A stretch of 64,000 nt of DNA from Callorhinchus milii (taxonomy: Eukaryota): positions 62,001 through 126,000 of the forward strand of contig NW_024704842.1 of assembly GCF_018977255.1 (NCBI RefSeq). Direction: 5' to 3'. This document shows, piece after piece, positions 1 through 64,000 of this stretch. The notes below the pieces were generated by a model. That model had not been told where the DNA came from. It saw nothing but the letters and a program-made list of their open reading frames with translations, and made no database searches. Position 1 is the stretch's first letter; each line of letters opens with the position of its first letter. A program made the position numbers and the translations under genes.

Positions 1-3000
1 CACGTCACAAGCCCCACAATGTCACAGCCCCACAGGATCAGCCACCCACCCACGGTACAGAGACGCCTCAGAGGACAGTCCCTCCACAGAGCACCCAACC
101 CGACACAGCGCGATGGATGGACAGCCGAACTCCAAACGTACAGCACCCTACCAGTCACAGTCCATTCCCAGGGCACAGTCCCCAACTGTCACAACCCCAT
201 TCCGACACAGGCATCTCCCGGAAACAGCTGCTGCCCCAGAGCACAGCTGCCATCCAAGGTACAGCCTCCCCAACGTGCACAGCCTCCTCCAGGGCAAAAG
301 CCCTCCACGCCGTTTTGCTCAAACCCCTTGTATCCTTACTCATCCTGTGTACAACAACCCTTTGCTCACCCAACCTGTTTACACACCCATCGGTTTACAC
401 CTTTGTGTTCCCACCCATACTCACCCCATACTCCCCGCGTATGCACAAACCCCAGGTGCTCCCCGTCTATTCGTAACACCCCCGCGCTCCCCATGTTCTT
501 TATCCAAAATTTTGCTCGTGATCCACTGTGCTCTTCACTCCGGTTGTCATCCTCTACTTGTGCTCACCATCTATTATTACGCCCTGTGCTAATCATGTGC
601 GCTCCCTCCCTCTGTTCCTCCCATTCTGATACCTCCATGTGCTCCCCGATGTGCTCAGACCCCTGAGCTCAAAACCTCGGTGCTCAACACCTCTGGCCAA
701 ATTCTCCCAATATGCTATCCCCAGAAACGCGTCCATTTTACACCCCGTGTTTAACCAAACCAGAGTGATCACCACCTTCCCTGTGCTCATCCACTCCTCT
801 GCTCAGCTCACGAGACTCACATCTTCGTCCTAAACCCGCTTGTTTTCCTCACGTGCTAAACCCAAATCATTCTCATTCCGTGTGCTTAAACCCCCTTTGC
901 TCGACACACCTGTTCTCAACGCATGTGTTACCCTTCATGTGCTCAGCCCTTTGTGCTCACTGATACTCAACTCAACCCTCCGTACTCACCCCATTGTGCT
1001 CATCCCCGAAAGTGCTCACACCATTTGCTCACCCCTTGTGCTCCACCCCTGTGATGTCCAATGTGCTTACCGACCCTGTGTTCAACCAAATCCTGTACTC
1101 AAATCCCCGGTGTTTACCTCTACTGTGCTCATTACAAGCCCCGTGGTCACCACCGGGCCCAACGCGCATCCACCGTATGCTAATCCCTCCTCTATGCTCA
1201 CTCCTACTGTACTCAGCCCATTGTTTTCTAACCCCATGTTGCACCCCTTTGTGCTAACCACGTCCCAACTGTTCTCACCTAACTCCGAGCGCTCAATGCT
1301 CCTGTGCTGACCCCAAATATGTTCAACTCCTATGCTACACCTCTATCTACTTAGTCCCTGTGCTCACCCACCCTGCACACTCCCCCCTATACTCTGCCCC
1401 TTGTAGTCGTCCCCTGTGCTCAGCCGCCTGTGCTCAACACTGCCCACAAACAGTGCTCACCCCACCAAACGACCCACTCGGAAAACGACCTGATGATGAT
1501 CGACAGATTTGTTTAACTAAGCAGATAACGCAGACAACATAAGTTTGCGACCTGCATTTATGTCCCTAGGGCAATGAGCGTGAACCCACTCCTTCCCACC
1601 AACCCGTCCACACCAGATTTAATAATAATACACTGACATATTGCGGGTTACAAACTTTTATCGGAATTTCCCTAATTCTAATTCCTAATGAGACATTGAA
1701 ATTCATCAGACAATGAATTAATTACCTGAGCAGATGACGCCGGCATCAGAGGAGTGTGACCAATAATAGTGACGCCAGGTCGCTGCGGAACAATATCTTA
1801 GAGCATACTCACTCCCTTTGCACCGAACATTATACGTTATAATGTGACCAGAGCCCATCCCAAAGTGAGCGTCTCCTGAGGCTGACAGCGCGGCTCCACA
1901 GCCCAACTCCTTACACACCACAGCCGCGTCCAGCATATCCCAACCAGAGTCACCAGAGCCAGAGCCATCCACTGTGCCCCATTGTCCATCGTGGTAAACC
2001 TCCACTGTCCCGGCACATCGGCTGCCGCCATTCACCAGCCTCACACTCTCTGTAAAACACCATACGCAACATTGAGAGTCCGTTTCGTTTTGACTTCCAG
2101 TCACTCAGGATAATACAATATAATGTACATGTACAGAAAATCTGTCACATTGGGAGGATGTTTGGCGTTAAAAAAATACAACAACAATAATAATCATTGT
2201 ATTGGTTGCAGTGTTTGCTGGCTGTACACGACCCAGGTGTCACCATAAGAGTAACAGGTTATTGCAGTACCAGCTGTACATGTTGCAGCTCCGTTTGCAG
2301 ATAAAGGATAGTGATATTATACTTTATCTTATTATGCTCTACATTATTATACTGATATTGGATTATTTTACATCATATTGGACTGTTATACTTTATATTA
2401 AACTATTCTAGTTGGTATTAGAATACTATACTCTATGTTAGATTATTAAACTTTATATTTAGATTTACGGTCAGGGCACAATTTTACACAAGTTTCCTCT
2501 ATCCACATGTTTCTGTTTATCTAGCAGTCAGTGGGAACCCAGCAGTCAATTGGCGTTTCTTTTCTGGGGATAAGAATCCCTTAAAAAAAATGTAATTTGG
2601 TCACTCAATCCATGAATCTTTGTGAGACACCACTGTGTGCGATTGGCTGCCGTATATCTCCAGCAAAGCAAGCAGCTGTTTCATATTGCAGTATATTCTG
2701 TGAAGCATTTTGGGACCCGATAAGGCTCTAAGACAAATCCATGGATTATTATTATTATTATCATAGTTTATATTAGATTACTACAATACGTATTTCATTA
2801 TTAAACGTTGTATTATATATTTTATTCTTCTACTTTATATACGATAGGAGATTCCACCCAAAATATGGCCATGGTTTACTGCTTTGTTACTTTATACATT
2901 AGTGTACATCCCTCAGAGCAGACTCGCTCACTCTGTACTGAACACCATACTTCAGAATGAAGCTTGGTCGATTTGGAAGGTATTCAAAAGCTAACTGGAC

Positions 3001-5104
3001 ATGGAGAAGGAATGGGCAAGGCACAGGGGTTTAGGAGCAGTAATAATATTCCCACAGCAACATTTGATTGTTAGATTGTGTCACTAACCTGCAGATTCCA
3101 CAGACTTTCTCTCCAGAAGTATTACTGTACAAGGGAAAGAAAGATCAAGGCAGGAATTATTAATAAAATAATTCACTCAAAAATCTGCCGTCACATAATC
3201 GTTCCTTGACTACAGGCAGCCGCTCAAGTTCGCCATCAAAAAGATCATGAGTGGGGGAGCGAACACCAGCGCAAATACAATCGGGAAAAAGCGGACAGGG
3301 ATTGGGATTATTGTAGAGCGCTCCAGTGGGGGAGCGAACACCATCACAGACACAATGGAGAGAGCGCACAATAGGACTGAACAAAGATAACTTTCACAGA
3401 CTGACAAGCACACGGTTGGGCTGAACGGCATTTTCTGCGAAAGAAAAAAACACAAATTACTGCAGATGCTGGATATCAGACAACAAAAACAAAAGTCGTT
3501 GGGCACATTCAGCAGTTGAGGCAGCAGATCATACGAAGGTTAGAGGAAACGAAACGTTGACTGTCTTTCTTTTCTCCTTAGACGTTGCCTGACATGCAGA
3601 GTGTTCCAAGCGACTTCTGATTTTTGTTTTCTGAGCAAGGGCCGTTTGTGTTTCTGTTTCTCTTTCGAGGCTTGGAGTAGAAGCGATTTGCTGACCACTC
3701 ACAAACTGAGAAATATATGTTTAACAGACAGAGCAGATTGTGTCTCTCTTTCTGTATGAAGTGTGCTTACTGGCTGTTGTTTTTCCTGGTAGCTCCTGTC
3801 CCGTTTCCCAACAATAACAACTTGCATTTTGGCATCTTGCATTTATAAAGCAATACATATGCGTTAATGAGGGAAAGCATAGAAATGACTTTCTCTCCTC
3901 ACTGTCCCCTTTCTTCTTTCTTAGCTTTTGCACTCGACCCTCCCGCCTCTCCAAAACCAACAAAAAATTAAGGAGCCTGGAGGGCAAAGACAACTAAGGT
4001 GATCGGACGCACGTTCAAAGGGAAGAGTGTTCAGATTTATGTTAAAGGAAGCAAGGAAAGGTTGAGAGCGTGGGACTGCAGAATGTATTCCCATTGCATG
4101 GTGAGAGAGTGGCTAAATGCTCGCCCGTCAATGTGGGGCTGTGAGGTGGGAGACATGAAGGAGGGGTGAGTGAGGACATGGCGGGCTTTCAAGGTGAGTA
4201 ACAGGATCGTGAACTGTATCCAAGGATGGGGATGATACGGTCACAGAGACTGGTGGAGGAGATGACACCAGCTGCAGGTTTCTGGGTGATCTGCAGCCGA
4301 CACAGGGAGTATTTAGTCAGGCGGACAAGCAGAGGGAATGCGTACAGAATCGTGGATCTTATAAAAGCATGTTATGGAAGCATGTATGAGGGTTCCGGCA
4401 GCCTGCCGTGTGAAACAGTGGCGGGCCGGTTAATATTGCGGAAATGGGGGAAGGCAGAGCGGGTTTGGGATACAAAGAATATTTGAGGATCAAAAAAGAC
4501 GCCTCTCACTCTTTTCTCCTTTCTAACTCTCTGGCTGGCACGACTCTCCGAATGGGATGTAATCACAAATAATAATTCTTGCATTTGATATAGCGCTTTG
4601 ATGTCTTCGAGACATGTCTAACGTGAATTCACCGTATATTTGTGGGCGAAGTGCGGTTGGCAATTGCACATAGCCGTGTCCTGCAAACATTCGGTGATTG
4701 AAAATGAGCAATAAAGTATTGTTTTGTTTAGGAGAGATTATTATGAGGCGCATAGTGTAGAATTTGCCCAACGGATCGCCCTGCCTGGAAAAGGACCAAA
4801 GTGTCTCGCTTGCAAGGCGATTGCTCTAACCACAGAGCGACAGAACCCCACTTTACGGTGCATTCCCACAAATATTCGAGCATTGAAACGGTACTCACCG
4901 AAAATAAGAAACAATGATTCCATTTCGAGAATGAGGAGGAGCTCGAGTGAAGTACGGAACCTAGCGTTTGTGTCCGACGGGGAGGGATCTCTGCAGAATT
5001 AAATCACACGGAGTAATTCTCAGGAGAAGCTTTTGACAGTGTCACCCTGCTCTGTGATCACCAAACATCCACTTCTCTGTTACACTTACATCGAAAGCTG
5101 TTGT
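1..5104 (+). repeat. Segmental duplication arm, paralogous to 58827-64000
   Basis: Colinear near-identity throughout, visible as duplicated ORFs (19..666 vs 58821..59441, 113..592 vs 58939..59418, 4741..4923 vs 63630..63812); offset about 58.8 kb. Confidence 0.95.
1726..4923 (-). CDS. Paralogous SRCR-Ig receptor gene (copy A), 5' part only: exons 4923-4899, 3124-3089, 2049-1726 (SRCR1); continues off the left edge
   Basis: Same three exons, sizes (25/36/324 nt) and splice sites as copy B; open frame MESLFLIFVILLERKSVESAESVRLVNGG...DAGVICS. Confidence 0.85.
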
Positions 5105-5317
5105 GACACACACACTGAGAAACAGTCTGACACACACACACACCAATACAGAAAGACTGAGCTGTGATAGACACACAAACAAACATACACACTAAGAGAG
5201 GAACACGAACTTTGACTTACAGATGTATATTTAGCGACGTTTAGAGATGGAATCAGAGACTACGACTCTCTCTTTCTCTCTCCGCAGAACGAACACGACC
5301 TGTGGTGTCCTTCACAG

Positions 5318-5587
5318 GAATTATTGCAACACTTGCACAGAAACCGTCAGCGTGAACCTGATTCTCAGAAACTGCAGAATGTTATTTGAGTGCTGTGAAT
5401 AAAGATCCGATTGGGAGCTGTGAACTGAGCTGGACACCCAGCCCTGAGTATTTTGTGGAATGAAGAAGTGGGTGCTTCCTGGTGTCACATTGTACACTTC
5501 TCCATTGCTGTGTGCACAATTCTGCTTATTTGCGTTCCTCTGCAACTACACAGTCACAGCATATTACATTGATTCGCGTGAAAAACT
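5318..5587 (+). pseudogene. Heavily decayed TCR V-segment relic with 23-RSS
   Basis: CACAGTC (5549-5555), 23-nt spacer, TGAAAAACT (5579-5587). It is preceded by AAT TCT GCT TAT TTG CGT TCC (resembling DSAxYLCA), by CTL, and by W..SPEYFV remnants. Multiple stops and deletions. Confidence 0.5.
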
Positions 5588-5814
5588 ATGGAAGGATTGC
5601 ACGCAGCAATGAATCCTGGTGTCAAATGTAGCAGTACATAGACAGGAGAAACCAAACATTTACGCTCTCAGTTTAGCTTCTTTGGCGTATTTCCTACTTC
5701 CTCTCTTCAGTTGCTCACATTTTATCTTTTCTTGCGACATCCTTCTTTCCTTCCCCGCAGTATTTCAGGGCATCGATTGCTGATTAATGCCATGCATAAA
5801 TCAGCGTAGATTTA

Positions 5815-6282
5815 TTGAGGTATTACCAGAGATCAAGGGGATAAGTTACGAGCGTATGCAGAACAATTTGGGCCTATATTCTCTAGAATAAAGGAGAATA
5901 TGAGAGGAGCTTATAGAATCATATAAGACCATCAAAGGGCATGATAGAATAAATATTGGGAGATTGTTTCCCCTTGTTGGATAAAACACCAGAAGTCACA
6001 TCCTTAAAATCGGAGGCCAGCCCTTTCGCACTGAGTTGGGGAAGAACTTCTTCATTCAAAGTGTTGTGAATGTATGGAACTCACTACCCCAAATGGCTGT
6101 TAACGCTCAGTCCTTGAACACATTCAAGACTCAGATAGATAGATTTCTTTTTGTAAAAGGGATTAAGGGATGTGGGGACAAGGCAGGGTCAGGTTATTAG
6201 CTGGAGTTAGATTAGAAGATCAGCGATGATTGAATGGCGGGGCAGGTCCGAAGGTGCTAATGGCCTAGTCCTGCTCCTACAT
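5815..6282 (+). mobile_element. CR1 LINE 3' fragment
   Basis: Typical CR1 end: TTGTGAATGTATGGAACTCACTACC..TCAAGACTCAGATAGATAGATTT..ATTGAATGGCGGGGCAGG..GGCCTAGTCCTGCTCCT. Confidence 0.8.
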
Positions 6283-6517
6283 GTTGTGTTATGTCTCCAT
6301 CCATCGGTTACACTCACAATATCTGTCACACACACATTGTTTCTCTCAGAATCTCAGTCTCTCTCCATCTGTGAATACCAAAGCTTCTTTAAAACACAAA
6401 CTGTGACTCTAAAACACTCTCTGTCTCTCTCTCACAATCCCAAGCAGAATCTCCCTCTATAGCTCTCAAACTCTAACACAAAGTATTGTTCCCTCACACT
6501 ATAAGTCTGTCTTACAA

Positions 6518-6560
<43 letters not shown>

Positions 6561-6569
6561 ACAGTTATG

Positions 6570-9500
6570 CATATACAGACCAGATCAATTTAAGGCGTAT
6601 GCAAGGGTCAATATTGGATATTTTGTAAAAGGCAAAAGATGATGTGTAGTTGAACCACTGTCATGGTGTTAACTTTGCAACTTTACCGGATATGAAGCAC
6701 AAACCACGCAGCACCTCCCAGCGAAAAGATCTCAAACATTTAACTGAAAAAGGAAAAAACTACTAAACGGAACAACACAATTTCTTTAGCGGTGTTTTGT
6801 ATCTTTATTTCTCTGGACAGTAAACTAGTCTGAAGTCTCAAAGCTACCCTACTTGCTGGTCCCTACAGTTCTATAATGCACAATATATGCTTAATTTAGA
6901 GTTCTCAGCCCTGCTGTCTTGTCAGCTTTTGAGATATTAGAATCAGATAAGGAAGCCAGTCTCCACTCTGCAACACCTCGTTTGACCACTTGCACTGCCA
7001 ATAGTTCTGTCTTTCAAGCTGTAAGTTTAATACAATATAATTCAACTGACATTTCCATAGCGACCTTCACTTCAGAGGTGCTGCTGTTTGTGAAAATTAA
7101 TGTAATTCATGTGAAGTCTGATGGTAACATTGCTCACAACCTCAGTAGCACTCACAAACATTAGTTATCTCACACACTCTCTCACACAATCTCACACTGT
7201 GTAGATCACACTCTCAGTCTCAGTCTCTCTATCTCCATCCGTGTCTCTGAAACTCCGAGTCTCCCTCCAATGTTACTTCCTCAGTACACTCTCAGCCTCA
7301 TTCTCCCTATCTCCATCTGTGTCTCTGAAACTCTGAGTCTCCCTCCATCTGTTACTCTCTAAATATCTATCACACACACATTGTGTCTCTCACACTCCCA
7401 GTCTCTCTCTGTCTGCGTCTCTCATCAGTCTCTGAAACACACACAATGTGACTCATACTCTGTCTCTCTCTCTCACACGCCCATCTCAATATCTCTCTGT
7501 ATCTCTCATACTCTCACTCACTCTCCCATATTTTCCCTCACACTATCAGTCCGTCTTACAAAATGTGTCTATCTGAACCTTACTCTCTCTATATATCCCC
7601 TCAGCCTCTCTCTCTCTGTCCCCAAACTTAGTCTCCAAGATGAGAGGGTAAATTGAGGTTCAATATGTGCAGTGTTGAAGACAAATGTTAAAGGTCCCGA
7701 GACACTATTTGGAAAAGAATAAGAAATGTCTCCTTATGTTAAATTCCAGCTCAAATTAAGCCATATGAAAATGAGACATGGTGTCAATTGTCAAAAGCTG
7801 ATGTGTAGCTGAACCACTGCCATGGTGTTAGCACAGCAACTTTACCGGATATTAAGCACGAACCACAGGATATCTCCCAGCAAAGAGGGCTCAAACATTT
7901 AACTGGAAAATGATTAAAAAAATAAACGGAACAGCAGCATTTTTTCGCTGTGTTTTGTATCTGTATTTTTCTGGAGAGTAAACTCGTCTGATATCTCAAA
8001 TGTGCCCAACTAGCTCGTCCCCACAGCTCCATAATACACAATATTCGCTTAATTGAGAGTTCTCAGCCCTGCTGTATTGACGGCATTTGAGACCATTACT
8101 ATCACATAAGAAATCCAGTCTCCACTATGTAACACCTCCGTTGACCGCTTAGGAAGCCTATATTTCTGTCTTTCCAGCTGCAAGTTTAATACAATATATT
8201 ACAAATTACATTCGCGTGGCTCCTTTCACTTAGGGAGTTCAGCTTTTTGTGCAAATTAATGTAATTCATGTGAAATCTTATGGTCACATTGCTCACATTC
8301 TGTCTCTCTCACACACAACTGTGTATCTCACGCACTCTCTCACACTCTGAAACACTGTGCAGCTCACATTGTCAGTCCCTCTATGTCCACACTCTCAATC
8401 TCCCTCCATCTGTTTCGTTCAAATTTACTGACACACACATCTCTCACATTTCCTCTCACAATTTCTTTCTCTACCTCCCAATCTCACTCACTCTCTGTAT
8501 CTCTCACACTATCTCTCTCTCTATCTCTATGTGTCTTTCACACTACCAGTCTGTCTTTCAAATTTTGTGTCTCAGAATCTTAGTCTCTCTCTCTCTCTCT
8601 CTCCGACTCTCTATTTTAGACTCTTAGATTAGAAGATAAATTCAGGTTCAGTTTGTGCTGTATCGAAGACAAATAGTAAAGGTATGGAGATGCCATTGGG
8701 AAATCGAAGTGTATTTCTCCAGATGTTAGGTTCCAGGCGAGCTCAACTTAATGTGTAAGGAAGTGTTAATATTGGAAACAGTGTCAAATAACAAAGGCTG
8801 GTGTGTGGCTGAAACACTTTCGTGGTATTTGCTTAGCATCTTTACCGGACATAAATCACAACCACACAACAAAAAGTGCTAAAATGTTTAATTGCAAATT
8901 GAAAATACAACTAAACAGAGCAGCAGATTTTTTTTAACGGAGTTTTGACTCGAAACTTCTCCGGACAGTAAACTCGATTGAAATCTCAATAATGCGTTTG
9001 AATAATAATAACAATAATAATAGCAATAATATTATGTGCATTTCATGTAACGCCTCTTCACGTCGTCGAGACATTTCAGAGACATATTCAATATTTCAGA
9101 CAAAACGTTATTCAGAATCAAAGTTCATTTGCGCCAGAGAATGAGAAGGTGGCACTTGGAAGGCAATATTTTAATCAGTAGAATAAGCACAACAAATGAG
9201 CAACTCTTTCCTTTCTACACCACGAACATTCCCTGAGCAAAAACAGTTTTTTTCCACTTCCAACATATTGATCGCCTCAATCCATTCCTCATATCCACAG
9301 CAGCCAAAATGCTCATGCATGCCTTCATAAATTACCGGCTGGACTAAATCCTGCTCGCTGGTCTCTCCAGCTCCAACATACACAAAATGTAATTGAAACA
9401 AATCTCAGCTGCCCGTTTTTGACCAGTTTTAAAACGGAGAGAATCTACAACTGGGCCACAGAGCATGAGAGAGTTGGTTTGTGTCTCAGAGCAAAATCCT

Positions 9501-11530
9501 GCAAACATAGAAAGTAAAGATAAGAGAGTTGCATTTTAATATCCAGAGCAGCTCAATTCAAGCTGCATGAAATGGATACTATTGGACATGTTGTCAAATG
9601 GAAAAAGCTGATGTATAGCTGAACCTCTGTCATGGTGTTAGCTTAGCAGAGGTACCGGATATCAAGCACAAACCGCACAAAACGTCCTACAAAAAGTGCT
9701 CAAACATTCAAATGCAAAACGGAAAGTGACTAAACAGAAATACAGAATTTCTTCAGCGGAATTTTTCTCTTTATGTCTTTGGACAGCAAACACACTTAGA
9801 ATCACAAATCTGCTTTTTAGCAACAGTGGTAACCATTGCATTTGCTTCAAGACTTCATCGAGAAGTTTCAGAGAAATATTCTATATTTCATACACGATGT
9901 TTTTCGGAATGAAAGTGCACTTATGCCAGAAAATGAAAAGGTAGCACATCAAACGCACAATTTTGATCAGAAAAATTTGGAAAACGGGTCAGCATTAGCA
10001 TTGTTTTCTTCCCCACATTCATTGCTAATCAGACCACTTTTTTCCACCTTTGCCACATTACCTGTCCCAATCCACACATCACATTCACAGCAGCCGAAAC
10101 ACTCACTGCCGACTGGAAGATTCCGTTGACCTTCTTTCTCGTCTCGTCACCAACACAATACACATTATTCGATTAGTTCAGAGTTCCCCAGACCTGCTGC
10201 CTTGTCTGCTTTTACAATCATTACAAACATTACAATCAGATAAGGAAGCTGCTCTCCAGCCTGCAAAACATCGGTTGACCGCAGTTGGAGCTAATATTTC
10301 TATATTTCAATGTGCAAGTTTAATAAACTATAAAAAAATTACATTTGTGTCGCGCTTTCACGTCGGAAGATTAGTTTTTTGTGCAAATTAGTGTAATTCA
10401 TTTGAAATTTGATGGTAGCATTGCTCACACTTCCAGTCTCTCTCACACACAAACACTTGACTCTCACACACTCTCTCACAATCTGATGCAGTGTGTCGCT
10501 CAAACTCTCAGTCTGTCTATTTCCATATGTGTCTCTGACACTCTCAGTCTCCCTCCATATGTTTCTCTCAAAGTCTGTATCACACACACACACCTTATCT
10601 CCCAAAGTCTCAGTCTCTCTCCATCTGTGTCTCTCAATTTCTCTGTCAAATACAATGTGCCTCTCTGTCACTCTCCCAATCTCCCTCTCCCTCTGTATCT
10701 CTGACACTACCACTCTCAATCTCCCCTTATGCGTCTCTCACACGGTAAGCCTCTCGCAAATTTAGTCGCACTCGCTCTCACACAAATTTATCGTCTGCTT
10801 ATCATGGGCTTTAAAATGAGAGGTACAATTGACCTTTATTTGTGTTGTGTTGAAGACAAGTGTTAAGAAGCCGAGACGTTATCAGGAAGTGAGAAGGGAA
10901 TTTCTCCAATTGTTATATTCCAGAGCAGCTAAATTTAAGTTGTACGAAAGGGTTAATAATGAACATGCTTTCAAATGGCAAAAGCTGATGCATAGCTGAA
11001 CCACTTTCATGATGTTAGCTGAGAAGCTTCTCTCACATTCTGCATCTCTCTCTCACACTCTCAAATGTCTCGCTCACCTTTTGTCTCTCTGAAGCTCTCT
11101 CTCTCTTTCTCTCTCTCTCTCTCTGTATCTCTTACATTATCTTTCTCTCTTACGTCCATTTTCTCTCACATTCTTAGTCTCTCTTTCTCTCTCTTTCTCG
11201 ATGTGATCTAAGACGCTGCGATAAACTCAGGTCCAGTTTATACCGTGTTCAGGACAGACCTTAAAGATCCAGTGATGCTATTTGGGAAAAAGAAGGGATT
11301 TTCTCCTGAGTCCAGATTAGCTCAATATTGTACATAGTATGAAACGGTAATGGGTGATATGTAGCTGAACTCTGTCAAGTTGTCAACTCAACAGCATTAC
11401 CGGATATAAAGCACAAACCACACAAACACCTCATGCGAAAAGGGCTCAAATATTTAACTGTAAAAGCGAGAAAAACATCTCAATTGAACAGCAGAAAACT
11501 GTATCGGGATGTTGTCTCTACATTTCTCTT
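6570..11530. repeat. Five to six diverged tandem copies of an unidentified module of about 0.9-1.2 kb, separated by CT/CA tracts
   Basis: The core AAAAGCTGATGTGTAGCTGAACCACTGTCATGGTGTT..TTACCGGATAT.AAGCACAAACCAC..AAAGGGCTCAAACATTTAACTG..CTCTGGACAGTAAA recurs near 6640, 7790, 8790, 9600, 10980 and 11350. Confidence 0.8.
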
Positions 11531-12094
11531 GATAGAATCCCGCATTAATCTTCCAATTTGCTCTTTAACAATAACAGTAATCTTTGCTTTGGATTTGGCG
11601 CCTTATCATGTCTTTTAGAAGTCTCAATGTGCTTCACGTGTTGTACTGTAAATTAATTGACTGTGTGTTTTCACGAGCGCTATATCAAATTCAAGGATTA
11701 TCATTATTATTTTAAAAACTCATCGTATTGATTCAGGAATTCACTGGGGGTACAGAGTTTTTTTGATACTGTATTATTTAGCAGATGATATAAATATTTG
11801 GTTCGTATTTATTATGGTTGTATATAGTCCATTGTGTTGTATGTACTATACAACATCAGGTTCCTCCTTTGTAAAGCCCTGGAACGTTGCCCAATGTGGA
11901 GTGCGCTTTAAAAACGCCACTTGTTTTATTTATTTATGCATAACAATAACCAAATTAATATAACAAGAATTATAAGAAGAAGAATAGCAACGAATACATC
12001 GCCCTCGTTCCACACTGGGCACCGTATCAGTGCGTAATAGTGACGGACACCAACTCCGAGTCGGGGGAATAATAACAACATTAATCATAATATC

Positions 12095-12470
12095 AGTTGG
12101 TGTGTCTCACGTCAATCACTCGTTACCAGTAAAAGAGTGGGCGTGTCTCACTTTCCTGTCAATCAACTGTTACCAGGGAGACAGTGGGCTGTCACACTTT
12201 CCTGTCAATCAACTTTTACCAGGGAGACAGTGGGCGTGATTCACTTTCCTGTCAATCAACAGTTAGAAGAGAGACTGTGGGTGTGTCTCTCTTTCCTGTC
12301 AATCAACATTTACCAGAGAGTCTGTGGGCTTGTCTATCTATCCTGTCAATCACCAGTTACCAGGGAGACAGTGGGCGTGCCTCACTTTCCTGTCAATCAA
12401 CAGTTACCCGAGAGACTGTGGGCGTGTCTCTCTTTCCTGTCAATCACCAGTTACCAGGGAGAAAGTTGGC
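12095..12470. repeat. 47-bp tandem array, about 8 units
   Basis: Unit GTGGGCGTGTCTCACTTTCCTGTCAATCAACAGTTACCAGGGAGACA, starting at 12137, 12184, 12230, 12277, 12324 and so on. Confidence 0.92.
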
Positions 12471-12479
12471 GTATCATAC

Positions 12480-12780
12480 GCTGTCAAGCCAAGTAGCAGT
12501 TGCTTCGTTACGTGGGTGAGAGCCAGAGAAAGAGATACGTGCATACGTTACGTGAGGGGCAGCACAGTGTGTCGACCCGAGAGAGACTAACACAAAGCGG
12601 GGAAGCTGTGCCGTTCAATATGGCGGACCGAATTGGGGAGCAGTGAAGCGCAGATAGTCAAACACATGCACACACACACGCACACTGAGGCGGGTAGACT
12701 TGCGGACGACACCGTGTATGCAGTCTGCCTGTCTCCCTACGTCACGTACGTGGTGTCGTTAGCGGTGACGTTGTATAATA
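12480..12780. promoter_or_regulatory. CpG-rich promoter-like segment after the 47-bp array
   Basis: AATATGGCGG (YY1-like), repeated TTACGT/TACGTCA/TGACGT (ATF/CRE-like) and elevated CpG. Confidence 0.35.
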
Positions 12781-13179
12781 ATTATAATAATCACAATAAT
12801 AATAATGGGCATTTTATACAGCCCCTCATCACGCCTTCGAGACGTCCCAGTGCTGGATACAATGTAAGGCGAAGTCCGTATATATACAGCCGTAGCTTAA
12901 GAGCGATCGAATTACTAAGATTTTTACAAACAATTGCAAGGTCTATTACCCTCGGAAAAGTGATGCCAATAGACTGCCAGGCAGGTGCCTACTGAGAGAA
13001 GGTAAACAAAGGCTGGGGGAGAAGTGGCGATACAGGAATGACTGGGAGGGCAGCAGACTGACAGCAGGGCTGACCTTTCCGAAGCTGGGCAGTTTTGGAA
13101 AGAGTTTTGGGGATGTCTCTGAGAGTCTGTGAGAGTGTATGAATGGGTGAGTGTGATTAATACAACACCATGCAGCACT

Positions 13180-16100
13180 TTAGTACCCCACACACTCCAG
13201 TTATAACCCTAACAACCAACGAATACGCCAATCCCCATTGATAAGCTACAGTACATTAGTACCTACATACCGCATTAATAACTGCCACAACCCATTAATA
13301 TGCCACGCCTCTGTAATGCCACACACCTTTAACACATAACAGAGCATCAATACCCCTCACGACATTAATACCCCACATCCAATTAATACCTCATACACCT
13401 CATTGGTACACTGCACATCCAAATATTACATCACCAACTCAAAGTTAAACCCCTGCTACACACCTTTCATTAATACTACACAAGCCATTGATACAACTTA
13501 CCCCATTAATACAACACTCCATTAGTACATAATGCTCACCATTAATATCCCACACTCCCCATTAATATCCCCAAACACCCCACCAAACACTTCACGCACC
13601 ATTATTGTCAAAAATGCACATTAATACCACACATCCCATTAATCCCCGTCGTCTCGTTAACAACCCACAACTGATTAATAGCACCAACAACAAAAAGATT
13701 ACACTGATGTCGCGCCTTTCACGTCGGGAGGACGTCGAAAGACACTGGACACATCCCATCTGCAACCGAAACACCATTCTTATTCCAAAACGTCATTGAT
13801 ACACCATAAACCATTAATAGCGAACGCCCCATTAATAACCGACACCCCATTAGAACCCCACACACGCAATTAATTGCCACACCACTATAATAATAACACA
13901 GAGCCCATTAACACCCGACACACCCATTGATACCCAACACACTTCAATAATACTGCACACTCCTTTAGTACCATAAATACTCTTAACATAACACAACCTA
14001 TTCATGCCACACACTCTATTTATAACACAAACCCATTTATACCTCACAGTTATTAGCACCACACACTTCACTAATGCCACACAACACTAGTAGCCCACAC
14101 CCCATTTATATCACATTAATACCCCATATATCCCATTAATACGGCACGGAACCCACCTAAACCCCACACACACCTTTAGTAACGACACCCCATTAATACC
14201 CGCACACTACATCAGTACCCAATCCCCATTAGTAGCACACACCTCACTGTTATCCCACACACCAGTAACACCGCTACACACCATTAACACCCCACACACC
14301 AATAATACCTAATACACCCCATTAATAACCCTCAAGTCCATTAACATCGAACACTCCATTAATGCATCACACACCACATTAATAACTTGCACACCACTAA
14401 TACCACAAAATTTATTCATATCAAACAGATAAATATTCCATAAAATATTGATAGCTCAAAACTCATTATTACCACAGATCCGATTAGTAACCTACGCCCC
14501 ATTATTAAAACACACACAGCATTATTACCCACAACCCACTAATCACACACATGCCCTTATTGCCACGAAGAACATTAATACCCCATAAACTATTGATACC
14601 ACACACAACACTAATAACCCAAATATCCCACCTCACAGCCCACATTAAAACCCCACATAACCCATAACAATCCCAAAGATACCATAAATCGCACACACCA
14701 CATTATTAGCACATACAACATTACCATCACGCACCAATGAATAAAATACACCCCATTGATATGGCACACCTCAGAACATCGTCACATAACCCATTAATAT
14801 GCAAAAACACCATTAATACCAAACGCACCACATTAATACTCCACAAACCACTAATACCCCACACTCCATAAATAACCCCACATCATTATTACAGCACACT
14901 CCATTGATATCCAACAGCCCATTAATACACCACAACCCATAAGTAAACTACACCCAAGTAGCACGTCACACCCCTCAATACCACAAACTCCTTTAGAACC
15001 CAAAACCCCATTAATACCCACACCAAACTAATCCCCCATTAATTCCATTAATGCCCCACACGCCCAATTCATACCACAAATAGGTTTGGATTTTGGGTTT
15101 TGAATTGTCGTGGCTAGAATTTGGGGTGCAGCAGCATATGTGCTGTGTTTGGCATGCGCTGTAGTTCTAAATAATAAATAAATACATTCTGAATAAGTAA
15201 ATTTGTAAACTGGATTTATAAGGTAAGAGCATAGTAAAGATGGTTGTACTTCACTTCATTTCCTAGCCAGGAAGTAAAGTCAAGACACGCACCGTTACCA
15301 TGTGCCTCCTTACAACACGGTTCCTTGATATCTCTACATATCTGCGGATGTGGACCACATGCGTCAGGGTGAAACGTTGAGCAAGTTTACTTACACCACA
15401 CGCCTAATAATAATCCCTCCAAAACAAAGCAACAATAAATTGTTCATTTTCAGTACACGACTGCCTGTGGGACACTGCTGCGCACAATTGGCTGCCGCTT
15501 ATTGTCCACAAATATATGGTCAATTCTCTTTACAGCATATTCTGTGAAGCGCTTTGAGACGTCTAGAAGACGTGAAAAGCGTTATATCAAATTCAAGGGT
15601 TATTATTATTATTGTTACATAGCCCGTTAATACCACACGCATAATTAGTACAACATAACCCATTAATTACACATACTTTGTCAATACCACACACCATATT
15701 CATACCCCACACTCCATTAGTACCCCAACGTCCATTAAATCCCTATAGCCCATAAATAACCCAAACTATATTAATACCCCATACACCCCATTAATACCTC
15801 CACACAACTTTGATAACCCAAACAACCCATTAATTACTCTACCCGCCTGATAATAATCACTCAAGAAAGAAAAAACGTATAATAAATTGGTCAATTCAAT
15901 CCACGAATCTATCGGATACCACTATTCGCAATTGGCTGCCAATGTTCAGCACAAATATACAGTCAACTCACTTTAAAGTCTATTTCGAGAAGCGCTTTGA
16001 GAAGTCCAGTAGACGTGAAAAGCGCTACTTCAAAGGCAAGGATTAGTTTTACTATTAATAATAATATCCTAAACACTCCATTAAGAACACACCCCCCATT

Positions 16101-19100
16101 AATAGCATATTAATATCACACACCCCGTTGATACCCCACAAACTCCACTAATACCATACACACCTCAGTAATACACTACATCCCGTCAATAAACCACACA
16201 CCATTAATGCCCCACATCCCGTTTTATACCGCAAACACGATTAATACCCCATACAACCCACTAATACCCTACACAAGACATTAATATCCTAAACACCCCA
16301 TTAATACCACAAAGCACTAATACCCTACAGCACTTTATTAACACGCACCACATTAATTCTCTATACCACATTAGTACTCCATGCATAATTAATAACCCAC
16401 ACCCCATTAATACTCCACAAAGAATTAATACCACACAAAACTGATTGCTACACCATATACACCGTGAATACCCCACACACCACAGCAAAAACCCACACAT
16501 CCCATCAATAACACACGCAGCGTTAACACCTACAGCAGATAAATATTCTATACACTATTGATATCACACACCACATTAATACCCATACACCCCAAAAGTA
16601 CACACAGATCCAATTAATACCAGCATACTCCAATAAAATCCCAAACAACACATTAATACCACACATCCCATTATTACCACAAACAAAAATTACAACCAAA
16701 CAGCCAATTGATAACACACACTCCATTGATAGCACACATCCCATTCATACAACAAACCGCATTAACACTATGTAGCAGATAAATACCCCATAACATTAAC
16801 ACCATACACCACATTGAAACACATACAATCCATTAGTACACACAGATCCCATTAATAACCCACAAAAAGTATTGAAATCCGAAGCATCATATTAGTACCA
16901 CACACCACATTATTAGCACATGCAAAAATTAGTAACACTCACCCCAATGATACCGCAGACTCTGTTAACATTACGCGTCCCAATAGTACCACAGAGCCCA
17001 TTATTAAAACTCCACTGGACTCCATACGCCACTTGTACGCCAATTCTCATGAATAGCCCACAAAACATCAACGCACCTCGACCCGTTAATACCTCACAAC
17101 TCGTTAATACCACACACCCATTCAACACACCTCTTCATCACCTAACCCGAAACACATAAGTACCCCAAACTCCATTGATATCCGACACAACATTAATGTT
17201 CCACATTTCATTAAAAACCCACAGCCCATTATTAAAATTCTATTAAACTGATTACCCCATTAACACGCCACTTCCCATTAATATCCCACACCCAATTACT
17301 CCATAAACCATTACTCCATAAACCATTAAAACCCCATGAAGTCTATTAGTTCCTCACACACCCCAGTAATGGCCCACACACCAGGTTAATACCTCAATCA
17401 ACCCATTAGCACTATAGAGCCCATTAATACAATATTCGACATTTATACCACAAATTCCGTTAATACCTCACACGCCATTAATACACCACATCCAAGAATA
17501 TAACACACTCTCCATTAATAGTATACCCCATTAATACCACCAACTCATTAATGCTATACAACCCATTAATTCCACTCTCGAATAATATCCCACTGATACC
17601 TCACTTCCCATTGATACCTACACCGCACTGAAAAACCATACCTTCTTAATACGCAAATCAGCCCATTAATGCTGCACAAACCTCAATAATATTCCACAAA
17701 CTCCAGAACACACCAATAATAAACAACACACCCCATTAATAATCCATATCATATTGATACCACACACAACCCATTAATACACAACACAGCTCATTAATAC
17801 ACCACAACATTTATTTTCACACAGTCCATTAACGAACCGTACCCCATTAATATCCCTTACTCTAATATTACCTAACATCTCACTAATACCCCATGCACCA
17901 TTAAGATCCCATTATGTCCCATTAGTATCCCACGCAGCCCATTATTACTCTACACACTCCATTAATATCTTACACAAACAACTAATACGTCAAATCTCAT
18001 TGCCTACCCATATCACATAAACATCCAGACCACATTAGTACCCAACACAGCCCATTAATAGCCCATACCATTTCAATAAAAAGCATACATTTAGTACACC
18101 ACATGCCATTAATTCCTCTCACACTATCAATAGCCCATAAAGGAATTACACCCATACACCAGTGAAACCCCATACGCCCCACTAGTACAACACAAACTCC
18201 GTTAAAACCCCATTACTACGACACATTCATTAACACCACACACCGCATTAACACAACAAACCCCGTTGATATCCTAACCACCATTAATAACAAATACACA
18301 ATCAATACCACACAGACCATTAATACAAAAATGCACAATAACACCATACATCCCATTAATAAACCACAACCAATTAATACCCCACGATCCACGAATCCCC
18401 CACAAATCATTATTGCAACACACTCCTTCAACACCTCCCTTTAACACTTAACAATTACCCCGTTAATACCCCGAAACACATTGGTACCCCATACCCCATT
18501 TATACACGAAATCCCTTTTTGAAACACAATCCACTAATATTCCACACACCCAATTCATTCCCACAACACATTAATATCACAGATCCCATTGGTACCAACC
18601 ACACACGTTAAGGGACAATAGACCCCATTAATACGCCACAATCTAAAACCACACAATCCATTACTAAACCACATCCTATTAATTATCTCCACCCCATTCA
18701 AACCCCACACCGGCGTATTGTCCAATACACCTCATTAATAGGCCACACACCGCATCAGCAGCCCAAATGCTCAATTAACACTGCAGGGATGTCCTCCGAC
18801 GTGAAAGGCGCTCTATAAATGGAATCTTGTTGTTGTTTTATCATTGCCACATACTCCATTAATATCCCACACACCATTTATACGCCGCTCAGCAATAATA
18901 CCCCATGAACGCCATTAATACCGCAAAACCACATTGATATGCCAGACACCTCATTAATACCCCCACACCCCACTGAGATCCCAAACACCCCATTGGTACC
19001 ACGTACCACATTATTACCACGGACTACTTTAATATCACACACTCAATCAACGCTTCACAACCCGTTAATAAGCTACACCTCATTGATACCCCGCACCCAA

Positions 19101-19840
19101 TTAATAACCCACACAATATTGATACCTCATACGCAACATTAGTACCCAAATGCACCCCAACAATAGCCACACACAAACCAAAATAATTCCAAACACTCCC
19201 CGTTATTACCGCAAATCCGATTTATAAGACACATTTATTTAATACCACAGAGCCCATTAAAAACACACGCACTATTGATACACCACACTCCATTGACACA
19301 ACCCACCCCCTTTGTACTCGCACCCCATGAATAACCCACACCACATAAGTAACCTGCACCTCATGTTTACCACATTAATTCCCCGCAATTCCATTCGTAA
19401 CAATCAAACAGTTAACAACCCACACACCATTAATATACCAGACCCTATTAATACCCACAGTCATTTAATAGGCCACTCTCCCGAAAAGTTCCACACATAC
19501 CGCATTAGTACCCCACAATCCCCGTTAATACCACACAAACCATTGATACCACATACTGAATTAATACAACAAGCTCCATTAATACCATACAACCCACTCA
19601 TACCACAAACAACGTTAACACCCGACACACCATTAACCCCAGAATAATATCCCACACACCCTTTTAAACCTCACACATACAATTGGAATACTAAAAAACA
19701 TTAATACGACAGACTCCATTAATACTTCACTCACATTGATACCAGACACTGCATCAATAAGTCACACATCACATTTATACCCGACCATCTCAAGTAGCAG
19801 CACACACACCCACTGAATATCCCACACACCCTATTAACGA
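13180..19840. repeat. Long degenerate minisatellite (CCCCATTAATACCACACAC-like), G-poor on the plus strand
   Basis: Hundreds of CCATTAATA/CCACAC motifs, interrupted by SINE and L2 tails; resumes in more homogeneous form at 24600-25180. Confidence 0.9.
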
Positions 19841-20739
19841 CCCAAAAGCAGAGGGACAACAGGCAGAGCAGATCGTCTGGCAAATGATGCTGTAGACTGT
19901 ATCCGTCGTTGTCACGTCGATACCAGAGTTGAGAAGAGATAAGTGGAAGAGTCGTGTGAGATGATAGCTGCCCAGACGAGGAGTCGCTACCGAGAGAGAT
20001 AGAGTAGAAGGAAGAGAGAGAGAATCACTATCAGCCCATCACCACTAACCGGGCAATATACTTCCATATATTTCCATTGGATACCCTTGGGTCATTCAAC
20101 AACTACAACTTGGATTTATATAGCGCCCTCCACGCCGCACGGCGTCTCAGAGCGCTTTCGTATCTGAATTAGCTTATCATCCAATGTGATATTGTTCTGA
20201 TTAATTTAGCGAATTACCATGCACGTCCTGATAACTGTTAATCAAACGTTATCCGAACATCATAAATCAAGTGAATTTGATGCACACACTTCATTAAATA
20301 AAGCCATATACTGTGTTGTGCTGCGCTTAATACTCGTGTGAGTTGTATGTTACAAACGAATCATCTGTCTAATACTAAAACGAGTGTATAGAACGTAACT
20401 CCCTATGGCATTTTTACCGACTATAAACAATAGCTTTTATTTAACTGAACAATACTGAGTGATAAAACTGTCATTTAAAATTAAAATGTAGTAAACTATA
20501 CCGAGCGTTCCTCAGTCTCAATACTTGCCACAGAATTGATTGTATCCCGAGACATTGTGAATGGTTAATCAAACCGGGAGCCCATAGGATAAACCGTTCT
20601 AAAATAAACTGAACCAAGTTAACATTGGGATCAGAAATCTCAACAAACCTCTCACACACACATAAACACACACTCATCACTGTGGACAGATTATAATCTC
20701 TCTCCCTCTATCTCTCACTTCTCTCTCTCTCTCTCTCAA

Positions 20740-21793
20740 ACACATACACCGCCACCTTCAGCACTGGTGGCACTTTACAGCTTCTCTCATACATTCACAA
20801 ACAAGACCAGCGCCAACCTCAGCACTGCGGGAATATTATAAATTCACACACACACATATGCACATAAAGAGCTTCTCTCAGCCTCGGAGCACATAAGAAT
20901 CTCTCTCTCTCACAGACACACAGAAAACACTGTGTCATTCTCAGCACTCGGACACATTGAAGCCTCTTTCACACAGACATCCCGACATAGATACACATCA
21001 CCACCGTTAGCACTGGCGGCACAGTACATTCGCTCTCTCTCTTCCTCTCTCCCGCACACACATAGAGCCATTCTCAGCACTGGGGACATATAACAGATTC
21101 ACACACACACACAAACACAGACACACACAAAAGCAAAAACACAGAGGGCCACCCGCAGCACGAGTTGCACATCAGATCGTCTCTCACAAATACACACAGG
21201 CTCCCATACACAGCGTCAGCCTTATCACTGGCGACACATTACACACACTTTCGCTCTCTCTCTCTCTCTCTCTCACTCTCTTTCTATTTATAATAATAAT
21301 AATCCTTGCATTTGATACAGCGCTTTTCACGTCGGGAGGACGTCCCAAAGCGCTTCACAGGACACACGGTAACGTGAATTGACTGTATATTTCTCTCTCA
21401 CACACACACTCAGTAAACACAGTGCCATTCTCAGCACTGGGGGCATATTACAGCTTGCACACACACAGCGCTATCCTCAGCACTGGAGACACACTGCAGT
21501 CTCTCTCACACAATCACACACACAGTCACATAACGACATACTCAGCACTGGGTTCTCATTATTTTCTCTATCACACAAAGGGAAGCCTCAGCACTGTGGG
21601 CATATTCCAGCTTGACACAGACACACAGCGCCACCCTCAGCACTGTGGGCACATAATATCCTCTCTCTCACACACACAGAAAGAAACACACAGAGCCACC
21701 CCAAAGCTGGAGATATATCACCGCCGTCTTTCGCTCTATTTCACACACACACTGCGCCGCCCTCAGCATTGTGGGCACATTGCAGACTCTTTA

Positions 21794-21824
<31 letters not shown>

Positions 21825-21910
21825 TACATGCATACATTCACACATGCACACATACATGCACACGTACAGCGCCACCCTCAGACTGGGGGCACTTTACAGC
21901 ATCATTCTCA
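20740..21910. repeat. Dispersed tandem motif CTCAGCACTGGGG.CA.ATT.CAG among (CA)n/(CT)n
   Basis: More than 10 copies visible. Confidence 0.7.
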
Positions 21911-21991
21911 CGCACAAAGCAATAGGTTCAGCAGTGGGATCAATCAGAGCCTCACTCACAAATCGACACAAACGCGCATAGCGCCATTCTC

Positions 21992-22325
21992 AGTAATAAT
22001 AATAATAATAATAATAATAATCCTTGCATTTGATATAGCGCCTTTCACGTCGGGAGTACGTACAAAGCGCTTCACAGAACACACTGTAAAGTGAATCGAC
22101 TGGATTTTTGTGGGCGAACGTGGCAGCCAATTGCGCACAGCAATGTCCCACAAACAGTCGTGGATTAAAAATGACCAATTTGTTATTGTTCTTGGTTTTG
22201 GAGGGATTATTATTAGGCTCTGTGTGGAGTAAGGAAACTTGCCCAAGGCTTCGCCCTCTGCCTGGAATTGATCTCAGGTCTGTCGCTTGCAAAGGGAGTG
22301 CTCTAACCACTGAGATACAGGACTC
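21992..22325 (-). mobile_element. Near full-length tRNA-derived SINE with L2-like tail
   Basis: Head GAGTCCTGTATCTCAGTGGTTAGAGCAC..GATCAATTCC (A/B-box-like); core CAATTGGCTGCCACGTTCGCCCACAAA; tail CGTGAAAGGCGCTATATCAAATGCAAGG(ATT)n. Many more copies or fragments occur, for example about 4566-4848, 15300-15610, 31100-31360 and 63461-63738. Confidence 0.85.
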
Positions 22326-22419
22326 CACGAATGGCGGCACATTGTAGCCTTTCGCTCTCTCGCAACCACACACATAGAGCCCAACCCTCAGCATTGGAGG
22401 CACTTTATAACTCACTGAC

Positions 22420-24601
22420 CCCTCTTCTCCTCTCACCCTCCTCCACAACACCCTCTGCTCCACACTCGATACTCTTGCCCCGATTACCTCCCGTACTGTC
22501 TCCTTCTCTCGCTCCTCCCCATGGGTCGCTACCCACCTCCGTTCAGTGAAGAGCCAGGTGCGGGCCGCTGAACGCACCTGCGTCAAATCTGGCCTCACGG
22601 TCCACCGACAAATCTGGCTGCACCTCCTCAAAATCTACCGCTCCACTCCAGCCTCGGTCAAGTCGTCCTTCTACTCCAGGATAATCTTGGAGGCGAAGAA
22701 CAACCCCAGGCTACTGTATTCTGCGACATCCCGAATCCTTCGTCCCCCCCGCCACCCCGCGCAGGTCATCTCCTCCAACATTCACTCTTTGGAGATGCCG
22801 GATTTCCTTGATTCCAATATCAAGGCCATTCGCTCCGCATTCACTTCCCCTCCAACATCCACACACCCACTTACACCCTTCCTCCCACACTCCGACTCCT
22901 ACCCATCCTCCTCTACACAATTTCGTACCCGTTTCCCCACTCTCTGTCACCAAGTTCATCCTATCCCTGAAACCGACCACGTGCTCGCTTGACCCCATCC
23001 CCACTCCACGCCTTATCTACCAGCTCCACCTCCTTGCCCTACGTATCGCAGACATCGTCAACCTGTCCCTCTCCTCTGGCTCTGTTCCCATTCCCTTGAA
23101 AACTGCCACCATTACTCCCAACTTGAAAAAACTCTCCCTTGATGCGTCCCAGCTATCAAGCTACCGGGCCATATCCAACCTTCCCTTCCTGTCCAAGGTC
23201 CTGGAACGAGTTGTCGCCTCACAGCTCCGCACTTTCTTCTCCACCCATTCATTATTCGAGCCCCTTCAGTCGGTTTTCCGTGCTACCGATAGCACAGAAA
23301 CTGCCCTGGTCAAGGTCACCAATGACATCTTGACCGCCTGCGACCAGGGCTCCCTCTGCCTGGTCGTCCTCCTCGACCTATCGGCAGCATTCGACACGGT
23401 CGACCACACTATCCTCCTCCATCGCTTATACTTCCACCTCAACCTTCAAGGCCCTGTCCTTGAGTGGTTTAGGTCGTACCTCTCCTACCGTCTTCACTTT
23501 GTTTCCAAGAACGTCTTTTTACTCCATCCCCGCACTGTCTCGTGCGGTGTCCCTCAGGGCTCTGTCCTCGGTCCCCTCCCCTTCACCTTCTATATGCTTC
23601 CTCTGTGGTGCCATCATCCGCAGACATGGGGTTAACTTCCACATGTATGCGGATGACATCCAACTCTACCTTTCCTCCTCTACCCTGAATCCACGACACC
23701 CGATGTCCTGACAGCTGCCTGTCCGACATCGAGTCCTGGACGAGAGACAAATTTCTTCAGCTCAACTTGCACCTCAGGCGCTGACAGCATCAACATCCAA
23801 GGCTGCACTCTCCACCTCTTAAAGCCATCAGATACCTCGGGGTTCTGTTCGACCCTGAGCTGTCCTTTCTCCGTCATTTCCGCGCCACAACTGGCACCGC
23901 CTTCCATCACCTCCGGAATATCGCCAGTCTATGGCACTACCTCACACCTCACGCGGCTGAAACTCTGGTCCACGCCTTTGTCACCTCAAGGCTGGACTAT
24001 GGGAACTGTCTCCCTCCACACTGCAGGTCATTTAGAACTCTGCATTTCGTGTACTGTCCCACACCAGGCTTCGGGACCACATCACTCCCACCCACGCTCC
24101 CCTGCACTGGCTCCCCATCCCCAGAGGATCGAGTTCAAGATCCTCATCCTCGCCTACAAGGCCAATCACGGACTTGCTCCTTCCTACCACTCCGACCTAC
24201 TATCCTCCAACCTGCCCGTACCCTCCGTTCCTCTGACTCCGGTCTGCTCCACATCCCCCCCCCCAACCGCCCTACTATCGGTGGCCTTCAGCCTCTCAGC
24301 CCCGAGGCTCTGGAACTCCATCCCTTCGCCGCTTCCTCCCTTTCCTCCTTCAAGGCCGGTCTCAAGACCTTTCTCTTTGTCCGTGTCTTCACCTCCACTC
24401 TCGACTCTCTAACCCATCCTCGCTCCCTCCCTTCCCTCCCCACACCCTGACCATTTCCCCACTCCTCGCTCCCTCCATTCCCTCCCCTCACCCTGACCAT
24501 TTCCCCACAAGGCTCGGTTCCTGACCCAACTATCCAGCGCCTTGGGACGTCCTCCCGACGTGAAAGGCGCTCTATAAATGGAATCTTGTTGTTGTTGTTG
24601 T
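22420..24601 (+). mobile_element. 5'-truncated, frameshifted L2-clade LINE (RT domain)
   Basis: YRAISNLPFLSKVLERVV, STETALVKVTNDIL, VLLDLSAAFDTVDH, GVPQGSVLGP, MYADDIQLY; 3' tail GACGTGAAAGGCGCTCTATAAATGGAATC(TTG)n. Confidence 0.93.
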
Positions 24602-25187
24602 TCCACATAGTCTAGTAATCCCCCATACAGTCCATTAATCCCAGACAAAGCCCAGTAATACCCCAGCAGCCTAGTAATACCCCCCACAGCCCAGTAATAC
24701 ACCCCACAGCTCATTAATAGCCCCCACAGCCCATTAATACCACTCACAGCCCATCAATATCCCCACGGCCCATTAATACCCCCCACAGCCCATTAATATC
24801 CCACACCGTCCCTTAATAACCTACACAAATCATTAATACCCTAAACAGACAACTAGTACCAAGCACAGCTCATTAATACCTCAAACACTCCATTAATACC
24901 CCACACCGCATGAATATAACACTCAATCAATACCTCTAGCAGCCCATCAATACCCCCCACACACCGTCAGTACCCCACACAACCATTGGTACCCCACACA
25001 CCATTAGTACCCCACACACCATTAGTACCCCAAACACCATTAGTACCCCACACACCCATTAGTACACCACACTCCCATTAGGACCCCACACCCATTGTAC
25101 CCATCACACCCATTTTACCCCATACCTACTTGTATTCCACAAACCCATTGGTACCCCTCACACCCAATAATACCCCTCACACATTGC

Positions 25188-25315
25188 TCTGACCCCGCCC
25201 ACTGGCTCACCATTGGTCCACCTCAAGCCCCGCCCCTTCAGCCACAGCCCTATTGGTGCGACCGTCACAAACTGCACTGTGATTGGCCCTCCGTCCCGTC
25301 AATCATCTGCACTTG
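25188..25315. promoter_or_regulatory. Promoter-like motif cluster: two GC boxes, three ATTGG boxes and one TGATTGAC site
   Basis: CCCCGCCC x2, CATTGG/TATTGG/GATTGG and CCGTCAATCA within about 130 bp. Confidence 0.45.
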
Positions 25316-25319
25316 CGCC

Positions 25320-26125
25320 CCATCTCTCTGTCCTTCTCTCTCTCTCTCTCTCTATCCCTCACCGTCTCTCTCTCCTTCTCTCTCTCCCTCTCCGTCTCTC
25401 TCTCCTTATCTCCCTCTCTCTTTCTCCCTCACCGTCTCGCTCTCCTTCTCTCTCTCTCTTCCTCCCTCACCGTCTCTCTCTCATTCTCTCTCTCTCTCAT
25501 TCTCTCTCTCTCTCTATCCCTTACCGTCTCTCTCTCCTTTCTCTCTCCCTCTCCGTCTCTCTCTCCTTATCTCCCTCTCTCTTTGTCCCTCACCNNNNNN
25601 NNNNNNNNNNNNNNNNNNNNNNNNNNNNNNNNNNNNNNNNNNNNNNNNNNNNNNNNNNNNNNNNNNNNNNNNNNNNNNNNNNNNNNNNNNNNNNNNNNNN
25701 NNNNNNNNNNNNNNNNNNNNNNNNNNNNNTTTCTCCCTCTCTCTTTGTCCCTCACCGTCTCTCTCTCTCTCTGTGCCTCAACGCCTCTCCTCTATCTCTC
25801 TCCCTCACCGTCTCTGTCTCCTTCTCTCTCTCTCTCCCTCTATCCCTCACCGTCTCTCTCTCCTTCTCTCTCTCCCTGTCCCTCACCGTCTCTCTCTCCT
25901 CTCCCTCACCGTCTCACACTCCTTCTCTCTCACCGTCTCTCTCTCCTTTCTCTCTCCATCTCCGTCTCTCTCTCCTTATCTCCCTCTCTCTTTTTCCCTC
26001 ACCGTCTCTCTCTCTCCCTCCCTCATCGTATCTCTCTCCTTATTTCCCTCTCTCTTTGTCCCTCACCGTCTCTCTCTCTCTGTGCCTCAACGCCTCTCCT
26101 CTATCTCTCTCCCTCACCGTCTCTG

Positions 26126-26174
<49 letters not shown>

Positions 26175-28965
26175 TCCTCACCGTCTCTCTCTCCTTCTCT
26201 CTCTCTCTGTCCCTCACCGTCTCTCTCTCCTCTCCCTCAGCGTCTCACTCTCCTTCTCTCTCTCACCGTCTCACTCTCCTTCTATCTCTCACTCTCTCTG
26301 TCCCTCACCGTCGCTCTCTCCTTCTATCTCTCTCTCTGTCCCTCACCGTCTCTCTCTCTCTCTCTGTCCCTCACCGTCGCTCTCTCCTCTCTATCTCTCT
26401 CCCTCACCGTCTCACTCTCCTTCTCTCTCACTCTTTCCCTCACCGACTCACTCTCGCTCACTCTGTCCCTCGCCGTCTCTCTCTCCTCTCTCTCTCCCTC
26501 ACCGTCTCTCTCACCTTCTCTCTCTCTCACTCTCTTTGTCCCTCACCGTCTCTCTCTCCTTCTCTCCCTCACNNNNNNNNNNNNNNNNNNNNNNNNNNNN
26601 NNNNNNNNNNNNNNNNNNNNNNNNNNNNNNNNNNNNNNNNNNNNNNNNNNNNNNNNNNNNNNNNNNNNNNNNNNNNNNNNNNNNNNNNNNNNNNNNNNNN
26701 NNNNNNNNNNNNNNNNNTCCTTCTCTTCCTCACCGTCTCTCCCCTGCTCTCTCTCTCTCCCTCACCGTCTCTCTCTCTCTCTGTGTCCCTCATCGTCACT
26801 GTCTCTCCTTCTCCCTCTCTCTCACTCACTGTCTCTCTCTCCTTCACTCTCTCGCCCTCCCTCACGGTNNNNNNNNNNNNNNNNNNNNNNNNNNNNNNNN
26901 NNNNNNNNNNNNNNNNNNNNNNNNNNNNNNNNNNNNNNNNNNNNNNNNNNNNNNNNNNNNNNNNNNNNNNNNNNNNNNNNNNNNNNNNNNNNNNNNNNNN
27001 NNNNNNNNNNNNNNNNNNNNNNNNNNNNNNNNNNNNNNNNNNNNNNNNNNNNNNNNNNNNNNNNNNNNNNNNNNNNNNNNNNNNNNNNNNNNNNNNNNNN
27101 NNNNNNNNNNNNNNNNNNNNNNNNNNNNNNNNNNNNNNNNNNNNNNNNNNNNNNNNNNNNNNNNNNNNNNNNNNNNNNNNNNTATCTCCCTCTNNNNNNN
27201 NNNNNNNNNNNNNNNNNNNNNNNNNNNNNNNNNNNNNNNNNNNNNNNNNNNNNNNNNNNNNNNNNNNNNNNNNNNNNNNNNNNNNNNNNNNNNNNNNNNN
27301 NNNNNNNNNNNNNNNNNNNNNNNNNNNNNNNNNNNNNNNNNNNNNNNNNNNNNNNNNNNNNNNNNNNNNNNNNNNNNNTCTTAGTCCCTCACCGTCTCTC
27401 TCACTCTCTGTGCCTCAACGCCTCTCATCTATCTCTCTCCCTCACCGTCTCTGTCTCCTTCTCTCTCTCTCTCTCTCTCTATCCCTCTCCCTCTCTCTCT
27501 CCTTCTCTCTCTCTCTGTCCCTCACCGTCTCTCTCTCCTCTCCCTCACCGTCTCACACTCCTTCTCTCTCTCACCGTCTCTCTCTCCTTTCTCTCTCCAT
27601 CTCCGTCTCTCTCTCCTTATCTCCCTCTCTCTTTGTCCCTCACCGTCTCTCTCTCTCTGTGCCTCAACGCCTCTCCTCTATTTCTCTCCCTCACCGTCTC
27701 TGTCTCCTCTCTCTCTCTCTATCTATCCCTCACCGTCTCTCTCTCCTTCTCTCTCTCTCTGTCCCTCACCGTCTCTCTCTCCTCTCCCTCACCGTCTCAC
27801 TCTCCTTCTCTCTCTCACCGTCTCACTCTCCTTCTATCTCTCACTCTCTCTGTCCCTCACCGTCGCTCTCTCCTTCTATCTCTCTCTCTGTCCATCACCG
27901 TCTCTCTCTCTCTTTCTCTCTGTCCCTCACCGTCGCTCTCTCCTCTCTATCTCTCTCCCTCACCGTCTCACTCTCCTTCTCTCTCACTCTTTCCCTCACC
28001 GACTCACTCTCCTTCTCTCGCTCACTCTGTCCCTCACCGTCTCTTTCTGCTCTCTCTCTCCCTAAACGTCTCTCTCACCTTCTGTCTCTCTCACTCTCTC
28101 TGTCCCACACCGTCTCTCTCTTCCTCCTCCTCACCGTCTCACTCTCCTTCTCTCCTCTCACTCTCACTGTCCCTCACCGTCTCTCTCACACTCACCGTCT
28201 CTCTCACTCACCGTCTCTCTCACTCACCGTCTCTCTCACACTCACCGTCTCTCTCCACTCACCGTCTCTCTCACTCACCGTCTCTCTCACACTCACCGTC
28301 TCTCTCACACTCACCATCTCTCTCCCACTCACCGTCTCTCTCACACTCACCGTCTCTCTCACACTCACCGTCTCTCTCACACTCACCGTCTCTCTCTCTC
28401 TCTGTGTCCCTCATCGTCACTGTCTCTCCTTCTCCCTCTCTCTCACTCACTGTCTCTCTCTCCTTCTCTCTCTCGCCCTCCCTCACGGTCTCTCTCTCCT
28501 TCNNNNNNNNNNNNNNNNNNNNNNNNNNNNNNNNNNNNNNNNNNNNNNNNNNNNNNNNNNNNNNNNNNNNNNNNNNNNNNNNNNNNNNNNNNNNNNNNNN
28601 NNNNNNNNNNNNNNNNNNNNNNNNNNNNNNNNNNNNNNNNNNNNNNNNNNNNNNNNNNNNNNNNNNNNNNNNNNNNNNNNNNNNNNNNNNNNNNNNNNNN
28701 NNNNNNNNNNNNNNNNNNNNNNNNNNNNNNNNNNNNNNNNNNNNNNNNNNNNNNNNNNNNNNNNNNNNNNNNNNNNNNNNNNNNNNNNNNNNNNNNNNNN
28801 NNNNNNNNNNNNNNNNNNNNNNNNNNNNNNNNNNNNNNNNNNNNNNNNNNNNNNNNNNNNNNNNNNNNNNNNNNNNNNNNNNNNNNNNNNNNNNNNNNNN
28901 NNNNNNNNNNNNTCTCTCTCCTTCTCTCTCTATCCCTCACGGTATCTCTCTCTCTCTCTCTCTCC
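25320..28965. repeat. Gapped polypyrimidine (CT)n satellite with CCCTCACCGTCTCTC subunit
   Basis: About 3.6 kb including several N runs; source of the spurious 700-1300 aa ORFs. Confidence 0.95.
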
Positions 28966-29110
28966 GTATCCGGAGCCGCCGCTGACGGCCGCCGCGTGCG
29001 AAGACGCAATGACGCAGGGCCGGGAGTCCCGCCCGCGCGGTGACGTCGGCACGTACGGCGCCGTACGGCACCGCTCTCCGCTGGGCCGCCATGTTGTACG
29101 GCGCGGCTTC
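28965..29110. promoter_or_regulatory. Small CpG island with CRE, GC box and YY1-like motif
   Basis: Very CpG-dense; TGACGCA, TGACGTC, CCCGCCC and GCCGCCATGTT. Confidence 0.5.
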
Positions 29111-29124
29111 TGCATTAACAACAA

Positions 29125-29647
29125 CAGCAACAATAATAATAATAATAATCCTCGCATTTGATATAGCGCTTTTCACGTCGGCAGGACGTCCCAAAGCGCT
29201 TCACAGAACGCACTGTCGAATGAATTGACTGTATATTTGTGGGAGAACGCGGCAGTCAATTGCGCACAGCAATGTCCCACAAACATTCGTCTGTTGGAAA
29301 TGACCATCATTTTTGTTTGGTTTTTTTTTTTGGAGGGATTATTATTCTCTTTGACCGAGTCTTCAGCTCCACTCTCGACACTCTTCCCCCTCCTCGCTCC
29401 CTCCCTTCCCTCCCCTCACCCTGACCATTTCCCCCCTGCTCGGGTCATGACCCAACTGTGCAGCGCCTTGGGACGTCCTCCTGACGTGAGAGGCGCTTTA
29501 TAAATGGAATCTTGTTGTTGTTGTTGTATTAGGCTCTGTGTGGAGTAAGGAAACTTGCCCAAGGTTTGGCCCTCTGCCTGGAATTGATCTCAGGTCTCTC
29601 AATTGCAAAGCGTGTGCTCTAACCACTGAGCTACAGGACTACAGGAC
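29125..29647 (-). mobile_element. tRNA-headed SINE interrupted by a plus-strand L2 3' end (about 29346-29528)
   Basis: SINE body GGAGGGATTATTATT | AGGCTCTGTGTGGAGTAAGG is split by the L2 tail ending (TTG)n. Confidence 0.75.
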
Positions 29648-29699
29648 TCCACAAGTTCTGGTTGGGGGGAGGGGGGCAGTGAACCCTACCCTCTGGAGA

Positions 29700-30060
29700 C
29701 CTTTAATGCGCCGTTACACTTGAGCAAATTGCGTCTTTTCAACAACCGCCACCTCCACGCAGTGCAGCGTCTCAGAGCGCTTAACAGTGGTGGAGTTTGA
29801 CCGCTTCGGGGAGGGTGGGAGGTGACACGGTCGGAAGGGAAGATTTTCAGGCGGGACTTGAAAAGGGGGAAAGGGTCAATGCGGGAAGATTGAGGGAGAG
29901 AGTTCCAGATTTTCGGGGTATCAGTGGCTGAAAGGGCGACCGCCAATGGTGGAGCGGATGGCGGGGGGGACAAGGTGGAGGCCGGTGCCAGACGAGCGGA
30001 GGCGCCTAGTGGTGGATTGGGGAGTGAGGACGTCGTGGAGCGGGGGGAGGAGAGGGGGGA
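29700..30060 (-). mobile_element. L2 LINE 3' fragment
   Basis: ..PKIWNSLP..FKSRLK.. followed by an L2-type tail on the minus strand. Confidence 0.7.
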
Positions 30061-30069
30061 CATTAATTG

Positions 30070-30295
30070 CACATTAAACAAAGGGACATTTAATGCTCAG
30101 TTTCAATAGGTGCAAATCGTATCTATCCAACTGCACATTAAACAAAGGGACATTTAATGTGCGGTTTTATTTGATGTAAGTTGTACGTATTGAACGCCAC
30201 ATTGAACAAACGGACATTTAATGTGCGGTTTAATTTGATATATATTGTAGGTATTGAACGCCACATTAAAAAAAAGGAAATTTAATGTTGAGCAT
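30070..30295. repeat. 4 x 64-bp tandem repeat, each unit with an internal palindrome
   Basis: Units start at 30070, 30134, 30198 and 30262; (G)CACATTAAA-10 nt-TTTAATGTG(C). Confidence 0.85.
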
Positions 30296-31366
30296 TGAAT
30301 CAGCGCCTTGGGACGTACTCCCGACGTGAAAGGCGCTCAATAAGTGGAATCTTGTTGTTGCTGTTGTTGTTGAATCACAGTAAGGAATCTGCCAACTAAG
30401 ATACCTAAATTAAATTGAACAAAGTGAGCTTGAGTTTTCTTCTGTATTTTAACCAAAACAATGACCATATTGGTATTAACAAAATCAAGCACATTTGTTA
30501 CCGAAATGAGAAATATTTACGTGCGGCTGCTTACTTGGGAGAAAGACAATAAAATATAAATGATGCCATTTTTATTGCTTCTTGAGCAAACTAAAGCCAC
30601 GTGGCAGACAAATCTTTGTAAACTACAGTTGTACCATCACCAGTGTATATGAGGGAACTATGTCACCTGTAACAGGAAGCACCTGTTATCGCTGACAAGT
30701 CAACTAGTTACAGAGGAAGAACATGACAATTTATGTAAGTTGCAGCTCATGTTATGATGGTTTTTGGTTCGCCATCTGCTGGTCGTTTGTAGCTAAAGCA
30801 CGTGTACAGTTGGAGACATTTGATAGCAAACAGTTCACAGCCAATCTTATCTTTCCCGGTTGTGAGTAGTGTGTGTAAATTCAAGCGGTAATTTTTGATG
30901 TTTTTCTTCTTATTGAAACATCACATAAGCACATGCACGCGTGGCGAGGATGCCAAGAAAGCTGGACTTTTGAAGTTATTTATGTGAATATAGCATTGTT
31001 ATATTTAACAATAGTAACAGTAAAATGCATTGCATTCGTGCATTTGATAAAGCGCCATTTCTCGCAATCGAAACACTTAAAATCGCTTCACAGAATAGGC
31101 TGTATACTAATTAACTGTATATTTGGTGGTTGAAACACAGCAGCCAATTGATCACATAGTGTTTCACTGGATAGAGTGTGCAATTTATTATTAATATTAT
31201 TATTTTGTAGGAATTATTACGCCTCGAAAATCGATTCGCCAATAGAACAACAACCGGGTTCCTACTTTTACTGCTCGGCAAACAGATTTTCGTGCGTGTG
31301 GAATACGGAAACGTGCATAATGCGAGGCAAATCCTCTCTCCACTGAGCTACAGGACGCCACATGGC

Positions 31367-31405
31367 AGTTTTTGTAGGGAGGAATCGCTCATCTGTGCCA
31401 CTGTG
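31367..31405 (-). other. 23-RSS of V at 31406
   Basis: CACAGTG, 23 nt, ACAAAAACT. Confidence 0.95.
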
Positions 31406-32267
31406 GGGCTCAGTGCACAGTAATACCCCGCGGAGTCTATAACTCTCACTTGTAGTATATTCATGTGAACCGTTGTCTCCGCTTGAGACACATTCGTTGA
31501 GAAACGTTCTTTTGCAAAGTCTGCATGTTGCTGCTTGTTATTTCTGATGTACGCATTAAGGATATATTCTGGAGCTTTATTGGCATAATGACGGTACCAG
31601 AACAGATATGTATCGCTGCCGCTTGTAGCTGTGTAGTTACACTGCAGATAAACAGCCTCTCCTTCATTCACTGTCACAGCAGATTGGAGCTGTGTCACAG
31701 AATCTCCTCCACAATATCCTGGGAACAAGACAGAAATCAGCGTTCAATACAATAAGAACGTTAATAATAATACTATTACCTCTATGTGATACAACGACTC
31801 ATCGTGTCTTCGAAACATTAAAAATTACTTCACGGAAAACACATTAATTGTATTTCTTGGGACAATGCAGCACCCATTTATGCAATAGCACACAAGCAGT
31901 CTTGGTTTGATTGAATGAATCGTGAAGAAAATCGTAGGGATTCTCCTACCATGAAAATCCATTCGCAAATTCACTTACAACGGATTCCTACAGCTATTGA
32001 AACAGAGTCGTGTGTTCGTAGTAACCAAATTCACCTGAGGTTTCACCCTGACCACGAATCAAACCCAGGTCCTCTCTCTTGCTATGCGAGTGCTATATCA
32101 ACTGAGCTACAGGACGCTGTAACCGCACAAGTCCTGTAGTGTTTTGCTTATCTCATACAATAAAATAGGCGTTGGACAATATTTGCGGGATACAGACTTG
32201 TTGATTGAGATGATGGCTTACCTGACAAGATAACGATGGCAGCTGCCACGAAGATATACATTGTCAT
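31406..32267 (-). CDS. TRAV: TCR alpha/delta-type V segment, apparently functional: leader 32267-32222 (MTMYIFVAAAIVILS), V exon 31718-31406
   Basis: 46-nt leader with GTAAG donor, TTCCCAG acceptor; C23, W41 and DSAGYYCALS present; open frame; RSS follows. Confidence 0.9.
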
Positions 32268-34071
32268 ATGTATTTAATGGCAACGGGCGTTGAGAGAGCG
32301 TTGAAGGCGTAGTTGGAGAATGTTGGCTGGAGGAGCAAGTAATATACAGTGATGAGCTGAATAAGAAATGATATACAAAGTTGCCATATCCTGTGAAGGA
32401 GCAGGACTGAGGGTCACGTACAAACCTTGTGCCTTTCTCGTTGCTCGTCATCTTCTCTGCGCTGCCATCTCGATTCTCCATTGGTTCTCTTCCATCACTG
32501 ACGTGTCTCTGTGGAGCCGAGTTTCTGACACATGGAGCAAGTTACACCCTCCTTAAGTTCCTCCAATGCTTGTACATGAGTTCCACTTTTGTGTTCCCTT
32601 GAAGGACTCATCCTGATTAGTTAACTTTTCATGTCACGAGGCGGAGACTGGCCAAGAAACAAGACTAGGGGCAGGTAAATCTCTGTTGGGATACATTCTG
32701 ATCATGTAAATATTAATTTTTTTCCATTACTCATGTCCAAGCTTGGTTATGCCAACTGACCTTTGGCAGGTAATCCCTCCCGTCCCTTCACAAGCTGCAA
32801 ATTTTGCACATCTCTGCTTCTGTAGTGACAATAATCAGTGCATTTGATGTAGTTCCTTCTCACGTTACTGCGACGTCTCATAGCGCTTCTCAATTTATGC
32901 ATTAAACTGTAGTGACTGTTTATTTTGTGGACTAAATGCGGCAGCCCATGTGCACGTAGGTTTGTCTCACAAAGAGTGCAAGATGCGGTGCGCACATTTG
33001 AAAAACTAGTCCGGTTAACGGGGATAACAACTTCTCAAACGATTTTCGCTGAACCGCGACTGTTGTGTGAAATTGGTTCCCGAGTTTCGCCCATAAAATT
33101 CACAGTCACGACACATTATACTGTATTATCTGCAGTGCTGTGAGGCATCGCGGAGACGAGATGAAGCGTGGTATCAAATGTCAAGAATTATTGTGATATA
33201 GATGGTTAAAACGAGGTCGGACGTTGTATTAAGTGGAAGCCCCTGAGTGTGTGCAGGCGGCTGGATACTTTCTGCCAGTTACTGTGTTGTGCGATTTATT
33301 TCGCGGAATGATCCTTCATACATAATCATATATTTTTGTTAAACTGGTGTCTGACATATGTGGAAACCATTTCCATGCATATGATTATCCAAACCCATCT
33401 TTGAGTTACAGTAAAAGCGCTTGTAAATAACATAACGATTTATCACTTGTCCGAGTCGACTGTACGGTCTTCAGAGGGTACCGTGTAAAGTGCATCGACA
33501 GTGTATTTTGTGAACAACACCTGGCAGCCAAGTTCATACTGCAGCGTCTCACAAACAGTCTTTGATCGAGTGATCCATTTTGTTGATGGATTATTACACC
33601 CGAAAAAGAGATCATCCAAACTACTGTCAAACGGGTTCCTATGTCCGGCTCAGTAAACCAATAAAAGTAATAATAAACTTCGTATTTAATATAGTGCTTT
33701 ATCACGTATTCGATGATACATAGCATTTGGTAGTCTGTACCGTGGAGTGAATTGACTGCTTGTGTTATGGGCAAGATATCACAGCCATTTGCGCGCAGCA
33801 AATGTGGATTGAAACAGTTGTGGATTGAAATTTTTTCTCTATATATAGGAATTATTACCATCGGAAAAGCGATCCGTCAATCAACCAACAACCATATTCC
33901 GACTTACTGCTGGATAAAGAGACGCATGTGGAGTAACGAAACTTGACCAACATTTTAACCTGCCCGTATTGAACCCAATGACCTCGCTCGCGAGGCAAAT
34001 GTTCTAACCATTGAGCTGCAGTAAACATAGAATGCTTTTGTACAGGTCCCTCTTAGACACGGAGCACTGTG

Positions 34072-34538
34072 CTCGCCGCACAGAAGTAAGTGGCGGTGTT
34101 TGACACTCGCAAGTCTTGGATTCTTAGAGTGCAGTTTCTCTGTCTTGTATTAGCCAAAGCTCTTAGCCTCTTAGCCTGTCCTTCACATCGATCTCTCTTG
34201 TTCCCAAAACCAAGAACCGGATGGAGCCGTTTCCATGTTGCGTGTACCAATGAAAGGTTGGGTCGGACACAGTGGTGTTGCACTCCATAGATACGTTTCC
34301 ATTTTCATTCCCTGTCACGGCCTGAGGTGACTGTGAAACACCAATTTCAGCCAAGACACCTGGAAAGAAAGCAGAAATGAACACACTTGCAAAGGAATTA
34401 GGAAAGTGTCTGCCGCGATAAGCTGTAATTATTTAGCAGGTGAAAAAGAATTTGTTTATCCAAATTCGTACACTACTTACACAAAAACTTAATTGTTAAA
34501 TTCCAAATAATATACGTTGTGCTGAAAATCTGCTTCAT
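34072..34538 (-). pseudogene. TCR V pseudogene: leader 34538-34481, V exon 34359-34072, frameshifted
   Basis: VSQSPQAV..VSMECNTT..FHWYTQHG..; an 8-nt tandem duplication (AGGCTAAG) shifts the frame before RNCTLRIQDLRVSNTATYFCAA. RSS CACAGTG-23-ACAAAAGCA at 34071-34033. Confidence 0.88.
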
Positions 34539-35659
34539 TCTCGACTCACTTCGATTCACGTCAATATATCTGGATGAATTGCAACCAGAAATCGTCTAAA
34601 GTCAGCGTCTGGTGGATAAACGTTTGTTCACTTGAGAGGTTGACTCTTATCCCCGCGTCAATACTTTGTCTTTGTTCATTGCTGGAGATGTATTGCGACT
34701 CCTCCTATCGTTTATGTTCAGATTCCCTTCGCCTCGCAGTGGCAAACCTTAACGTTTGAAAGAGACAGTATAGAGGGAGCCAGTTGCAAAGACGGAAGCA
34801 AAGCTACAGTTAAAAATAACAATAATCCTTGCATTTGTTGTAACGCCTTATCAGATCGTTGAGACGACTCAAAGTGCTTCTCAGAACATAATGTAAAGTT
34901 AATTGACTACACAATTTGTGGACGCAGAACTGCAGATAACTACCGACAGAGGTGCCCCACACATACTTGGCTTCTTTTCTGTGAGCCACGTGTGGGACGG
35001 GTTGTGACGCTGTGTAAGTTAACAGAATGTTGATTGAATTAGATTTTGGCCTTACGTTCATTTTGATGTAGATTCATGTCCTACTGACATGAAAGGCTCT
35101 GTGCCAATGATTATTATCCTGCTTTTTGGGGAGTGGGAGGAGGGTATTGGTCGGAGTTCAATGGCTCCAAGTTATTGTTCTGCTTATACACTGCCCCTTT
35201 TGCCCCTCCACACAAAGCCTCAGTCTCACCCTCTGTGTTTCTCGCTCTCCCACACAGTGTGTCCATCACATTCAGTTTCTCTCTCACACACGGTCTCTCA
35301 CNNNNNNNNNNNNNNNNNNNNNNNNNCAAACTGTCTCTAAAATACTCTCAGACACTCTGCCTCCCACACTCTCTCTGACACACTCCCTCTCACACTCACT
35401 GTCTCACACAAACTCTCTCTCACACTCACTGTCTCTCACACACTCTCTCACAGAATGTCTCTCATACACTCTCACATATTATGTCTCTCACAATGTCTCT
35501 CACTCTGAGTTTCTCATACTCTGAGTTGATCTCTCTCCATCTGTATCATTCACACGCATCTCTCACACACAATGTCTCTCATGCTTTCTCTCCCTCTTTG
35601 TCACTCTCACTCTTATCTCTCACATTAACATTCTCTCTCACACACTGTGTCTCTCAAAA

Positions 35660-36840
35660 TCTCAGAATCAGGTGACATGATAAATTGAGGTCCAATTTGT
35701 GCTGTGTTCAGAACAGTAGTGAAAGATGCCGGAACACTTTAGGGGAAAGAGAAAGAGTTTCTCCAGGTAATAAATTCCAGACCAACTGAATTCAAGCTGT
35801 ATGAAATGGTTAATTTTGGAAATGGTGCAAATCGCAAAGGCTGATGTGTATCTGAACCACTGTCATGGTGTTGGCTTAGCAACGTTACCGGATATAAAGC
35901 ACAAACCACAGAAACCTTCCTGTAAAAGGGCTCAAACATTCAACTGCAAATGGATAAGAAATAATTAGAAATACAGGAATTTTTTAGGAAAGATTTTTCT
36001 CTGTATTACTCTGGACAGTAAATCTGCTTTGAATTTCCAATCTACTTTTTTAATAATAATCCTTGCCTTTGATCTCGCGCCTCAACACACCATCGTGGTT
36101 CAGAGAATTATTCAATATTTCAGACAAGACGTTATTGAGAATCAAACTGCACTTATGCCAGAAAACCAGAAGGTCGCACATGAAGCATACAACCTTAATC
36201 AGTAGATTGAGCAAAACTTGTCACTAACAGCTTTACTTTCTACCCCACATTCATTCCCTGATCAGAACCATTTTTTTCCACTTCCATCACATTGTTCGCT
36301 TGAATCCTTACCTCACACCCCACAGCAGCTAAAATACTCCCACGCCTCCATCACTTCCCAGCTGGGCTATTCCAAGGCGCTCCTCGCTGGTTCCCCCAGC
36401 TTTACAATACACAAAATACTTTTAAAACAAAATTACTCTGCCCAGTTTGGACTAGTTTTGAAACAGAGCTCAGCTCAGCAATAGAGAAGGAGAGAGTTGG
36501 TGAGTGTTTGTGAGAAAGATGTTGTGAAGATATAGGGGAAAGAAAAGGGAGTTGCTCCAGGTGTTATTGTCCAGACCAGCTCAATTCAAGCCGTATGAAA
36601 GGTTTAATATTGGACATGGTGTCAAATGACGAAGGCTATCGAACAGCTGAACCAGTGTCATGATTCCTTGTTAGCAGATTTGCCACATACAAAGCACATC
36701 CCACGCAAACCTCTCTGCAAAAAGGGCTCAAACATTTAACTGCAATAGGAAGATAAGCAACGAAACCCAACCGCAGAACATCTGGAGAGGAAATTTGCCG
36801 TTACATTTCTCTGGACAGAAACCCAATTTGAATCTCCAAG
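35660..36840. repeat. Two further copies of the same module, between the inverted V pseudogenes
   Basis: Same core near 35830-36020 and 36630-36820. Confidence 0.75.
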
Positions 36841-37090
36841 CTTTTTAACAACAATAATAATCCTTACATTTTATATAGCGCCTTATCAACTCTAATGTAT
36901 AATGTTGTGACTGTATGTTTTATTGGCCAAACACAGCATTACTATTTTACATGAANNNNNNNNNNNNNNNNNNNNNNNNNNNNNNNNNNNNNNNNNNNNN
37001 NNNNNNNNNNNNNNNNNNNNNNNNNNNNNNNNNNNNNNNNNNNNNNNNNNNNNNNNNNNNNNNNNNNNNNNNNNNNNNNNNNNNNNNNNN

Positions 37091-37905
37091 GTGTGTGTGT
37101 TCAGCCTGGCTGTGTGTGTGTATGTATGTGTATGTGAGCATGTGTCCAGCCTGGTTCAGTGTGTGTGTCAGCCTTGCTCAATTTGTGTGTGTGTGTCCAG
37201 GCTATCTGTGTGTATATTTGTGTGTGTGTGTATGTCCAGCCTAACACAGTGTGTGTGTGTGTGTCAGCCTGGAACAGTGTGTGTGTGTGTGCGTGTGTCC
37301 AGCCTGGCTGTGTGTGTGTGTGTGTGTGTGTGTGTCCAGCCTGGTTCCGTGTGTGTGCATGTGTCCATCCTGGCTCAGTGTGTGTGTCCAGCCTGGCTGT
37401 GTGTGAGTTTGTGTGTGTGTTCAGCCTGACCCAGTGTGTGTGTGTCCAGCCTGGCTGTGTGTGTGTGTGTGTGTGTGTCCAGCCTGGCTCAGTGTGTATG
37501 TCCAGCCTGACTCGGTGTGCTTGTCTGCATGTGCCCAGCCTGGCTCCGTGTGTTTGCATGTGTCCAGCCTTCTCAGTGTTTGTGTTTCCAGCCTTTCTGT
37601 GTGTGTGTGTGTGTGTGTGTTTGTGTGTTCAGCCTTGTTCCGTGTGTGTGTGTCCATCCTGGCTCAGTGTGTGTGTCCAGCCTGACTGTGTTTGTGTTTG
37701 TGTGTGTGTCCAGCCTGGCCCAGTGTGTGTGTGTGTGTGTGTGTGTGCATGTTTCCAGCCTGGCTCAGTGTGTTTGTGTGTGTCCAGCCTGGCTCAGTGT
37801 TTGTGTGTGTCCAGCCTGGCTCAGTGTGTGTGTGTATGTCCAGCCTGGCTCAGTGTGTGTGTGTGTGTGTGTCCAGCCTGGCTCAGTGTGTGTGTCCAGC
37901 CTGAC
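37091..37905. repeat. (GT)n satellite punctuated by CCAGCCTGGCT
   Basis: Direct inspection; abuts an N gap. Confidence 0.9.
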
Positions 37906-38670
37906 TCGGAGAGACCGTGTGTGAGAGAGAAACTGAATGTGATGGACACACTGTGTGGGAGCGAGAGAAATACAGAGGGTGAGACTGAGGCTTTGTGTGG
38001 AGGGGCAAAAGGGGCAGTGTATAAGCAGAACAATAACTTGGAGCCAGTTAAACTCCCAAGAATACCCTCCTCCCCCTCCCCAAAAAGCAGGATAATAATC
38101 ATTGGCACAGAGCCTTTCATGTCAGTAGGACATGAATCTACATCAAAATGAGCGTAAGGCCAAAATCTAATTCAATCAACATTCTGTTAACTTACACAGC
38201 GTCACAACCCGTCCCACACGTGGCTCACAGAAAAGTAGCCAAGTATGTGTGGGGCACCTCTGTCGGTAGTTATCTGCAGTTCTGCGTCCACAAATTATGT
38301 AGTCAATTAACTTTACATTATGTTCTGTGAAGCACTTTGAGTCGTCTCAACGATCTGATAAGGCGTTACAACAAATGCAAGGATTATTGTTATTTTTAAC
38401 TGAAGCTTTGCTTCCGTCTTTGCAACTGGCTCCCTATATACTGTCTCTTTCAAACGTTAAGGTTTCCCGCTGCGAGGCGAAGGGAATCTGAACATAAACG
38501 ATAGGAGGAGTCGCAATACATCTACAGCAATGAACAAAGACAAAGTAATGACGCGGGGATAAGAGTCAACGTCTCAAGTGAACAAACGTTTATCCACCAG
38601 ACGCTGACTTTAGACGATTTCTGGTTGCAATTCATCCAGATATATTGACGTGAATCGAAGTGAGTCGAGA

Positions 38671-39128
38671 ATGAAGCAGATTTTCAGCACAACGTATATT
38701 ATTTGGAATTTAACAATGAAGCTTTTGTGTAAGTAGTGTACGAATTTGGATAAACAAATTCTTTGTCACCTGCTAAATAATTACAGCTTATCGGGGCAGA
38801 CACTTTCCTAATTCCTTTGCACGTGTGTTCATTTCTGCTTTCTTTCCAGTTGCCTTGGCTGAAAGTGGTGTTTCACAGTCACCTCAGGCCGTGATAGGGA
38901 ATGAAAATGGAAATGTATCTATGGAGTGCACCACCACTGTGTCCAGCCCAACCTTTCATTCGTACACGCAACATGGAAACGGCTCCATCCGGTTCTTGGT
39001 TTTGGGAACAAGAGAGATCGATGTGAAGGACAGGATAAGAGCTTTGGTAATATAAGACAGAGAAACTGCACGCTCACAATCCAAGACCTGCGAGTGTCAG
39101 ACACCGCCACTTACTTCTGGGCGGAGAG
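38671..39128 (+). pseudogene. TCR V pseudogene, inverted paralog of 34072-34538: leader 38671-38728, V exon 38850-39128
   Basis: W41 to S (FHSY), 1-nt deletion at RAL(A)N, C104 to W (YFW). RSS CACAGTG-23-ACAAAACAT at 39129-39167. Confidence 0.88.
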
Positions 39129-39913
39129 CACAGTGCTTCTTGTCTAAGAGGGACCTGTACAAAACATGTTAGGTTTATTGCAGCTCATTGGTTACAGCAC
39201 TCGTCTCGCATAAATGGGTTCGATTCCCGGCCGGGGAAAACGCTGAGCAATTTACCTTACTCCACACGACGCTGTTAATCCCGCAGTATGTAGGAACTGG
39301 GTTGTTATTCGATTGGCTAAATGGTTTTCCTGGAGCAACAATTAACTAAACAAATAAAAAAAAGGTCGATGAAGTGACTGTTAGTGTGTCACCGTTGTGC
39401 GAAATTGGCTGAAGCGTTCAATCCACAAAATACACAATCACTGACTTTTCTTGCTCCACACACCTCTGTTTATGTGGCAGTAAGATGGATACCGGTTGAT
39501 AATCGATTGGCGGATCGGTAATAGTAATGGGTAACATTTCCTTCAAACTCAATAAAGAGAATGTGTTCACTCCATCAGAAACTGTTTGTGCGATGCTGCC
39601 GTGAGCAATTGGTTGCCAGGTTTCGTCCATAAAAAACACAGTCACGACAATCTACAGGAAAGCTTATTACTATAAGGCACAATTGTGCTTGGTTTCTCAA
39701 AATCGTGGTGATGGTTTTCCCGGTGAGTCAGAAACACAGAGCGTGAAAAATAAATGTTAAAATATGAAGCGTCATTCACCGAAATAAACCGTACAGCACA
39801 ATAACGTTAGCTGTGAATTATACGAGAAAACTTGCGGGGACGGCTGAAACCCAGATGACGAGAGCGGAAAGGAAATACTGAACTCACTGGGGCACAGATA
39901 TCTGAGAAACAAC

Positions 39914-39926
39914 TGACGTCAATTGG
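39914..39926 (+). promoter_or_regulatory. Perfect CRE (TGACGTCA) overlapping ATTGG, about 500 bp upstream of the V leader at 40411
   Basis: AACTGACGTCAATTGG. CRE sites are known TCR V promoter elements. A TGACGTG also lies about 20 nt upstream of the paired pseudogene leaders (38646). Confidence 0.35.
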
Positions 39927-40410
39927 CTCTTCCCCTTTCGCTTTGAACCCTCTCAATGGCTCGTTGGCAACTTGAGAGCTGCCCCCGGGGATGTGAAGCC
40001 AACACACATCAAGCCATTGTCGAGCCGTCTGCAAACACTCAGGGGCTTCCACTGAAAACTTCGTCCTTTTCGCCTAACTATATCACAATGATACTTGCCA
40101 TTTGATACAGCGCCTATCAAGTCACTGACACATCAAATCGCTTGACACAGTACACTTGAAAGTGCAGTGAATTTGTATTCTATGGGCGAAACCCGAGTAC
40201 GAATATCACACAGCGGAGACTCTCAAACAGTCGTGGATTGAGTGATTATTATTTTTTAGTGAAAATTACCCCCGGAAAAGGACCTGCAAATCGAAAAAAC
40301 AAACGTTTTCCTACGTATCATTCGGTAGACAGAGGGGCGTGGAATAAGGAAACCTGTCTAACTTTTAAAGGAAACTTGCATTTCTTCAATAAACCGGTGA
40401 ACATTTGGCT

Positions 40411-40860
40411 ATGAAGCGCGAACACACTTTATTCTTCATCCTCCTGAAAGCTGCTGTGTTCCTCTGGGGTGAGTATGTTTCACAGAAAAAAACCCGCTTG
40501 CGCTTTGTGAGACACTGTATTTAATTCGACCAAAATTAGCGCGTGAGTTTTATTAACAGATGTTATTTCATTTACCAGGGGTCAGTGGTCAGGAAAAAGT
40601 CTACCAATCGCCACTCTCTGTGACTGTTGGGGAGAAGGAAAACGTGGTTATCAGGTGTTCCGCAAAAGGAACAACTCAAGCCTTACAATGGTACAGACAG
40701 CATCTGAACCAGGCTCTCAAACACTTGGTAACAGGAAAGACAGGAGAGCAGCGGAAGGAGAGGATCACAGCGACAATAAACTATGGAGACAGGAGCAGTA
40801 ATCTGAGCATCACAGGCACAGAAGTGACAGACGCCGCCATCTACTTGTGTGCAGTGGAGA
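40411..40860 (+). CDS. TRAV: TCR alpha-type V segment, apparently functional: leader 40411-40468 (MKREHTLFFILLKAAVFLW), V exon 40579-40860
   Basis: GTGAGT donor, TTTACCAG acceptor; C23, LQWYRQ and DAAIYLCAVE present; open frame. Confidence 0.9.
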
Positions 40861-40899
40861 CACAGTGAGACAATTACATGGAGAGGCCGTACACAAACC
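40861..40899 (+). other. 23-RSS of V at 40579
   Basis: CACAGTG, 23 nt, ACACAAACC. Confidence 0.95.
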
Positions 40900-41812
40900 C
40901 CCAGTGTTCAGTCAGCAATTTTCCTCTTGTTCATCATAATAACTGCTCAGCACTCACTGCCACTCAGTTACCCTCAATTTCCTTGTTAATCACGACATGT
41001 TTATGTCACGTCTGCTGGATTGTAATATCCCTTATTTCAGTGTTTATAGCGAGAGGACCTGGGTTCAATTCTCGGGCGTGACAGGGAGAAACCTTAGTCA
41101 AGTTTCAATACTCCATACGCAACCTTCGTTTTATATAGCAGTAAGTAGGGAAAAGCTCGCTCAGTCGAAAGACAGATTGCTTTGCTGAGTGGAATAATCC
41201 CTCAAAGGTTTTTAAAAATATAATAATTAAAACAAATTTGATCATTCAATGCAAGATAGTTCAAGCGCCATTGCTCAGCTGAATTGTCCACCTAATTTCT
41301 CCCGAAAAAACATGCAATTAATTAATTTCAGTGTACTACAATTAAAAACGTATTTTTGTTGTTCCTGCATATTCAATTAGGTGCTTTGAGACGTCTGTAA
41401 GATGTAACAAGGCGGTATATGAAACGCAATGATTATTACCATTAAATACTGTGAAGCCCTTTGCGACGACTTGATGTCATGGCAAGGCACTATAGCATAT
41501 GCCATCATTGCTATTGTTACAGATGGAAGCTTGTGGATACTCTGTGAATTCTGAAGGGAAAGAGGGGTAACATGCCAGCAGACAGTTGGTGTAATCAAGA
41601 CTAGACAAAAATGCACAGCCATTCACTTTAAAGTATATTATGTGTAGCGCTTTCCGAAGTGTCAACAATCTGATGAAATTTTACATAAATTGATGCTTAC
41701 TATTTAATTATTGACAAATTAGAGGTATATGGCGGCCTTTACATCAGTATAGGCGATGCGAAAAATAATTCAGGCAAATAGTGATTAATAATATATTCCA
41801 TGTTTATTACAG

Positions 41813-42125
41813 AAATCTGTGATGGGGATTCCGTCAGTCAGAAAGCTGCCACGACGGTTAAGATAGAAGGACAATCTGAGGTTATTGAATGTACTTATTC
41901 CACTACTGTTGGCTATTACTATCTGTTCTGGTACCGACATTACCCAGACCAGCAGCCAGAGTTTATATTTCGCAGCTATAGTAACCGTGACAATCCCGTC
42001 AAAGGACCAGGATTTGGAAACCCTTTCACTGCTGTGCTGCACAAATCCATCTCATTCACCGGTTTAACCATCTCTGAGCTGGTGTTGTCTGACAGCGCTG
42101 TGTATTACTGTGCCTTTAGTCTCAC
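41813..42125 (+). CDS. TCR delta-like V exon, open frame with intact RSS but no intact leader found
   Basis: DSVSQK..IECTYSTTVGYYYLFWYRHYPDQQPEFIF..DSAVYYCAFS; RSS CACAGTG-23-ACAGAAACT at 42126-42164. The candidate leader 41673-41724 has two in-frame TGA codons. Confidence 0.85.
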
Positions 42126-45100
42126 CACAGTGATAAACTGCACTGCAAGTCTCGTACAGAAACTGCCTTCACTTATATACATCGATATGATCTGTCTGTT
42201 GAATTGTGTTCGGAAATTTGATCAGCCTTCAGGCCCTTCGGGAAGCAAACATATCTGTAATCACAATGAGAAGAAACCACACTCATCTCACAACGACTTG
42301 TCAGCTAAACGTTCACAATTAATGCAGACAGCAATTAGAGAACGAAATAGGCGCCACAGGACCTGTTGCAGTTGACTGGTTTTGCTTTGTAAATCTAATT
42401 TTAAAAAATCTTTTACAATAAATCCACGTGATCGTCGCGCTTTAAAATATATTTTTCGGAAAAAAAGTCATCACGACTGATAGAGCAACACTGCTGTGCA
42501 AAATTACACAACATGTACAGTCAACTCGCTTGACAGTATATTTGTTGATTTGCCTTGAGACGTCTCGAAGTGTGATGAGGCGCTATATTAAATGAAAGGA
42601 TTAATATTACTCACGGTTACTCTCTCCAAATGTTAAACTAAATGACTTCACGCTGATTGATTTGAGGAGAGCAGCTCGACCTCCATTAGTGAGAGGAGTA
42701 GTGGAATCAGGGAGATCTCCATTGTTTTTGATGATCCCAGAGTTATTTTGTGGTTGGAGCTCTCACCTCGCAAGCGAGAGTATACAGGTTAATTTCCTCG
42801 ACATGGTTTTATATTAGGCAGATTTCCTTCCTCCACGCACAAGTGAGCCTCTCTCTACCTGGCAGTAAGAAGGAATCTGTTTGTCAGTCGATCGGGGGAT
42901 CGTTTTCTGGGCTTCATAGTGCCTTAAAATTGATAATGATAATTGTGTTCAATGCACGATTGTCCGTGGGACACTGCGATGATCAATTGACAGCCACGAT
43001 TAACCCAAAAACTCAAAATTTGAAACAATCGTAAGGAACGTACCAGATTGAAAATTTCCCAGATAATTGCATCAAAAAAAGGCGAAAGCTGGTCTTGCAA
43101 ACAGTATTTCTACAACAAAATATACAATTATTTCATTCTGCGATATATTCTGTGAAGCGGTTTGATACGTGTGAAACATGCGATAAGTCGCTGTATTAAA
43201 CGCATTGATTACTATTATTTTCGTTATTGAATATAGCCATCACAATACCCAAAGAGACACCAACCCTTATCTCGTAACAAATCGCATTGTGAATGTCTCC
43301 TTTTTGATCCATTTGCTGTGCAATCCACAACATGGCCCCTCAGCGTTTTTTTGCTTGCCCACTTTTTTGCCCTAACTGCACTTATGTAGAAAAAGAGGTA
43401 AGTGCACACATATACACGTTTGGATCTGCGCATGCACATCACAAGCCTGCACATGTGTGTTCGAAGACTGATGAGGTCCTGAGGGTGAGTTATACCTGTG
43501 CTTGTGGCTGTATAATGGTTGGATATCGTGTATTTTTCATCCCTACGACTAAGCTGCGCATTAGGGCTTCGGCTGGCACGGTTGACAGGAACTGAGTGCG
43601 CGCATTCCCTTTCCCTAGCGACTGGTCTGGCCTTCCAAGTGCTGCCGATGTGGAGGCTGATGCTCTACCCCCAGCAGTGTCCTGGAGTACTGCGGAAACG
43701 CCTGTTAAGGAACCGGTTGGGAAATATTCACAGAGGGCTGTCTCGATTTTGACATTCGTCAGTAAACGCCATATCAACTCCTCCAGTGATACAGGGAGAC
43801 TCAAGGAGGAAGTGGAATTTTAGTCAGATCATTATAGGAAGTTGAACAGTGCAACAAAAAACTCTAGAGGCAGTAATGTGGTATTTCAGGTCTTTATTTT
43901 TAATTTGAACACTGTTGGTCAGTGAATGAATATAATCATCTGATGCACAACAATCATCAAGAGATACGAGGACTCGATGAATTGTTTGTACTGCCTTTTC
44001 GCTTTCTAGCATTAGATGGTGATCACCGGACCGAGAGGATGAGCGATAAAATTAGTGAAATTGGATTCAGTGGGCAACAATTTATTGACATAAAGCTGAA
44101 ATTGGAATGAGAATGTATTTTGAGGTATAAGAAACTACTGAGGAACAGCTCAGATTCGTGATACTACGTGAAGAAGTCTAATTACAGGCAGATTATTTGC
44201 TGTTGCGCTGAAAACGTATGAATTTATTAAGTGGATTTCCGTGGAGCTGTAATACCGAGGTCAGACTCTGGGTGGCGCTGTTGTACAGAGTACACAGGGA
44301 GGAGTTACAGTGCAACACCACTACCTGCTGGGCATGTGCTTGTAACTGCAGGCCTTCCAGCCATTCCTGTCTGCCTGGACTTGGGAGCATTTTAAATTCC
44401 CGCTATTCAGTGCGTAATTATTGTCAGATTTGGGAACCAGGAAACTGGAAATATGTGGCCGTTCAGGGGATCAATTGTGAATTCTTTGCTTCGTGAAGAG
44501 CGCTATAAAACTGTAATTTGTTGTTGTATATTTTTGTTGCCAATACTCACCTTCTTTCCACACCACACCTTCACTCACACCCAGCTCCACAGCACCCTCA
44601 TCCACACCCAATCCCACCCCATTCTCACCCACAGCCACCCCAAACTATCCCACACCCATCTCCACCCCATCTTTACTCACACCCATCTCCAACCCATCTT
44701 TATTCAGACCCAGCACCACTCCATTTTCACTCACACCCAGCTCCAGATCATCTTCGCTCACACACAGCTCCAACGCATCTTCACTCGCACCAGCCACGCC
44801 CAATCCTCAGGCAGCCCCAGCCCCACCCGATTCTCGCCCACATCCAGCCCCTTCCCTTCTCATCCACACATAGAACCTCCCCCGTCATCACATCCAGCCC
44901 CTCCCCATCCGCACACACACCCAACCAATCTCCCTAATCACCCTCACCCAGCCCCTCTCCAACCTCAACCACACCCAGCTCCTCGCTGTCATAGTGACGA
45001 GCACTAACACCATAATGACCAGTTCATCAATAAAACCATGGTGACGACGCATTCTCACACTGATAGCTGCTTTCAGTCTGGTTTACGTATTCATGACCTT

Positions 45101-45639
45101 GCGCTGAAGTAAGAATTGATACACATTTCTTTTTATGCAGTAAAATTTAATATAAGATTGCCAAGCTGACGCCTAATGTAACTGATACATTTTATCTAAT
45201 GAAATTAACGCTGAATATGGGATATTATATTTAATTGCAATGAGTTGATCGGATCAATACATTTGCGTTAATATAGAAAACGCTCGCGTTACGGTTCCCA
45301 TCAGCTGATTATGATTATACAACACAGACGGTTACAACACTGTACTTTTACGCTTTTCCCCCTTCTCCCTCACTCTTTGTCCTCTCATTCTCTTTTCCCT
45401 TATATCTCCCTCTTTCTGTTCCTGTCTCTCAATACCTCGCTTCCCACGTGTATCGCCCCAACCCCCACCACCCACCCCACACACACTCTCTCTGCCATCT
45501 CTCACTCTCTCTGCTCTGTTGCTCCTTGTTTGTTTCCCCAACTCTGTCCCTCTCTCTGCCGCTCTCCATCATAATCGGTCTCTCAATCATTCGCTCACCT
45601 TCACCCTCCGAATCGCTCTCTCCTACCCCCGTCTCCCTT

Positions 45640-46436
45640 CTCGTCTCCCGTGTCCTTTCTCCCTCACATCCGCACCACAACTGGCACCGCCTTCCATCAC
45701 CTCCGGAATATCGCCAGATTACGGCACTACCTCACCCCTCACGCTGCTGAAACCCTGGTTCACGCCTTTGTCACCTCAAGGCTGGACTATGGGAACTCTC
45801 TCCTCGCCGGCCTTCCCGCCACCTCCCTCCACAAGCTGCAGGTCATTCAGAACTCTGCAGCTCGTGTACTGTCCCGCACCAGGCTTCGGGACCACATCAC
45901 TCCCACCCTCGCTCGCCTCCACTGGCTCCCCATCCCCAGAGGATTGATTTCAAGATCCTCATCCTCACGTACAAGGCCATTCACGGCCTTGCTCCCTCCT
46001 ACCTCTCCAACCTACTATCCCCCTACCTACCTGCCCGTACCCTCCGTTCCTCTGGCTCCGGTCTGCTCCACGTCCCCCGCCCCAACCGCCCTACTATCGG
46101 TGGTCGGGCCTTCAGCCTCTCAGCCCCGAGGCTCCGGAACTCCATCCCCCAGTGCCTTCGCCTTGCTTCCTCCCTTTCCTCCTTCAAGGCCGGTCTCAAA
46201 ACCTTTCTCTTTGACCGTGCCTTCAGCTCCCCTCTCGACTCTCTTCCTCCTCCTCGCTCCCTCCCTTCCCTCCCCTCACCCTGACCATTTCCCCTCCTCT
46301 CTCCCTCCCTTCCCTCCCCTCACCCTGACCATTTCCCCCCTGCTCGGGTCATGACCCAACTGTGCAGCGCCTTGGGACGTCCTCCTGACGTGAAAGGCGC
46401 TCTATAAATGGAATCTTGTTGTTGTTGTTGTTGTTG
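45640..46436 (+). mobile_element. L2 LINE 3' fragment, same family as 22420-24601
   Basis: AFHHLRNIARLRHYL..FVTSRLDYGNSLLAG..LQVIQNSAARVL..LHWLP; same tail. Confidence 0.9.
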
Positions 46437-47320
46437 TCTCTCTCCTTCCTTGTCAGCCCTGTTTCTCTCTCTGTGTGACACTCTCTCTCACTCAATTGCT
46501 CTCTCCTTCTCTCGTACTTCAAACGCCCTCTTAATTCTGAATCGCACAATAACTTTTTCCTCACACAAGCATTCTTTTCCAGTTGCTCTCAGTTGATTTC
46601 TCTCACTCCCCCTCTTACCCTCCCGCACTCTTTCTGTCCCCTCTCTCACTCTCTCTGCATCACTTTATCTCTGCTTGCCCCCTTTCTCCCGATCCCCCCT
46701 TACATTCTCTCTCTATCAATCACTCTTTCTCAAACACGCTCACTGTTGGGCCATCCAGTAAATTAAGCACTAACATTTCTGATTAAAATTTTCACTCACA
46801 CCCCTCGTCCTTTGTCTCTCCATCTCTCTCACAACCTGCCCTGCTCTCTTTTACTCTCTCACCCTCTACCACACAGACTCTCACTCTCGTTATCTTTCTC
46901 TTAGTCGCTGATTCTCACTGTGTCCCTCACTCAGTATTTCTCTCTCTCTCTCTCTCACACACACTCTCTCTTTCACACAATCTTTCTCGCAGGCAGTCCC
47001 GATGTCTCACTCTATCTCCTTCTCTCACTCAGTTTCCCACTCAGTCTCATTCAATCACTCTCTCTCACATTCATTCTCACTCAGTACCTCACTCAATCTC
47101 TCGCTCAGTCTCTCACCCTCAGTCTCATTATATCTTACTCAGTCTCTCTCTCTAACTCATTCACACTCACTCACTCATTCTATCTCATTCTGTGACTCAA
47201 TCTCCACCTATGTCAGGGAGACAAGTGCCGTGAGTGACGCGTTGTAGTCAAACTGAAGCTGGTATTGAATATAGTTGCTGATGAGGAGCTGGAGCGAGGA
47301 GATGGCCACCGGCCTCCGGG

Positions 47321-47425
47321 CTACACTCTGACTGTGGCGTAGATTGGACCATCATTCTCACCGTTTTCACGGCCATTCTCAATCCTGTTTCCCAACATCA
47401 GATTAGCGTAGATGATGTCAGCATT
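47321..47425 (-). CDS. Receptor copy B, terminal coding exon with IIYANL and PIYATV motifs
   Basis: CTCTGATTGCAG acceptor; NADIIYANLMLGNRIENGRENGENDGPIYATVRV then TAG at 47323-47321. Confidence 0.82.
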   Translation of the reverse strand, partial: NADIIYANLMLGNRIENGRENGENDGPIYATVRV

Positions 47426-49240
47426 CTGCAATCAGAGCAACACTCAACATATCTGCAGAAGGTCATTGGGAGTAAACCCTCCCCCACCCACCCACCCACC
47501 CCTTCCTGGAGACTCCGACTCATATCTCCAGTGTGTGAGTGCGTTTGTTTCCCCTTCCCCACACCAGGAGTACAACACATGTTAAATTACCAGCAAGTGG
47601 AATCAAGTTTTGTGATAAATCCCCCCGTAAATAAACCGGAGCCAACACTAATGATAAAAATCTTGCGTTTAAGAAATTCCTCTGAGATGAACGATGCTGT
47701 TTGAACGTGAAATTAAACACAGACACACACAGACATCGAGACTCTCTTTCTGACTCACACATACGTATACACACAAACAAACACACACACAGACACTTCC
47801 AAAAAGGCAGAAACATGCGCTCACAGAAAAACACAATCACGTAGACAGATACACAAGCACATGGTTCTGAAGTTTTTCACGTTGAGAGAACGGCTGAAAG
47901 TGTTTAACAACATGTATTATAATTGGTGGAAAGTTTATGACCATAACCAAAAGGATCAGCCGAGTTGTGCACAGAAACGTCCCTCATATACCCAGTCAGA
48001 CTTCAAGACAGTAAAACCTGTGAAGCGCTTTGAGACGTCCTCATCATGTAAGATGATCTGTACCGAACGCAAGGATTATTATTATTTTGCTGAACTCAGC
48101 GAAAAAATTTTAACGGCCAGTGCAAGGGAAGATTCCCTCATTCCTTTCTCAATATTGCCAAATTCCCGACTTTGAGGATAAAACCATGAATTTATAGCTC
48201 AAGCGAGAGTGCTGCCGGCTGAGACAGCGTGACCGAGAGCCTGAGCTGGAGTGTGCCAGGCTGACACGGCTGAGCTGGGTTAGACACAGTGATGAGCTGG
48301 GCTGAGCCAGGTCTGACCTGGTCTGACACACGGCCAAAGCTGGTCTGTTGACACAGGGCGTGAGCTGGGCTGTACAGAAACTGAGCTGACACAGGGCTTA
48401 GCTGGGCTTACACAGGGTTGAGGTGAGCTGAAACAGAGCCTGAGGTAGGCTGACACCTGGTTCAGCTGAACCGATACAGGGCCTGAGCAAGGCTGACACA
48501 GTGTTAAGCTGCCCTGACACAGGCCAGTGATGCATTCACTACTCACCATTGAAGGCACCGACCGGGGAACCTTTCTCACCGTTGCATCTGAAACAAACGG
48601 AAACTGTATTTAACACCAGCACAATTCATTAACCGCACTATAGTTGAACAGTATTATTAAGGATATCAAAGGTTGCAGTAAATAATTATTAACGATAATG
48701 CTGATAGTAAATATTAGACCACAGTTAATATTTTGGTAACCATGGCATTTGAAAAAAACTAACTTATCACGACATAGAGAAGTCCCAAAGAGCTTCACAG
48801 GATTGACGGTGCACTGGAATTACTGCATACTATGTCAATTAAACCAGGAAGACATTCATGCCAGCAGCCTCACAAGTACAAGTATGTGAACGATTTTTTC
48901 TCAGGATTGATGGCCAGATAGAGATCGTTGGCAGAGTGAGAGAGGTTCTGTTCTTGAATAGCGCCGTGGGATCTTTAATATTCTCCTAAACAGGCCGAAG
49001 TTTCCTCGGTTTATCTTAGAATCTGAAGGACGAAACTTGAAGTGGCTCAAAACAGTCAGCGACATAGAAAAAAACATGCAGACACACAAACACGCAACAG
49101 TAACACAACCTGGCACGCAGAGCGACCAAGAGAGTAGGAGAGTGGCAGACACACAGATTGGCACACACAATAGACACAGACTGACTAAGGGAGAAGGTGA
49201 GTGGAGAAAAAGAGACACACAGAACAAACGATAACGGGAG

Positions 49241-49283
<43 letters not shown>

Positions 49284-52200
49284 ATGGATGAGTATTATTA
49301 AGGACTTAAAATCTTGCAATTAATAATCTTTAATGAGCATGCAAGCATTGGTGTCAGCAGCTCCAAAATCAGATGTACACAGGGCGTGAACAATTGTTTT
49401 CTGGAGGATTGTTGGACAGAGAGAGACTGATGGCCATGAGAGACAAATTCTCTCTTTGAATTGGGCCGCGAGTTCTTTAATGTCCACCTAAAAGGGCAGA
49501 AGAGACGTCGGTATATGGTCTCTTCTGAAAGACAAAAAACTTGAAGTGGCGCAAATTGAGACAAGCGATTGACAGTCAGACACACAGACAAGCATGCGGC
49601 AGACACACAGACAGAAACACAGACAGACCAAGAGAGTAGGAGAGGGGCAGACATACAGATTGACACACTGTAAGACACCCAGAGAGATGAAGGAAGAAGG
49701 CGACTGCACAAGGGGAGAGACAGATCCAGAGAAAGAGGGCTAGGAATCAATAGTCTCTGGTTTGGGGGAGGCTCATGAGCAAGAGATTGGTTTGGGTGGG
49801 GCTCGGGCCATCGGCTGACCAGACGAGTTTGTGATCAGCTCTTTTCACTCAGGACTCAAACCTAGGAAACTTCTCACTCACAGGTGACGTTGCTGGGTTC
49901 AGGGCCGCCTCCCGTGGGTACGTTCCTGCGAAAAAAAACAGACAGATGAGAGCGAAATATTCTCTGCTGTTTTACTGAGGAGGATTGCGGTGCTCAGTCC
50001 AAGTCTTGTAACAGGGCTAACGACCAAACATTGACACTCAGCTGGAGTGAAGCGAGGGGGTTGGGGAAGGTTTGGGTTGGGAGCCAGTTGTCTGAGGCTT
50101 GTGTGGAAACCCGTCACCATGGTGACGAGTATCCATACCATACGATGAATTCCAGTCATGCCTCCAATAGAAGGCAATTCCTGTTTATTTAATTAATATG
50201 CATTACATCTGCCAACCTAATCCCCATGTGGTTTAGGCACAATCTGGCTAGAATCAGGGTTTAGCGACCTCACAGTATGAATTGGGATCCCACCAGCTAA
50301 AACCACACGGCTTGCTATAGGGAGCTCCGTCTTGCAATCTTCCTCTGCTTTTCGAGTTAGGAAACATCAACCCGTTAGGGATTTATCCTGTAGTGTAGCA
50401 GGAGCTGAATAGGAGGATTCCTTACCCCCAGTATCTTTTCTGCCCTCCAAGTGTTGCCAATGAGTGTGGGAGTGTACACATGTACAGACAGTTTGGAGAG
50501 AGAGCAGGGAATGGGATTAAGTTGGAGATTTCCAGTGGGGTGCAAGCAACACCACAGACAGGATGGCGTGAGAGGAGGAATGGGAAGAGTATAGAGAGCT
50601 CCAGTCGGGGTGGAAGCACCTGTGCAAGCAGGATGGGGAAAAAGAATGAAATAGCGGTGAAATGTTCTCACCTTTCCCCACTTGAACTCTTCTGTTTACC
50701 TGTAATTGCAAAGGGTAACGCATGTCAAATAATGATTAGTACTGGTTGTGTATTGTTGTGGTTATATTAACAATAATCCTCCCTTTCATAGCATAATTAC
50801 CGTTTCATTACAAAGGGCAGTCCCTACCCAAACCCTTTCCCATCACTACCACCATGCATGGACGTGCCTTCAGCCACATCGCTACGCTATTTGTAAATAC
50901 ATCCGTTTCCATCTGATTTAGCTCTCGCTCCCACCCTCACACCACAAGACCCATCACTTCAACCGTGTCTAGTATTAGTATTGTTATTCTGTGTGACAAA
51001 CATTGCACTCAAGTGTAGTGACTGCTTTTTTAAGGAAATGCGGCAGCCCATTGCACACAAGTGGGTAACAAAAGCGGACATGAAGTGACATCCATTTTAT
51101 TTGGGGGATTGTTGGCCAGGATTCTCCCTTCTCCCTTCTCTTTTCGAATGCTGCTGCAGGAACTGTAATGTCCACATGATCAGAAAAACAGGACCACGTT
51201 TCAACTTTCTCACTGTGCGTACAGGCTGAAGAACTTGGGAACAAAGTCTTGGAAACAAGAGTTGGGTACTGTACTGGATATTGACAGTAAATATCTCAAT
51301 CCAAAAGGATCATTGTCAACAGCCTTTAAACATCGATATTATCAAGTACTCAAAGTTAAGGATAAAACTCATTGCCAATTTGGCTAACATAAACAACGAC
51401 ATGTCTTTCTAACTCAGATCCATGGTGCTGTCTAATCTGTCCCAACAATAAATGACTTGATAAAGGCTGAATGACTGTTTGGTAGCTTTGTTGTCAGATC
51501 CCCATCTGCACTCATTGACAAACAGAATATGAATACACAGTCGTTATATACTTTCCTGTCTACTTCTTTTCGCCCACAAATATACAGTAAATTCACTTGA
51601 CAGCATATTCTGTGAAGCGCTTTGGGACTTCGAGAAGACGGGAAAAGCGATATATCAAATGCAAGGTTTATTAATATTATTATTTATTCCCAATAACTTT
51701 AAGCCATATTCACTGATATTATTGGCCACTTACCTTTCTTATATTCACTGATTCCCAGTAGTAACACAATTATCATTAACGCAGCGACAATCCCCGCAGC
51801 CAGTCCTGTAATTTGCTTCCAGGTCCAATTTGCTAGAGAGGGAAATGACCAGAGTAATTTGTCCACTTTGAAGAGCTAATATGCGGGGAACACCCATTAT
51901 TTTAAAGGCATCGCTGAGATCTCATCTACTCCTGATTTGAAATCGCAAAAGAAGGAAATGTTTTCTCTTTTGCAATGAAAATTGTCGAATTTCCCCTCGT
52001 TTGTCTTCAAGAGAAAACTTCTCGACCCCTGATCCTGGGAAGGTTGAGCTAAGTAGGGCCTCTTCTGGTGCTGCGCAAGTGAATAGCCAAGCTGCGGAAG
52101 ATTGGAATCGACGCCACACTTCATGGTGTTCCCCATTCTTCTCCATGAGCCAGGCATGTCCCAGTATTCCAGGGAACTGCGGATAACAAAACAGTCCAGC

Positions 52201-55200
52201 CTGGCTCATTCTCATCAGGTTGAGGAGCAAATCCGCCACTGGGAGCCGGATTATTTCTACGTTGGCTTTAAAAATACAAGTCAGCGTGAGCATCTTGTTC
52301 GTATGCTGCGGGACAAGAAGGGATAGTCTACACGATCGTGGTCAATGTGTGAGGTAGTCGGGTAAGTAACAGCTGTTGTGCAAGAGCAAGATCTGGGGTC
52401 CGCCCAAACTTGTCGCACGGCAAAACACACCGCGAAGTGACGGATATCAGGTCATCAGTGGCGCTTTCCTCTGGTGATAGCAGAGAGAGTTTACAGCCCA
52501 GATATGCTGTGCAGGGATGGCTCGGGAGTTTGGGTTTGGAAACTTTTTTATCGCGGGGATGGTTGCAGCCTGGTTCAAGCAATCCAACTGAGAGCAGGAG
52601 ATAACGTGGACTTATGATCGGTGATATAAAGAGTGACTGGAACAGAAGCTGCTGTAAAAGGTCAGCAGACAAATAGATTCCTGTGTGAGATTATAACCAA
52701 ATCTTACCGCGCACAGTGATTCCCACTCGCTCGCTCGCTATTGATGTAAACACTCGTCCGTCTATTTGTGTAGTATATTTACACGTGTAGTTTGCTGCAC
52801 TGATCTCCGATAGGATGAATGTTGCCGTGTTGTTATTCTCTGGAGCTGCTTGTGATATGATAAACGCATCATCTCTGTACAGAGAGAAATTGCTGCCAGG
52901 ATAATTCCCAGAACATGAGATCTCAGCGCTTTCCCCTCTCACAAACACCCGGGAATCTGGCTCCAGCGAAATTTTGGCTTTCTGGTGCGGATCTGGAATT
53001 CAAACACAGTGAAGACCATCTCACAAACATTCGCTCTGTGTATAGACACGGCACAGGTAATAGCAAAAAGGACCATTTGCTTCTTCCCAGCGTGGTGAAG
53101 GTGTCTGGAAGAGGTGAAGGTTTTGAGGGGCAGTTTCAGGGCAAACTCCAGCAAGTGTTTCTTTACACAGAGGGAGGGGGCACAACGACTGACATCGGAG
53201 TGGCCACGGAGGGCAGTGAGGCCGGGCAACTAAGTAACAGCTCCAGCATGAGACGGGAGAACGGAAATTTAATCTGGACAGCTCGTGTGATTTTCAGCCG
53301 TGTTTTAAACAACAGCGTAGGATGTCAACCAACGGATCAAACTTAATCCTGGAGCATCGACTTCACACAGAGGGAAGTGGCATTGTGGAACTCGCTAACT
53401 GAAGCAAGGATTAAATCAGACAGTCTAGATACATTCCAGACCTAATCACACCTCCACATGATGAGAGGAACATAAGGGATTTTGAAGGCAGTGGGTGTGT
53501 GCGATGCAATGAGCGACAGGGGAATAGAAGGCTTTGGAAGGTATCGAGAGTTTGGGGAGAGTAAAAGACGTTGTGGGAGTAACATAGTTTGTGGAAGGCA
53601 ATGAGTTTGTGCGAGGGAATCAGGGTTTGGGAGCGAGGGTGGAAAAGAGGTTGAGGGAGGCAGCGAATGTGAGGAAGTTTGTGTGTTGTTGGAAGTGAGG
53701 GAGTCAATTTGATGGAGGAAGGGAGCAATGCAGATAATCTCGTGTAAAGAGGGTGTAAAATAAGATATCTGTTTGGGGAGGACAATTATCCAGGGCTGTA
53801 GCGAGAGAGTTGGGGATTGGGATTTAATCGGCTAGCTGCTTCAGAAGAGCTGGTATAGGGACGATTGAGAAAAATTGCATCCTTCGGTGCTGTATGATTC
53901 CATGATTAAATAAAGTAAGTGAGGTAGGGGCAGAGGCGTGATATGATCGCAGTGAATGGATACTAGGAGACAGTGACTGCACATTGATCAGAGAATTCAA
54001 GATCTCGCTCTTACCCCACAAAGAGATTCCCACTCGTTCGCTCTCTGGTGATGTGAGCTCGCGTGCGACTATATGTTTAGCGTATTTACACGAATAATTC
54101 CCTGCACTGATCTCCGATGGGGCGAATGTTGCCGTGTTGTTTTTCTCAGGAGCCCACTGTGATGAGATCAACTTCCCTTCTCTGTATAAAGAGAAATTAC
54201 TGCCTGGATAATTTCCAGAACATGAGATCTCAGCGCTTTCCCCTCTCACAAACACCCGTGAATCTGGCTTCAGGGAAATGGTGGGTTTCTGGAGCGGTTC
54301 TGGAATTAAAGTAAATATAATCTCACAAACACTCACTTCGTAACATGAAAACAGTTCAGTTCAGACGAAAACTGTCTATTTGCTTATTTCTCAGCCTGAA
54401 GGAATCACCATGAAGACTGGGAGAGGCAAGGGTTAAGCGACAGTTTCAGGACAGGCCCGAGCATATGTTTCTTTAAACCTAGGGAGGGGTCAACGGCTGG
54501 CACAGGGGTGGCCATGGAGGGCAGTGAGGCCGTGGCCTGATGAACCACAAAGTTATAGCCAGGGACGTGTGACCGGGAATACAGACAAAAACTCTCAACT
54601 GACCTTCACACGTATTTAAATAACAGGATACGATCACATTCAGGGGATCAAACAGAAAATGTAGGAGCGACGACTTCACGCAGTGGAGTGAGATGGTGGG
54701 AATGATTGACTGAAGCGGGATTGGAATCAGACAGTATAAACACATTCAAGAGGCAGCAAGACTTTCATAGAAGGGAGAGGAGATTAAAAGGTGTGGGAGG
54801 GAGTGAGGCTGTGGGAGAGATTCAGTGTTTGGGAGGAATAGAGGGTGGGGATGGAAGGAATAGAATGTACGTGCGGATGAGGAATAGACGTAATGAAGGG
54901 TTGTGGAATAGGAAGTGTGAAATGAATTAAGGGGGAAAGTGAGGAATTGAAGGAGACTTGTGTCATTGAGCGTTTGGTACATGTGTTAGGATGGGTTGGG
55001 TTGCGGGATGGGGGACAGTAGTAGTTGGAGGGTGGATCTGTGATCAAGGCTACTATAAACCAGCGGCAACGAACGGCCATTTAACAGATTCGTGAGAGAA
55101 ACACAAACAGGTTATTATGTAAAATCTTACTCAGATCTTACCCCACAAATAGATTCCCACTCGTTCGCTCTCTGGGGATGTGAACTTTCGTCCGTCTACA

Positions 55201-58200
55201 TGTGTAGTATATTTACACGTGTAAATTCCTGCACTGAAATCCGATAGGGCGAAATTTGCCGTTTGGATGTTTTCCGGAGCTGTCCGTGATGTGAAAATCT
55301 TGCCGTCTATGTATAAAGAGAATATGCTGCCTGGATAATTCCCAGAACATGAGATCTGAGCGCTTTCCCCTCTCACAAAGAACGGGGAATCTGGCTTCAG
55401 GGAAATGATGGCTTTCTGAAGTGGATCTGAAATTAAAACACAGTAAAGATAATCTCACAAACACTCACTCTGATCTGATCTGTGACAGTGAAGATCAGTG
55501 TCGACAATAAGCCCAGCCTCACCCTCTGAGACTGTTTCTCTCTGAGGTTTAATACGAGGCAGAAATGTGGGTGGTTCCGACTACGTGTCTTGATTTGACG
55601 CTGCAATTCTTCCGTATTGAATTTTTTTTTGATGTTTGGGTATGTCTTTCTGTGAGCGAAGAGTCAGTGTTAGCTCGGAGTCAGTGTGAGCTCTGGATCA
55701 GTGTGAGCTCGCGATCAGTGTGAGCTCGGGGTCAGTGTGAGCTCGGGGTCAGTGTGAGCTCGGGGTCAGTGTGAGCTCGGGAACACTGAAAGCTGGAGTT
55801 GCTTATAGCCTTGACTGCCTGTTCAGGTAGTGGTAACAAATCTCATGACGATATTCAATAACCGAAGGGATTATTTTCCTGTTGCCTTTGCCAACAATCC
55901 CCAAATTAAGTTTGATTGGCCCTACACTCCACCCATATCAATGGCACGTTGTTGCAGTTGTGGTCTATACCTGAACAGAATATGCCACCGTCCTGTCCGT
56001 GTCCGCAGTCAGGCCGACCAACCACAGGCCCCGATCCTTCTCCAAAGCGAGCGTCACTTGAGACTGATACAGCAAATCCACACCCCAAATATTTACAAAT
56101 ATATCCTGCCATCTCCATGTTCAGCGTCTCGCCACAAACTGTTCTCCAAGTGTCATAGTTGTACAGCTCAACTCTCCCCACACACCGGCTGTCTCCATTC
56201 ACCAGTTTGGGTGGGTTACCTCCTGCCAAGTACATACAATACAATATCCACAGCAACAACTTCAAGCGTATGTGCAATTAACACAATCTGTACCATCACA
56301 AACAGCGGACGTGTGACCCTGGGTTAGCAGAGATGGTGTGACACACGTATAGCAGAGGAGGTGGGAACCTGGGATAGTAGATGCTGTGTGACAATGGGTT
56401 AGCCGAGGATGTGTCACATTGGGTTAGGAGGGAAGCTGTGACACGGGGTAAGCCTGAGAATACATTGGAATATACACCAGAGAAACATTCGGCCCAACTG
56501 GTCTATGACGTTAATCACTCCCTGATTTCAGTTTTCCGNTTTTTCTCCTCGCCCTGCGAATACCTCGCGTTTTAATACCACCCCACTTGTGCTCAATCCC
56601 CTGCGCTCTCTCCCTTTGCTGATCTCCCTTTGGCTCAACACACTTGTACTCAACAACCTCGTGCTCTTACACAACTTGCTCTTACCCACCTGTCCTCAAC
56701 CCCACTGTGCCTACCGTTCCTGTTTACATACTCTCTGCTCACCCTCCTGTGAAAACCGCCCCGTAAACATCCCTTTGATTACCCCGCCCCCCGCCCATGT
56801 GTGATAACTTCCCTACTCCACAATGTGCGGAATCCCATCTGCTCATTCACACTTTACCCACTATCGCCAGTACACTGACCTCCTATGCTCAACTCCCACG
56901 CCCCACCCCCACCCCACCCTGTGCCACTCCTGGTTCTGCCCCCTGTCTTCTGCCCCAGTGTTCACCAATGCGCTCATCCCATGCTCAAATTAACTTCCTC
57001 AAACCGCTGTGATCACTCCCAATGCATCCCGCTCCCCGGTGCTCTGCATATACCCCAGTGTTCATACCCTGTGCACAGCCCCAGTATACTCACCTCCCTC
57101 TCTACTCATCGCCTGTACTCACTTTTCTTCAGCTCCTCTCTCCCTCTGTTCACCCTGCAATACTCTCCCCCTCCCCTGTTCATACACAGCCTGTGCTCTG
57201 TCTTCTTGTGATGACTGAAATATTTACCTGAACAGATGACGCCGGCATCATAGGAGTGTAGCCAGGAATAGCCACCACCCCAGGGCTGTGACCGACAACC
57301 CCTCAGTGTAGACTCACTCCCTCTGCACCGGACACTCCACGTCACAACGGGACCTGAGCCTTCGCCAAAGTGAGCGTCTCCTGATGCTGACAGCGCGGCT
57401 CCACAGCCCAACTCCTTACACACCACAGCCGCGTCCAACATATCCCAACCATAGCCATCCACTGTGCCCCACTGTCCATCGTGGTAAACCTCCACTCTCC
57501 CGGCACACGGGCTACCGCCATTCACCAGCCTCAAACGATCTGCCAAAAGGAAATAAAATCTGCCACACAATCACTGTAAGACATCACGCAGAATATTGAG
57601 CGTAATCCAAGATAATACTTTACAAGGTGCATGTCGCATTGCGAGGGTCTCTGGACGGTAAACAATACAACAGCAATAATAATCATTATAATGGTTTCAA
57701 TGATTGTTGGCTGCATACAGTCCAAAACCCGGGTATCATCAATAATATTAACAATTCATTCCGCCGCTAGATATACCCGTTGCAGCTGCCTTTGGAACAG
57801 AAGGATAGAGCTTTTATATTATTATACTAAATATTATATCATTGTACTTTATATAAGATTAATATAATTTATATAAAGATAGGAGATTCCCCCAAAATAT
57901 GGCAGTGGTTTATTGCTTTGTTACAGAATACATTAATGCGCATGTGTTACTGAAAGAATAGTGTGTGATTTTCTCTGTCGCTAATTCATTGCGGAATATT
58001 ATCCACACATCACATTTTGGGGCTTCATTAAATTTATTTTAAGTCTAGCTCATCAAGGATAGGCATTGCTCTGGAGTACGTCCACGACTCTAAAACAACA
58101 AGATCTTCCCGAAGAGGTAAAATCGTTCTACATCAATTGTATATTGCGCTCTGGCAGATACAAAGATGCAGATATTGTTGTTTTATTATTGCATTAGTAG

Positions 58201-61200
58201 CTCGCTTTTTGTTGTTTGAATATATGTGTGTGTGTATGGGGGTGTGGGGGAGTCGCGGACTCATACAATGCACCATCACACACAACACGAACGAACCCAG
58301 GCACAGACACTAGCACAACCCCAACTCCGGCCAAAGCACCTCGCCCCGAGGACACAGCCCTCACCCACAGCGCCAGAGCACAGCCACACCCCAAGGCACA
58401 GACTCCACCGACAGTGCACAGTCGCAACAATACAAAACAGAAGACATCCCCTATGGCACAGCAACCGTCCACAGGGAATAATCAAACCCCCAGGTTACAC
58501 AGACCCCACACAAGGAAGCCCCACCCCAGGTAAAGGCAGATCCAGACAAAGACCGCTCTCCCTGGTACAAACCCCTCCCAGGTAACAGCAACTACTCCCA
58601 CCTCCGATAGCTGCCTCTCAGGCTCATCGGTGCGCTGCTTCGGCACAGTGCTCTCTTGCCCTGCCCTACCAACGAGGGCACAGCTTCCCCACTAGGTACA
58701 GCGAACTTCAAACCCTGCAGAAACCCCACACCTGCCCCCCGGTAGAGCCCTCACTGCCAAAACAAACCCAGGGTCCACCGACCACTTCCCACTGTACAGG
58801 CCCCACCACAGGCTCATCTCTTGACCCAGGTCACAAGCCCCACAATGTCACAGCCCCACAGGATCAGCCACCCACCCACGGTACAGAGACGCCTCAGAGG
58901 ACAGTCCCTCCACAGAGCACCCAACCCGACACAGCGCGATGGATGGACAGCCGAACTCCAAACGTACAGCACCCTACCAGTCACAGTCCATTCCCAGGGC
59001 ACAGTCCCCAACTGTCACAACCCCATTCCGACACAGGCATCTCCCGGAAACAGCTGCTGCCCCAGAGCACAGCTGCCATCCAAGGTACAGCCTCCCCAAC
59101 GTGCACAGCCTCCTCCAGGGCAAAAGCCCTCCACGCCGTTTTGCTCAAACCCCTTGTATCCTTACTCATCCTGTGTACAACAACCCTTTGCTCACCCAAC
59201 CTGTATACACACCCATCGGTTTACACATTTGTGTTCCCATCCATACTCACCCCATAATCCCCGCGTATGCACAAACCCCAGGTGCTCCCCGCCTATTCGT
59301 ACCACCCCCGCGCTCCCCATGTTCTTTATCCAAAAATTTGCTCGTGATCCACTGTGCTCTTCACTCTGGTTGTCATCCTCTACTTGTGCTCACCATCTAT
59401 TATTACGCCCTGGGCTAATCATGTGCGCTCCCTTCCTCTGATCCTCCCATTCTGATACCTCCATGTGCTCCCCGATGTGCTCAGACCCCTGAGCTCAAAA
59501 CCTCGGTGCTCAACACCTCTGGCCAAATTCTCCCAATATGCTATCCCCAGAAAAGCGTCCATTTTACACCCCGTGTTTAACCAAACCAGAGTGATCACCA
59601 CCTTCGCTGTGCTCATCCACTCCTCTGCTCAGCTCACGATACTCACATCGTCGTCCTAAACCCCCTTGTTTTCCTCACGTGCTAAACCCAAATCATTCTC
59701 ATCCCGTGTGCTTAACCCCCCTTTGCTCGACACACCTGTTCTTAACGCGTGTGTTACCCTTCATTGCTCAGCCCTTTGTGCTCACTCATACTCCACTCAA
59801 CCCTCCGTACTCACCCCTTGTGCTCATCCCCGCACGTGCTTACACCATTTGCTCACCCCTTTTGCTCCACCCCTATAATGTCCACTGTGCTTACCGACCC
59901 TGTGTTCAACCAAATCCTGTACTCAAATCCCCGGTGTTTACCTCTACTGTGCTCATTACAAGCCCCGTGGTCACCACCGGGCCCAACGCTCATCCACCGT
60001 ATGCTAATCCCTCCTCTATGCTCACTCCTACTGTACTCAGCCCATTGTTTTCTAACCCCTTGTTGCCCCCCTTTGTGCTAACTACGTCCCAACTGTTCTC
60101 ACCTAACTCCGAGCGCTCAATGCTCCCTGTGCTGACCCCAAATATGTTCAACTCCTATGCTACACCTCCATCTACTTAGTCCCTGTGCTCACCCACCCTG
60201 CACCCTCCCCCTTAAACTCTGCCCCTTGTAGTCGTCCCCTGTGCTCAGCCGCCTGTGCTCAACACTGCCCACAACCAGTGCTCACCCCACCAAACGAACC
60301 ACTCGGAAAACGAACTGATGATGATCGACAGATTTGTTTAACTAAGCAGATGACGCAGACAACATAAGTGTGCGACCCGCATTTATGTCCCTAGGGCAAT
60401 GAGCGTGAATCCACTCCTTCCCACCAACCTCTCCACACCAGATTTAATAATAATACACTGACATATTGCGGGTTACAAACTTTTACCAGAATCTCCCTAA
60501 TTCTAATTCCTATTGAGACATTGAAAAATCATCAGACAATGAATTAATTACCTGAGCAGATGACGCCAGCATCAGAGGAGTGTGACGAATAATAGTGACG
60601 CCAGTTCTCTGAGGAACAATATCTTAGAGCATACTCACTCCCTTTGCACCGAACATTATACGTTATTATGTGACCAGAGCCCATCCCAAAGTGAGCGTCT
60701 CCTGAGGCTGACAGCGCGGCTCCACAGCCCAACTCCTTACACACCACAGCCGCGTCCAGCATATCCCAACCAGAGTCACCAGAGCCATAGCCATCCACTG
60801 TGCCCCACTGTCCATCGTGATGAACCTCCACTGTCCCGGCACATCGGCTGCCGCCATTCACCAGCCTCACACTCCCTGTAAAACACCAGACGCAACATTG
60901 AGAGTCCGTTTCGTCTTTGACTTCCAGTCACTCAGGATAATACAATATGATGAACATGTACAGAAAATCTGTCACATTGGGAGGATGTTTGGCGTTAAAA
61001 AAATACAACAACAATAATAATCATTCTACTGGTTGCAGTGTTTGCTGGCTGTACACGACCCAGGTGTCACCATAAGAGTAACAGGTTATTGGAGTACCAG
61101 CTTTACATGTTGCAGCTCCGTTTGCAGATAAAGGATAGTGATATTATACTTTATATTATTATGCTCTACATTACTATACTGATATTCGATTATTTTACAT

Positions 61201-63812
61201 CATACTGGACTGTTATACTTTATATTATACTATTCTAGTTGATATTAGAATACTATACTCTATGTTAGATTCTTAAACTTTGTATTTATATTTACGGTCA
61301 GGACACAATTTTACACAAGTTTCCTCTATCCACATGTTTCTGTTTATCTAGCAGTCAGTGGTAACCCAGCAGTCAATTGGCGTTTCTTTTCTTGGGATAA
61401 CAATCCCTTAAAAAAAATGTAATTTGGTCACTCAATCCATGAATCTTTGTGAGACACCACTGTGTGCGATTGGCTGCCGTATATCTTCAGCAAAGCAAGC
61501 AGCTGTTTCATATGGCAGTATATTCTGTGAAGCCTTTTGGGACCCGATAAGGCTCTTAAACAAATCCAAGGATTATTATTATTATTATCATAGTTTATAT
61601 TAGATCACTACAATTCGTACTTCATTATTAAACGTTGTATTATATATTTTATTCTTCTACTTTATATACGATAGGAGATTACACCCAAAATATGGCCATG
61701 GTTTACTGCTTTGTTACAGTGTACATTAGTGTAGATCCCTCAGAGCAGACTCGCTCCCTCTGTACTGAACACCATACTTCAGAATGAAGTTTGGTCGATT
61801 TGGAAGGTATTCAAAAGCTAACTGAACATGGAGAAGGAATGGGCAAGGCACAGGGATTGAGGAGCAGTAATAATATTCCCACAGCAACATTTGATTGTTA
61901 GATTGTGTCACTAACCTGCAGATTCCACAGACTTTCTCTCCAGTAGTATTACTGTACACGGGAAAGAAAGATCAAGGCAGGAATTATTAATAAAATAATT
62001 CACCGAAAAATCTGCCGTCACATAATCGTTCCTTGACTACAGGCAGCCACTCAAGTTCGCCGTCAAAAAGATCATGAGTAGGTTAGCGAACACCAGCGCA
62101 AATACAATCGGGAAAAAGCGGACAGGGATTGGGATTATTGTAGAGCGCTCCAGTGGGGGAGCGAACACCATCACAGACACCATGGGGAGAGCGCACAATA
62201 GGACTGAACAAAGATAACTTTCACAGACTGACAAGCACACGGTTGGGCTGAACGGCATTTTCTGCGAAAGAAAAAAACAGAAATTACTGGAGATGCTGGA
62301 TATCAGACAACAAAAACAAAAGTCGTTGGGCACATTCAGCAGTTGAGGCAGCAGATCTAACGAGCGGTCGTGGAAACGAAACGTTGACTCTCTTTCCTTT
62401 CTCCTTAGATGTTGCCTGACATGCTGAGTGTTCCCAGAGACTTCTGATAATTATTTTCTGAGCAAGGGCCGTTTGTGTTTCTGTTTCTCTTTCGAGGCTT
62501 GGGGAAGAAGCGATTTGCTGACCACTCGCAACCTGAGAAATTTATGTTTAACAGACTGAGCAGATTGTGTCTCTCTTTCTGTATGAAGTGTGCTTACTGG
62601 CTGTTATTTTTCCTGGTAGCTTCTGTCTCGTTACCCAAAAATAACAACCTGCATTTTGACGACTTGCATTTATACTGCAATAAATCTACTTTAATGAGGG
62701 TAAGCATAGAAATGACTTTCTCTCCTCACTGTCCCCTTTCTCCTTTCTCTGCTTTTGCACTCGACCTTCCCGCCTCTCCAAAACCAACAAAAAATTAAGG
62801 ATCACTAAGGTGATCGAACGCACGGTCAAAGGGAAGAGTGTTCAGATTTATCTTGAAGGAAGCAAGGAAAGGGTGAGGTAGGTGGACTGCAGAATGTAGT
62901 CCTAATGGGTGGGTAGAGATTGGCTAAATGATCGCCCGTAAATGGTGGGGCTGTGAGGTGGGAGACATGAATCAGGCTGGAGTCCGCTGAGCTGAGGGAG
63001 CGGGTAGATTGGTAAGGCGTAGGAGGTCGCAGATGTAGGGGTGTGTGAGGACATGGAGGGCTTTCAATGTGAGTAACATTATCTTGAACTGTATCCAAGG
63101 ATGGGGATGATATGGTCACAGAGACTGGTGGAGGAGATGACACTAGCTGCAGGTTTCTGGGTGATCTGCAGTCGATAGAGGGAGTATTTAGGCAGACGGA
63201 CAAGCAGTGGGTTTGCGCACAGAATCCTGGATCTCATAAAAGAATGTTATAAAAGCATGTATAAGTGTTCCGGCAGCCTGCGGTGTGAGACATTGGTGGA
63301 CACCGTTAATGTTGCGGGAATGGGGGAAGATAGAGCGGGTTATGACACGAGTTTGGGATACATAGGATAGTTGAGGATCAAAAAAGACGCCTTTCACTCC
63401 TCCCTCTTTTCCAACTCTCTGGATGGCACAACTCTCCGAATGGGTTGTAATCATAAATAATAATTCTTGCATTTGATATAGCGCTTTTCATGTCTTCGAG
63501 ACATGTCTAATTAGAATTCACCGTATATTTGTGGGCGAAGTGCGGTTGGCAATTGCACATAGCAGTGTCCTACAAACTGTCGGTGATTGAAAATGAGCAA
63601 TACAGCATTGTTTTGTTTAGGAGCGGTTATTATGAGGAGTATAGAGTAGAAATTGCCCAAGGGTTCGCCCTGCCTGGAAAAGGAAAAAAGTGTCTCGCTT
63701 GCAAGGCGATTGCTCTAACCACAGAGCTACAGAACCCCACTTTACGGTACATTCCCACAAATATTCGTGGATTGAAACGGTACTCACCGAAAATAAGAAA
63801 CAATGATTCCAT
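47321..63812 (-). CDS. 13-exon type I membrane receptor gene, SRCR x3 - Ig(C2) x3 - TM - ITIM tail (copy B), 706 aa. Exons: 63812-63788, 61951-61916, 60875-60552, 57539-57228, 56222-55971, 55426-55142, 54299-54015, 52992-52708, 51832-51734, 50699-50672, 49925-49882, 48587-48547, 47425-47321
   Basis: All introns are GT-AG and phases join (1-1-1-1-1-1-1-1-1-2-1-0). The exons total 2121 nt = 707 codons with no internal stop. The product reads MESLFLIFVILLERKSVESA / SRCR x3 / Ig x3 / ANWTWKQITGLAAGIVAALMIIVLLLGISEYKKG / ...EPSNVTYATVRKVPRSVPSMNADIIYANL...GPIYATVRV*. Confidence 0.85.
48547..48587 (-). CDS. Receptor copy B, cytoplasmic exon (41 nt, (Y)ATVRKVPRSVPSM)
   Basis: TTCCGTTTGTTTCAG acceptor, GTGAGT donor; phase 1 to 0. 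Confidence 0.75.
49882..49925 (-). CDS. Receptor copy B, cytoplasmic exon (44 nt, NVPTGGGPEPSNVT)
   Basis: TGTTTTTTTTCGCAG acceptor, GTGAGT donor; phase 2 to 1; supplies the first base of the ITIM1 Tyr codon. Confidence 0.75.
50672..50699 (-). CDS. Receptor copy B, cytoplasmic micro-exon (28 nt, GKQKSSSGER)
   Basis: CCCTTTGCAATTACAG acceptor, GTGAGA donor; phase 1 to 2 fits both neighbouring exons. Confidence 0.7.
51734..51832 (-). CDS. Receptor copy B, transmembrane exon (99 nt)
   Basis: CATTTCCCTCTCTAG acceptor; NWTWKQITGLAAGIVAALMIIVLLLGISEYKK with an uncharged 22-aa hydrophobic stretch; donor GTAAGT. Not in the ORF track. Confidence 0.88.
52708..52992 (-). CDS. Receptor copy B, C2-type Ig domain 3 exon (285 nt)
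   Basis: DPHQKAKISLEPDSRVFVRGESAEISCSGNYPGSNFSLYRD...ANYTCKYTT...ASERVGITVR; GT-AG flanks, phase 1-1. Confidence 0.92.
54015..54299 (-). CDS. Receptor copy B, C2-type Ig domain 2 exon (285 nt)
   Basis: EPLQKPTISLKPDSRVFVRGESAEISCSGNYPGSNFSLYREG...GNYSCKY...SPESERVGISLW; GT-AG flanks, phase 1-1. Confidence 0.92.
55142..55426 (-). CDS. Receptor copy B, C2-type Ig domain 1 exon (285 nt)
   Basis: DPLQKAIISLKPDSPFFVRGESAQISCSGNYPGSIFSLY...GIYTCKYTT...SPESERVGIYLW; TTTAATTTCAG acceptor, GTAAGA donor. Confidence 0.92.
55665..55785. repeat. 17-bp tandem repeat TCAGTGTGAGCTCGGGG, about 6-7 units, in the SRCR3-Ig1 intron
   Basis: Direct inspection. Confidence 0.85.
55971..56222 (-). CDS. Receptor copy B, shortened SRCR domain 3 exon (252 nt)
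   Basis: PKLVNGDSRCVGRVELYNYDTWRTVCGE...ICKYLGCG...FGEGSGPVVGRPDCGHGQDGGIFCS; CTTGGCAG acceptor, GTATAG donor, phase 1-1. Confidence 0.88.
57228..57539 (-). CDS. Receptor copy B, SRCR domain 2 exon (312 nt)
   Basis: DRLRLVNGGSPCAGRVEVYHDGQWGTVDGYGWDMLDAAVVCKELGCG...DAGVICS; TTTTGGCAG acceptor, GTAAAT donor. Confidence 0.95.
60552..60875 (-). CDS. Receptor copy B, SRCR domain 1 exon (324 nt)
   Basis: VRLVNGGSRCAGTVEV..GQWGTV..WDMLDAAVVCKELGCG...VRCKGSE..LRYC...DAGVICS; TTTTACAG acceptor, GTAATT donor, phase 1-1. Confidence 0.95.
61916..61951 (-). CDS. Receptor copy B, 36-nt leader mini-exon 2 ((V)ILLERKSVESA)
   Basis: Polypyrimidine acceptor TCTTTCTTTCCCGTGTACAG, donor GTTAGT, phase 1-1; conserved at 3089-3124. 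Confidence 0.75.
63788..63812 (-). CDS. Receptor copy B, leader exon 1 (MESLFLIF)
   Basis: ATGGAATCATTGTTTCTTATTTTCG|GTGAGT, phase 1; conserved in the paralog at 4899-4923. Confidence 0.75.
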
Positions 63813-64000
63813 TTCGAGAGTGAGGAGGAGCTCGAGTCAAATACAGAACCTGGAGGATTGTGTTTGTGTCCGACGGGGAAGGATCTCTGCAGACTTAAAT
63901 CACACGGAGTAATTCTCAGGAGAAGCTTTTGACAGTGTCACCCTGCTCTGTGATCACCAAGCATCCACTTCTCTGTAACACTTGCATCGAAAGCTGTTGT

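Follow-up and report, generated by a model that had tools for sequence, protein, structure and literature searches.

TCR alpha/delta-like V segments and SRCR-Ig-ITIM receptor genes on one unplaced elephant shark scaffold: a probable case of tandem segmental duplication

Receptor genes and V segments on scaffold MU249905.1

The window considered here is a stretch of 64,000 nucleotides (bases 62001-126000) from the unplaced Callorhinchus milii (elephant shark) scaffold MU249905.1, which is 168,031 bp long; together with flanks outside it, the sequence analysed amounts to 125 kb of the 168-kb scaffold. Positions are window coordinates, and those marked w that are negative or greater than 64000 lie in the flanks. 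Satellites and LINE and SINE copies are abundant in the region. Within the window the public record has N at only two runs, of 25 N and of 1 N, and letters elsewhere, with 31 further N in the flanks. Since window-to-record coordinates are linear across every masked run, the lengths of these runs are exact. Every exon and V segment in the window is clear of N runs.

25595-28912, N run within a CT-rich simple-repeat array
35302-35326, run of 25 N adjoining an inverted-repeat arm on its inner side, with the V34k leader exon about 0.75 kb away
36956-37090, N run adjoining a GT-rich minisatellite
56539, single N within the SRCR-B/SRCR-C intron of R2

The receptor gene R2 occupies 63812-47321 on the minus strand and comprises 13 exons with canonical splice sites that encode 706 aa: a signal peptide, three SRCR domains, three LRC-type Ig domains, an uncharged transmembrane segment, and a tail with VTYATV, IIYANL, and PIYATV. 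The SRCR-Ig-ITIM architecture proposed in the first-pass annotation is thus upheld, with Pfam SRCR matches at E = 3.6e-26 and 6.5e-29 and matches to Ig_2/Ig_3.

63788..63812, minus, exon 1, start codon at 63812
61916..61951, minus, exon 2, signal peptide part 2
60552..60875, minus, SRCR-A exon, 324 nt, phase 1-1, Pfam SRCR PF00530 E = 3.6e-26
57228..57539, minus, SRCR-B exon, 312 nt, phase 1-1, Pfam SRCR PF00530 E = 6.5e-29
55971..56222, minus, SRCR-C exon, 252 nt, phase 1-1, short, PF00530 E = 2.2e-13 over model positions 1-62 of 100 only
55142..55426, minus, Ig1 exon, LRC-type C2 Ig
54015..54299, minus, Ig2 exon
52708..52992, minus, Ig3 exon
51734..51832, minus, transmembrane exon, ITGLAAGIVAALMIIVLLLGI, charged residues absent
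50672..50699, minus, cytoplasmic exon 1
49882..49925, minus, cytoplasmic exon 2, its last base the first base of the VTYATV Tyr codon
48547..48587, minus, cytoplasmic exon 3, completing VTYATV
47321..47425, minus, last coding exon, IIYANL ... PIYATV and stop

Two paralogues accompany R2. The first three exons of a second receptor gene, R1, had been read at the left end of the window, and exon 1, exon 2, and the SRCR-A exon are indeed present there on the minus strand with AG/GT sites. A complete third unit, R3, lies 27 kb to the right of R2.

4899..4923, minus, R1 exon 1, MESLFLIF, start codon at 4923
3089..3124, minus, R1 exon 2, remainder of the signal peptide, VILLERKSVESA, AG/GT
1726..2049, minus, R1 SRCR-A exon, the other R1 exons lying left of the window, to w -14149
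w 90671..71838, R3, complete third receptor unit

All three genes have 13 exons with AG/GT sites, and R1 and R2 each have an open frame of 706 aa. The Ig2 exon of R3 is a dead pseudoexon, which the NCBI model of 616 aa omits, the SRCR-B of R3 is 15 nt longer, and the Ig2 exon of R1 has been converted to the Ig1 type; the NCBI gene model also jumps from R2 to R1. Among the paralogues dN/dS is about 1, a value that comes from small counts and is equally compatible with relaxed constraint and with diversifying selection.

Each SRCR domain is encoded by a single exon with AG/GT sites and is recognised by the SRCR profile, the best PDB matches being CD163, CD5L, CD6, and DMBT1. The eight-cysteine pattern of group B is incomplete, as the C2-C7 pair is missing from SRCR-A and SRCR-B in alignment to CD163: WGTVC has become WGTVD followed by the insert GYGSG, C7 is Ser/Trp, and C1, C3, C4, C5, C6, and C8 are retained. 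The Ig domains are tandem C2 domains related to LILR/KIR, and with the uncharged transmembrane segment and cytoplasmic ITIM they agree with a receptor of the LRC type; their best PDB matches are PIR-B (2e-14), LILRB2 (1.7e-9), KIR3DL1 (1e-8), LILRB1, FCRL5, NKp46, OSCAR, and GPVI, and their Pfam matches Ig_2, Ig_3, and Ig_C19orf38. Under the ITIM definition (S/I/V/L)xYxx(I/V/L), VTYATV and IIYANL qualify; PIYATV, with Pro at position -2, does not, nor is it a canonical ITSM. Membership in the WC1/CD163 gamma-delta co-receptor family was considered and ruled out, the ectodomain being three SRCR followed by three Ig domains rather than SRCR only.

None of 28 matches to the Ig-transmembrane-tail part is assigned to a species other than C. 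milii, and they are distributed over many unplaced scaffolds, where all family members observed sit. Judged by these matches, the receptors form a large, Callorhinchus-specific family of predicted type I membrane proteins. Its members combine a signal peptide, three group-B-like SRCR, two to four LRC-type C2 Ig domains, and an uncharged transmembrane segment with a tail of two canonical ITIMs and one ITIM-like motif, and the family includes short-tailed relatives (P0138). The closest elasmobranch relatives are Ig-only, and V segments are absent from the locus of the closest one. A literature search returned no description of an SRCR-Ig-ITIM receptor family in C. milii. By analogy with LILRB, for which the ITIM mechanism is known (PMC4825776), and with PIR-B, KIR, and CD5, the receptor would most likely attract SH2 phosphatases once its tyrosines are phosphorylated and in this way dampen the activation of leukocytes; its tail may recruit SHP-1, SHP-2, or SHIP.

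The V segments bearing an RSS number five, not six as first annotated, each with a perfect heptamer, a 23-bp spacer, and a nonamer. CACAGTG, spacer, and nonamer follow immediately 3' of YYCA/YFCA/YLCA codons, with heptamers at 31405(-), 34071(-), 39129(+), 40861(+), and 42126(+); at the same threshold the window holds 12 RSS-like matches, compared with 0.9 expected in shuffles.

31367..31718, minus, V31k, open V exon and 23-RSS (CACAGTG-23-ACAAAAACT)
34033..34359, minus, V34k, pseudogene with 23-RSS, frameshift from an 8-bp tandem duplication, leader exon upstream
38850..39167, plus, V39k, pseudogene and inverted copy of V34k, 1-bp deletion, Cys104->Trp, 23-RSS
40411..40899, plus, V40k, leader exon 40411-40468, V exon 40579-40860, 23-RSS 40861-40899
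41813..42164, plus, V42k, open V exon and 23-RSS, part of the block copied along with the receptor
34005..39194, inverted duplication with arms 34005-35299 and 37909-39194 (95.4% identity) and a 2.6-kb spacer

The V exon is open in three of the five (V31k, V40k, V42k), and these three possess Cys23, Trp41, and Cys104 followed by heptamer-23-nonamer. The lesions of the two pseudogenes, V34k and V39k, are independent and recent; the spacer of the inverted duplication contains the 25-N gap and one masked run. Leader exons were recognised for V40k, V34k, and V39k, clearly only for V40k, which is the sole V segment in the window with every part intact. None was recognised within 450 bp of V31k, upstream of which lies a tRNA-derived SINE-like insert, and a search for a valid leader exon of V42k found none. 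Sequence comparison indicates that the closest relatives of V40k, V31k, and V42k are TCR alpha/delta V domains: all 47 of the top 47 matches of V40k are TCR alpha chains or TCR constructs, and V31k and V42k match TCR alpha and V-delta-1, although V31k scores about equally against VH.

Copy structure of the locus

The two ends of the window are colinear copies in identical orientation, as first described: 1-4159 matches 58827-62971 at 95.2% identity over 4165 columns (BLAST, E = 0), and 4162-5104 matches 63037-64000 at 89.4% (BLAST, E = 0). Each copy reaches a window end, and the repeat is therefore cut by the window.

1..5104, left copy, R1 5' end and upstream flank, cut at the window start
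58827..64000, right copy, R2 5' end and upstream flank, cut at the window end
41669..64000, in-window portion of unit 2 (V42k, R2, and upstream flank), colinear with w -20040..8552 (unit 1)

In the flanks the homology persists, and further V-plus-receptor units, those of R1 and R3, are present there, the opposite of what the first annotation had named as grounds for rejecting its proposal. Between units 1 and 2, w -20040..8552 matches 41669..67442, a homologous block of about 26-29 kb that runs through the whole of R1 to a copy of V42k at w -19890 (97% aa identity), and unit 2 is colinear with unit 3 from 46436 onward. Unit 3, with a 6.4-kb deletion, has a V pair at about 69.5/70.6 kb beside R3 that is 97.3% identical in nucleotides to the pair at w -22.8/-21.6 kb. 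V exons are open at w -22.8k and -19.9k; the V at about 69.7k has an in-frame stop, and that at 70.6k is partial. The colinear blocks joining the three units are 88.6-97.4% identical, mostly 93-97%. The passage from V to receptor, at 42.1k to 47.3k and again at w -19.6k to -14.1k, falls within unbroken homologous blocks, and receptor-bearing and V-bearing blocks have diverged about equally (~93-97% identity), which indicates that they were copied together. Three colinear units in the same orientation, with homology spanning both V and receptor genes, have the form of a tandem segmental duplication, and the proposed co-amplification of receptor and V segments is to that extent supported.

The same cannot be said of a uniform 58.8-kb cassette, the form in which this expansion had been conceived. 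The figure of 58.83 kb is the R1-R2 offset; the homologous block measures some 26-29 kb, and R2 and R3 are spaced 27 kb apart. Nothing in the other units matches the interval from 8.5 to 41.7 kb (about 33 kb), and homology upstream of R2 stops at w 67442, the next homologous block (68138 onward) corresponding to the start of unit 1.

Origin and significance of the linkage

The best explanation is probably a recent tandem segmental duplication, in at least three copies on MU249905.1, of a block of V segments and an inhibitory-type receptor gene. Three or more blocks of ~26-37 kb are present, all oriented alike. Each contains a single minus-strand receptor gene together with one to three plus-strand V segments of TCR alpha/delta type, whose RSS face the 3' end of the receptor. 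Copying would most likely have proceeded by unequal crossing-over, and later deletions, inverted V duplication, exon-level conversion, and repeat insertions could have produced the present spacings of 58.8 kb and 27 kb. An assembly artefact, in which V segments were stitched to haplotigs or to paralogues of other origin that had been collapsed or mis-joined, is improbable. Such errors might be suspected of an unplaced scaffold of 168,031 bp in a region rich in satellites, LINE, and SINE copies, in which a true 25-N gap adjoins an inverted-repeat arm and the NCBI gene model jumps from R2 to R1. However, two haplotypes would not suffice to explain three copies that differ in structure and by ~5% in sequence, and some structure is copy-specific (the converted Ig2 exon of R1; the Ig2 pseudoexon, longer SRCR-B, and 6.4-kb deletion of unit 3). 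Moreover, the record of the window is continuous save for the 25-N and 1-N runs, with linear coordinates, and the transitions from V to receptor lie inside unbroken homology.

Given tandem duplication as the preferred reading, what the V segments represent is a separate matter. They may be orphons, non-functional relics carried along by duplications of an LRC-like receptor region unrelated to any active antigen-receptor locus; this is possible, if on the unlikely side. Two of the five in the window are frameshifted and two more have no recognisable leader, those near R3 are interrupted or partial, and most of the receptor family sits on V-free scaffolds; yet V40k is complete, the V31k, V42k, w -22.8k, and -19.9k exons are open, perfect heptamers are kept in all V segments, and the V34k/V39k lesions are independent and recent. 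The opposite proposal, that the receptors belong to a working TRA/TRD V array and are co-regulated with it or act as WC1- or CD5-like T-cell co-receptors, is quite unlikely. Interleaving across three units, an SRCR head like that of the CD5/CD6/WC1 class, and alpha/delta-like V segments with 23-RSS and no adjacent J/C, as expected of a translocon-type TCR array rather than of shark Ig clusters, all speak for it. Against it, no TCR D segments, J-like 12-RSS/FGxG elements, or C-domain ORFs were found in the 125 kb of MU249905.1 examined, the scaffold is unplaced, and the V segments of the window are mostly defective or leaderless. V segments are also absent from three other scaffolds of the receptor family (131 kb examined), on which receptor genes are present, as well as from the locus of the closest elasmobranch relative. 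Furthermore, trypsinogen genes, an unrelated multigene family, lie between TCR-beta gene segments (PMC7696796), so embedding need not imply function. We infer that linkage of V segments and receptors is a by-product of proximity and not a functional coupling.

The earlier placement of these genes "inside the TCR locus" goes beyond the data, and for an ancestral linked immune complex the support is limited to physical adjacency. What the evidence shows at present is that the genes are physically linked on a single unplaced scaffold; it does not establish this as a feature of the TCR locus. That chimaera-specific, SRCR-headed, LRC-like inhibitory receptors are embedded in, and expanding with, a functional TRA/TRD V array is quite unlikely; if true, a plus-strand V segment that joins downstream D/J by V(D)J recombination would take receptor genes out of the rearranged T-cell chromosome, and an early-branching jawed vertebrate would have its antigen-receptor V segments in physical linkage with LRC-type innate receptors. 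Provided that the assembly is correct, the locus documents a fast-evolving inhibitory-type receptor family with a CD5/CD163-type SRCR head, an LILR-type Ig stalk, and ITIMs, and the co-duplication is a concrete instance in which rearranging V genes have multiplied as a unit with innate-type receptor genes.

Comparison with known systems

The receptor resembles LILRB, PIR-B, and KIR3DL in its C2-type Ig domains, each encoded by one phase-1 exon, its uncharged transmembrane segment, its spaced tail ITIMs, and its rapidly duplicating multigene family, but differs in an N-terminus with three SRCR domains and in low identity (best E = 2e-14). A 2014 survey is reported to have found no LRC-like C2-only receptors in sharks, and the C. 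milii receptors bear on the older claim that LRC-like C2 receptors first arose in bony fish (PMC4016189).

Three SRCR domains recall CD5/CD6, modulators of T-cell signalling, and membrane-distal, group-B-like SRCR in single exons and tyrosine motifs in the tail recall both CD5/CD6 and WC1/CD163; unlike either, the receptor has Ig domains between SRCR and membrane, SRCR-A/B without the C2-C7 pair and with a 5-residue insert, and a truncated SRCR-C. The WC1/CD163 gamma-delta T-cell co-receptor family is defined by an ectodomain of 6-11 SRCR domains only and by expression on gamma-delta T cells, and WC1 itself has 6 or 11 SRCR domains and no Ig. The WC1, CD5, and CD6 genes are not known to lie among TCR V segments.

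Mouse FCRLS is likewise a mosaic of Ig and group-B SRCR domains (PMC4016189), although it is secreted and has FcR-like Ig domains and one SRCR. Cyprinid "DMBT1-like" membrane proteins (e.g. P0112, P0016) are comparable SRCR-Ig mosaics and have LRC-like Ig right after an SRCR triplet, similar exon-junction sequence, a transmembrane segment, and Tyr motifs, with 26% identity in the Ig part; unlike in the receptor, the SRCR3-Ig module occurs more than once in them, and their motifs are of the DYxNV type instead of ITIMs. For the arrangement of the locus, trypsinogen in TCR-beta is the parallel, an unrelated multigene family interspersed with TCR-type segments, but that locus has been placed, works as a TCR locus, and is conserved in mouse and human, whereas the scaffold here is unplaced and the genes embedded in it encode immune receptors themselves.

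Tandem units of V segments and receptor genes

The V-plus-receptor block of the unplaced scaffold MU249905.1 (GCA_018977255.1; 168,031 bp) is best explained by recent tandem segmental duplication with local remodelling afterwards. Comparison of the window with itself pairs 1-4159 with 58827-62971 (95.2% identity) and 4162-5104 with 63037-64000 (89.4%), both colinear and in the same orientation; given that both copies reach a window end, the repeat is truncated by the window. The window is positions 62001-126000 of the scaffold record. The wider analyses drew solely on the window, its masked runs kept as N, and on flanks of 24.1 kb to the left and 36.7 kb to the right (125 kb of scaffold), where w denotes window coordinates extended into the flanks, negative to the left.

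Receptor paralogues (R1-R3), V segments and homology blocks
w 4923..-14149, minus strand: R1, same orientation as R2 and R3, open, 706 aa
w -22.8k, -21.6k, -19.9k: V segments before R1, with a fragment at -18.9k
63812..47321, minus strand: R2, same orientation as R1 and R3, open, 706 aa; the five window V segments lie before it
w 90671..71838, minus strand: R3, same orientation as R1 and R2, Ig2 exon dead
69.5k: V segment before R3, with in-frame stop; fragment at 70.6k
w -20040..8552 versus 41669..67442: homology block, 90-97% identity
w -24149..13104 versus 68138..99897: homology block, including a 6.4-kb deletion
46436..67442 versus 70962..95386: homology block

Divergence is equal in V-bearing and receptor-bearing blocks, and the two were thus copied together. 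The co-duplication of receptor and V genes proposed in the first-pass annotation is therefore supported and reaches past the window, with three units and equal divergence of both block types. Its repeat unit of 58.8 kb fares less well: the repeat exists, but the stretch from 8.5 to 41.7 kb, where four of the five window V segments lie among repeats, satellites and LINE fragments, is without counterpart in the other units. Hence 58.8 kb measures the distance between copies and not the length of a unit; R2 and R3 stand 27.1 kb apart.

An assembly artefact as the source of the tandem copies is unlikely to be the whole explanation: each of the three copies differs structurally in its own way, and the passages from V segment to receptor fall within unbroken homologous blocks. 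Haplotigs as the sole cause were rejected, given three structurally distinct copies. Besides the six N runs listed beforehand, the window has one at 36956-37090 and a single N at 56539. The runs between 25595 and 28912 lie within a CT-rich simple-repeat array, that at 36956-37090 adjoins a GT-rich minisatellite, the 25-N run at 35302-35326 contacts the inner end of one inverted-repeat arm, and the single N at 56539 is intronic; since no exon or V segment adjoins a gap, frame continuity across gaps is no concern. Window coordinates are linear on the public record across all N runs, and run lengths are thus exact; the record itself has N at only the 25-N and 1-N runs.

The surrounding sequence is rich in features of its own. 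LINE-type reverse-transcriptase fragments at 22411-24409 and 45315-46432 (Pfam RVT_1, E = 7e-21) are 87% alike over 786 alignment columns, one lying directly 3' of R2. The tRNA and Rfam scans gave a single tRNA-like SINE match (Rfam tRNA, 31.5 bits; 4776-4847, minus strand, R1 intron 1). Over 14000-28500 the strands are very strongly asymmetric: GC skew falls to -0.8 and AT skew to -0.7. That stretch contains degenerate short repeats rich in C and A as well as a CT array exceeding 3 kb, and a 47-bp minisatellite occupies 12111-12472.

The receptor genes and their relatives

Six-frame reading gave, on the minus strand, three SRCR and three Ig ORFs at 52.7-60.9 kb and a fourth SRCR ORF at 1726-2049. 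Pfam SRCR matches the first two R2 SRCR domains (E = 3.6e-26 and 6.5e-29) and, over model positions 1-62 of 100 only, the third; the three Ig exons match Ig_2, Ig_3 and Ig_C19orf38. Seven ectodomain and TM exons have AG/GT borders, phase 1-1 and lengths that are multiples of three. A heuristic scan detected no signal peptide; two leader exons (63812-63788 and 61951-61916, minus strand) were located solely through paralogue protein models, and four small cytoplasmic exons were likewise placed with database paralogue proteins. The full R2 model comprises 13 exons, its open frame of 2121 nt encodes 706 aa, and the protein search returned XP_042201734 (Callorhinchus milii) at 100% identity. The TM is without a charged residue, and the tail motifs are VTYATV, IIYANL and PIYATV. 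An exon junction interrupts the Tyr codon of VTYATV, and this accounts for the early end of one NCBI isoform. The description of an SRCR-Ig-ITIM receptor was thus correct, as was that of a second gene's first three exons in the left copy, which are those of R1 and include the SRCR at 1726-2049.

The paralogues have since been remodelled at the level of exons. The R3 Ig2 exon (w 78446-78730) has the acceptor TG instead of AG and two in-frame stops, and the NCBI R3 model (616 aa) leaves it out, while in R1 the region around the Ig2 exon (w -7091..-5124) duplicates that of Ig1 at 94.7% identity. Exon divergence between paralogues is about 2.5% for synonymous and non-synonymous sites alike (dN/dS about 1, on small counts).

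In the NCBI annotation, LOC103172721 spans 71.6 kb (window 47321-63812 plus left flank; positions 10001-81591 of the window locus with its left flank, L001). In its isoforms X1 and X3 the ectodomain exons of R2 run on into the R1 TM and tail (KHITG type), bypassing the 3' exons that belong to R2 as well as the five V segments. R2 exons 1-3 appear as a gene of their own (118 aa), and R1 exons 1-5 as a 337-aa 'SSC5D-like' gene. These joins and splits are probably gene-model artefacts from near-identical paralogues.

In a word-indexed search with the Ig-TM-tail part, every protein matched at E <= 1e-5 was either from C. milii or unnamed; these proteins are scattered over many unplaced scaffolds and include forms with SRCR, without SRCR and with short tails. 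In one such scaffold (MU249884.1, 210238-286546), a stretch of 76 kb contains no V segment but three or more additional members of the family, lying in both orientations; the 878-aa NCBI model there has a long low-complexity N-terminus, apparently spurious. P0146, named TRIM17-like (C. milii scaffold of 240,910 bp), combines an SRCR fragment, two family-type Ig domains and PRY/SPRY, and represents a fusion of gene models or else another of the family's mosaics. Full HMMER search returned multi-Ig proteins of elasmobranchs, 'IGSF1-like' or uncharacterised, at 26-34% identity; SRCR is absent from them, and one (Heterodontus P0196) has ITIM-like tail motifs.

The receptor Ig domains are nearest those of PIR-B, FCRL5, LILRB, KIR3DL1, NKp46, OSCAR and GPVI, and the SRCR domains those of CD163, CD5L, CD6 and DMBT1. 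In SRCR-A and SRCR-B (60552-60875, 57228-57539, 1726-2049) the C2-C7 cysteine pair, elsewhere a conserved feature of SRCR domains, has been lost, and WGTV is followed by an added 5-residue insert of GYGSG type; SRCR-C retains C2 and is shortened to about 83 aa. WC1 membership was rejected on architecture. A similar SRCR3-Ig mosaic is seen in cyprinid 'DMBT1-like' proteins, whose Ig part is 26% identical. By analogy with LILRB (PMC4825776), the protein most likely acts as an ITIM-bearing inhibitory receptor. In a 2014 survey, no LRC-like C2-only receptor was reported for sharks (PMC4016189), and literature searches yielded no description of this receptor family or of its arrangement with V segments.

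The V segments and the TCR locus

The RSS scan of the window gave 12 matches versus 0.9 expected in shuffles. In five of the 12, a V-set ORF ending in YYCA, YFCA or YLCA is followed directly by a perfect CACAGTG, 23 bp of spacer and a good nonamer.

V heptamers from the RSS scan
31405, minus strand: V31k
34071, minus strand: V34k
39129, plus strand: V39k
40861, plus strand: V40k
42126, plus strand: V42k

Six such segments had been counted; five are present, and neither tblastn with all V types nor the RSS scan yields a sixth. V34k and V39k lie one in each arm of an inverted duplication (34005-35299 versus 39194-37909, 95.4%). The former is inactivated by an 8-bp tandem duplication and the latter by a 1-bp deletion and Cys104 to Trp, lesions that arose independently. 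The 25-N gap marks the exact end of one arm and a GT-rich minisatellite that of the other, which leaves the inner borders undefined.

V40k is alone among the window V segments in combining a clear leader with an open V exon and an RSS. No valid leader exon was found within 450-650 bp of V31k or V42k, and a tRNA-derived SINE-like stretch at about 31.95-32.1 kb lies upstream of V31k at the expected leader-exon site. Against solved structures, all 47 best matches of V40k are TCR alpha chains or TCR constructs. V31k and V42k match TCR alpha and V-delta-1, with VH scoring about as well as TCR for V31k; protein search with V42k found only unnamed C. milii germline read-through models, which do not name a TCR chain.

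Within the 125 kb, no J-like element (12- or 23-RSS plus FGxG) was accepted, the one J-scan match, inside an SRCR exon, being rejected as chance, and no C-domain-like ORF was found, the Ig-fold pattern scan giving V segments, SRCR exons and junk ORFs only. For nine RSS-bearing V segments without J or C, a translocon-type TCR array would be a better match than shark Ig clusters. Three other family scaffolds (131 kb) have no V segments although several receptor genes are present, and V and SRCR are both absent from the locus of the closest sevengill-shark relative. Expansion inside the TCR locus, as first annotated, is not supported here, with no J or C found in 125 kb, the scaffold unplaced and receptor genes on three other scaffolds without V; nor is the idea of an ancestral linked immune complex borne out. 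Most simply, the linkage of receptor and V genes would be a by-product of proximity, for which the trypsinogen genes inside TCR-beta provide a precedent (PMC7696796).
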